Assembly: GCA_047495785.1 (NCBI GenBank)
Contig: JBLDXI010000042.1
Location: 1,426,001-1,490,000, forward strand
Direction of reading: 5' to 3'
Length of the DNA: 64,000 nt
From: Lepidodermella squamata
Taxonomy: Eukaryota; Animalia; Gastrotricha
The notes under the pieces were generated by a model. The model ran no database searches. It was not told the origin of the DNA and saw only the letters and a list, made by a program, of their open reading frames with translations. The position numbers were made by a program, and so were the translations under genes. Shown one piece after another: positions 1 through 64,000 of the stretch (position 1 is the stretch's first letter; each line of letters opens with the position of its first letter).

Positions 1-563
1 TAGTCGACGGCAGCTGCTGAGGTGATAACTCCAACCTGTTTCCATTTTCCAATGCTTTTGATGACGCGAAGGTACGCGAATATCGTGTTTTCAACCGGCA
101 ATTGAGGCCGTTGTAGTGCGATGTGCCTCTCTCGAGGTACAGTTAGAGTTATTGCTGAACAGCCCCCGGTGTAAGCAATGGAGTTGTAGGCTCTAACTAT
201 TGGCGCGTAAAATTGGCAATTCGTCGACGAGCCGAGGATAACCGGCGATAGAAAAGCATTTTCTTGTGGCTTTGATCGAAAGTTTTCAACGAAATTGACG
301 TAATTCGTTGGGATGATTTCGCTTCGAGAGCCCTCGTCGATTTCGGCGATATCGATTTCGTAATCAGGCAGCAGGTCGCTGCGTTTGTTGACCTCCTCGG
401 CAATGAGGTTGTACACGGCCGAGCATACAGGATTTTGATATATCGGCACGCTTTTACCGAGAAAAGCGATGAGTATCAGTTTGGTCTTCGAAGCATCCGT
501 CGAGTTATCTGCTAAGCCCAAGATAGGACTGCAAGATATAGCTAAAAGTATTCCAAGGAACAT
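1..563 (-). CDS. 5' part of a Venus-flytrap (ANF-receptor) domain protein, GABA-B/class C GPCR-like; runs off the left edge
   Basis: Open frame from ATG at 563, absent from the ORF track: MFLGILLAISCSPILGLA (signal peptide)...LIAEEVNKRSDLLPDYEIDI...ILGSSTNC...KWKQVGVIT. This resembles the GABA-B-type AxEDVNxRxDILPDYEL and WKKIATI motifs. Confidence 0.75.
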   Translation of the reverse strand, partial: MFLGILLAISCSPILGLADNSTDASKTKLILIAFLGKSVPIYQNPVCSAVYNLIAEEVNKRSDLLPDYEIDIAEIDEGSRSEIIPTNYVNFVENFRSKPQENAFLSPVILGSSTNCQFYAPIVRAYNSIAYTGGCSAITLTVPRERHIALQRPQLPVENTIFAYLRVIKSIGKWKQVGVITSAAAVD

Positions 564-1694
564 TGGCTATGCTATAAATTGAACCTAGATAATAGATAAG
601 TCAGGCAATTTTGAGAGGCCAATCAAGGAGTTTAAGGATTGTATACCGAGAGGGCATGGTGTGCGATCTTGGATCCTGGAGCTGGCCAGTGATGGATATT
701 TGTTTGCTGTTTTTGCCAAAAATACTAGGAATTTCAACCAAAGAACGAGCGAAGCGAGGAAATTTAGAAGATTATCCACCAAATTACGCTCGAAAACCTC
801 TAAACATTTCGGGATCGGAAAGGGGGGTGGGATGACTTCAGTTTTTTTTATTTCGTAGCCTCCCTATTGCGTCGCATGATAATGTCACAAGAGCTGAATT
901 TTCCTAATTTTTTGTGTTCTATCCGGAAATTATTACGTTTGGCGGTAATGAAAACATAAGCTTGGTCTTCGGTCGAACTGAAATTGCATTACCCTGGAAA
1001 AAGTGACAAATACTTTGAACCTACTTTTTGATTAGTGAATGATAGCATCTAGTCTGCATATACTCTACAAGGAATTGATTTAAAAAGCGATCCTGAGACT
1101 TGTTTCAAAGGAATCATTAGCATAATTGAAGGAGTAAATTATCGATAATTGCCGCCGCATCCGAAAGTTGATCTTTTAATTATCGAAGTCACACTTAAAA
1201 AACGCGATCTTTCATTAACGGACAAATCAGGAAAAAGCTGACTGTAAAAGCTGCAGCAACCAGGGTTACTAACTAGGAGCAACTAGGGTCCTGAGTCTGT
1301 GTATGGCTTTTTTTGGTTCAGTCTTCACCGAAATGACTTTGGAAGCTTGGAGCTAGGACTGCTCACTCAGCCTGCTCTGTTTTGCGGAGAGAGAAATGGT
1401 TCCGAGTTTCGAGGTAAGCTTTATCTTAAACCGTCTGAACTTAGAAATTCGGCAGAACTTGTTTTTCTGATTGGAAATTTTTTAGTTTGAACTCATGAAA
1501 CAATGCAGCGCTCTAGTAAATCAATGCCATGAACAACAGGATCTGATCACGATTTTATTTCCCCCAAGGTATCCTATCCTATCCTTCACTTGACTTATCA
1601 ATGATACTCATCTCTTTCTCTCCTAGACGCTTTATCGGATCTCATCTCAGCAATTCACGGCTCGTCATCTTCATCCCTGCATGGGGTGTAGTGT

Positions 1695-2381
1695 TTACGT
1701 GGCTTTGTAGCTGCTGAACGTTGAGGAGGCTGGCATGGGCTTCATGAAAGGACACAATCTCGGATACAAAATGCAGTTCCGACCATTCGTGTCGTGTAAG
1801 AAGTGATAGCAACCAGCGGTGCCCAGGCACATTCCAGCACACGCTTCGGCGGTTGGAAGGTTACCGAAAATCCGAATAACAGATCCATCGCACTGAGTGC
1901 TAATTTTGGTAAAGGATTTCAAATAGTTGGCTATGAGAAAAGAGGCAACAGGAAAATTAGACAAAAGAAAAGAAGACTTATTGAATTTTTACTTGGTTGG
2001 CTGACAACCGCTACAGCACTCAGTGGATGTTGTGTGTACTTAGCGATGTAGCTGCTGATTGTCGAGGAGGCTGTCAGAGGCATCTGCAAAGTGCATCTCG
2101 AATACATTATGCAGTTCCGAGCTTTCGCGTCATGCGAGAAGAAATAGCAACCGACGGTGCCCATGCACACGCTAGCACACGTTTCGGGGGTTGACAGGCC
2201 GCCAAGAATCTGAATATAGGACTGAAAGCAGCGAGTGTTAACCTTGGTGAATGATGCCAACGGGCTAGCTGTGAAGGATAGTCAGCATTAGATGCGATCA
2301 TATTCACTCGAAATTGAACAAACTTAGTGCCCGCGCCGAAACCGAGAGAGCTACGACAGACAATGCTAGCTGGTAGGTCAT
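1695..2381 (-). CDS. Small secreted protein with two tandem PAN/apple-like domains (3 exons)
   Basis: ATG 2381 gives MTYQLALSVVALSVSARA. GT-AG introns 2269-2323 and 1931-1992 (both phase 1) join in frame. Two units CxxxCxxxxxCxxFxHDxxxxNCIxY (ETCASVCMGTVGCYFFSH; EACAGMCLGTAGCYHFLH). Confidence 0.75.
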
Positions 2382-3531
2382 TATTCCGACCGAAGAATAC
2401 AATTCAACTGTTATGTAGAGATCAACGCTTAAAATGAATTTCAACAATTTTTCGAGCGCTTTTATTCAAATGCATTTGCGACGAAACAAGCTCATGTATT
2501 TGAACACCTGCAGCATCGTCAATTCTTTCGCCACCCTCGCGCATTCGCCGCGATAAGCTTATCGGAACTGGTGAACTGTTAAAGCAGCTGAAAAATCGAA
2601 ATAGTAAGATGATTTATTTACTTCTTTTCTTCTACAATGCTTTCCCCTTAGACAACAATCACTCTGAAAAAGACAGAAATAAGGCAAGGTTCCAGTAGGA
2701 TTGAGGTTAAAGCAGCATGTGTTTAAAGGATTTTGTACGCAACCAATTCGATTCGACATGACCACTAACAGCTAACAGGTGAAAAGTCGGGTTTCGAGTA
2801 CTTTCTGTGTTTTCCAGATAATGACAAAAAGTGTGTAGACGTGAAGAGGACCAAGGAAGATTCTTGGACTCTCAGATTCCTCCACTCGACTCAGTTATTC
2901 TTGAGGATTTTGAATTGTCGAAATTCAACACTCTAGCAGGCTCATATCCACCTTAACGACGGGAGACCTCAAGTGTCGCCGATATCGACTGAGGTTGTCG
3001 TGGAAGCTCCAGGAAGCTTGCATCCATAGGAAATGGTGCTATATAGCTAGATTGGTCCAACAATTGCTCGCAAGAAAATAAAATCGAAATTCGTGGCGCG
3101 ACGAATTATCATTTGATGTAATAAAAATTTAATTTTCCAAGCGCGCATTTTATGAAATTAGCAATTTTCGCAAGTTTTAAGCTCATTTTCTGAATAAACA
3201 TGATGACGATCTATTTGTTTCTGATATCGTTTATTAATTCCTCATTCATTTTCTTCAAAATATCCAATCGATTGGAATTACATTGAATTATTTTGAAAAT
3301 ATTCGGATTTTAATATCCTGATTCCTCTCCCCTAATCGAAGATCGAAGAAATTCTATTGCAAAACTTGAATACGCCGGGTTACGGGTTGCATATCTTGGA
3401 TATGGCTAACTAGTCTAATCAACGTCGCGCCGTAGTGCCTAGTCATCGCAAGCCCTTCAATAACCAGCTATATCTGGTTGTCCGAATCTTTAATCCCTAA
3501 ATATGGGGGGAGCGTCCGGGGGAATCCTCTC

Positions 3532-4452
3532 TCACATCGCTGTTCTTAGGATTCGGATAATGTCGTGTCGTTCATCGTGATTCCTTCTAGACTTATCCAG
3601 AGGATCTCTAGCCAAATCAAGAGCAGTTTTTCCATGCCTGTTCTCCAAGTTTGCGTCGGCATTGAATACGCTGACAAGAAGATCAACAACATCCAGTTGT
3701 GTCCAATAGGCAGCCGCCATCAGTGGTGTCTCTCCCTCATTATCAACCGCATCGACGTCGGCATTGAAGGAATCCGCCAGCAGTTCTACGACTCCATCTT
3801 TGCCACTCTCAGCAGCTTTGTGCAATGGTGTTTCACCTCTCCTATTAGCCGCATCGACGTCGGCATTGAATGAACCCGCTAGCAGTTCTACGACTTCATC
3901 TTTGCCACTCTCGGAAGCTTTGTGCAATGGCGTCTCTCCCTCATTATCAACCGCATTGACGTCAGCATGGAACTTGCGAACCAACAGCTCTACCATGTGA
4001 GCTTTGCCACTGTCGGCCGCCCAGTGCAACGGCGTCTCGCCATCTTCATCTTCAGCGTTGACATCTCCGGTGAATTCGCCCAGCAGAACTTCGATTACTT
4101 CAACACGGCCTTTGTCAGCCGCCAAGTGTATTGGCATCCAGCCATTGTTTCCCCTCACGTCGACGTCGGCATTGAACTCGCCGACCAGCAGTCTCACGAC
4201 GTTAGCTCTGCCTTTATCAGCGGCTTTGTGCAATGGCGTCTCGCCATCACTATCTCTCGCATTGACGTTGGCTCCAAACGTTCCAGCCAGCAGGTCAACC
4301 ATTTCATCATGGCCTTTCGAAGCCGCAACGTGAAGGGCTGTTCTTTCGTCATCCCAATATAAGCCATTAACATCAAGCCCCAATCGGTCTTTGTTGTACA
4401 GCAGTTGAGCCATCCTCGTTACATCATTTTTACGCGCGCATCGCACAAATTC
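3532..4452 (-). CDS. Ankyrin-repeat exon (about 8-9 repeats of 34 aa), intact
   Basis: Repeated GETPLHxAAxxGKxxVVELLxxxFxADVxAxD. Acceptor AG at 4453-4454, stop at 3532. Confidence 0.9.
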   Translation of the reverse strand, partial: EFVRCARKNDVTRMAQLLYNKDRLGLDVNGLYWDDERTALHVAASKGHDEMVDLLAGTFGANVNARDSDGETPLHKAADKGRANVVRLLVGEFNADVDVRGNNGWMPIHLAADKGRVEVIEVLLGEFTGDVNAEDEDGETPLHWAADSGKAHMVELLVRKFHADVNAVDNEGETPLHKASESGKDEVVELLAGSFNADVDAANRRGETPLHKAAESGKDGVVELLADSFNADVDAVDNEGETPLMAAAYWTQLDVVDLLVSVFNADANLENRHGKTALDLARDPLDKSRRNHDERHDIIRILRTAM

Positions 4453-5197
4453 CTGTTTCAATTTTCACATCGGAAAACGGATATACAAATTATCTCTCTA
4501 CGAAAAAGACCAACCTTGATAGCATCCCTTTGCCTTCTCGGGAGATCGAACGCCTAAAATAAGTTCAATGAATATAAACAGGATCTAACAGCCTATGAAA
4601 AGCTCTACCGGCATCGGATGCATTGGCAAAATGTGCCGCGGTACTTCCTCCCTCACTCTATGCGGAATCACAAGTGTTGGTTGTTCCAGGCTTAAATATC
4701 TATGATTCATCGCTTGATCAATGGTCGGCCGGCTGCCGCTCTCTTTGTTTAACAGTGACATGATGAAGTCGCGGCATTCGGCTGAGTAGCCTCGAGAATC
4801 GTCAAATGGCCGCGGAGGATTTCTGTAGGGTAAAAGCAAGCCATCATATGAGAAAATTGAGTTAAGATTATGTCGTAAATTGGTCGACAGACTCAATATT
4901 AAGGAATCAGAATCAAAATGGAAGCTTTAGAGCCCTTGACTTACCTGAGAATGTTCAGACTAACAATCGCCTGAGTTTCTCCGTTGAACTGAAGCGAAAT
5001 CAGAATATACAAAATGGTGGGAAAATTTGTCGGTTTTCAACTACTCTTACCGGTCTCACAACATGTCACAAGGCGGCTGATAATTATTAGTAGTGAGGTA
5101 TTCCGGAGCTGCATAATCCATAGTAGCAACAGTGAACGATTTGTAAAATGTTGCAGTCCTGTTCATAAATGAGTGCGAACGTAGAATTTCGAAGATA

Positions 5198-7680
5198 ATA
5201 ATATAATAATAATGTTTTTATTTATCCTCTTCGGGACTGAGCGTCGTGTACCGTTTCCGGTTTTGAAGAGGGCGAAGGCAGGCGAAGAATGATCCTCACC
5301 CACCCCCACAGTCGAGGATTCTGCTTTTTGTATAGAATTCGTAATTTTCAATCGAGTTAACAACCATGCGCCATTCATCTTTTTCAAAAGAAACCGATTC
5401 CGCTAGTTGGACATCGGGAATAATTTTGATCTCAAAATCCTTTTCGCCGGGATTTTTTCTATTTTCTCGTTTCTTAGTGGCTTTATTTTTCTTATCCTTG
5501 ACCTTATTGTTCTTATTGGTTTTCTTTTTCCGGCGAATTTCCTTAGTAAGACCTACTTTAATTAGGCTTCTATGCACTCCGTTGATCCATCTGGTTCGAG
5601 GTCTACCTCTGGGTGCAAACCACCCAAGCGGAGGCGTCCAAATATATATTTTGTGTATTAGTCCTTCTACGTCATAGTCACGTGACCTAATTATGTGCCC
5701 TAGATACCTTAGCCTTTGTTTTTCAACAATGCGGCTCACTTCAATGAGACCTCCGCATAACGCAAGTCGAATGTCTATATTTGGAATATAGTCCATTAGG
5801 TGGACACCTACTATAGATCGAAGCCATCGATATTCTATAGTGTTTAGTCTATTTTCTTGGGCTATCGATATGTTCCACGATTCGCAGGCGTAAATGATGG
5901 TAGGTATTATAACACATGTCAGTACCTTAAGTTTTGTAGCTATGGAAACCTGACTTTTGTTGCACATGAATTTATTCATGGCTCCGAAAACACTGCCTGC
6001 CTTAGAAATTCTGTAGTTTAGTTCCTCATCGATTTTGCCGTCACTGGTAATAATGCTCCCTAAATATTTAAATTTGGTCACTTTTTCAAGTTTTTTCCCG
6101 TTCAATTCCAATTCGTAATTTTGAGTGGCTGACTCGTCTCTAGAAATAATCATATATTGAGTTTTTGCCGCGTTAATTTTCAGACCCAATTCGGTGCAAG
6201 CCAAATCGAAAATGTGAAGTAGTCGTGAAATTTCGTCGTGGTTCATGCCTAAAAGTGTTCCGTCGTCAGCAAACGCTAGTAAATTTAGGAAATCAGTCTC
6301 GCTCATAGCGGTCTCGCTGTTTGCGGTCTCGCTAATAGGAAAGCCTAATTTTTCAGCAGATATTTTTTCGCAAATTTTGTTGAAGGTCGCTATGAATAGC
6401 AAAGGAGACAACGGGCAACCCTGTCTTAGTCCCCTGGTAACATAGAAGAAATCTGAGAGCTCAGAATCGACTCTAACAGCAACTTTATTTACTTTATATA
6501 GACTTTGAATAGCTTCAATTAAGCTGGGTTCTACACCCATATTTTGGAGGGCGGCCCATACTTTTTCCCTGTCCACCAGATCATAGGCTTTTTCGAGATC
6601 GATGAAGACTAGGTGGAGTTCCTTCTTAAAGAATATAATTTTCTCAATAATTTTTCGGAGAACGTAAATGCAGTCTCTGGTGCCCTTGAGGGGTTGAAAA
6701 CCAAATTGCAGTTTAGAAATTTTTGACCCAATTAATGCTCTCAATTTTCGTTCGAGAATAATGGCATAGAGTTTTCCTACAACACTTAAGAGGCTGATGC
6801 CTCTGTAATTTTGGCATTTTGATTTCTCACCTTTATTTTTATAAATTGGGGTAATTATAGCCGTTGACCATTCTTCTGGGACCCTCTTATCTATCCAAGC
6901 TCGATTCAAAATTTCCCTGAGCCATTCAATATTGGCCTCGCTCAGAGCTTTGATCATTTCGGGTCTTACTTCATCTATACCCGGGGCTTTACCGTTTTTC
7001 ATGTGGTCGATGGCATTTTTAATTTCGGTGAGAGTAATTTCCGTTAAATTTGGATTTTTATCTAATAGAATTTCATCGTCGGGGTTATTGGGTTCCTTTT
7101 CAAGTCCTTGTAGAAGATCAATGAAATACTTTTTCATAACTTCTAATATTTCGTCAATTCCGCTGGTAAGTGAGCCGTCTTCTTTTTCAAGAGGATTGGG
7201 TTCGCTTTTCTCTCTATTTTCTCCCCTCAATTTTTTTATTTCCAGCCAGAATTTTTTGATATTATCATAATCAGTCGGATTTTCAAGTAATTTGTCCAAT
7301 TCAGAAAATTCAGTTTGATCCTTAATAATTTTCAAGCGTTCAAGGGCCTGATTTTTCTCATTTCTAGCTATTGTATAATTCTCTCGGTCTATGTGGCCCT
7401 TGGTGTAGTTTTTAAAATTTTCTTTACCTTTTTGAATGATTTTGTTGGCTAATGGTGTCCACCAGAGCGGTTTTTCGCTAATTTTGCCTACTTTTCGTTC
7501 ACCGCAGGAGGATCTGGCAGCACCCAGTAGGTTAGATTTAGTGTTCACCCACTTCTCTTCTATTGAGACAGGGTTTTCGTTTTCATTTGCGATGTTGCTA
7601 GCTAAAATTTCATTAAACTTGGAACTGTTTTCCTCATTCCTAAGCAAATGATGTTTAATTGATTTTTTAATGTCAACCTT
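5198..7680 (-). mobile_element. 5'-truncated RTE-like non-LTR retrotransposon with intact reverse transcriptase ORF
   Basis: ORF 5296-7647 contains KAPGID, NYRGISLL, QFGF, FIDLEKAYD, GLRQGCPLSPLLF, FADD, FKYLGS, RLRYLGHI and RGRPRTRW. It has an (ATT)n-like tail and an 11-bp TSD tttcgaagata at 5187-5197 and 7681-7691. Removing it restores a 62-nt kinase intron. Confidence 0.95.
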
Positions 7681-9189
7681 TTTCGAAGATAGTCAAGTTA
7701 TTTCAATTATTCACTCATTCAAGTCCTTGGCGATTCCGAAATCGCCGAGTTTGACCACTGTCCCATCGCGGATCGCGGCTCAGAAATATGTTTTTCGGCT
7801 TAATGTCTCGTTGGACAATGCCGTTGTCGTGCAGGAGCTTAAGCGCAGACGCTAGTTGTCTTGCCCATGATTGAAGTTGGGCTTCGCTGATTATTTCGCA
7901 ACCACGTCCAATTCGACTGCTCAGATCGCCACCTCCGCAGTGCTCCATGACCAAATAGTACATTTGGCATCCCTGTTTCAAACTCTCCTCTCCATAGTAA
8001 GGCTCTAAATTATGCCGAAACAAAAGAGATCAAGTCAATGGCAAAGAAATCAATTTACCCTGAAAAGCCCCAAATAACGACACGATGTTAGGGTGCCGTA
8101 GTCTGGCCAACTTTGAGTGCTTCACAGTATGAGAAAAAATCATTTTTTTCCTGAAGAATTACTTGATATACTACCTCGTCGGCGCTGTTTTTGACTATCT
8201 TTCTAGCTTGGCTATTGTTACCGAAACCCTCTTCCAATCGAGTCAGATTCACCTCTTTGACAACAACGTTCTTGCCGTTTGATACCATTCGGCACAAGTA
8301 GACCGTGGCAAAGCCACCATGGCCTAACGTTTTCAGCATTTCGAAATCTCGTGCTAATCTGAGCATCTCCCTCGCGTAGAAGCTTGAAAAAGTGTTCCAA
8401 TACAGCAAAACTGCCTGTATTATATGTCGATGTTTCCAGATAGGCTGCCTTGTCGCCTGGGAATTTATTTAAAATGAATCAGCAATTCCACCGGAGCGCA
8501 GAGATAACAATAAATGCCAGAAGGAAATGACTATTTTTGTGAGCCACTTTGAGCTCTGCGCCTGTTAAGTTGATGACAATTCCTCAACATTTTATCAATT
8601 TTATCAATTACTTGGAAATGACTTATCTAGAGTATTATTTCTCTTATCTAGATGCAAAATATGAACAAATCCAAATAAAGTTCGCACGATAAGGTCAGCG
8701 TTGAGACATGCGCGATACGAATTGTCCAAATTGTTGGCTGAACCCTCGGAATAATTGAGGCATCTATTTACATCGGCATTTCTCAAACTGTGTCTTATAC
8801 TCGTGAACTATGCCAACTGCCATCCTGATGGTCCTGTACGACACACTTGTGTCCTATAAGCCACAAAATTGCAACATGACAATAATAATTCCACACTATG
8901 AATCAAGGCATTTTAGGACCATTTTCAGACTCAAAACCGTCAGCTAAAGCTCGCTTCCCTCGTGAGTTGCCTATTTATGAAGTATGAACGTTCCTGATTA
9001 AAAGAGGCAGAGCTGGAACACTTGCAAAATTTCCTGCGAACTAATTTTCTAATTTTCTAACATTTCCTAGCCAAAAATGACTCTTTCCAAGCAAAATTAT
9101 GCAATTTCTGCATGCGGAATTTATAAAGCGCAGCACAGATATGTGAAATTTTCGTTCGGGTCGGTATTATACCCTGATATTGATATGTT

Positions 9190-9400
9190 GAAGCCGAATT
9201 TTCTTGGCCAAAGGGACCCGGAACTTGCGCTGCTGCCGTTTCAGCAGTTTGAGCATTAGCTCTTGGGTTGATGACGTCATTCAAATCGGAGACGAGAGGC
9301 TACGTGGCGATGCTCGGAGTTGGCAGGCTGTTGGAAGCAGCTATTTTGGCCTGCGTGAACTTATACGCACCTTTCACGAAGGGTCCACGAAGGATTGCTT
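9190..9400 (-). pseudogene. Decayed fragment of a LamG exon from the cluster family
   Basis: PSIAT*PLVSDLNDVINPRANAQ...VPGPFG matches PSIATWPLVSDLNDVINPRADAQ of gene C, with TGG changed to TAG and frameshifts. Confidence 0.8.
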
Positions 9401-9702
9401 CGAATTTCAATTTGGAACAACTTAGGAAACGAGTGAGCGATCATATGGTTCACAAAATTCATATATATTTCATATTTGTAGAGCCGGAATGATTCAATAA
9501 TTAAGTGCACTTTTTATTCAAAGAAAATACCTGAGAAAGAACTAGCCAGAAGTCGAATTTAAAATCGAAATATATCTTATTTCTTGATTTTACCGCGCAA
9601 GGTAATTCAGCATAGGTGAACATACCAATACCACAAATAAACTAATTAACATAGGTGTATTATGATGTCTGCATCAATGAATTAACGTTGCAGCTTCTCG
9701 AG

Positions 9703-12700
9703 TTACTTGAGCGCTGGAATCGAGTAAAAAGCACAGTTGATTTCCAGTATCAACATTTCATCGACAGTCAAAGCGCGATCAAACACGTTCAGGCAAGCAA
9801 TGCTACCCATCAAAGGAGTATTCGGAGTATCCCAAGATCTAAGATAAATTCAAAACAAAATTGGGAAAACAGGGGCGAAATTGAAATTTACCCAGCCAAA
9901 CGGAGCGACCCATTTTGAGTAATAGGTCGCGAAGAAGTTGTCGATCCGCCAATGTAGTCGCAGTAGAAACTCAACGTGCTCATCTTGTACGAAATCACAA
10001 GGAAATGCCAATCAATACCTTGCTGACACGTTACCGATTGTTCTATTGACTGAGATATCCTAACAACGAAATTCAACGTCGGATTTGAAATAACTTTGAG
10101 GCCCTGCGCCTGCCCAACTGGAGAAAATTCAAAAATAGTTCTGTTTGGCTGCTCCCCATTTGTCGCAAAGAAGGCAATGGTGAAACTCCCGTTGCTCAAT
10201 TTGATCTTATCAGCTGTCACTGCGATAGGCTCCGTGGTGTTGAAGTAAAACGCCGTGTTATCCACCCCGAACGGGCCGGGGACGAGCGGAAAATCGGCAT
10301 TTGACGCCTGAGCATCAGCATGCGGGTTGATCAAATCCTTTAAATCGGAGACAAGAGGCCACAAAGCAATACGGGAAGACATTGATGCAATTTCTTTCAA
10401 GCTGGGTGACAATATTTGATTTGCATGAATCTGCAGGCACCTTTTACGAAGTATCCACAGCTGTTGAATGGTGAGCGCGCGTTTGAAAATTGATAGGCAA
10501 GACATGAGACCAGAATATGAAGTGGAGCTGGCAGAGTTGTGACCGATCTCTAATATCCCGCTAGTAGCGACTTGCATGACCATTCGTATAGACTTTCTGT
10601 CACATAAAGCGGTTACTTCCTGAGTTGCCTTGTCATAGATTACGGCAAGAAAGACCCAGCTTAAATATGGCCTTCGGCAAGGAAATGTCAAAAAGATCGA
10701 TCCTGTTAAGTAGGCAAATAAATATACATTATTCTCTACATTATTCTCTTATAGTAGACCGCTTAATCACGAGAAACGAGAACAACAAAAATGTGCTACT
10801 CCCGTGTTACGGTCCACATTTCGATAATTGGAGCGAGCTCGGGTGATTTTTTACTGACTTTCCAGACATTTTACAAAACAAATCTGAATCTCCAGCTATG
10901 CAAATACTGAATGTTTCGACCTAGTATATTTGACAACATGTCCGCCGCACACCCAGATGGTTTAGCGGGAAAAGATCGTGTTTCGTGTTTCAATAAATGC
11001 GAAATACGCATGCCATGTTGCGAAAATTCCGAGAAAATCATCTCAATCTTAAATCTTAAATCTTAAAATGAGCTCTGTATGAGCTCGACCTAAACTCAAC
11101 AGGCTATAAGTTACACATATCACATTAAAAAAAACTCAGTGATTACCGAGCTAAAATGGCGACTCGGTGATAACCAATTTACATGTTAATTGATTCCCGG
11201 CAAAACTGAGCGTGCACCAGGAGGTGATTACCGATTTTTTTCAGCGACGAAATCGGTGAAACCCAACCGAAAAATAGGTGAAAACCGACTTTAAAGTACA
11301 TTTTTACCGATTTTCTGCCAGGTTATAACCGAGGGATTCAAAACAAGCTCCGTCATAAAAATGCAATATGAAGAAGGATATGAACTTGTAACCCTACTTA
11401 AGGTCCCAGGTGCCGGTAACCATTGCAGATCGACTTCTAACATGTTTGAAAGAATCGAAGACAAATAGCTTGATGTTGAGTTGTGTCGTCGGTTGGAGTC
11501 GAACCCGGGTCGCCTTGCCAAAGAGGTGGACGCGCTACCACTAGACCAGCTGGTCACGCTTATTCAGTAAGGGTTAATAGGGGTATATAAGTCTATTTTA
11601 ATTCATTTTTGACTCAAGTGTAAGGAAAATAGGTAGGGCGATTTGCTCTCAGAGCACATGGAAAGAGGTGCACATTTCCAAATCCCACCTCGAAACGTGC
11701 CAGGGTAAAATTCAAAAATTCCGCTTTTTCCTTCTTCACTCAAATTTAATAAAATAGACGTATGGTTACTTTTCCGCTTTTTAAATTCAGCTATTACATT
11801 TCCGCCGATTTTTTTTCCGCTATGATCATTTCCGCCTAATGTCTTTTCCGCTACACTTCCGCCAGTGATATTTCCGCCAATCAGCTTTCCGCCGAAGTTG
11901 ATTTCCGCCAACAACATTTCCGCTATATTGCACTTCCGCTTTTTTGGTCTCACGTCAACTATAAAAATCTCAAAACCGAGACGAATAGAAAATTGAGGAC
12001 AGCTGAAGCGTTAATTAGGCATTTCGAACTAACACGTTTAGCTAAAAGCAAGATAATTTCCCTTAGTTTTAATTCACATGATATATAAGATACGATCGAA
12101 ATTCACTCGAATCATTACACTAATCTGAAGGAAGTTCAAATCTTACATTACTGGTCAATCTGTTGTATTGGCACTTCAGCCTTTTGCGCCGTTGCTAACC
12201 TACTCGCAGCCGCTGAACGGTTTCACGACGAAAGGGAAACCTCTAAAGTTAAATTCTCAACACGTTTTTTTCCTTGTTGAAAACCTTACCTTTCAGTGAC
12301 TTGTTTGTTGCAATGATTGGCGGAAAGATTGGAGGCAGAAAACGTGCATAGCGGAACTGCCAGTTGGCGGAACTCTTGATAGCGGAAGTGTGTTTTAGCG
12401 GAAATGTGTATGGCGGAACTCGTATTGCAGCGGAAATGAACGTATGGCAAGTTAGGATGATCACCTCCTAGTTCACCCCGCCCTAGGATGGGGGAAGAAG
12501 ATCTTTTGAGACCAACAGGGCGAAGTTGTTCTCTCTAAAAGATCATTCCATTACTAAATCAAGTGTGGAGAATCCAAAAATCAATATTAGAAGCTTCCAG
12601 CTATTACGGTAAGAGATCGAGCACGTTCACCAAGATGACTCAAGATTTCCCCTATGGGGATACCAAGGCGCCAGAGGGGCAAAAATTCGATTTTTTTGAC

Positions 12701-15700
12701 CAAATGATTTTTCAACGGTTTCTAGAATAAATTGAAATTCTTATCGTAAAAAACGCAAAATATTTATCAGAATCGGAAATTTTCGATAGCGCTTGGAAGC
12801 TTGACAACATCTCGAGAGGGAGTTTTCCGCCATTTATATGAACATTTCTGAAATTTAAACTTCAGCTGTTCATAACAGTGATTACTATCGCAATTTTCGC
12901 TACCTTCTCAGCTACCTCGGCTACCAACGTTTCGTCATTTTCGTGGCGACGTGGCCATGAAACGCTGCAGAAATTGAGATTACAAAAATGAGACGCAATT
13001 GTTTTTTAATTGGATTTTCTGAGTTTGCTTTTGCAATTAGATCAGGGGTAGCTATTGCGAGCATGATGCTTTATTTTTTCAAAAGCCCTAAAAGGGGGGG
13101 GGGTTTGTAAACGGGACGGGTGGTAATAACGGGTATATTAAGCTATTACGGAATATACGGCATCTTTTTCATCAAACTTGAGTGAAGAAATTAGGGGAAA
13201 ACGCGGAATTTTTGAATTTGTACCCTGCCCGTTTCTAATGGGGGTTTAAAAATGTGCATTTATGGGGGGGAATTTTGATTTTTCGTCAAGTCCGGGCGTC
13301 GCGCGTCGCCTGACCTCCTCTATGTTCTAGCGCAAAAACTATGACGGCTAGAACAATTCTGTAAATTGCGCTGAACTCAGCATGGTCGAATTACCTAGAA
13401 ACCGCTGAAAAGACAAGAGGTCAGAAAAATCGACTTTTTGGTCTTCCGGCGCCTTGAGTTATCATTGTGATCTATCTGGATCTCTAATCGTAACTCCTGG
13501 AAGCTTCTAATATTGATATTCAAATTCCCCGTACTCGATTTAGTATTGAAATGATCCTTAAGAGAGAACATGAACGCCCACAGTCATTCGACGAAATGAG
13601 GTTGCAGGTCAAGATGACACCCTAACCTAGCCTAACTCAAGTTGACTGATGAAGATCTCTGGAGACTCACTATTTGGAGATGAACACTCTTGAAGATCAT
13701 TTCAATGTTAAATCGAGTACGGGGAATTTGAATATCAATATTAGAATATTAGAAGACAGGAGTTACGGTTAGAGATCCAGATAGATCGAATTCGAGAAAT
13801 CGATAATTTCATCGATCAATAATCGATAATCGATAGCTGAATATCGATTTTCTATGCAATTCTTAATACACTCAATTAGCTTCAAACAATCTTAAGACCC
13901 TTGAAACGCTTCAAAATGGTGCTCAACCAAGTAAAAACTCGGATATACCGGGTTTTTTTCATTTGTCAAGTTTAGAACCGACTTTCTTCCCGGTTATACC
14001 GGAATTTGGCAAAATATCGGTTGCGAACTCAGTTTTTCCGGGATTCAACGCCGAAAGATAGTAATCACTAAGTAAGTAAGTAAGTGATGACTGATTTATT
14101 TTTTACTGTGTTGGTACACTATGCTTATGCTTAGTATCAGCCTGATCAATCTTGATGAAGTGAAACTGTAGTAACAATACCGTCAGCAGATAGTTGAGCA
14201 CGCTGTTGAATTGCATTGTAGTTCAGGCTTAACTGTCCCGGTTTGTTACCAAAATCCAATATTGGCGCCGAGAAAAAAACACCAGAATGCACGTAAAGAG
14301 AAAGAGTAAACGAGGACTCGCCGAAAGCTAACTTGTCATTGGCAATAGTCGGATAGCCAATTGTGGTATCGATGCCAATTGTTGGATACAACGAGCCAAA
14401 TTGCCCAGCGTCATATTGCAGGGAATCACCAGAAAACGAAGCATCTATGCGATTACCACTGACATCTTTCAAACCATACGTCGGAGTAAGTGGTAAGTAA
14501 GCCACTTCAAATGGTAGTCCAAATGGCGTCTCTAATATCAGTAACGAAACAACTTTGAAATGAATTTATCTATGAATCGAGAACTGACGATTTTCGCATA
14601 GCTCCAGCATTGCAAACGGTTTATCAGTTGGTGCGACGGGCATTGCCACGGTCTAGTGTGAAAAATCCGCATTGGTGGAATTAGTATTATTTACGTTTCT
14701 AAACTCACCCAGCCCAAAGGACATTCGCTGGAAAGCGGCATACATTTTGCAGACATGAGTAATGCATTTGTGCACAATTTGAACTATTTAATAGCGAGGC
14801 GTTAGGCATCAAAAACAATCGGAATGAAAATTACTCTAATATCTTGTCGGCAGGAGAAGTAGTTGAAAGCGAAAGTTCCATTTGAATAAACCTTCTGGAA
14901 AACGGTTTTTCAAACAATCTGATCTCATTTTTCGCTATCGAACTAACCAATGGAACTCCTTCTGGGCACGAGGCTGAATCTTGGCACGTATTCGGATGTC
15001 CTCTAGTTGCGCATTGATAGGCACTCTTGAATTATTGAAATAGAAACATTAAATCATCATTTAGAGACCCTTACGCCTGTGTTGCAGCTTTCTTCAGAGG
15101 TATAATTTAGGCCCCCAATCTGATCAAATTAATGAACACAAGACAATCAAAATTGCGAAGACTGACATTATTCATTGAATCGGGACATTTAACATCATTT
15201 AAGCAGCCTTTGAAAGACAGGTCGTCATCGTAGCAGCGAAGAAATGTTGCGACATTGGTGTCTACGTTCAATATTTAGAATACTATTACACGAAAATCGC
15301 GATTTGTGAAACTTACTCGTACAACCAGCGAAAGAGTCGTAAGTCTGTTGAATTTCAGTTGGTTTCTAGTAAATGCAATCCACAGGAACAAATAAAAATA
15401 AAATCCGTTGAAAATAATGTTATTCATGTCGAAGCCTTAACAAAGTTCCATTTGCTCCTTGAAATTACTAATGAGACGAAACACTCACCGTCTCGGCGGG
15501 GCAAGTCGAGTTGACAGGAATGCACACTACACGAGCTTCTGTCAACCGATCAATGCAAGCTTTGTGGCGACCCTGGAGAGAATGATCTTCATAAAATCCT
15601 GCATTTAAGCCGTCAATCAAGCAATTCTTATACCTGAATTGCGGTTTGGCACGTTTGAAAGCTGTTGGCGTATAGTGCTGAGGCTATTCCAATCGCTCCG

Positions 15701-17686
15701 AGCTAGAAAATAATTACAATCAGCATTTCTAAGCTTCCACTCATTAGTGTTAGCTAACGTCGAATTTGTGTAATCCTTCTGGGCAAGAATCGAGGCAGCT
15801 GCCACCTGTTGTTGCGTCGTAACACATGTTGACAGCCTATTTCAAATTATCAGTATTCAGACGGAAATAGACTATTCAAATCTGACCCCTGTTTCGCAAG
15901 TGGCCTTTGTAGAGTAGACGGTCAGGCCAGGTGTCTAGCAAGCCAAACAAGCAAACGGTAAGGGCATCCAGACTAGGAAAGGGAACTCACCGCTGTTCCT
16001 TCGCATGGAAGCTGGGCAGGTTGACAGCCCAAGAAAACAGTGTGTCCTACGTCGAAACAGCGACGATGCGGGAACATTGACGGAGGCGCTGTGAAAATGC
16101 GTGGAATTAATTCAAAAAAAGCTAATTATGAATTTTCAATAAACCTGATTCGCATTCGCCGAGATTCGCAAATGTCACGCTGGTTGAATACTGGTTGGTG
16201 CTGCCAGGCGGGCACGATTCGCTGCCATCAGCTGGAATGCATTTCTTGAAGACAAACGTCACAGGATCCAAGCATAAAGTCTGCTGCTTCTAGATTAGGG
16301 CAATAAATGAAACCCTGATTTACGTTCTATTTCGAGCAAAAAGATACATTGTATATGGCAAGAAACGCTAGACATTGGCCATAGTTGAGACTGAATTGTT
16401 TATCGTTGTTGAATGTGGCAACCTGTTGGGGGAATATGAACAGGTGCTAATTTCATGAAGAAAAACACTCACCAGACTCATGGGATCTCTGCATATTCCC
16501 CGGCAGACTAGCTTCGGGCCAGATTTGCAGAGAGCGGCCGGCTAAAATTAAGAGTCATGGATTTGAATGAATTGTCGATCTTGCAAAGCGACCAACCCCA
16601 GTAGAACAATGATCCTTGTCAACATATATACCGCCGCTATAGATCTAAAAAATACAAGAACCTTGAAATTGATGCGAAATGAATTCCAGATTCGGGCATT
16701 TGCGTGAATATCAAAAACTCATCTATTTTGAAATTTTGAATTGAGGTTCCTGTAAAACAAGCCTGTGTTTGCGTCGCCATATCACAGCCCGTTGAATTCA
16801 GCAGACAGCCAGCGAACGAACGATCAGTCGCCGAAAAGCAGCGAACATGAGCCGAAAAATTCAAACTTTTTGGAGCTGAAAACATAAAGGAAGTGCTGCT
16901 AGTCTGGAACGATGTAATTGAAGAGACTCACAGCCGACTTCGGAGAGGCACTGGTTCATCGTAATTACCGGCCTCACTTCACTCTGCATCCAATAGAAGA
17001 AACATTTCATTATTTGTTAAAAATAGGTGAAATTCTGACCCAGCCAGATAGGCAGCTGCTATCCTCGGGAACGCACAACAATGCTTGGCCTTTCTTGCAA
17101 AGCTTAGCTGGTTTCGTCTATACATTTCAACAAAATTCAAAAAAGTGAAAAATGCAACTGATATTCAATTAATAACCATATAAGGCCGAATATCAGCGAG
17201 GCAGGCTGCGTAGCGTTGCCCGAACACTTCGCCAATGTAATCCTTGTGCTTCATTGGTGATAAAATAGCCTCAGTTAAATTATATAATAAAGTAGGGCTA
17301 AATTTACCGTAATTTCGTCCGAAGAACACGACATGATTTTTGGGAGACATCTGAGCGTGTAGAGTTTGGTGTTGTAGCAACTGTGAGCGGACTAGTAATG
17401 AGAACCAGGCTAATTAGTTTGCTAGAAAGTCGAGCTGTCAAACTCACGCCTCCCTTGCACGCATTGTATTGCGCGATTGGAGAGCCCAACTGATTGGAAT
17501 AAATTAACAATTATTTCTGATATTTCTGATTAGATTCTTCGAGTAGCTCACCTGAATTTCTTCGAATATAGAACACGCGGCTTTACAATCGATAAAGTCA
17601 TCGTTCCACCTTGATACACATCGCACGTAGCAGTCACTAACTCTGAAAGCCATTGATAGAAGGAAAAAGGCTGTGACTAAATGCAT
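9703..17686 (-). CDS. Cluster gene A: secreted protein, 12 four-Cys modules + 2 LamG/ConA-like domains (26 exons, roughly 1000 aa)
   Basis: Signal peptide MHLVTAFFLLSMAFRVSDC. Micro-exons splice in frame and match genes B and C exon for exon. LamG-like motifs AYLPL...LKDVSGN, FTLSLY, WxFLAVxYD, YSGLMSCLSIFKRALT. Stop TAA at 9703. One GC donor at 16761-16762 and a 3.5-kb intron at 10703-14180. Confidence 0.85.
11483..11559 (-). repeat. tRNA-derived sequence (SINE head or tRNA pseudogene)
   Basis: A box TGGTCTAGTGG and B box GGTTCGACTCC at tRNA spacing; acceptor and T stems do not pair. Confidence 0.6.
11668..13787. mobile_element. Nest of non-autonomous TIR elements in the large intron of gene A
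   Basis: Inverted pairs at about 11668-11760/13160-13260, 12525-12740/13385-13570 and 13465-13570/13682-13787. TTTCCGC/GCGGAA subterminal arrays at 11770-11940 and 12320-12440. Confidence 0.7.
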
Positions 17687-18775
17687 ATTGACGATTCTAT
17701 TGAAATGAAAAAATAAGAAATGAATTACAACGGAGAATTTTCAGACAATTAAAAAATATAAATCGCTCGCTCAATTCGTTCACATAAGCAGGACTGAACT
17801 GGAAAGTCACTGAAATAATTGGCTGCGGGGACAACATTAGTCGACCGATTTAAAAAAGACTAAAATCTAATCTAAAAAAGACAATATGGAAAAAATATAG
17901 GCTAGTGTGACATTTTCACTGCTCTCGGCCGTTTCATCATGAGTTAAGAAAAATGGTGCATAATACCTCATCTCGAGCAGCGCAAGCTTCTAATACATAA
18001 TTATTTTAAACTATAACATCACTCCCCTGTTTGCTAATCGTAATTCGTTTTTCGAATACGAATACATGGGCTGTTATGGAGCTAGTTGTAAGATTCCTAT
18101 TCTGACTAAGCCTGTAGACCAAGCCTGTAGACGTCACGGGCACAAAGCTCAAGGATGAATCCGCTTCAGAAAGAAATTGATCTGATATCAAATGAGTTAT
18201 CTACCAAACCTACCAATTTTTTCGTCGGTTCCCAAACTTTTCGTCTCATAGGAGAGAATGGCTCGTATAATGGCTTGCTGAAATTTGGGTGGGGAAGGGT
18301 ATATTTTTTGAGCTACAAATTTCACACAACTATTTATTTTTAGGGCGGTGAAACAGGCCCTATGAATATGGGTGTGGGAACTTTTGATGCGGAAATCGAA
18401 AAGCTTTTTATTTTGTCCTTTTTCCAAACCACCAAGAGTTAGCGAACCCACTAGTGTTTTACGTATCCTTTTGTCTTATTCCAATTCTACGTAACAATTG
18501 TTTGCAGAAAATGGCCGTCCTTCTTTCAGTTCGCTGAGTTGAAAGGCACAATTGGCAATAATTAAAATTGCATCTAAAAGGGAACATTAAAGTATTAAGT
18601 ATTGTGGATAGCCGCAGAAAACGCAGAAAAGCTGTAACTTTAATGATTGAGTTCACATTGAGCGGTTACAGTATAGAATTCGCAAATAATTAGCTAACTT
18701 TCTCATGTCGAGATATATTCAATTATTGACGCAATGTTCATGTATCTGCTTCAGTTCGTGGTGAATCTTCTGGAA

Positions 18776-21700
18776 TCATTTCAGCGCTGGGATTGAGTAA
18801 AACGCGCAGTTGATCTCGGCGATTCGTCGTTGTTCAAACGTTAGGACGTAATTGTAAACGTTCAGGCATGCAATGCTCCCCATCAACGGTTTAATTGGTG
18901 ACGCCCATGAGCTATAGAAACCAGACAAATGAGACGCAAATGAGGAAATTTAATTAAACTTACCCTGCCAAGCGAAACGTTCCGCTTACGGTGACAGGCG
19001 TAATCAACACTGCGAAGTTAGTTCCGTCACAGGATAAAGCCACTTCACCATTAGCGGAGATCGACATTGCCAGGGAATGCCATTCATAGACGCCTTCGCA
19101 CGTGCCCAACGTCTCCGATAAATCTGATGGGACTCGGAAAGAATAAGTTGCTGATGGGTTTGCAAGAACTCGAAGACCATGCACGCCTCCCTTCGGGCCA
19201 TATTCCAAAATCGGGCTGTTTTCTCGCTCCACAGATGTGGCGAGAAACGTGATGGTGTAATCGCTGCCTATGTTCAGTTTGACCTTGTCAGCTGTAACTG
19301 TGATAGGCAAAGTAGAATTGAAGTAAAACGCCGTATTATCAACACCGAAAGGTCCAGTAATTCGAGAGAGGCCAGTTTCTATTGTAACAGCATCAGCTCT
19401 TGGGTTGACGATGTCATTCAGATCGGAGACGAGAGGCCACGTGGCAATGCTTGGGGGCAGTAGGCTGTTTGAAGTAGTTGGTGACCAAATATGGCCAGCG
19501 TGAATTTGCAGACACCGTTTACGAAGAATCCAATGCTGTTGTATGGTCAGGGCGTGCTTGAAAATCGATAAACACGTCATTGAACCAATGAAAGTTTCTG
19601 AGCTGACGAAGTCGCGACCTAGCGCCAATTCTGTGCTAGTCACTGGAGGTATTGCGTTTTGCAACAACACGCCAAATGACCTTTCGCAAACTGCTGTTAA
19701 TTGCTGTGATTCCTTGTCATAGCTCACAGCAATGTAGACATAAAGGGTCGTACTGGGCCCGCGAGGCGATACGCAAGGAAACGAGTATGAGTCACCCCCT
19801 GTTGGTAAATCAAATTGATAATATTTCTATTATGTTAAGACTCTCCGCGAAAAAATGAAGATCAATAGTCAATAGAGCTATGTCTATGATTTCATTGTCA
19901 GAGTCACGGAAACGGACAAAACGGGGGACTGCCGTTAGTTCTTCATAACTGACCTGTAGTTAACCTAGCGAAATCGTAACTCCGATAAAGGCTGAACTGC
20001 GTGGGCGCATTACGAAAATCGAAAACTTGTCCACTGCTGTCATCGATACCAAAAAACAGAGATATCGTGAAAGAAGATTCACCGAACGCAAGCTTGCTGT
20101 TGATCAGAGTCGGATAACTTTCCGAGGAGTCAAACCTAACCGATGAAGATGCTGACCCGAATGGCCCATCACTATCGAAATCTAGAGAAGTACCAACAAC
20201 GGTTCCATCAACGCCGTTACCGCTGATATCGCTAAGTCCGTATTGTTTTGTTAGTGGCAAGTAAGCCACTTCGAATGGTAATCCAAAAGGCGTCTCTACA
20301 ATAAACAACATTAATCAGGATCTAATATGGGATGGCGCGAAACTTACGATTTTCGCAAGATTGAATACTTCTGAACGGCGGATCGATAGATGTGGCGGGT
20401 ATGGCTTGAGCCTAAAGTAAAAAAGCTTCACGATTATAACCGAATTTCCTCCCAATATTTTCCAACTGACCCAGCCTGCAGGACAATCGCTTGATAGTGG
20501 AACACATTTTGCTGTCATGAGCAACTGATTTGTGCACAACTTGAACTATAAAAAAGGAGCTTGAAATCAGTATCATTATTGATTAAAACGCATACGTAGA
20601 TGTCTTGGCGACATGAGTAGTAATTGAAATCGAAGTCACCATTTTCATAAACCTTCTAAAACTCATATTGAGGATTAATTGGAAAAATGTATTTATTCAT
20701 CGGACAAACCACAGGAACTCCTTCTGGGCACGAAGCTGAAGCTTGGCACGTATTTGGCTGCCCGGTTGCTGCACATTGGTACGCTCTCTTTAAAACATGG
20801 ATGGAACAGTAGAATAAAAGATAGACAAAGCTTACGCCAGTGATGCAGCTTTCTCGGGACTCGTATGATACATTTCCGATCTGTTCGAATGCATATGGTT
20901 AATTAAATTTTCATCAATATTTGCCGATATTCACATTGGTCTGGTTAGCGGGACAATCATTGAAGCAGCCAGTGAAGGACAGGTCGGCATCGAAGCAGCG
21001 CATATATTTAACTAATTTACCTAATTTCGACAATGAGATTAATTTTACTACAAAAATTCGGCTCGACAAGCTTACTAGTGCAAGCAGCGAATGAGTCATA
21101 CGACGGTCCGTTCGGTATGGGTAGCTGAAAAATGATAACGTAAGCGTCTGGGAAATGATTGGATAGTGAGCACTTGGGAAATTTCATTATCTTTCCCTAT
21201 ATTATTTAGACATGGATTTCAAAAATAACTTGAAGTCTTGGCTATTAGCATTTCCAGCGCAGCTTTTAATTCGATTCAGAATAATTTGCATGAAAAGCAA
21301 GCCCTTTACTATCAACTGCCTACTTCACTACGCATTCACTACGATTTAGAAACATTTAAGTGAAATTTTCACACACACACCTACCCAAATTAGTCATTAG
21401 CGGGAGGAACGAAAACTCACAGTCTGGATAGGGCAAATATAGTTGACCGGTATGCATACTGCACGGTTAGTTGTCAAACGATCGAAGCATTCAAAATGGC
21501 GACCCTGAATAGATGAGCCAAATGAAATCCTATTTCAAAGCTAGGGGAAAATACCCTACCTGAATTGCGGTTTGGCATGTCTGCAAGTTGTTTGCGAATA
21601 GATTTGTTCCTGTGCCGATGGCTCCAAGCTAGAATATATTAAATGCTTTCATCTTCTTGGCCGTAAAAAAGTTAGCTCACGTCAAACGTCTGCACTCCTC

Positions 21701-23546
21701 CAGGGCAGGAATCAAGGCAACTGCCACCCGTTGTAGCATCGTAGCACATATTGATATCCTATACGGAAAACATCATTCTTCAGATGAAGCTTCAACACAA
21801 ACAAGCCACCAAATTCTAACCCCTGTTTCACAAGTGGCCTTTGTCGAGTAGATTGTCATCCCAGGTGTCTTAAAAGCAACAGTTAAGGATGATCTTACTA
21901 AGAAACGGAAACTCACTGCTGTCCCTTCGCATGAAACCTGGGCAGGTTGGCAACCCAAAAAAACAGTGTGTCCTACGTCGAAACAGCGACGATGCGGCAA
22001 CATTGACGGAGGCGCTGCGAAATAAGTCCGAATTAATTACAAAAACAATTATAAATTGTTGATGAACCGGATTCACACTCTCCGAGATTTACGAATGCCA
22101 CGCCGGTTGAATACTGGTTGGTGCTACCAGGCGGGCAAGATTCGCTGCCATCAGTTACAATGCATTTCTTATACATGAAAGTCACCGGATCCAGACATGG
22201 AGTGTGCGGTTTCTAGACAGAAAATAGATATAAAACCTTGGAAAAATCGCTATTTCGAGAAATAATACGTTGTATTTGACAAGATAGGCTAGACATTGGC
22301 CATAGTTGACATCAAATTGTTTATCGCTGTTGAATGCGAGCACCTGTGAAGTGGTGATATAAATGCAACGAGATTTCTCTTCAAACAAACATACCAAACT
22401 CATTGGATCTCTGCATATTCCACGGCAGACTAAAGTTGATCCTGATTTGCATAGAGCTGCGGGCTGGAAAAAAAATGTTGAAAAATAATGGTCCGTGGAA
22501 ATTATTGGAAATTTGCAGCGACCTACCCCAGCGGAGCAATGATCTTTGTCGATGTAAATACCGCCACTGTAAATCTAATAACAAAGAGCATCAATAACAA
22601 GTTTATTTACAAATCATTGAGACCTGAGTTTGTTTCGAATCATCGCAGCCTGGTGTAGCCAACATACAGCCAGCGAATGAGCGATCCGTTTTCAAAAAGC
22701 AGCGAACGTGTGGCGAATAATCTGAACTTCTAGGAGCTGTAAACAAAACATTGTTTTATTCATACAAAATGTATAAAAAACTGTTCGACTAACAGGCATG
22801 CTGAGCTAGGCAATCTTCCATTGTGATCGATGGCAAAATGAATTGCTGAAAAAGAGTAATGAAATTGCGAAATTAAGTTGATGAAAAGTGAAAGAAATTC
22901 TCACGAAATATGCTGGGCAGTCCATTCCATTTGGAACGCACATCCAGGTGGCGCCTTTTTGGCATAACTTTGCCGGCTTTGACTGTCAAATTTACAAAAA
23001 TTAGATTAAAAATTATACTGAATAAATATCACCATAATTTGACGAATCTCAAGGAGGCAGGCATCGTAGCGAGGTTTGAAAGTCGTACCGATGTAATCCT
23101 TGTGCTACGATAAGAAAGGATACCAATCATTATGAAATTCCAGGCTAAATTTTACAGTAATTTCCGCCGCTGAACACGGAGCAATTTTAGGCAGGCATCT
23201 GAGTGTGAACAGTTTGGTGTTGTAGCAGCTGTGAGCCGACTGATGATGAGAAATAGGCAAAGTTAGTTGGAGGTATTAGGAATAAATAAGGTTTTTCCAA
23301 ACTTACTCCGCCCTTGCATGACGTGTAATCGGAAAGGGCTTGGCCCAACTGGTCGATAAAATTGACAATTACGGAAATATGTTGATGTTAACAGCTGAAC
23401 CTAACCTGAACTTCTTCGAATAGTGAGCAAGTCGCTTTGCAATCGATAAACTCGTCGTTCCACCGCGATATGCATCGCTGATACGTGGCGCAGTCACTGC
23501 TGCAAACCACGACAATGGCAAGGAAGACAGTTTTGAGTAAATACAT
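18776..23546 (-). CDS. Cluster gene B: secreted, 12 four-Cys modules + 2 LamG-like domains (26 exons, most compact copy)
   Basis: ATG 23546 gives MYLLKTVFLAIVVVCSSDCATYQRCISRWNDEFIDCKATC. The GT-AG exons read join in frame and end EINCAFYSIPALK with TGA at 18776. Confidence 0.88.
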
Positions 23547-23810
23547 GAGCTATTTTTTAGCAAAATAAAAAATGTGAAATGAAAATAAAAGAAAATAAAA
23601 ACCTAATGAGCTTGTTGATCAATTGATTTTAACCAAACGCGCCTGAAAAAAGTGGCTACGGTTGATGCAATCAAGACAAAAAATCATGACAAATGGCTAA
23701 AATAATTGGCTAAGAAGACATTCATCAAAAACGCAATATAAACTAGAAATCTGTAGATGAAAAAAACAACAGAAAACAGCTGACAATAATATTCTAAAAC
23801 AAACACAACC

Positions 23811-24112
23811 TGGGTGAGGAAGGTCGTGCTCGAAACAACAAAGCATCTGGACAATCCTTGACTAGCAATCGATTTAACGCCGATCAACAATTTGACCTAA
23901 AATGAGTCTCAATAGATAGGTACCTTTGAATTATTGCCACTAGACACTAGACGAAGGGGGCGCAAACGCAAATCGAGCAGCGGACACGAGCGAGCAATCA
24001 AGGATTGGTAACTTGCTAGCTCATGTCGAATTTGTTTGCTCCAATCTTGCTCCGAGCAATCACTTGTCCCGAACGTGGTTGATAGAAGGAAAAAAGCTCT
24101 GATTAAATGCAT
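23811..24112 (-). pseudogene. Truncated or diverged 5' paralog of gene A (signal peptide + promoter), or alternative first exons for gene B
   Basis: MHLIRAFFLLSTTFGTSDC versus MHLVTAFFLLSMAFRVSDC of gene A. The upstream 250 bp shares motifs with the gene A upstream region. RCFVVSSTTFL resembles the family motif RCFDVGHTVFL. Confidence 0.5.
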
Positions 24113-24960
24113 AATGACAATTCTTGTAGCAAGAAAAGGCGTGAAATGAGCCGAGGCTGAGTTGTAGTATCAAGGAATTAAAATTGTCAACACGGCAACG
24201 TTGCAGATGTCGGAATCAGGACTGAACTAAAAAAGGCTGGATTGATTGACAGCGGAGACAAAAATCAGGCAATCGATATGAACTAGAAATAAGACAATAG
24301 ACAATACTTTATGGACAAAACCTGAAACTAAATAGGCTGAGGTGGCACATTTGAAAATCATAACCTGTTCCTAACCAGTACAAGAATGTTCTGAAAAATA
24401 AAGATCAAAGGCTTGCCTGATTTCCGGACAATTCACATATTGCTATTTAGGACGAAAAAGATGAGCATTCCAGATTTGTTCATCAACTAAAATTTGAATA
24501 TGATTGTCTCCTTTTGTAAGCCAAACTGCTGGACCGATTATGAAACCTTCATCCGTCTAATATGGAAGTAACGAAATTCTTTAATTATTTCCTCCACGCT
24601 GAAGGGAAGTGGACAGTTTGCTTTTGGCTGAATTCCCACAACTTCCAATATCTAACTAAAAGTCAACTGGGACAACATTTTGTTCTAGTTTCATCCTTTC
24701 GAGAATTGTCCTAGCTGCCAATTATTTCAGAATTTATTAGTTCAACATTGGGTTGCGAAATGCCTGACCGCAATGAACGTAGCCAGGCGTTGTGAATCGC
24801 GTGTCGAGTCTTATGTTTTTCATCGTCGTTTTTCAAATTCAACAAAATTCGTATCGGATGAAACCGAGTTAAATTAACAGCCTAATCTTAATTTCGACGC
24901 TTTGGCGATGGTATTATTGTAGGGGAATATTTGTCCTGATTCGCCGTTGAATACCAATTG

Positions 24961-25360
24961 ATGCTCTCCATGTCAGTCATCGATGTTATTTTCGTCCTCC
25001 ATGCAACAATAGCTTCAACGATTGCTATACAATGCTTGACGTGTGCTGATAAGGCGCCCTATTGTTACAATAAGTGCGTCGAAGGGCTCGATTGCAGCCG
25101 ATTGGCAACAGCGACTACTTGCAATTTCGAGGCTCAATTTTGCAAATTTCAATGGTCTGCTCTCACAGGTTTTCTCTATTCAAAAATATATGGCCTTTTC
25201 ACTGACTTCGAACTTTCCAACAGCTATTACCGTTTTAAGTTGCGCTACGTCGGATGATTGCCCAGTAGAACAACTAGAGCCTAATCTTGGTGGAAACAGC
25301 GGCAGCATAAGGGACGTTGCCTTATGTTGCGATTATGATGGATGCAACAGCGTTGGTTAG
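24961..25360 (+). CDS. Ly6/uPAR (three-finger) domain secreted protein
   Basis: Hydrophobic leader, then IQCLTC...C...C...C...C...FC. A 55-nt intron (25169-25223) joins in frame to AITVLSCATSDDC...LCCDYDGCN, the diagnostic CCxxDxCN end. A further GPI-signal exon is possible. Confidence 0.8.
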
Positions 25361-25441
25361 TTGTATTTAGGTAATTGGTTATAATTAATTCAAAACTCGG
25401 AAATCGAATTCTTCAAATTTTATGTATTATATAAAGCATGT

Positions 25442-25532
25442 CTATCGGTGCAGTATTCGAGAAATGCGCGGATAACGCACGAGGCCGTAGGCCGAGGGCG
25501 TTATTGCGCATTTCGAGAATACTGCCCGATAG
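25442..25532. repeat. Long imperfect hairpin, probably the end of a non-autonomous DNA element
   Basis: ctatcggtgcagtattcgagaaatgcgcggataacgc pairs with gcgttattgcgcatttcgagaatactgcccgatag around the loop acgaggccgtaggccgagg. Confidence 0.65.
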
Positions 25533-27539
25533 CCACGGTTTATTTGATATAAACCTCCGATGCCGCCAGACAGGGTTGACAGCTCGGCCATAAAATTTGA
25601 ATTTTCAAATGTTATTGCGGGCAATCAATTGCGTGCGCGCGCGATTGACGGTATTGTGCTCACGAGAGAAAGAGACGGTCATTGTGCGGTTTTTGAAATT
25701 ACCAATCACTACTATGAATCCCAGCGAGTTTAACGTTTTCACCGACGCGGATTTCAAAGCCGCTGTTCGGAATCGTCATCCAGAAGCGTGATCTCGGCGA
25801 TTTCTCAAACTACTACAACGGCCGTTTCGATCTCACAGCGTCGCCCGCTTGGCGCTCCCGTTCAGCCCGTGCGGTCATTTGAAGACTGCACCACGGTTAT
25901 CTTGAAGTGCCCGCGCCTCGATTCGAAGGGCATTACCGTCATCGTTAAGAGCAACGAATGATTTTGTGTCTAGCATTTTCAGTGTTTGAGTAGAGAGAAG
26001 ACAGTACGAAGAAGATTACTTTAGGTTTTTGTGGTGTAATAAAAGCGCGCGCATCCGGTCTAACCGTCTTTTTCTTTTATTGCCTATAATTTAAAGTAAG
26101 GTCCTCGCAATTTGACAGGAGTGCATTATAAGAAAGGTTGTATGTATAATGCACTCAGATAACACGTCATCGGTGGTTTATAATCATACAACTGACGTTT
26201 TATTCAATTTGGAAACTTCCCAAGCTATACCTCACTTTTGAATTTTGAACGAAATTTCGAAAATGCTTCAAAAACCTAGAAATATAATTTTATGATTTTC
26301 CTGCGATAGCTGATCGGTTATGCGCTGGAAAACCGTTGGCGCAGCCCTGTCAAAACGATGGCACGCAGAATCCGAAGAACTGTCTCAGTCAAGTCCCCAG
26401 ATTATCCAAGCTACTACACCAGAGATACAGGGTGTTCTTTTCGAAACCGAACATCCTGCCGTAGTCTCGAAAAAAAATCTGCCGGTTAATTTGAGAAAAT
26501 GATTTACTAAAATATTTTTTAAACACTTTTAATAATTATTTTTAATTTTATTTTCAATTGCAAAATGCCTTTGAATTTTAGCGCGTGTTACCACGTCGAC
26601 GCGTTGGTTTTCTAATTTTAGCCGTTAAAACGCCTGAAATCAGGGTTTTCTAACCCAGTTCTTAACATAGTCAGCGAGCGCGTGGCTCCTTGCCTGACAA
26701 ATTTCAAGTCAGTAAAGCCAGCTGAATGCAATAGCCGCGTCCTTTTTTCTTAATCTATCTCAGTTTCCGCGATGTTATATACCAAAATCGCTAAAAAGAG
26801 CCTTAAATTGCGGTTTTTTGCCGTTGAAATTCAGCGCTGGGATCAAAAAGACATCGGTGTAATGTGGTTTTCTGCTGTCATTGAGGATGCTAATGGTATA
26901 TCAAGCGGCCCTGATAAATTATTGCTCAAGTTTGAGTGCGCGGATCAGAGAAATGCACCCTTTTATTGCCAAAGTGCATTGCAACAAGCTGTTTCACTGT
27001 AAAAATGGTAGTGGCATCATATCAATGGATGGAAAGACGGGTAACAAAGTGTCGCGTTGTCAGATTGGTTTGATCAAAATTGTATCTCAATTTGAAATCC
27101 AATGACAAGTTTTTATTTTCAGATTGTCCTTGAGGCGGTCATTACACAACACCTGTCCTAAAATCAGAAAACAAAATGTGACCAAAAATTGTAAATGGAC
27201 AGATTGGATCTGGTTTTTGTTGCTTTTATTTGCGGTGTGACATCTTCAGGGTGCGATCTTCGATCCCGGAGCTGCAGGGGATGGAAAATTCTATTTTGCT
27301 GTATTTGCCAAAATGACTAGTCATTCCGGCGAATAACCGAGCGAAGCGAGAAAATTTTGAAGATTTTCCTCTAAAGCAAGCTCCACAACCTCTCAAAATT
27401 AACGAAACAGTGGTATAAATTCTCATTTTGCTGTCCACCGTCCAGCCTAGCCGAGCTGGGGGGATGATCCCCCCATCCCCCCTGCTGAAAGTCGCACACT
27501 GGACATCTTTTGTTGTTGAGCTCTCAACTTTGGGACACA

Positions 27540-27728
27540 TCGTTAGCGACGTTGAATAACTCGGATTTCGTCTTGTTTACGTCAGTTTCAAGGTACTGGT
27601 TGACAAGTAAAAAGCGCTGTTTTTTACGTGAATGAAGAGGCAAACACGATTGGCTATTTACTTGTCACCCTTCTCCTTGAAACAGACGCAAACAAGCCTA
27701 AATCCGAGTTATTCAACGTCGCTAACGA
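27540..27728. mobile_element. About 190-bp MITE with long TIRs (second copy at 42496-42677)
   Basis: tcgttagcgacgttgaataactcggattt / aaatccgagttattcaacgtcgctaacga, with pairing extending to about 70 bp. Confidence 0.85.
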
Positions 27729-27968
27729 CATGCTCGTAATAAATAAATAAATCAAAATTTTCCCGAATTTTTTCAAGTAAAAAATGATTAAAATGTTGAC
27801 TTTACGGGGAACGATGGGACGATGATCGAAGCAGGAAATCAACTGCGAAGTTTATAGTCAGTAGAAGATAGCGACATTTTTTGATTCGCATGTTAAGTGA
27901 GTTTACCAAGCACTCATCCAGCACACTTGACCAACTCGCTTGACCACTGACTTCATCATCTACGATAA

Positions 27969-28157
27969 CTAGAATTTGCTGGATGCGTGCTGGATCTGTG
28001 CTGGATGAATAGTTTCTGCCAGCGAATTGTGCTGGACAGGTCTCTCAGACTGTGCTTCCACCAGCTGGACTCCCAGGCCATCCCGGCCCCAGACAATGAT
28101 TCCGCCTCCATGCGCAGTTCGATCCCGACGGTATACGATCTCATATCCCGGTAGCAT
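27969..28157 (-). mobile_element. Fragment of a LINE APE-type endonuclease
   Basis: LPGYEIVYRRDRTAHGGGIIVW matches the PGYxxxRxDRxxxGGGV motif of CR1/L2-group endonucleases. Confidence 0.65.
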
Positions 28158-28695
28158 CTGTTCCCCGTAGGTAGGTCCCTTCTAATATTGATTTTCTTAC
28201 TCTACCACGCACTTGATTTTGTATAGGGAAAATCTTGTTATGTTGCCTCGCATTCGCTTAGGCGGTGCCGTAGCCTCGTTATGGGCTTGAGCAGGCGTAT
28301 CTTCCAAACGATTCTTGCGCGGGCGCCCAAGCACCAATTCAGCAGCTAGGACGACGGCAGCAATCACCGGGACCTCGGGAGCAAAAGCCGCGGATCGACC
28401 TCTACGTTTCTCCTTTTTCAAAATAAAAAATGATCGAAAAAACTCTATGAGTGTGCATGTGTCTCTTTTATCATACGAGCGCCGTCGTTTACAGATATTT
28501 TATACATCTACTAATACCTCATGTATGCCTTATTTATTTACGGAAAAAATCATAAATCAAGGATCTTCAAATCAATATGAAGTTGCTGCATTTCAAAAGC
28601 AAATATAATCAGAAAGAATACATTAATAAGTCTCCACTTAACAGCTTTAATTTCACAAATCGAGTTTATAAACTGCAGCTTGGAATAAGTTGAGA

Positions 28696-31600
28696 TTACT
28701 TGAGCGCCGGAATCGAGTAAATTGCGCAGTTTATTTCAGCGATCCGTAGCTGTTCAGGGGAAATGATTAAACTGTCGTAAATGTTCAGACAAGCAATGCT
28801 GCCCGTCAGCGGCGTGATTGGACTTTCCCATGATCTTGATAACGCCATAAAAAATGAATTTACTATTTAGTGAAAGCTAAATGAATTTAGATAATTACCC
28901 AGCCAAACGAAACGTTCCGCTCGAAGTTTCCGGAGCACCATACAAAAATGTTGAACGTCTTCCTTCATTATCACAGTATGCATAGGCATAGTTTGAGTCG
29001 AATGAAACCGATATGAAATGCCAATCAGTAATTTTCGAACACGAAATAACTGTCTGATCCAACGGAGCAACCTCGTAAACAAACTGTGCACTGGACACTG
29101 GATTCGAATCAACGCGAAACTTCAGACCCTTTGCTTGACCGACTGGGGCATACTCAAGAATGACTGTATTCGCGATACCAGCTTTCACAAAAAAAGTTAT
29201 GGCAGCTGCCCCGCTACTCAATTTCACTTTATCGGCTGTCACGGTTATCGGCTGCGTTGAATTGAAGTAGAAGGCCGATTTATCAGTGCCAAACGGGCCG
29301 ACTACTCGCGTGAGACCAGTTGCTGAGGTTTGAGCATCAGCTCTCGGGTTAATGACGTCATTCAAATCGGAGACGAGAGGCCACGTAGCGATACTCGGAG
29401 GTAGAACGGTGTTCGGAGTGGTTGGTGACCAGATTTGACCCGCGTGTATTTGCAGACACCTTTTACGAAGGATCCACAGCTGCGACGATGTCAAGGCATA
29501 CTTGAAAATAGATAAGCATGAAATCACCCCATTAAATGAGGTAGCACCGAAATAAACACCGCCCAGTACCAGTTCGGTGCTAGTTGCGGGAGGCGAAAGA
29601 GTTGTAAGCGAAATAGGCACATTGTTGCAATATCTGGTTACAACCTTCGTTTCACTGTCATAGATTAGGCTGATGTCGATCCAAGGTACTGAAGATGTAA
29701 CGGTGCGGCAAGAAAACGGAGAAACGACCAATCCTAGGCAACAAATTAAAATCAAATCAAATCAAAATCACTCTGTATTTTGCATATGCAAATTGACGAG
29801 AGATCGTAAAAGGTTTTTACACATTAATGATTTTCCAGACTTTTCTACAGAGTTGACTATTTATTATCATGCGCCCACAGGCGCACTGGTTGAAGTAGGC
29901 GGGTTTGAGTTGAGTGCGAGGGAGTATCTGACCAAAAGGGACTTTTAGGGTCCCTTGAGTCGCCCTCGTAGGGAGAAAAACGGAAATCAAAATATCAAAA
30001 TCAAAATTTTCGCTAATTTTCCCAAATGATCATCATCAGTAGAGAATGTTTAGAGAATATTCAAACCAAAAATTAATAGGTATCATTATGTTTTTCACGA
30101 TATGATTTTCCAAGCAGTATATCCAAGCGGTTAAGTAGGATCCTCGAACTAAGGGATATTTTCGGGCCCAAATTTTACGACCAAAGGGTCCCCCTGTGGT
30201 TTTATCTGGAGATTCCCACTGTGGTCTGCCACCCCCCCTAACTCTCGTACTTCGCGCCCTGATTCTGAGATTTGCCTTGATCGCAGTCATCGATACAGCG
30301 TCGGTGTCGAAGTTGTTCTGCTTAGCTGTTGTATTTGGGTTTAGCTGTTGCTGAATGAATATTGCACCAGGGATTATTTCCAGACTTCGGATCTGAGCTC
30401 TGAGCCGCTTGTTCACTCAAATCGAGACGAATAGATAGCCCATCTGCTGTTTGTTTACAGCTCTTTAAGCTGGCATTCGGCGCTGAAGCCACAATTTTGG
30501 ACCAGAGTTCTTTCCGGTCGCAGTTCAAATTGGTTTGGAGTAGAAGATTAGTTTCGCTTGGCAGTTGAGTCGGCTTAGCTCGTTTTCAACGATTGGATCA
30601 GTTTCGGTTGACTGATTCGATTTGATAGCAATCGGCTTGACAGTTGTTTGAGTTGACTTATCGTATTTCTCTCCATGATTCGCCCCCGAATTCGCCCGTT
30701 TCCATAAGGTCGAGAAGAAACTGTTGTTGTTTTGTGTCGATTTTGAGCTCGCTGGCATAGAACTCAATTACTTATTCAATGCCATAGAGCCAAGTCCGAC
30801 AGCTTCTCCTTTTACTAAGTCGCCTATAGATTATCGAAGCATCGCCTTGCATAGGCCTCGGCTAACGGTTTCTTCGTAGAAGCAGGCGAATTTCCTGATG
30901 CAACCAAGCCACGTGGTTGAATCGATGAATGGGATTGCCAGTTGGAAATAACTGACGTTATTGGCGTATCGGAAATAACCGCAGCTAAAATTGTTTGAAA
31001 ATAATCGCGTTCTAGGAACCACCATTGGGTTTCATAACGAAAGTAACCTCAGAAATTATAATATTCAATCGTCCAAAATCGCTTGTCAGATACGTTGATT
31101 TAGCCGCACTTCTTATAGAGCTCTTGGCAAGTGAAAAACTGGTCACGCGACCAAGAAAGAAAAAAACTCTTGATGAATCATTTCGGCATACATAAAAATA
31201 ATACGGTGTAAGATCTTTTTATTTTTTTATCTATAAAGGGAGCACTATCCTTAATTAATCAAATCTCAATTAGGACGACTCATTTGCATATGCACGAACA
31301 TCCTAAGCCGAAATTTACCGAATAAAGTTGTAGCAGGTGAAATGTGCACACTAAAAAAACTTTCACTGAACAATTTAACTGAATTTATGTTTTTTATATG
31401 TTTGAAATTCATTATCAAGCTAGCAAGGCTCCAGTTTAAATCATTTTCACGTACAGCCAAGTAAGAAAAGTCGAACACCTAGAGGTGTGGTTTTTAGTTC
31501 AGTCATAATTCCATTATAATTGTCCACGTGCACTTGTAAGCGTAAGTTATTGAGCGTGTAGCCGAGCTGAATTTACTGTTAAAGCGAAACCCAATTTTGA

Positions 31601-34600
31601 ATTGCACGGGGATTTTCGGCGATCAGAATTGTAGGCGGGAAGAGAAACAAAACTCTCAATTTTAAATATGAGGTACCTGCTACTAATTTGAACTCGGCAC
31701 CGTAATTAGAGAACTGGAAGTCGAGGCTAAACTCGGAAGATGCATTACGGAAATGGAGCACCCGCGCATAGTTCCAGTTAAGTGAATTGAAGTACAGCGA
31801 TATCGTAAACGAAGAGTTGCCTAGAGCGAGCTTGTTGTTGACGATAGTCGGATGACCTTGAGAGGAAGAGAAATTCAGCCCGGAAGAAGCGGTCCTGAAC
31901 GGTCCATATGCGTAATTTTGGGAAGTTCCATTGAACGTTGCGTTGACGTCATTTCCGCTGATATCACTCAGGCCGTATGTCGCAGTCAACGGCAAGAAAG
32001 CAACTTCTGATGGCAATCCAAATGGTGCCTCTGAAATTTTCCATACAGCCAAATAATTTCTAGATAAACAACAAGGCAAGGCGTACGATTTTCGCAGAGC
32101 TCGATGCTTCGAAACGGTTGATTGCCGAGAGCTGTAATGGTTTTTGTCTAAAGTATAACTCTCAACATCAAGTTGCTTTCTCAACATTTCAAACTCACCA
32201 TTCCTGATGGACATAGGCTTGAAAACGAAACGCATTTCGCCGTCATGAGCAATTCATTGGCGCAGATTTTGAACTGTAATAAGATAGCTAAACATACAGG
32301 CAATTATTGATTTCAATGTACGAAGTAGAATTCATTGGATTGAATTTGGGTTTCTTTGAGCTTTTTTCGCTCAAGCTGGGGTTCAGAGGTACGTACCCAT
32401 TCTATTTCGCACATTGACTGCTTTTGAAACGTACCCCGCTGATATCTAGTCGGCAGGATTCGTAATTGACGCCAAAAGTTCCATTCGAATAAACCTTCTA
32501 AACACAAACACGGGACTTTCATTCATTCAATTCATCAGAATCAAAGTACCAAGGGAGCTCCATTTGAACATGAAGCCGAATCTTGACAAATTGAGGCACA
32601 TAGGTAGGCGCTCTGTAGTTTTCAGTAGATAAATTTGAGCAAGTTGGAATTTTCAGAAAACTCTCACTCCAGAATTGCAGCTTTCCGCAGAATTATATGC
32701 TACGCCTCCAATCTGCTTCAGGTCAAATCAAATCAATAAGTGAAAGCAATCGCGATGACTAACGTTATTCTGGGAATCGGGGCAACTAACACCACTGACG
32801 CAACCTTTAAACGATAGCTGAGCGTCGTAGCACCGCAAAAATTGCGCTGCAATAAATTATACCGCAATTGAAACAAATTAGGTTTGAAGGCGCTAAAAGC
32901 TCACTGTTGCAAGCCGCAAAGGAATCAGAAGTGGCTCCATTTGGATTCGGTTTCTGAAAAACAAACACAATGAAGAGCAGATGAAACTATAACATTTAAC
33001 CTCGAGACAATATCTATCCAAGCAAATAATGTACATCGTAAAAAATCGAACAACTTTCAATGTATACCTATCCCCTTCTCTTTCTCATAAGCGATTTCAT
33101 CATTATATGAGAAGATAGCAGTTCACAATAATTCATGCTTCTTTGCCAATCTTCAACCCATTTGCCGCCAATCTACCCCGATCGGCATGGCTTATCATTG
33201 CCGGATTCGTCCAGTTGGGAATAGGCATTTTAAGAATTTACCCATTAAGAATTAAAAAAATATTGCCAGACATAAAACAAAAAGCAGAATCTTCGACTGT
33301 GGGGGCGGGTGAGGATCATTCTTTACCTGCCTTCGCCCTCTTCAAAACCGGATACGGTACATGACGTTTAGTCCCGAAGAGGAAAAATAAAACTATATTA
33401 TTATAATTTGTAATGGGACTAATTCTCGCTACAATTTTTAATTTCTAAAATGTTATTAGTGGTGAAAAGAATACTCACGGTTCCACCAGGGCATGTCGAG
33501 TCAACCGGTATGCAAACAACGCGAGAATTTGTTGTATTATCGACGCATGATTTGTGGCGACCCTGAAAAAGAGCCCAATAAGAGGTCGTCGATTCGAATC
33601 AAATGGAGAAAATACGAAAATACCTGAATCGCGGCCTGGCATGTTTGAAAATTGTTGGCAAACGGAGCTGAAATGTTTCCGACGCGCCCAAGCTACATCA
33701 ATTTAAAACATTTAACCCCGCGCTCTAAATCTGAGATCGTAAACTTACGTCGAATTTGTTCGCTCCCTGAGGGCACGGAACGAGGCAACTGCCGCCAGTT
33801 GTAGCGTCGTAGCACATATTGACAGCCTATATATGAAAGATGAGGAATCATGGCAATCTAACCCTTCAATCTAACCTCAGTTTCACAATCAGCTTTAGTC
33901 GAGTAGATGGTGGTTCCAGGCGTCTGGGGAATAAAGGATAGGGTTTAAGCTCGTTAGGCTTTAAGTCGAGGCATGAACTCACCGCTTGTCCACCACACGG
34001 AAGCTGGGCAGGTTGGCAACCCAAGAAACTCGCCTGTCCCGCGCTAAAACAGCGCCGATGTGGAAACACCGACTGAGGGGCTGGAAATAATAAGTCAAGT
34101 GGAAGTCACAAGGCAATATGAATTTAATTCAACGAACCCGATTCGCACTCGCCCAGGTTTGCGAATGTGGCTCCGGTTGAATATTGATTGGTGCTGCTAG
34201 CCGGGCAAGATTCGCTGCCATCAGTGGGTATGCATTTTTTAAAGGCAAAAGTGTTCGGATCCAAGCATAGCGTTTGTTGTTTCTTTAGGCAAGAAAAACA
34301 TATCAAAAGGAAACAAAAGTAATCAGCGTACGTTGTATTTAACGAGGTAGGTCAGACATTGGCCGTAGTTGTTATCGAAGCGATTATCGCTATTAAATGT
34401 TGAGACCTAGAAAAGACAGCGAATTTAAGATGAGTGGATGTCTATCAGCAGTAGCATACCAAGCTCATTGGCGATCTGCATATTCCCCGGCAAACTAATG
34501 CGGATTCTGATTTGCAGAGAGCCGCAGGCTGAAACGTTTGAATCGCAATTTAAATTCCTGGCATAGGTTAATAAAAATGTATGGCGACGTACCCCAACAG

Positions 34601-37600
34601 AACAATGATTCTTGTCGACGTAGACACCGCCGCTATAAATCTAAAAATATACATTAGCATATGTGATGTAAGAGCATTGCAAATTCTGGGGATTTCAAAT
34701 TACACTAGGTGGTATAATCAGGGTTTTCTATGTAAAAACCTTGATGTAAAAACACCGTGTATAAACACAGTGTAAAAACTGTATTTATCGAGCGGGTTTT
34801 TCCACGTGTAGAAACCCCTAGTTAAGAAAATTCGTAAACTTGTGCTTTGAAGAAGCGAAAACAGCTTGATTTTCATTTAGTCATGCCATTATAGCTCGTT
34901 TTACAGGGGCATGTCACTGTGTCCTGTTTATGGTGACATGCCAGATTAAATTGCAATGCTAAGCATTAAGTGCCACTATGATCGAGGTTTTCGAAAATGG
35001 GTAAAAAACACTGTTTCACTTTATCGTGGCACTCAAAGCTCGGTAATACGGTATCAATTTCCCGAAGACCTATAAGCGGCCATGCCGAAAAGGACCTGAC
35101 TTCGGCAGGTTATGGCAGGCCATGGCAGGCGATGACAGGCGGCTACAGGTGAAGGCAAGCAGTAGGAATAGTCAGCGGTAGAAGGCAAGTCACGTCAGCC
35201 CCCTTGTTACTGCATGCGGCCCGTCGCCCATCGTAACGCGCGCCATAGGTAGTCCACCACCTCTCAGCGCCAGTTCCACCGCCTCGCAGTGTGCGGTCCG
35301 CCTCCTTCGCAGCGCCAGTTCCACCGCCTCACACCTGCGCGCGAACCGCAGATCCAGGGCCCTAAATAAGGTGTGTACGCGCGGTAATGCGGGGTAATGA
35401 CCATGGAAGAAGCTTTCAGCGCCGCGGCTGAGACATTGGCACTATTTATAGAGGAGGAGAGGTTTGACTAGTAATATTTGAGTTTTTGTATCAGAAGGCG
35501 AAGAGCTTAGAGGGCAATAAAATGATGAAAAATTAATAAGAAGGGGTTTATACACTAAGATGGAAAAACTCTGGGATTTATTATACACATGTTTTTACTA
35601 GTTTTGCCGTTTATACATGTAAAAATCGGAGGTTTTTACATTTATGCACAACCCTGGGTTTAATAAATTCTGAATAAAAGGGTCCCCACGAACCTGCGTG
35701 GGCTTCAAAGCAGGGTAAACGTACTAAAAAGTCTCCCAGTAGGCGATCAGGCTTAGCCTCTGATTTTCAACCAATGGACTAACATGATGGTCAGCTATTC
35801 TAGCTTTCCAAACCAAAATTTGAGGAACGTAACTCATGAAAACTGCGAATAATAGTATTGTACGTTGGGACAATGAATTTTTAAAAATGCAGTCAACAAA
35901 TAAAGTCTCCATCTTATGGTAAGAATTATTCAAAGAACACCAGTCTATTTTCGGCTTTCCGATTTAAGATATTTTGCTGAATAATCCTAATTTTCCAGAA
36001 CCCAAATTTCAGACCTAATTTCAGAACCCATTTTCATTGGGGAAAATTTATCGGGCCGTTTCGGTTTACTTTTTCACAGATTTTGTAAAGAAAAATCCAG
36101 CTTCATATAACATGCACAGAGTAAAAGGCTTCAAATAAAGTATGACGCAGCAAATGGTGCACACACCAGATTAAAAGACGACAAAGCACAGAACCATTAA
36201 AGTGAAATAAAAAACGTGTTTACTCGATTTTTGTGAGTGCGTGCGGACACATGTGTTACGCAATGCGTTGCAAGTCATGCTCGTGTGTGCATGTCTTTAA
36301 AATAGCGCAAGGACATGATGATTGCTCATTCGTTTTATTTGATTGAATGGCATTTCAAAACTTCCCGAAGAATGCTGGCGCAGAGCAACCGCGGTCGGCC
36401 GCCGTAAAACCCGGCGCAGCTGTTACGAGTTTTGAAAAGCGGCAGAATAAGGCAACGACGCCGATTGTGACATTTCGAAAAATGTTGTTAAAAAAACCAT
36501 GTGATTTTGTTACATTTAGGCCTCAAATCTCAATAATATAAATGAAATAGCAAATAGTAGCAAGCAAATAAAAAATGTTTCACCTTTGCGCACCACAAAA
36601 AGGGTCATAATTGCTTCGCAAAAATCACTACATACAGCCTTGGTTTAACACGTGTTAATTTGTCCATTAATAACGTTTATTATATTTTGAAGCTTATATT
36701 TAATCTACCGTATTTCATCAAATAATAACCATGGGTACTATTTTTTCCGAAACTCCGAAAATGGTCCAAAAAATGCTATTATTCGAGGGGGGCTATTATT
36801 TATTGGCAATTGACAAATTTTATTACCGCAAGTCGTTTGCGCTGTTCAATTCTCTGTTGTCTGACCTACGCTGCTAATTAATCATCGACATTCACGAACA
36901 AATGCTTACATCCACCACCTTTAATCCGATTAGCAGAATAAGGCGACGCAAGTAGGAGAGCGTTTTCCCTCCTCCAGCGCACCACCTGCTTCGGACAAGG
37001 CATGGCGTGGCTATTATTCGAGGGGGGGGGGGGGGGGCTATTATTCATTTTTAAATGCTTAAAACAACCGAAAATTTCGGGCTTTTATTCGAGGGAGGCT
37101 ATTAATCGATGAAATACGGGACATGGAAACCTTGCTGCTTTGAAGCGTTTAATTTGAAGCCTTTTACTAAATTTTCCCTACTTTACCCCATGCAATGAGC
37201 GGCTGGGTTCGAATACTGAAGCTTTCTAATAAATTTCGAAGCTTTCTAAGACGTTATTTGGAAACACGTGTTTAGGAGAAAACAACTAGGTACCAAACCG
37301 GAGCCCTGACTGCGCCCTGGGCCAAAATCTGCGTATCGATTTTTTAATTCAAAAGACGGCCTGAAGATGGACAGTTGCGTCCGAAACGTCGCCAGAACTA
37401 ATTAAATTCATAAATTCATAAAAATGATGAATAAATTTTGGAAACGCAAAGTTCCTAGAAGTGCTCGACGCTGCTGATTCTCACATAAATCAAGGTTCAA
37501 AAAGTTTGAAAAACAGACACAGAAGTAAATATAAACAGTAAAATATCAGTACCTGCGTTTGAGTGGCACCATTACAGCCAGGCGTAGCCAACAGGCAGCC

Positions 37601-39610
37601 AGCAAATGAGCGATCCGACTTGGAGAAACATCGAACATGAGGCGAAAAATCTGGTACTCTGGCGGCTGGAATCAGAATAACACCGCATTTAATATATTTG
37701 TTGTACGCCTATAGAGGATCTAAGCTTCTACGGCAAAGGCTTAGCCTATACGGGATAAGCGATATTGTAAATTGTCATAGCGGCCAAACCGTGAGGGTCA
37801 CTATGGATCATCATATATCAATCGATTGCTGTAATCAAGGGTTATCGATTGGTGCCAAATCGAAGTCCACATTCAGGGTCATGTTTTGACCAAAAAACTC
37901 GAATTTTTCGAATTTTTTAAACTTTGAAGGCAAAAATCATATTTCCAAAAGTTCCGCGCGCAATTCGATCTGGCACCAATCGATTGATATATGATGATCC
38001 ATAGCAGTGCTTCTCAAACTTCATTTTTCGGCCGCATGCGGCCCGCAGCCCGATTTTGTGCGGCCCGGAACTCAACTAGATAACTTGTATTGGTTGCGGC
38101 CCGCAAGCCTTGTTATCAATCATTTTTAAATAGCTTTAAGGTCCAAGCGATGCCCGGAAGTCCAACAATAGGGTTCCTATGAATCATCCATAATCTAATG
38201 CATTTTTAGCCCATTTTCGGGTTGAAAATGCCCAAAAAAGCGTCAGCCAAAGCTCGCGAATTGAATTTTAAGTAGCTTTTATGCCGCAAAATGTTTCAAA
38301 CAAAAATCCTGGCTACCCTTCCTTATTTACGCTTCATTTACGTTCATTTACGCTAATCAATTTTTTCAAATGCCCTCAAGGCCCGTTCTTGAACATTTGG
38401 CGTAAATAAATTTCAGTTATGATTCAGTAGTTTCTTTTTGCGATGAGTGGAAATAATTGCTAGCTTAAAAAAATTGCTCATAAAACTTGATACTTATTTG
38501 ATAATTCTTAATACATACTAAATACCTACTCATGAATGCCTAATTTTTGTTAATTGTTTTTTATTTCAAATTTCATTGCAATAAAATTAGCGACTAAACA
38601 GCAATTTATGTTGAACTTTGCCCACATTTTAAACATGTGGCCCGATGTGTTCTTAAAATACAGTGGTAGCGGCCTGCAAGGATGAAAAATGAGTTAGGAA
38701 ATGGCCCACCACGGAAAAAGGTTGAGAAGCACTGATCCATAGTGACCCTCACTGTTGGGCCAGTTTTTCAGTGGAATATAATGCTCTACCCGATAACTGT
38801 ATCAAGCCCCGGCGGCCCGAGTGCCGAGCTCCGGCCAACACATACGGACTCGGACCCCAACAATGCCACTTACCTTTGATTTTAGTAAGGCACTTGTTTA
38901 AGCTGGATCTCGCTGTCTTTTTAAGCTGAGAATTAAGAAAAAAAATTTTGGGGGAAATACAAAAAATGAAATCGATTTTCTCACCCATCCCGATGGACAT
39001 TTGCTTTCATAAGGGACACAGGTCTGCGCCGAACCATTGGTGCACTGCAAAGCCCGATTCTCCTGCAAAATTTCGGGTAAAATAAAAAACATGGCACAGA
39101 AGTAGAATAGGTACCATATATGGCCGTATTGTGTCGATGCAATCGTCATAACGGGGCTTGAACGTCAAACCCGTGAAATTTACGTGCTGTTGAGAAAACA
39201 ATTTACACATTGAATGATAGAATAAAACAAAAAAATACCGGAATTTCCTCCTTAGTACATGAAACGAGTTGGGGCAGGCATCTCAGAGTGAACAGCTTCG
39301 GATTGTAACAGCTATGGGCAGACTGAATTGAAAGCATTTATTAAATAATTTGCTTTAAAAAATAGAAATATTCAAATTACGCCTTGCTTGCAACTCGCGA
39401 AATCCGGACGTGTTGGGCCCAACTATTACAAAGATAATATTACCGATGAATTGGTATGAATCAGAACCGCCTTACCTGGACTGCTTCAAACATGTCGCAT
39501 TCTTTTTTGCAGGCAGTGAATTCGTCGTTCCAACGCGATATACACCGCTTGTAGCAGTCGCCACGAGGAACGATTGCTGCCAGTATGAGAGCAGTTGATA
39601 ATAAATTCAT
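28696..39610 (-). CDS. Cluster gene C: secreted, 12 four-Cys modules + 2 LamG-like domains; three introns inflated by TEs
   Basis: ATG 39610 gives MNLLSTALILAAIVPRGDCYKRCISRWNDEF. Same exon series as A and B. Large introns at 29734-31676, about 34642-37552 and about 37667-38872. Ends EINCAIYSIPALK with TAA at 28696. Confidence 0.85.
33277..33405 (+). mobile_element. About 130-bp 3' stub of the same RTE family as 5198-7680
   Basis: acaaaaagcagaatcttcgactgtggggg...gtcccgaagagg plus a TAT tail aligns with the LINE 3' end (about 5198-5330, minus). Confidence 0.9.
34719..35656. mobile_element. hAT-like non-autonomous element
   Basis: CAGGGTT...AACCCTG termini, gtaaaaac subterminal repeats, 8-bp TSD ggtataat/ggtttaat. 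Confidence 0.75.
36708..37119. mobile_element. Tc1/pogo-like MITE
   Basis: TA then ccgtatttcatcaaataata ... tattaatcgatgaaatacgg; internal gctattattcgagggg repeats. Confidence 0.8.
37358..37393 (+). ncRNA. Minimal type I hammerhead ribozyme (Penelope-like element type)
   Basis: GGC CUGAAGA U GGAC AGUUGC GUCC GAA ACGU C GCC: full catalytic core, stem II GGAC/GUCC, stem I GGC/GCC, palindromic ACGU as stem III. Predicted cleavage after GUC at 37390. Confidence 0.8.
37782..38761. mobile_element. PIF/Harbinger-like MITE interrupted by a hAT MITE
   Basis: GGCC termini, long TIR gtgagggtcactatggatcatcatatatcaatcgatt, 3-bp flanks agc/agt. Confidence 0.75.
38005..38734. mobile_element. hAT (Charlie-like) MITE
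   Basis: TIR cagtgcttctcaa/ttgagaagcactg, perfect 8-bp TSD atccatag (37997-38004, 38735-38742), gcggcccg subterminal repeats. Confidence 0.92.
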
Positions 39611-40299
39611 TCTAAATAAATTACCCGGTTTAAAAAAAATGAATGAAATGAGAAGAAATAAATGAAGCCGTTGATTTTCCACCGACATTTTTTATAACGT
39701 GGCGTCTTGAAATCGCGTGTGAAAAAAAATCACATTTGAAAGTGATGATGTCATTACCCACCGACGCTGCTCTTTTCGATGTGTTTCTTATCAGGGTCCA
39801 GCAACTTTTGAACTATTGTAATCGCATTGAAAAATATGTTTTTCTTAATTATAAATTTGGCCGAAAAAAAGCATATCTCATAAATTCTTGGGAAAAAATA
39901 TCAGAAAATCAGGCATTTTTTGACGGCCATAATGTACCAAACCCTGTCGCGCGAATCGGCTTCGTTATCAGGAAAATCAATATCGAAAAATCGATTATTT
40001 GTACCCTGCAAAACTGTGTTGCGTAATCATGACTCATTGCTCACACGAAGAAAAAACAAGCTGTGAGAAATTTTAATGTAAATGCGTATCAACAACACAC
40101 TTGAAATTCAACCCCTTAGCATGTGCCAGGAGCTCAGAGGACATTTTTCAATAATCATCGGTTGAAGATTTTCTGTTTGAAATCTTTCTTTAGGAATCCC
40201 ACTTGACAACTCTATAGTTTGAATCCTCCTTAATTTCAAAACCAGTGAAATTTCATATTTTTGGCTGTAAGTTTTCGACATTTTTTTGAGGCTTTAAAA

Positions 40300-40756
40300 C
40301 CTGACTTCATGAAAAAACCGAATGATGCGAACATGCCAACGATTTCGTGGCAAGCCTTGCCGTCACCCAGAAGGGCGAGGAACTGCACACCCACTCTGAT
40401 CTTGCAACCAGGAATTTCAATGCCGTTGAGACAAAGGTCACGCATCGCTTCCAGAAAATCGGACAGAACAACACGCCAAGGATTGTCGCCGCCAAACTTG
40501 AATTCTCTCGCGTTAGCTATGGCTAGCGGCACGTGCGAAGTGATTCGCGAACGGATATACTGCCAGAGGTTAGAAGGTTGCCATTGAATTATTCGCATCA
40601 AGTTGCTTCCGCGACGGGCACAGCGTGGAAAGTATCGCCAGGGACGCCAGGGACGACGAGGGTAGTACCAGGGACGCGTCCCTGGTAGGTTTAGGAGTCG
40701 AGGCGTCCCAACCAGGGACGCCGTAGTACCTGGTAGGTTAGCATTTTCCAGAGGTG
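40300..40756 (-). mobile_element. CMC/EnSpm-like transposase fragment next to a CAC terminus
   Basis: LEAMRDLCLNGIEI...LALLGDGKACHEIVGMFASF resembles the GDNLxxHxIxGFxxSF motif. ccagggacg repeats at 40637-40735; terminus CACCTCTGG at 40756. Confidence 0.55.
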
Positions 40757-42199
40757 GAATTGGGGCGGTTTGGGTTGGTGTACATATATGGGGTGCGGTG
40801 TGGGTCATGGTTTGGTGCGGGTTGGAATGGGTTGGGTTGCGGTTAACCCATATGGGTTGCGGGTTATTTAACCCACATTATCAATTTTTGATATTAAAAG
40901 GGCTGTCATGTTTTAAAACATCGGCAAATACTCTGCTAAACACAGCGAAGCCATTTACGTTTCCCTATCAATTCCAATAATTTGAAAGTTACACATAACG
41001 ACCAACAAAGCGCAATTACATTTTGTTTGCTATTGAAATTCATTCATTCGCTTGAACTCATGTTTTTGCTTCGGCGGATTGTTTTCTGTGATACATTATT
41101 CAACGACAAATGCTGTGCCTGAATCGCTCACCGGCATTGAAGCGGTCTAGGCAGCAGCGAATAAGCCAAAACAGTCGAAAATAGTGAAATATTGAATAGA
41201 TCTGAGTTTCGCCAACATTTGACGGCGGGTGAATCTCATTTAGTTTTTTTTTGACGTAGAATCCCATTTTGCTAAATTTTCTGCTAAGTTCTAATTACAC
41301 CTGCCATATATGGCGGCATTTGGTGTTTGACATTCAACCCATGCGATTTTATTCACACCTCTTTTGTGTCAAGTCGAGCATAGCTTACCATCCGCCAAGA
41401 TTTTTGTTTTGAAAATGCCGTTCTGATTTCAACCCAAATTTCATGAAAATTTGGAGGATAACAGATGGAATGATTATAATGGATAACAGATAATCATTTG
41501 GTAATAAATTCATCCGGAACTGACGCCTTACGGAATCGAAAATATGATTATCCAATTCGATGTTATGTGACGAATGGCCCCTGCCCCGTTGACTAGACCT
41601 GCGTCTCATGGGATGAGCAAGATATACTAGTATTACTTGCCACTACAATTCAGCGGATAGCCTAGCTTAGGTAGTCACCAGGATCACCTGAGGAGCTTTA
41701 TTAGAAATACGGTGTGTTTAATTGTTCGGTTCGGAGTTTTAACCAAGTACCACAAGTACTATTGCTCCAAGGGAATCACCAGTGAGCTCAAAACGGTACT
41801 TATATACTGGAACATATCTCGATCCGCGATAAAAATGCTATCAAAACTTTTATTTATGAATCTATCAGGGATTCAGCTTCATTTTTTATTATTAATATGG
41901 CTAAATTGTTCCAAGAATTTTTGTAAATTTCAAAGGTAATTCTGAGAATGCCGGGGGAACCCCCGTACTGCCACCGTTTGTGTCGTGGAAATCTTTGTAT
42001 GCCGCCATTGTGCATGCACCATAGTATGCACTCATGCAATCACACCAAGCACATCGTGAAATGGCACAATGCGATTGTACTGCCATGTGCAAACCATGGC
42101 TACACAGCGCTTCACAGCCCATATAATATAGAGTCATTCCAACCACTCCATCCACTTGAACCTTCAGGTAAAACTTCGTACACGGACGGAGAAGAGTAC

Positions 42200-42490
42200 C
42201 CGCGCATCTTGTTTCGCGATTATTGGTATACATGGCGCACAGAGAGAACTTCCTTCCAGCGCAGGAGATACGAACCAAACCGTTGCCAACCGCCTCGCCC
42301 TTCCTGCCGTCGCCAACAGTGAATTTTCAATCAGGAACGTGAGCAATAAAGTTGTGAAGGACAGCTCGATCAGAATCCATGTGATTTACCGCAGCTTTTT
42401 CTGGCCGCTTGCCGATGTAAAAATAGCAAGTTTTACGAGAGTGAAACTGCGGCAAAGTGATATTGCGCAAGTGAGTACGGAGACCACCTG
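42200..42490 (-). mobile_element. Degenerate Ty1/copia gag-protease fragment
   Basis: AVNHMDSDRAVLHNF...*KFTVGDGRKGEAVGNGLVRI resembles the copia HMxxD...VGDGxxxxAxGxGxV region; it contains a stop. Confidence 0.5.
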
Positions 42491-42495
42491 TCATA

Positions 42496-42677
42496 TCGTT
42501 AGCGCCTTTGAATAACTCGGATTTAGGCTTGTTTGCATCCATTTCAAGGTGATAGGTGACAAGTAAAAAGCTGTCTTTTAACATGAATGAGAAGAGGCAA
42601 AAACAAAAGACTTTTTACTTTTTACTTGTCACCTATCACCTTGAAATGGATGCAAACAAGCCTAACGACGCTAACGA
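42496..42677. mobile_element. Second copy of the 27540-27728 MITE
   Basis: tcgttagcg...gaataactcggattt terminus and the same core; the right TIR has a small deletion. Confidence 0.85.
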
Positions 42678-43614
42678 AATGTATGAACCAGTGGTTCTCA
42701 AACCCTGGCACGCAGAGGGTTTTGATTTTTGACTGCGTATGCTAACCGTGCCCCAAGAAGTGAGAAGAACCGTTTTATTCTCATTTTGAGAAGTGTTTGG
42801 GCGTATTTTGGGGTAAAAACCCAAAATGTCCTCCCTTCGCTCGTTCAATTTGTTCGAATTTCACTAACGTAAAGTTCACAAATGCGGAAATTCATCCCCT
42901 CCAGCTCGGCTAGACAGGACAAGAAAATGAGAAATTAGACAGATGTTTCAGCAGAAAACCTTTCTCGCTTTGCTCGCCCATGACGAACAAGAGTTTTGTG
43001 AGCGGCAGCTTTGGCATCGAAATCGTCGACGATAAACTCGAAAAGAACAGCGGGTGTTTCGATGGTTTCGGATTGCAGAATGTCAACGGGAGATTAGAGT
43101 TGGCTTGAAGTTGCCCTTTTTACCGTGTTTTTCTGGCCATTACCGAGCATTCTGCATGCTTTAATAAGCTCTCATAAAACCGAATTTGCCGTGATTTGAA
43201 TTCGCCACGTTTTACGAGCTCGCTCGAAACAAAACAACCGCGTTTTTACGAATTAGCATTACTCGGTGGTCGGAAGTAGGTGTTACTTAACGCGTGATAT
43301 GATTCGAGGCCGCAAGCTTTATGCGTGAAAGAAATCCCGAACAACGGCGCCGCCGTTAGTTTGGAAGGAGTTGGACAATTTTGAACTGATGCAAATTCAG
43401 GGTGGTCTCATTCACGCTTCAAGTTGGGTCGAGGAAAACGTCGACGAAGTCTCATTTAATTGAACCGAGCCTAATTCTTATTACCCTTCTCCCGTCGACG
43501 TCGGTGCCATATAGTGTCAAAACAACAGAAGTGTATCGTCGCCTCATCAAGTATCTCGTCATACGACTGAAACTAACTGATAATGAAGTAACACGTAACA
43601 CCTCTTCCACATAT

Positions 43615-43724
43615 TATGAGACGCACGCCGAAAAAGAGCCGATATTGAAATTTATCTTTTTTTGAAAGGGGCATCAGATGACGCTTGAAATAATATCGAC
43701 TCTTTTCTTGGCGTTCGTCTCATA
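43615..43724. repeat. About 110-bp mini inverted-repeat element
   Basis: tatgagacgcacgccgaaaaagagccgatatt versus aatatcgactcttttcttggcgttcgtctcata. Confidence 0.6.
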
Positions 43725-44699
43725 TCGATAACTCGTTTTTCAGTGGTAATTCTACTCATAAATAACAAAAAATGTCTACATTAATGAACTGTTTACTGTT
43801 TTAATGTTTAGGAATGTAATGTCAAATTGGTTCCCCCGGCGCTACTGTAGCAGCTTTGCTGCTGCTGTTGCCAATTTGAATGCCGTATTTTCTGAACCCC
43901 CACCCCCTCTCGTTTAGTGCCCTGCCTCGTTTAAAAGCCTAGATATATCTGATTTTTAATAAATGGAGCCCTACCATGAATAGTAACCTGGGCGCATAGT
44001 ACGCGAAGATTAAACCCTCTTCGCTGCCCTAGCGCGCATGCTAACAGGTGAAAAAAGCCCCTTAAGCTCCTAGAGGTCCAGTCTACACTCGAGATGCGGA
44101 TGTTGCGCTGTTATCTGACCGCATGAGATGAGAGGCTGGAATAAATCGATTAAAGCTTCATTACTCGCCGCGCCGCTGGTGCTATTGGCGCCTCCTGTTT
44201 CTATTTCCGGGTTATATAGCCTAGTTTTTGTTGGTTTTCATATGGCTTCAATTTTGCATAACCTCGGGTTGGTTCAGCTTAAAATAGCTAAACATCTTTA
44301 GGTTCTAATAAATTATAATCTTTTCTCAGATATCAGACTAAAATCACGCATGAAAAACTATTAGGGCGCCGATATTTATAAACCTCTAACTTCAAACTCA
44401 AAACATATTTGTAGCTGAAATCGTCGTTGGTTCGGCTAAAAGTCCTATCTCTGTAAAACCGGAGGGTCGAATGGCGCCGGCTAGATTAGAATGAATTCAT
44501 GAATACCTAGCCATAAGTAAGATTCCTCTCATAGATTTGGCGAAAACTGAACATCTTCGCTCTTAGATCAATAAACTCTTCTCATTAAGATGAAATCCGA
44601 AATGTGCCGAACTTCGTAAACTGGGGATATCAACTATCAGTCTCTATACTGTGGAGATCATCCCCTAAACTTCAAAACTAGTTCGATGTTCGATCCCGT

Positions 44700-46296
44700 T
44701 AGAATTATTTTCCTGGCAATGCCGAGAGTGTTTAAGCAATGCTATGCCTCGCACGAAGACGATTATGAAATTGAATCTTTCAACAGTTCAACCTACCTGC
44801 CGAGACGGAACGATGACGTATCTGTTGCTGGGTACTGTCCATTACCTAAAACCAATGATTTGAAGTTACCATCGCATCCGAGTTGGACGACTTTGCTAAC
44901 AGCATCGAACGTCAACACGTAGAAGTGCCGCGGAATAGTAGTAGAGCCACTGGGTACAGAGCACGATGTAGAGAGTGTACTACCAGAGGCTAGCCCAAAA
45001 TCGGCAACGAATGTGGTCGCATCGTTGAGCTTGAGAAGCAAGCCGATGTTCGCTCGCGCCGAGTCAGAGAATTCGAGATACGGAGCCGGTGTGCTTTCGG
45101 GCTTTGCGAAGAAGCTAAGCGTGAAGGATTGCAGGCCGAAATTAAACTTGCTAGCCGTCATTCGAATCTCATTGATGTTTGTCAGGTAGATTACCTTTGT
45201 TATCGACTCCAAATACACTGGTTCTTGGTACGAACGGTGTTTGGCTATAGTAACCGAAGTTAGCGGGGCTATGATGTCGTACTGAGTGGGAAATACGCGA
45301 TGTGCCCGCTGATGACCTTCCTGCTGATATCCCCAGGCACTACGGGTTTGCCGGCATGAAGCTGGTGGCACTTCCTTCGAGGGGTGGGGAACTGCTTAGG
45401 AGTGATGATAGATTTGTAAACGGAGAAGCAAGTTGGGTAGCGGATAAGCGCCGGGCTACTTGAAAATCGTTGTGCCAGCACAATCGACCCAACTTCATTG
45501 GTTGGAGCAGCTACTGTTTGCTGACTATAGCTTACCGCGCTGTCACAGAAAGGTACCAGCGTATTTGTCGACTTTTCGTGGTAAACACCGACAAAACGCC
45601 ATTGATTATCGCTGGGAGGGCAGGTTGTCTGTATCGATGGCAAATTAACTGCTAAAAAATGTTCATATAAAATTAGTTCAAGTGTTGAATAGAATATTGA
45701 AAGGCTATTTGATTATTAAAATTGATGTGTATGCAAGCTCTAAAACACGTAGGATTAGAAATATAAATAGGTAAGTAAACTAAATAAAATGGCATAGAAA
45801 TAAATTACCATATAAGGCCGAATTGTGTCGATGCAAACATCGTAACGAGGCTTGAACGTCGACCCCGTGAAATTTACGTGCTGTTAGGAAAAAAATTACA
45901 TAATATTTCGATTGATAAAAAACAGAAAAATACCGGAATTTTCTCCTTGGAGCATGAAACGAGTTGGGGCAGGCAACTCAGAGTGAATAGCCTCGGGTCG
46001 TAACAGCTATGGGCAGACTGAATTCAAAGTATTAATTAAAATGAATTGCTTTCCCATTTTTTTTAATTATTTACGCCTTGCCTGCAGCTCTCGAAATCCG
46101 GATGTGTTCCAATCTACCGAGAAAATGTTCCGGGTGTTTTTATTGATCATAGCCGTCTTACCTGAATTTCTTCGAATAGGTCGCATTCTTCTTTGCAGGC
46201 GGTGAATTGGTCGTTCCATCGTGAAATGCACCGCTTATAGCAGTCACCACATCCGAAAACAGTAGCAAGAATAAAACAAGCTGATAATAAATCCAT
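44700..46296 (-). pseudogene. Cluster gene D: internally deleted, frameshifted paralog
   Basis: Four 5' exons are very similar to gene C (MDLLSACFILATVFGCGDCYKRCISRWNDQF...IRPYM). They are followed directly by the large LamG exon (acceptor near 45652) with incompatible intron phase. Frameshift near 45280; the last exon is decayed. Confidence 0.8.
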
Positions 46297-46411
46297 ACTA
46301 TAATATTTGGTTCAAGGCCATTTATATTCAAAATAATTCAGATTGAAAGTCAAACCTGTTTTAATCAGGAATTATTTTTAATCCTCAAAAACAGGGCTTT
46401 TTCCAAAATTA

Positions 46412-47060
46412 CCGTCATTCGGGGCTATCGCAGGATACGGGAATATTCGGTGAAAAGTTTGTTCAATTAGTAGATTGAGGCTTACTCAAAAACTATAAAG
46501 TCAAAGTCGATAAATTTTTGCAGTGAGCTACCTCGATAGATGACACTTATTCTATCAAAAGTATGAGTTCAAAGAGTAAACGGTTCTGAAGCTGCAGGCT
46601 CACCTTTTAGGTGTAAGTTTAACTAAAAAAAACCCTGTGTTGCCTTGAATTACCTGGACCGGAATAGATCATTGCAAGGCTCTTGACCAATTTCTTCTGA
46701 ATCTACAGACGCTTAGGACCTTTGGAAAATTTGAAACTCCCCGATCTGATGCATACTTTTGTCAAATTAATTGAAACCGAATAGCCTCATCGAAAAGCGA
46801 AGTTGAATGGTAATTCTTTTAACATAATTGATTATTCTAATGAGCTGCGTAGTTAATATGTTTCTCGGTAAATTAGACTTTGAATTTAAGAGGCTTGATA
46901 AACTTGCGATTAGGCTTATCGGGTGACAGGTTGATACTGCATTTAATAGCCTATTCGGAATACGGTTGCCATTCGAATCAGAACACTTGGAAAAGTGTAA
47001 AAAAAACAAAAAAACCAGGGGGTCATTTTTTTACGCAAACCGAGTAACCCCAAATGACGG
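46412..47060. mobile_element. Tc1/mariner-pogo-like MITE with TA TSD
   Basis: TA ccgtcattcgggg ... ccccaaatgacgg TA. The empty site is visible in the duplicate flank at 49701-49715. Confidence 0.88.
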
Positions 47061-47599
47061 TACCTACCATGTACGGTATATACTTCTATTAAGGGTGTGC
47101 CAAACCCAAGTTTAGGGTTCCAGCACTAAATTTGAGACTCCAGCACTAGATTTACCCTGAATATGGTTTATCGAATTTCTTCTCCACTAGAATCTCACAT
47201 TTTTTGTTATCATGTCTAACCAATAGATCTTCACATTACGCGTATTTCGCGCGATGAGCGGTCAGTATATAAAGAATTATGCTTCATCCTATAGAGCCGA
47301 TATCGATTTCAAGTATCGATTTCACAAATCAGTGATTTTCCCGATATCAGCCTTCTTGGAACCCAACCTCGATAATTTTTCTACGTAATTAGGGTACCAG
47401 GTAGCTAAAATAAATAATCCTAGGATCGGGAAGGGCATTAGTATCGATCGAAAACCGACAACGCCGAAATCGCAAAGAATCTAAAAAATTTATTGCCAGG
47501 ACGCTTAAATTTAGTGCTGGAACCTCAGTTTTAGTGGTGGAAATATATTTGACCAAATGAATCAGTTTTATTTTTCGTCCTCCGTAGGCATATGATGTT

Positions 47600-49270
47600 A
47601 ATATTAGAGAGTAGAAAAAAGGCCTTACCCGTGAGGGTTTAGGGGACGGCTGACGACAGGCGATCGGCTTCAGGGGCCGACAGATCGGTCGCGAACAACC
47701 TGCTTTTGCCCAACAATTCATAATTTTCGATGCTATTACACACTAATTGCCATTCATCCCGATCTCTGGCAGTTATTTCCGCTAATTCTAGATCCGCAGT
47801 TTTGTGAATTTCAGTGCGTCGCATTAACAGGGTCGACTTACGAGGTCTCCCGCGTCTAGCTGGCTCATTTGGGTTTTTAATATATTTCACATGAATTTCG
47901 AACAAACCAATTTTAAGAAGACTCCTTTTCAAGCTATCGGTCCAGCGGGTTGGCGGTTTACCGCGAGGCAAGCACCAACTCGGGTCGACCGCTTTCCAAT
48001 GATATATGGCATTCGTGAGACTTTCAGTGTCATACTCGTCTTGGCGAATAATGTGACCGAAATATTTCAAACGATGCTTTTCAATCATTTTACTTAATTC
48101 CAAAACGTCACAGATCAATCTAATATCGATGTTAGGTATATAATCTGTTCTAAAAATCCCATAATGGTTTTAAGCCAGCGCATGAAAGTGACATTTAACC
48201 TTTGTTCCTGCTTAGTAGTTAGGTTCCAGGTTTCACAGGCGTAGGTGACGGTAGGAATTACCACACATTTTAAAACTTTCAATTTTGTGGCTAGGCTTAT
48301 ATGTTTTCTGTTACACATCAGCTTGTTAAGAGCACCAAAACAGCTGCCAGCTTTCGCCAGGCGAGCTTTGATTTCCTCATCCATTTTACCGTCTGATGTG
48401 ATTATACTACCTAAATATTTAAAAGATGTAACTTTCTCCAGTAATTTTCCATCTAGTTCCAGTTGATAATTGTTATCCTCACCGATCACCATATACTGGG
48501 TTTTGCTAACACTGATTTCAGACCAAGCTCCTGGCAGGCCTTGTTGAAGACATCAAGTAGTAATTTAATTTCCTCGTGGCTCATACCAATTAAAGTGCCG
48601 TCATCCGCAAATGCTATCAGCCGAGACGGGCGGCCGCCACGGCCCTTGGTGACATTCGTAAATTGTTTGTCAATTTCTCCCAGTTCCGGTTGTTCCACAA
48701 TCCGAGTCATCCTTGAAATGTACCTAGCCTGTTCTTCGTTCTTGGACTTGTCATAAACGGAGGCACCCCGGATGTCGAGGTTCTCTTTATTCGGCTGTTT
48801 GTCGACGTATTCGACGAGAATTTTGTTCACTTCCACCATATGGGCAGGCACGAAGTGTTTGACCTTATAGTATTTGTTTGTTTTGTTTTTTCGCACAGCG
48901 GCTGCTGTCTCCGAAAGTAGCTTAACCTTAACCGTCGATTTTCCCAGCGGCTCGACCCGGTCGTAGGTATCGAAGAGTTCAGCCAAAATGTCTCGAACTT
49001 TAGACTGGTCGGCATCCGGTGGTATGCCTGATACCACAACCCAGAGTCGTGCAGCCGATGACTTTTCCACACCATGTGAAGCCGCTGACTGAAGTCTTCT
49101 ACTCGGTTGATTGCTGCTTCTAAACCATTTTCAATTACCTCGCCGTGTATTTGCTGAAGTGTCGCTATCCACTCGAAGTAGGATGTCCAGTCGGCGTTGA
49201 CGTTTTCGTCTCGAAGACTTTTGCCGAACACCAAAAGCAACTCTGCGACTTGAGAGAACTTCGTTTTCAT
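47600..49270 (-). mobile_element. Degenerate LINE: ORF1-like region joined directly to the RT C-terminal half
   Basis: 47639-48620 is homologous to the RTE at 5296-6280 (LIAFADDGTLIGM, FKYLGS, ATKLKVL, RLKYFGHI) with frameshifts. Upstream, VVVSGIPPDADQSKVRDILAELF looks RRM-like. Confidence 0.75.
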
Positions 49271-49369
49271 TTAATTTATTTTGTTTAAAAAACCTCAGAA
49301 AAAAACCTCAGAAAATATATTTGGACCCCATTAATATTAATAATGCCGGAATGGAAATGGAAATGGAAA

Positions 49370-49444
49370 AAGCCGGCCGTTGATCGTCTTGGTCTCGATG
49401 ACGAAGAAGGCGTGCCACTTGACCTGGTCGTTGATGATGGCGAA
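49370..49444 (+). mobile_element. Short remnant of the MULE transposase acidic tail
   Basis: KPAVDRLGLDDEEGVPLDLVVDDGE versus KPAVDRLGLDDEEGVALDVVIEDGE at 58116-58190. Confidence 0.85.
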
Positions 49445-50865
49445 GCAGCTGAGTTAAGCGAGAAAGATTTTTTAATAAATACTTCAGTCAACTTTTGTTT
49501 ATCTTAATTATTTCCAGACATTGAAAGAATCATACGCTCATTCTCAGGCTGAAATACATGCAAAATCGACGTAAAATTGTTGAAATATATTTTGAAATAA
49601 AATTGTTGAGTCTTCATCCGCTTTCTTTCATCTTCATCTTTAAATTGAAAGTCAAACCTTTTCTAATCAGGAATTATTTTTAATCCTCAGGGCTTTTTCC
49701 ATAATTACGTACCATATTACGGTATACTTCCATTAACTGTATTAATATGAAAGTTCGAGTGACTTTTTGTAAAACCCTGGAACCAGTGCGTTAAAATGAA
49801 ATCTATAAACTAATTCAGTCCCCACTGTTTTTTAATTGTTTTTCCTTTTTCCTCTCTTATCGTTTTCCCGCGTTTCAACCATTTTTTCACTTCCAAGGAA
49901 AAGTAGAATAGTATGAATAATAGGGTTACCCAAACAGATAAAAACCCGTTATAGTGTAATCTATGTCGAACCTTCTAGAGCTTGTTGATAAATTGCTAGC
50001 AAAATGGCGTAGAACAAACGCTTATTAAGGAACTTGAAGTGTACTTTTAATACAGTTTTTACTCGGAAAAATACAGTGCTCCCTCGCAAAGTGCACCCTG
50101 GCTCTGTGCATTTCCCTTGATTTGTGCCACACTTTTACAGCCCCTCGCATTTGGTAATTTTAAAATGTTTTTCATGAAAGATTTATTTGCAAGAATACAT
50201 TTATTAAGGTTTAAAAAATAGCTTTATAGGCAACGCTAGCCAAGCCATCGGCGTTTTTAGCAATAGGTAGGCGACCCCGTCGAGCTTTGACCGAAACGGG
50301 GAAGCCTCAAGATTTAATCTGTTGACATTAATTTTCTCCTCTCTTTCTCATTTCATATTGATAAACCCGCAGCAAAATTTAGTTTGAAATAGTTAAAAAA
50401 ACAAGCTTCATCACGCATCATACACCTGCTTTCGTCAATTATCGACGGGGCAACCAGCAAACTGATGTCTCGATCTTTACAGATCGATGTTTTTCATCTC
50501 AGCATTGAGAAACCAGTTCGCACGCGTTCGATCTTTCGTATTTTTAGGCTAAAAATGTCTTAGAATGCAGAAACACAAATGAGAATCACTTAATCGACCC
50601 GCGAAGTCTTGGATTACTCTATAAATCTAATCGACTAGAAAATATAATGGGTGTAGTGATCGCATCTATTTTAGCAACTAAGAGTATGCCCTCATAATTC
50701 ATCGCTTGCTCTTTATTCGCCCTAAAGAGGGCTAATAAAGAGCAAGCGTCCTAGCTGAGGGCACGATCGACAGCCCCAACCCTGTGATCTAATCGAGGGA
50801 TCACTGTAGTAGACGTGAAAGCCGTTGACATCAGAATTTAGATTTTTATTTTTATTTCGTGTAAA

Positions 50866-51647
50866 ATGTCGAGACATCTGGAACCAAGTCTTCCAAATCC
50901 CTGCGACATATCTGCCGACGAACAGGTGGCTATTTTGGCAAATCGCTGCAATATTGTGCAAGTCCTGCGAAATGCTCAAGCAACAACGGATAAGGTTATA
51001 CCACACACGGAATTGAAGCGCGTTAATGTGAAAGCAATAAGCATACCCATAAGCAAAAAAGTAATGGCAAATAATTTTGACGACGCCACAAGAAATATGG
51101 TTACGAAGCAAATTCAAGATGAATTAAAGGCGAACCCACAACTGAGCGTCTGTTTTGCAATCACATATAATTCCGAGGTAGTTGCCAGAAGTGTGGCTGA
51201 CGTCATTCTGCAACAAGCTTGGCACAATTACAGTAAACAAGGTTGGATGAGCTGGATGTTTACAAGTAAAACTGACTGAATTCATTTACTCTTGAATAAT
51301 GTAGTGCTAACTGTTCTCTCCATTTTCGATACATAGGTCACCTTGAAGACGAGCTAAGCTACTCAGGTGAATTCAGGACGAAGTGTTCCAAGGGGATAGA
51401 AGTTTTGTTTCTCACTGGTAGTGGCAGGATCGTTTATGACCAACACAAATTTATGGCTGGCTTCCTTTGTCTTGATATTACGCTGAATTTACGCTATGTT
51501 AACGCTCAACTAGAGCTTGTAGAATTGGATCTAAACTTACCGCCAGGACAACTCACCAACGGCCTAGAATTCACACCAACGCCTCCTATCACGTCCTCGT
51601 CCCCCGCAGAACAAACATACAATTTGATAGTCCAGGTTAAGGGTTAA
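50866..51647 (+). CDS. Orphan two-exon gene (about 228 aa), function unknown
   Basis: ATG 50866. A phase-1 GT-AG intron (51242-51336) joins two ORFs in frame. TAA at 51645-51647 is followed immediately by aataaa. Confidence 0.55.
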
Positions 51648-52594
51648 AATAAACAATAAGAATGCATCATCGTAATGAGCATGTCTATAATTTTTCATTT
51701 TATGTATTAATCATTTTCTGCAATAATTACATTGGCTTGCGCTCAGGGTGAAACTCCCCGCAGAAGACAGATGAAAGAGAACTGTCGGCGTTGTTCAGTA
51801 ATATTTCAATGTTAACAAAATTACAGAGTAATAATTCAATCCGCTTGACTAGGCATCAATAAAATAAGAATAAATATACTTAATATTCTTTATTAATTTA
51901 AAAATGAATCATAGTATTAAACAAGTTCACCCATTTTGTCACTAATCGTTTATCGTGTAAGTCTTGGGGCCCGAGTCCGAATTCGGCCCGTGTGACTCCG
52001 GCCGACCCGTGCGCAGACGGGTAACATTGCGTCGTTGGTGCGGCTAAATGTCCTATCTCCAAAACAATTTATTTCGAGATAAATCGAAAAAAAACAGCTT
52101 TATTTCCAAAATTGTCACTAAAAATGTCACTGATGTGAAAATAGGGGTAATCAAACCCGGCGGATTTTTACCGGTGACACATCGTTATTGCACAATACAG
52201 ATAGGATACTGCAGATAGGACTCTATGGTGGATTTTTTCATTTTTTGTTCGTGTTTTTTAAGATTGTGGTTCGAGTCCGTGCGAAAGCATTCATTTTTGG
52301 CTTCATTTGATTCATTTGATGCGGATGATAGTTACGCCGAGCAATCACGCGAACAACAAAACTTTGCTCATTCGATAATAGCTTGAAACTTATTTTTAAA
52401 TTTGACCGCCTATCCGCGAATCCCGAACCGACGATTTTGAAGAGAGACCTTTGAAAAAAGCCGAATCATTCGCGAGAATTAATCCTTTCGAGCACATCGC
52501 GTTCAGATCCTTCTTTTTCGCAATTGGATTTGAATAAATTTTTACACTCCTTAAACTCCTTATGATAATTCAGCATTAAAACTATATTTCGATA

Positions 52595-52795
52595 AACCAT
52601 CGTTCTCACATTCCACACACAGCCTCTGTCACCACTCAGCCACTCACTCTCTTGAAATCATTGTGCGACTGTTACATATCTACTTAAACAGTATTAAGCG
52701 ACACAGTTAAGTAGCAAAAAATCAGACAATGATTTCAAGAGAGTGAGTGGCTGAGTGGTGACAGAGGCTGTGTGTGGAATGTGAGAACGATGGTT
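52595..52795. repeat. Perfect 70-bp inverted repeat (61-bp spacer) of a tRNA-like Pol III head
   Basis: 52595-52664 is the exact reverse complement of 52726-52795. The right arm has A box TGGCTGAGTGG and runs into B box GGTTCGAACCC. Confidence 0.9.
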
Positions 52796-52911
52796 CGAAC
52801 CCCACAGCCTGATGAAATTTTTAATTTCTTTTCTGAAATGTCAAATTATGTTTGATTAAATTTAAGCAGGCAAGAACAACGATGAACAAATTAGCAGTGA
52901 ACAACGGGGAA

Positions 52912-55900
52912 CCCGGACTCAAATATTCATCGCTGTAAATCGCTGTAAATTGCTGTCAATGTATTCTGCTGTATTTCACTGGAAATCTTATGTTGACTTA
53001 CACCCTTTTACAAACGCACTTTTATTGGTACCTTCCACTCAATTACACTGGGAATTCAATATCACTTTTACATTGATTTACAGACACTCGTCGGGGCGCT
53101 GTAAATTCCTGTAAAAGCCCAGGAAGTGAAAATTTCACAAGTTATACAATTTTTGCCCTACAGCAGTTTACACAGCCTTTGAAATTCGAAAGCTTAGTAA
53201 ACTACTGAAGAGCGAAAAATGCCGAAAATGTGAAGTCTTCACTCTCAGGGCTGGTACAGGAATTTACATCAGTGCCTCGACCAGCGTCTGCAAATCGCTG
53301 CAAGTTATAAAAGATCAGCTTCATTTTTACAAGCAAAATCGATTTTCACAACCATTTTAACAATAACAAGAGAGATTTTGAAAAAATCGGAGAAAAGATT
53401 ATTGGCAATCAGCGACTTCAGCAAATTTTTCAGACGAATAATATAAATCTTTGATTATATCGGGTCATATTTCCGACGTTAAAAAGCTCAGATCCGCAGG
53501 GCAACTAATATCAAACCAATGCCGCGAAGTGATATTTTTCAAGCAAAATCAGCCATATATTTCTCGCCAAAAAACGTGCATCACAAACGTGCATCACAAA
53601 TTAAGCCATTTCCAAAAAATACTCAGTTTTCCGTGAAAATAAGCAAAACTCATGAGGATCTCAACCGTAAAAAAGCCGCTTATGAAAAGAAAATTCAAGT
53701 CGCCGCTGAACGAACAGCAAAACAAGGTCTCTCGATATCACGAAGTTTCCGCCAAGCGGTGATTTGCGACACGCATCGAGTCACCGAGCCATTAGTGCGC
53801 TGTCTATCCAGCCTGAAATAATAGGGGAAAACTAAGCAGAACTTGGAATCAAAACGAAATGTATTGCTATACCTGTGAACAAAACCAGCCACGATAAGAT
53901 TGATCCGCTGTCGAACCCGAGATGCAAGCCAACTCCTAAAATGGATAAATCCACAAATAGAATTTCAGGAAATAATTACAATGAAATTTTAAACAATTTT
54001 GAATCTCAAAGTTTTTGAATTCTCAATGTTTGTAAAACGTCTGGGCAGTCTGTGATTTTTCCAGCCTCGAACTGTCGCAAAATCAATAAAAATTCATCAA
54101 TTAAGATATTTCAGATTAATCTATGATTTTGAAATAGCAAATAAAAATTCGAATTTCTTTCAATTAATTGCTTAAAAAATTCGGCAAAAATTAAAAGAGG
54201 CTTTTCTGAAGAACGTGTCCTGATTACAAAAAAATCAGAAAATTTATTTCGAAATTGATACGGAACGGCAATGTGTTGAAAAATTGGGGGGAAATGAACA
54301 AAAACCAGAAATTTGGCTAAAAATTAAAATTAAAATTATTCACATTGAAGAATTAATTAAGGAGTGTTGAAAATGTAAACAATTCCGGGGAAAATCAAGC
54401 CAATTCACGAGATCGAATTGCAGAATTAAAATAGGAGAATGAAAACTTATCTTGTTTTACGATGTGGTATGCGGGAAAGACGATGCGTATCACCTTGACG
54501 TCATCGTTTTCATCCCTCGACATCGCCGATTTCTATGAAATGCATGCAAATAATAAACAGTAATTTCGAGAAATTTTAAACTCACATCAGGTATAGAGTA
54601 ACAGTTCACATCGTCCAGAATTTCGCTAAAAATAACTTGAATATTCGCTCTAGAAAATAGCCAAGAAATCTGCATAGGCAATTGAGCTGATGAACTGAGT
54701 TTTATAGTTCAAAATGGTATAGCTTTTGTGTGTTATGCATTTTTATTCACGTGTGCAAAACGTGGCGTGCGAGCAGCTGTTGCGTAATTCGCGGCGTGGT
54801 GATTGGAAACACTCGAATCGCTCATATTTAACTGAGAAATTTGGCTATCGCTATTCGCAGCTAAATTTCTTGCCGCTGCCTATGTCATTTATTATTGGGT
54901 CACCGGTTCGATTTAAAAATTGAAAAACGGTAAATAATATCTGAAAACAGGTCAATTGAAATTTATTTTCAATTCACCTGGAACTTCAGATTTCATATTT
55001 GAAAATTCTCATCTACAAAAATTGGCGAATCAAAATGATTGCCAAGTCCCTGAAAATTTAGTTGTATCTCTTAAATGCATTGCGATGAGCTTTAAATGAA
55101 AATGGTATTAAAATATAAAGTTCTACATTTTCGCTGAATTAAAATCGTGAACACTTGATTACTATTTAATTAGGAAAATTCAAAATTCATTTTAAATAAA
55201 CTTTTAAATAAATAAATTTACAACTGATCCTTGAATATGACGATATAATCTTAATGGCTAATAGCAAGATCATCTGAAATTGAGAATTTCGATCAGCGAA
55301 GAATTAATCTTTTTTCTTGATGTAAAAATTCCTGTAAATTCCGAAAATGCCACAAAAAGATGGAATCTCAATATAATGAAAAAAATCTCAAAAATCTCCT
55401 ATAGTTTTAAAGAAATTAACGCTTAATTAAGATCGCCGTAATTTTGAAGACAAAAATACGTGTCTTAAGAGAAAGTATTACGCGGCAGATGTCACGTTTC
55501 TTCGATGAAATTTCTGTTTTTCATAAATTTATGTGATTTAATGTGCCACCTCGATTTGTCTCACTTTTATCGAAATTGGCCACACGAATTTTCAAGAATT
55601 TACACCAATTTATGCTCCCTATACCCTAAATAAATTAAATAAACTACACGAAGGTTGCTTTGTTCACTTCGCCAGCTAAGGTCAATGCCTCACATCAAAA
55701 TAGTGTGTGATTATTCGCGAATAATCGACGGTTACCGGGTTAAATTTGTATAAAAATACGATAAATTCTGTTTACAGCCGTTTACAGTGTGTAATTTCAC
55801 TTCGCCGAGGTTCACATAGTAGGTCATTTTCGAAGTTTCCTCCGCTTACAGAGTCAGGAATCAGGAAATTCAGCTTCGTCTAGATCTGTAACGCGTGTAA

Positions 55901-56552
55901 AGCCCTATAACATTTTATAGTCCGGGAACTCAGATTGCCCAGGTCTGTAAAGCCGTGCACCTTGCCCCATAGCATCTTACAGTCCGCAAAATCCGCCTAC
56001 CGACATCTGTAAAACCGGGTAACTTGACTTACAGAAGTTTACAGACCCTGATTACAGTTTGCCTCGGTCTGTAAAGCCAAGTATCGTGCCTTATAGCATT
56101 TTATTGTCCAAACTATCCGCCTGCCGAGGTCTGTAAAGCCGTGTCATTCGTCTAACAGCATTTTATAGTCCCTTTGTGTCAGCTTTTGGCAGTCTGTAAA
56201 GCCGAGTTAAGTGCTTATAGCATTTTACAGTCCGAAAACTCAGCTTGTCTAGGTGTGTAAAGCCGGATAAATTGCCTCATTGCATTTTACAGACCCCGAT
56301 TTCAGCTTTTGGCAGTCTGTAAAGCAGGACAACACGCCTTATTGCCAATTACATCAGCAAAAAGCAGCATTTCCACGGTTGTAAACCGCTGTATCCAGCC
56401 TTATTTCGAATTACAGAGGCGAAAAATCAGCTTACAGCCGGATCCTGAGCTGAAATAAATCGACATCACAGCAATTTACAGCGAAAATCAGGCAAATACA
56501 CGATTTTATTCCGATTTACAGAGCATGCCTGATTAAATTTTTTGAGTCCGGG
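52912..56552. mobile_element. 3.64-kb non-autonomous element with CCCGG termini (CMC/EnSpm-like)
   Basis: TIR cccggactcaaa/tttgagtccggg, 2-bp AA flanks, ctgtaaa/tttacag arrays at both ends. It is inserted in a smaller IR element (gaacaacgatgaaca at 52874 / tgttcatcgttgttc at 56615). Confidence 0.75.
55880..56440. repeat. About 9 tandem 62-bp units, each with the inverted motifs TCTGTAAAGC...GCATTTTACAG
   Basis: tctgtaaa recurs near 55885, 55943, 56006, 56068, 56130, 56193, 56254 and 56316, with variable sequence between the motifs. Confidence 0.9.
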
Positions 56553-57251
56553 AACAAATAGCAGCAATTGCGGCTGAACAAAGGGGTGAAATCGATGGTT
56601 TCAAAACCATCAAGTGTTCATCGTTGTTCCCCTCTCAAGTGCCTGTCTGGGCTAAGGCCTGAGGTTTATTTTTTGTTTTGAATAGCTTCCAATTTCCAAT
56701 TTGAATGATCATCAAAAACTATTCGACGTTAAAGCTCTATTACGACGATGTTGTATAGTCTTCGAGACGTTGATTTTCTGCAGACATTTTTTTGCAGCGA
56801 AGCGTTAGAAAAAACAGACAAATGTAATGATGTCATTTTCCAGTGACAGTCGAACAATTATATTTTAAAATCAAAAACTAAATCATACTTTTAGGTATGA
56901 GGCCAATTTTGAGTAATTGATCCGCCAAAAGTGAATTTTTCTAAATTTTCTGGAATTTCACGATAAATCAAAATAATTGATCTTAAAATTCACCGTATGT
57001 AAGGCTTGTGCAGCAGTTTCAGAGCATACAACTCTGGAATTTGTGGCGAATTCCTCTAAAATCTAAAAGATTATATTCTGAATTCTGATAAATTTTAGTC
57101 AAATAATTGAAGGAGTGCGAAACAAAAGAAATGTTCCTACTGTTTTGATAACTTCGCATTGCACAGTGATTTGTCAAATTCCTTGATTTAAGATGAAAAA
57201 TTTTATTCAGTCGAAATCGTGACCTGATTTTGCATAATTAATCGCCCATAA

Positions 57252-58512
57252 GATTCATAGTAAATTCGTAACCGCAAATTCGTACAGTGGTTGATTCATA
57301 ACGTGATATTATCGTACAGAGTAAGTTCGTATCAATACATTTTCATATTAAAAGTGGTGACGTTTTCGTAACAAAATAAATTATCATAATTTCAATTCGA
57401 AAGTGGTGATCTTTTCGTAACCGGACCTAAATAAAAACACAAAATAGTGATCGTTTCGAAGCAAACGCGTGATATGATGTAATATTCTCGCCCTTAAAAC
57501 CGTGGTTTCGCTGATTCGGCACCCATTCATCGTGATTTTGCGTAAGATTTCGACCAGCGTAGTAGTACCAGTACCAGTACCATTTTGAAACAAGTGTTAA
57601 AGCTCGGCCTCTGGAACGAGTACACTGAGCCAGGCTCCTTGGTGCGTAAGGCCGTTCGCAGCTGTATGGCTCTGGGCCTACTCCCGCTTAACAACGTCCG
57701 AACAGCATTCTTTATCGTCCGTGAAGAAGCTCCTCAGCACGTCGAACTCAACTTGTTCTTCGAGTACTTCGAGAATTTTCGGTTTCGGATCGGCATGGAC
57801 TGCTGGAACTTTCACGGCCTCGATAAAAGGACTAACAACTTTGCCGAGGGTGGCAACAGCAAGATTAACAAAAAGGTTAAGGTGCCTCATCCACATGTGT
57901 GGCGCTTTTGCAACGTCATGTTGGAGTTGGAAGCCGAAAATCGTGCTGCCCTCGACCAGATTCGAGTAAAAAATTACAAAGTGCCGACGAAGCGAGTCTA
58001 TAAGCGCTTGAATGATCGATTTACTGAGTTTTGGAAAGACCTCGCTGCTGGTAGGATGGGTTTCATGCAGTTTCGCGATGCTGCGGCTAATCAGCTTTCT
58101 CAGTTGAAGGAGAAGAAGCCGGCAGTTGATCGCTTGGGGCTTGATGATGAGGAAGGTGTTGCGCTGGACGTTGTTATTGAAGATGGCGAGGAAGAGTCGA
58201 GTGGTGAAGAAACTGCTGATGAATAACTGCTAACACTCTGCCTTAATGTCTATCATCTGTTTAACTGTGTTTGAAGGGAGCAATGTTATAAGCGTTACGA
58301 ATAGATCACGACTTCGTCTTAACTTGTTATGAAAGGACCGCTAAATTAAAGTGTTACGAAATGATCACCACTTCGTCTTAATTTGTTATGAAAAGATCAC
58401 AAAATTAACGAAAATCCGTTACGAAAAGATCACCGAAAGTGATATGAAAAGATACCTCGTTTGTACGAAAATATCACGTTACGAATTTGCGGGTACCGAC
58501 TTACTATTCACC
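57252..58512 (+). mobile_element. Internally deleted Mutator-like element (MULE) carrying the transposase C-terminus
   Basis: ORF 57585-58226 has MALGLLP, FFEYFEN, WNF, RTNNFAEG and HPHVWRF. Long degenerate TIRs contain ttcgta/tacgaa repeats. Possible 9-bp TSD gcccataag/gtccataaa. Confidence 0.85.
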
Positions 58513-59914
58513 GTCCATAAAATTCATATAAAATTTTCAAAATTTCACCAGCTTGAATATTAGAATTCCGGAAAGAATACCAAAAATAAAAAATGATATT
58601 GTCTAATATTTTTTTATGATATTTTTTTTTTATGATCGACGTGACCTGGCTCATTTAATTCATGCGTTGACCTCTTGAATCGACTGTTAGTTCTCATCAA
58701 TATTTTTCCGCAGTCATTAAAGCAATTTTTACCTTGAAATCGAATAAGGCGTGTAATGATATAATAAAACAAGGCGATTATATCTTCGGCTTTGAACGTT
58801 GACATGTCTCGGCAATTTTGTCATGGCGAGAGGAAGCGTTGACTCATAGCACACACAAACACCGGGCGCGCTTCTAATATTTTGTTTGTTTTATTATTAA
58901 CAGCGAAAATTGTTTACTCACCCTGTTGCTGCTGCTGTTGATGGCACCGGGCGCCGCCGTGTTTGATGAGGGTGACTAAAACGGGCGCACTCTGGTGTTA
59001 CGCCGCGCACTTGAACCAGCCGCACGGGCTGTTACACAACTGATGCCAATCGCTAGCAGAGAGCCTGCCTGTGATCACATGAACAAACAAACCATTTTGC
59101 CCCTTTTTCGTTGAATAGGTAATAATGATAACATTAGGTTAGATGGCCATGTAAATAGCCACAGCAAAAAGTCATTTCCGATGACTCATCATTTGCGGCA
59201 TTAATTAAGAATTATCGTGAATTTCATTGATTTTCAATTTTTTAATTTTTCCGAATTTTAGGCAACAATTTCTCCGCCTGTACTTATTTTCAATTTCACT
59301 CGATATAGATTTTAGGAATGTTTTCAAATCTCTCGTGTGATCGGGTCGTATCGATTTGTGATATGAATAGGAGCTGAAAGTTTTCTGGCTTTACAATGAA
59401 GCTGAATTTTGAGTGATTAATATCGATTATCGGACGAATTTTCAGACTTTAGCGTTGCCTCGCGGAGATTTAAGGCTTTTATATTGAAATTTCTTGGCTT
59501 GATTAAAGCTGATTTTTATGAGCTGAGCAAATTTCTATCTTTATATTTTTCAATAAATTAAAACGGAACCAATCTATTTGAATTAACAAATAGACCGCGG
59601 GACATTTTCTTTCCTCTAACTTTTAGCTCGAGCTTCCTCTTTGGATTCAGACTCGCTAAATAAATAAAATAAATAAATACCTCTAAATTCCCTCTGAACC
59701 TGTGTTAAACGTTCAAACAATGCTGAAATGAAATTTATCTAGCTTAATTCTCATTTATTTACTAATTTCTAGGAATTTTTACATTATTTTCATTTTATGA
59801 CGTTTTATGACTTAAATTTGCTGGGTTTTTTCAGCGGTTTTGTTTTTTTCTAAAAAATTAATATTTTTCAATATTCTTTATTGTCAGTCTATTTTATTTA
59901 TTTATTTTATAGAA

Positions 59915-62900
59915 ATGAGGCGAAAGCGTGATTTTATCAAATTTATATATTTTTCGCTACGATGTTTGGCACTCGCAGCATTTTTCGGTGATTTTCCTGC
60001 CATCGCGCAAGATCCGTGTTCGTTCTCGTACCCGCATCAGTGTACGAACCAGCCGACGGGCGGCCCAGGCGAGGTCGATTGCCTGTACGAGACCACGTGG
60101 AGCCACAACGCCAGAACAGATTTGGTTACCTTTGACTTGTCAATCAAAGACACGGACGGCGATCGATGGCTGTCGATTGCTTTCTCAAACGACCGCCTCA
60201 TGGTTAGCAAGGATTCGCATTTTTTCTGAATTTCTAAGAATTTTCTGAAATTTTCAAAATTTTCAGAAATAAATCGGTGAATTTAGAAGCGACCTGATCC
60301 GTAAAATTTCATAATTTAATTAATTATTTGTTAATTTTAATTTTTTTGAAATTTTTAAAATTTTGAAATTTTTTTGGGAATTCTTAAATTTCAATGTCTG
60401 AAATAACTAATGGATATTGCGTGAGCCGTAGTACCTTTTTAAAAAATTGTCCCAATCTTGGAAAATTTGGAAAATTGAAATTGAAAAAAATTGAAATTGA
60501 GAATAATTGAAATTGCAGATTTCAAAATTTCAAAAATTTCAAATTTTTGTGATTTTTCTAGCCGCGATCTGATGTCGTCATGGGTTGGATCGACCACTCA
60601 CCAGCCTCGCCCGAAGCAGCCACCCTAACCGATCGCTACATATTCGGCTACCTCGAGCCTATCGTCGACAAAGACCAGGACGTACAACTGTTAGCCTGGT
60701 CATCGCAAGACGGCCGTTCGGCGATGCGATTCACGCGATCTCGCCTGTCGTTCGACTCGCGAGACGTTAATTTGACGTCATCATCGCCGTGTCCTTACTT
60801 TTTCTTCACGCATGACCCGGGCCGTGTTGACTCACGCGGATCGGTTTCACAGCACAATGAAGCGCCTATCATTTTCGGCCCGGTTTGCATGTCGTCTTGT
60901 TCAGGTAAATGTCCAGTTTTCATTTTGAAAGCGGAATATCTTTCAGCGGAACCAAATTTACGGTGAGCGGAACCAAATTTGCTGTATCGGAACCAAATAT
61001 GCTGCAGCGGAACCAAATTTGCTTTTTGCGGAACCAAATTCGAAATATGCCAAGAGTCATTTTTTGAATATTTCTACGAATGTTAGGCTAAGCATTAATT
61101 TTGAATTGAACAATCCGTCTTATAGAGAACATTACGCTGAATCCACTGGTGAATTTTCTAGAATTATTGTGGCCAATCTTGACCAGCAATAAATATTCGA
61201 AAAGCGATTTCAGGCCAATAGAAAAGTCTAAAATTTGGTTCCGTTACAGCAAATTTGGTTCCGCTCACCGTAAATTTGGTTCCGCTAACAGGAGGACCCT
61301 TTTGAAAATATTTGAAAATACAGGAAAATCTAAAATATACCCTAAATTTCTTGATTTTTCATGAAACATTAAGAATTTCAAAATTTCTGATTTTTTTTTT
61401 AAATTCATGATGAATTTTTTATTTTTCCAGATTTTTTATTTTTTTTCAAATCTTTTTCAAATTTTATGAAATCGAGGGTTTTTAAAAAATTTGTGAATAA
61501 TAATTTTTTAATTTGTATTTTTTAGCTAACAATTATGTGTTGAGGCGAGGTGATTGCCGGCGGCATTCGCACATTCCACTCGCGGCGCCAATCGAGCGTG
61601 AATTTCTCAACTTCACGCGCCACCTTAATTCGGATAATAAGGCGCCGCCCAATGACGCATCGAATGACATGCACCTGTTTACTGCTAATCAAATTTCATT
61701 CGCCGAGTGCAAGCAAAGGTATTTCTAATAAAATCAAGAATATTGAATTTTTGTTAAATTTAATTTTCAAAATTTCATGAAAAAATAAAAATTCATAATT
61801 GTTTAAATTTTTTTAATATTGAATATTTAGTGTTGAATTAATTATGGAAAAATCCCATAAAATAACCAGACCAAAATTTTGAATTTGCTTGAAAAATTCT
61901 TGAATATTTGATTTTCTTTTGGAAACAAGGTGCGATTTCACGGCTGAGTGCACATCGTTTACTTACCTGGCTGATGGCTCGGCTTGCTACCTGTTACGGT
62001 CGAGTTGTCTCTCAAATGAGTTCAATCCAACCATAGCAAATACGTACCACTACGAGAAAATGGGTATGCTGACAAAATTTGATAGCCCAATTTATTTGAT
62101 TTTTGATTTTTTCAAGATTTGCCTGGCTTTTCGCATATTCGAACCGATTCTTGTATCAGCCATCACTATGAGAATGCGCTCGATGTCCGCCTGCTGAATC
62201 TAGCCGATTGCGCCAAAGTTTGTGAAGTTCTACCCACGTGTCCTGGTTTTTCGTACCAGCCGAGCGAGACGCGATGCTTCATTCACGCTACAACCTGTGC
62301 CCCGAATGCGTACCCGGATATTTCGGCTCAGAATCAGCTGAATATCGATAATGAGCCGTATTTCATGGATACATACGCCTTCATTAAATTGGGTACGTGA
62401 GCATTGAATTTTAAGCCGAGAAATAGGTTAAATCCTATTAAATCCTCAAAATTGAAAAATTATGAATTTTTAAAAATCGAATTGAAATTTCAAAAATAAT
62501 TTAATTTGAATTTTATTTTTAATTCTACTATTTTGGCAAGGTTCTCGAAAATATTTAATTGCCTTTAATTTCCTTTTTTGACCCTTCATAACTTGAAATC
62601 ACTCAAATTCGAATTAATTTACAGCATCCTCTTGTGAGATCAGCGATGTCCTGGTTATGATGGCCTTCACCCAGGACACTATCACCCCAGACGGCCTGAA
62701 TTCAGTTGTCGATTTCCTCGTCTCCCTACTCACCCGGCTCGATATCGACTCAGACGTAGTAAAATTCGCCTACACGCTATGGAACGAAGACGCCCCGAGC
62801 CGAGTCGCCGATTTCCAGGGCGAATTCGACCGCGAACAGCTGATAGCGAGTGTTAACCTTATCAACCACCAAGATTTGCCGCAATCCCACCTTCAAGCCG

Positions 62901-64000
62901 CTTCGATGTTCCAATTCGCTTATACCCACGCTTTTGTACCTAGTGTGGTCCGACCGCATGCGAAACATACGATAATTTTCCTAACTTCGACAAACTACGA
63001 CGACGAAAATATCGATGCAGCTGTTTACGAAGCTTCCCAAGCTTTGAAACGCAACATTCGCATCGTAGCTGTTGGATTGGGCCAGTTCCCAGTCGAACAT
63101 CAATTGACGGCAATTGCTAACAATAGTATGGAAAACGTCTATTTCGATCGGAATTTTGAGAAGTTGTCCGATCTCTCTTGCCAACTTAGCAACCTTCATT
63201 GCTCGTACCGGGAATGTTCGCCAGCTTTTCAGCAAGCTTCGAAATCGACCACTGAAGCTTCGGAACGTTCGGCTACAACCACACAAGAATCTACTACAAC
63301 TACCCAGGAACCTTTACCGACTTCGACCATGGAGCCTGAGACAACTTCAAGTTCGGAACCTTCAACCACTGAACCTTTGCCAACTTCAACTGAAGTTCCA
63401 ACGACAACTGAGGTTCCAACTACGGCTACAACAGAGCATTTGGTGACGGAGACCGAAACTACTACTGAACCTTCGACTACAACAACAACCGAAGCTCAAA
63501 CGACTGTAACCCAAGCTGGAACTACGCCGACTTCGAAGCCGAATGAAAGATTGGTTGATATCGGCTCGATCTACCCGAATATGGACTGCCCGCAGGGTGC
63601 CTCGAGCGAGGGTTACACCTTCTACGCAGTTTTCATGTCTAATGTTCAGCCTGAGTTGATCAGCGACCTCGAACTGTTTGTCGCGTTATCTGGAACGAAT
63701 CGGCCTAACGTGATCGCTGCGGTTGAGATTGACTCGCACTACTTCCGCGATCGCCTGTTTGTTCACGGTGGGCAGATGGGTCGAGTTTTGTTGCCGAGGT
63801 CTGCGTTTGAAATGCCGTTGACTGGTTCGGCGTCTCTACATGCGAAGGGATTAAAGATTTCGGCGAATGCGTCCATCACTGTCTATACAATCAATAGGCA
63901 GGGCTACTCGTCCGATGGAACAATCGTTTTTCCTGAAGAAGGGCTGGGTTCAGAGTATCTAACGGTTTCTTACTACCCGTCGGACCACTTCACTCAATTT
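59915..64000 (+). CDS. Large extracellular mosaic protein: DOMON - PAN - PAN - VWA - Thr-rich mucin stalk - IgGFc-binding-protein N-terminal-like domain; runs off the right edge
   Basis: Leader, then WLSIAFSNDRLM|PRSDVVMG (DOMON), ECKQRCDFTAECTSFTY and DCAKVCEVLPTCPGFSY (PAN). A long exon from 62625, absent from the ORF track, has IRIVAVGLG...QLTAIA (VWA), a TTE/PTT tract, and SEGYTFYAVFMSN...KGLKIS...SSDGTIVFPEEGLGSEYL (IgGFc-binding N-terminal type). Confidence 0.82.
60931..61299. mobile_element. MULE-like MITE in an intron
   Basis: About 21-bp gcggaaccaaattt repeats, five on the left and three inverted on the right; flanking duplication ttttgaaa (60923-60930, 61300-61307). Confidence 0.8.

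Follow-up and report, generated by a model that had tools for sequence, protein, structure and literature searches.

A tandem cluster of putatively secreted four-Cys-module, double-LamG proteins in the gastrotrich Lepidodermella squamata

Families whose proteins join a stalk to a lectin-type head, and which expand in tandem in a lineage-specific manner, are a familiar theme in invertebrates. Small disulfide modules are also combined with LamG domains, often as a C-terminal pair, in Gas6, protein S, NELL and laminin-type proteins, whose modules are six-Cys EGF domains and whose genes are low-copy and conserved. The snail VIgL lectins FREP, CREP and GREP are secreted, multi-gene products with an N-terminal stalk of the IgSF type and a fibrinogen, C-type lectin or galectin head (PMC5433772). 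Here we describe three paralogs, A, B and C, in a 64-kb stretch of the Lepidodermella squamata genome (the window). They loosely share the putatively secreted, multi-gene, stalk-and-head plan of the snail lectins, with paralog divergence concentrated in the heads, but their stalk consists of four-Cys modules and their heads are LamG domains. From the Gas6-type proteins they differ in having four rather than six Cys per module, in showing no homology to them, and in forming a tandem cluster.

An earlier note on this DNA had claimed three minus-strand, 26-exon paralogs with a shared architecture, and these proved to be real. Spliced A, B and C are open throughout with no internal stops, intron phase is identical at 25 of 25 positions, and 57 Cys are invariant in the three proteins, which are 57-61% identical in pairwise comparisons. 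The models were built with an ab initio script, and exon over-calls in long introns were removed by hand with the paralogs as guide. All but one of the 75 introns are GT-AG (74/75), and 65 of the 75 are 47-67 nt long. Exons are 65-72% identical between paralogs versus only 37-45% for short introns, which argues that the gene structure is not due to chance. The inverted-repeat elements in intron 24 of gene A are probably non-autonomous transposons. An Rfam scan of the whole window returned no match.

That all three paralogs are intact is clear for B and C, while for A the statement depends on intron 7. Read-through of this intron runs into a stop at 16637, and a search for an in-frame GT donor as a substitute found none, so that A is intact only via the GC donor (Table 1). 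Judged by its sequence, gene A is probably intact. Sequencing runs yielded no transcript of the cluster; the sole run covering the gene A stretch behaves as DNA, with joints that disagree with the introns, and position 16761 is not among the differences listed for it. The three broken relatives reported in the cluster, D, E and F, were all found. In D, exons 5-24 are missing and the LamG region directly follows the 5' exons; its sequence looks like a C-like 5' end joined to a much more distant LamG gene, not like one decayed paralog.

Table 1. Features of the cluster, in positions of the window.
Feature	Position	Strand	Remarks
Gene A	17686-9703	minus	26 exons, 1017 aa; GC donor needed at 16762
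Gene A, signal-peptide-like start and stalk (exons 1-23)	17686-14589	minus	12 four-Cys modules
Gene A, LamG1 and LamG2 (exons 24-26)	14531-14181, 10702-9892, 9838-9703	minus	
Gene A, intron 7	16645..16762	minus	118 nt; GC at donor, GT in B and C
Gene A, intron 24	10703..14180	minus	3478 nt, splits LamG1; several inverted-repeat elements inside
Gene B	23546-18776	minus	26 exons, 1021 aa; introns all GT-AG
Gene B, stalk (exons 1-23)	23546-20348	minus	
Gene B, LamG exons	20295-19954, 19798-18964, 18911-18776	minus	
Gene C	39610-28696	minus	26 exons, 1018 aa; introns all GT-AG
Gene C, LamG exons	32030-31677, 29733-28899, 28834-28696	minus	
Gene C, long introns 6, 7, 16, 24		minus	1208, 2912, 525, 1943 nt
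Module 6 (exon 11)	B 22068..22212; A 16289-16145; C 34282-34138	minus	
Relative D	44793..46296	minus	four C-like 5' exons, followed directly by distant LamG region
Relative D, C-like exons	46296-46162, 46113-46075, 46017-45934, 45880-45809	minus	splice sites normal; 69-92% aa identity to C
Relative D, LamG region	about 45650-44793	minus	23-29% identity; several frame changes and stops
Relative E	24056..24112	minus	19 codons standing alone, from an A-like signal peptide (68% identical to A)
Relative F	9192..9420	minus	LamG1-LamG2 junction piece with stops and one frame change

The signal peptides ascribed to the genes correspond to a signal-peptide-like start in A, B and C, as called by eye and by hydropathy. 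Beyond the N-terminus, hydropathy reaches at most 1.62 in any 19-residue window of the three proteins, in agreement with the proposed lack of a transmembrane segment, and a membrane receptor was ruled out on this absence of a hydrophobic segment. Of the 57 Cys, one closes the signal-peptide-like start, the stalk contains 48, and the two LamG domains together contain eight. The 48 regularly spaced Cys noted previously are those of the stalk, which are kept across the paralogs in twelve four-Cys modules of roughly 46 residues each, with the spacing C-x(3-10)-C-x(3-8)-C-x(15-25)-C. A repeat-period test supported an arrangement of these modules as four triplets (p=0.0004); periods 2, 4 and 5 were not significant, and period 6 is a consequence of period 3.

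Module searches and fold prediction were based on exon 11, the only exon with an entire module, and thus cover one of the twelve modules with a 48-residue query, which is a weak test. The predicted fold of this module 6 consists of strands only (pLDDT 83). Module 6 had no match in Pfam at E values up to 10, in Foldseek or in ESM Atlas features; VIA-align gave no Z of 2 or more, and the best Atlas TM was 0.45. Pfam searches with ten stalk exons likewise found no match. Small disulfide modules of established type (Kunitz, EGF, TIL, WAP, CBM14, ShK) were rejected on their differing Cys count or spacing and on the lack of a profile or fold match to module 6. By eye, some modules resemble a Kunitz-like hairpin and end motif, but Kunitz/BPTI modules have six Cys instead of four, and neither Pfam and PDB sequences nor Foldseek, VIA-align and the Atlas gave a match.

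Both C-terminal domains probably have a ConA-like (LamG/pentraxin) fold, as had been proposed. Exon 25 alone matched Laminin_G_3 (PF13385) with 33.3 bits in A and 33.8 bits in C, above the curated cut-off of 27.6, and with 20.4 bits in B (E 6e-4), under the cut-off. In ESM Atlas features, the top matches of the heads were all PF13385, with a score of 0.98. The model of exon 25, which holds neither domain whole, has a pLDDT of 38, and nearly all Foldseek matches listed for it are ConA-like (E 3e-4 to 5e-3); rows from the botulinum complex appear among them because the jelly-roll fold is held in common. The two heads of one protein are 24-29% identical to each other. Pfam, Atlas features and weak fold matches thus place the heads in the Laminin_G_3/concanavalin A-like lectin-glucanase superfamily; compared with other PF13385 proteins, A, B and C lack a close sequence relative and have twelve unrecognised modules preceding the heads. 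Membership in the pentraxins was rejected, since A, B and C contain neither the signature HxCxS/TWxS (PMC3539679) nor a calcium-binding motif of the GQEQD type, and the PF00354 profile matched no head exon.

Among 1.84 billion representative proteins, the only significant match was KAL3867860.1, a SVEP1/polydom-like protein of Sinanodonta woodiana, whose pentraxin-type domain (PF00354) is 38% identical to the end of LamG1 over 53 residues (E 3.4e-6). This protein carries domains of the vWA, sushi, EGF and HYR types and none of the four-Cys modules. A, B and C show none of those domains, and the similarity is confined to about 53 residues. In a set of 5.8 billion proteins, restricted to lengths of 0.55-1.75x the query so that full-length relatives fall outside its reach, B exon 25, a three-way exon-25 alignment and a module-6 alignment found no match. 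The exon-25 and module-6 alignments had none in metagenome contigs, nor did exon 25 and module 6 among PDB sequences. A literature search returned no description of a secreted family combining four-Cys modules with a double LamG; the L. squamata genome paper makes no mention of lectins or laminin domains (PMC11660948), and a survey of rotifer secretory lectins none of such proteins (PMC8878817). With no match to the module and a single remote mussel match for LamG, the claim that these secreted proteins form a family restricted to its lineage and evolving by birth and death is supported. The term "undescribed system" in the earlier note overstates the case for what is one architecture, a known head fold with an unassigned small disulfide module.

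Purifying selection on A, B and C is strong. Stalk dN is 0.21-0.27 versus a dS of about 1 or more. Head dN (0.34-0.50) is well below a saturated dS of 1.6-2.6, so that divergence there is no proof of positive selection, and the greater divergence of the heads may represent relaxed constraint. Among non-Cys columns, the invariant share is 49% in the stalk versus 35% in the heads (Fisher p=3e-5), and it drops to 10-25% at the centre of each head; of all large regions, the central strands of the heads vary most. Within the stalk, the middle modules 4-8 are the most conserved, while module 3 (27-43% identity) is as variable as the heads.

We tentatively favor, at somewhat less than an even chance, the reading that A, B and C are secreted binding proteins whose diversified heads are carried on a stalk and which act in mucus, cuticle or gut. 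This reading rests on the architecture, the missing membrane anchor, the head fold, the remote match to a pentraxin-type domain, the variable head centres, purifying selection, the pseudogenes and the strands-only module model. The products would be secreted proteins of about 108 kDa, and cleavage of the signal peptide after an invariant Asp-Cys would leave an even number of 56 Cys. A small beta-rich fold with two disulfides is predicted for each module. The four ordered triplets would make up a protease-resistant stalk presenting the two-domain LamG head, which may bind glycans or glycoproteins without calcium sites of the pentraxin type. By conserving the stalk and the structural ends of the head while varying central strands and loops, the paralogs could acquire differing binding specificities. 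They would act extracellularly, in mucus, at the cuticle surface or in the gut lumen, on microbes, on food particles or on glycans of the animal itself, binding or clumping these targets in the manner of FREP, CREP and GREP lectins with a different stalk. Against this reading, many LamG domains bind proteins, steroids or nothing known, not glycans, the divergence of the heads may be relaxed constraint, and module 3 of the stalk varies as much as the heads do.

Almost as probable is a structural or adhesive role. A, B and C may be cuticle, egg-shell, basal-lamina or adhesive-gland proteins in which the Cys stalk serves as spacer or cross-linker and the LamG pair attaches to partners in the matrix, like the LamG domains of laminin or of shell-matrix proteins. 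Gastrotrichs possess a cuticle and adhesive tubes, and the temporary glues of related animals contain lectin-like and Cys-rich domains. The high conservation of modules 4-8 (66-91% identity) suggests that the stalk has partners of its own, and because the Cys total of 57 is odd, one Cys could be free if cleavage precedes the Cys at the signal end. However, structural proteins less often need a large set of paralogs in which heads diverge and pseudogenes are frequent, and mucin-like, collagen-like, vWD, C8 or TIL regions were not seen in A, B or C. It is unlikely that the proteins are secreted carriers or modulators in which the modules bind growth factors and the LamG pair takes up a small ligand or a signalling protein, in the way of SHBG, Gas6 or NELL. 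Gas6 and protein S do have a C-terminal tandem LamG pair after small disulfide modules, and SHBG, laminin LG4-5, neurexin and NEL are among the weak Foldseek matches listed for the exon-25 model, but EGF and Gla domains are absent, the sequence searches gave no similarity to such proteins, and signalling modulators seldom occur in birth-and-death arrays.

We consider it very improbable that the heads are jelly-roll glycan-degrading enzymes (PL7 alginate lyase or GH16), even though PL7 lyases lead the listed Foldseek matches (E about 4e-4) and Gln-Ile-His is invariant in A, B and C. PL7 motifs are RxExR, QIH and YFKxG, and the catalytic motif of GH16 is ExDxxE; only QIH is present, once per protein and within a predicted helical linker between the heads, and the head model is poor (pLDDT 38, TM 0.26), so this candidate was rejected. 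Slimmer still is the chance of a venom or defensive toxin precursor that releases small disulfide peptides. Small, repeated disulfide-rich modules in a secreted protein of an expanding family would suit it, but linkers between modules are 6-17 residues long without a conserved processing site, the stalk is better conserved than the heads, the reverse of toxin arrays, and no toxin family or fold was matched in the searches with stalk exons and module 6; it was rejected on these grounds.

To our knowledge, almost nothing is known about gastrotrich secreted proteins, and we know of no described immune or glue proteins from the phylum. The family of A, B and C is real and lineage-restricted, and its overall design is familiar. 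It seems rather doubtful that the four-Cys module is a small disulfide fold of a new type that serves, in ordered triplets, as an all-purpose stalk, and that the family is a secreted recognition repertoire which evolved independently, became highly diversified and can exchange LamG heads for C-type-lectin heads, as a counterpart of snail FREPs or amphioxus VCBPs. Unless such a diversified repertoire is demonstrated, general biology would be unchanged, because lineage-specific expansions of stalk-and-lectin-head proteins are common in invertebrates. The four-Cys module nevertheless merits a structure and a Pfam entry, and A, B and C are specific candidate genes for the recognition of microbes, for the cuticle or for a temporary glue in a gastrotrich.

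Self-comparison of the window, animal DNA with a GC content of ~41% and introns mostly 47-67 nt long, revealed three long and three short similar blocks on the minus strand. An ab initio script followed by manual correction using the paralogs yielded three 26-exon models, A, B, and C, which contain no internal stops and share identical intron phases at 25 of 25 positions. The encoded proteins are 57-61% identical pairwise, with 57 invariant cysteine columns. DNA identity between paralogs is 65-72% in the exons of the cysteine-rich stalk, but 37-45% in short introns; dN is 0.21-0.27 against a dS of 1.0-1.6 in the stalk, and 0.34-0.50 against a saturated dS in the head. Given the open frames, matching phases, greater identity in exons than in introns, and dN below dS, A, B, and C are old protein-coding genes under constraint.

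The earlier note described all three paralogs as intact. This holds for B and C, which are open and phase-matched, whereas for A it depends on the donor of intron 7, which is GC in A and GT in B and C, with no in-frame GT alternative found. Elsewhere this donor agrees reasonably well with the local consensus, which makes a GC-AG intron plausible; gene A could also have been recently broken. The single public run covering this stretch (run X1) is not recorded as RNA; its contigs reveal no splicing, only allele-like differences and sequences from other paralogs. On one contig (14000-14981), 7 of 10 differences fall inside the 351-nt LamG1 exon of A (four codons changed, two silent), numbers too small to weigh. 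Five differences in this exon in a contig of run X1 lie within 16 nt (14254-14269), alter two adjacent residues, and are possibly an allele or gene-conversion tract. The three broken relatives were located as well (D, E, and F, with stops, frame changes or fragments) and were translated with X at stops, unmended. The LamG region of D shares just 23-29% identity with its counterparts in the three genes and carries several frame changes and stops; from its sequence, D looks like a deletion joining two different genes.

Features of the window
Feature	Position	Strand	Description
Gene A	17686-9703	-	26 exons, 1017 aa
Gene B	23546-18776	-	26 exons, 1021 aa
Gene C	39610-28696	-	26 exons, 1018 aa
D	46296-44793	-	four C-like exons, normal splice sites, then LamG region
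E	24112-24056	-	signal-peptide fragment
F	9420-9192	-	LamG junction piece with stops
MITE-like elements	37751-38792; 11669-13746		nested inverted repeats in C intron 6 and A intron 24
130-nt repeat	33277-33405; 5202-5331		first copy in C intron 16
Ly6-like gene	24958-25360	+	between B and C; two exons, intron ~25169-25223; probably intact
DOMON-PAN exons	59840-62400	+	two DOMON-like and PAN/apple domains
PAN/apple exons	1684-2260	-	tandem pair, mutual identity 73%
Kinase-ankyrin	8408-7715; 4896-4585; 4461-3532	-	two protein kinase exons, then ankyrin-repeat frame
Retrotransposon	7647-5296	-	LINE-type reverse transcriptase frame, 783 aa, between kinase exons
Decayed relative	47639-49270	-	66% identity to retrotransposon over ~410 nt
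Tandem repeat	55861-56353		period ~60 nt
213-aa frame	57585-58226	+	no Pfam match; by eye resembles transposase fragment
137-aa frame	50866-51279	+	no Pfam match

Among the neighboring genes, the Ly6-like product is small, predicted to be secreted and three-finger/Ly6-uPAR-like; a CC...CN motif is present at its C-terminus, where an anchor tail is not obvious, and it matches PLA2_inh weakly (21.3 bits, below the cut-off of 22). The DOMON-PAN exons probably form one secreted or surface protein, which may extend further, and 3532-8408 is possibly a kinase-ankyrin gene split by a retrotransposon.

Residues 1-19 of A, B, and C resemble the signal peptide claimed previously, from which we infer secretion, and end in an invariant Asp-Cys, where cleavage would leave an even 56 cysteines. 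As the earlier note also proposed, no transmembrane segment was found in the models, and 48 regularly spaced cysteines follow, forming twelve modules of ~46 residues with the spacing C-x(3-10)-C-x(3-8)-C-x(15-25)-C. Each is usually encoded by a three-Cys and a one-Cys exon; module 6 is a single exon. Because similarity is highest between modules three apart (mean score 32 versus 16 for others; permutation p=0.00035), the stalk is four triplets. The predicted structure of module 6 contains strands only (mean pLDDT 83; >80 in 2/5 models). Searches with this module gave no match in Pfam, 5.8 billion proteins (0.55-1.75x query length), metagenomes, PDB sequences, Foldseek, VIA-align or the ESM Atlas (best TM 0.45). 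Since short queries are weak tests and module 6 alone of the twelve was sent whole, these searches show a module without an assigned family, from which a new fold does not follow.

Two LamG domains follow the stalk, 24-29% identical to each other and with four cysteines each. The LamG/ConA-like assignment was borne out: exon 25 of A and C exceeds the Pfam Laminin_G_3 cut-off, and ESM Atlas features give Laminin_G_3 too (0.98). A poor-quality model of exon 25 returned ConA-like folds. No close relatives of exon 25 were found among 5.8 billion proteins (0.55-1.75x query length) and metagenome contigs. One match emerged among 1.84 billion representatives: a 3881-aa SVEP1-like protein from the mussel Sinanodonta woodiana, matched at its pentraxin-type domains. 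The cysteine module is absent from this protein. The pentraxin signature (PMC3539679) and calcium-loop motif are absent from A, B, and C, so the heads are not pentraxins. Invariant non-cysteine columns make up 49% of the stalk versus 35% of the heads (p=3e-5), and within each head 10-25% of the center versus 45-62% of the ends.

The most likely reading, which we hold tentatively, is a secreted binding protein whose disulfide-braced stalk would hold out the two-domain head; each paralog's head would have its own targets among microbes, particles or self glycans, and the protein would act in mucus, cuticle or gut. Almost as probable is a structural role, as a component of cuticle, egg-shell, matrix or glue. 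A ligand carrier is improbable, a glycan-degrading enzyme considerably more so, and a toxin precursor the most doubtful. For the binding protein, the snail VIgL lectins FREP, CREP, and GREP would be the closest analogs in mode of working (PMC5433772), but A, B, and C lack their IgSF stalk, have a different head, and are not members. With pentraxins, SVEP1, laminin, and Gas6 they share the head fold alone.

The family is real, well supported in gene structure and lineage-restricted, and apparently without prior description in the literature searched. Its stalk module has no assigned family, its head fold is known and its birth-and-death pattern familiar; its function is predicted.
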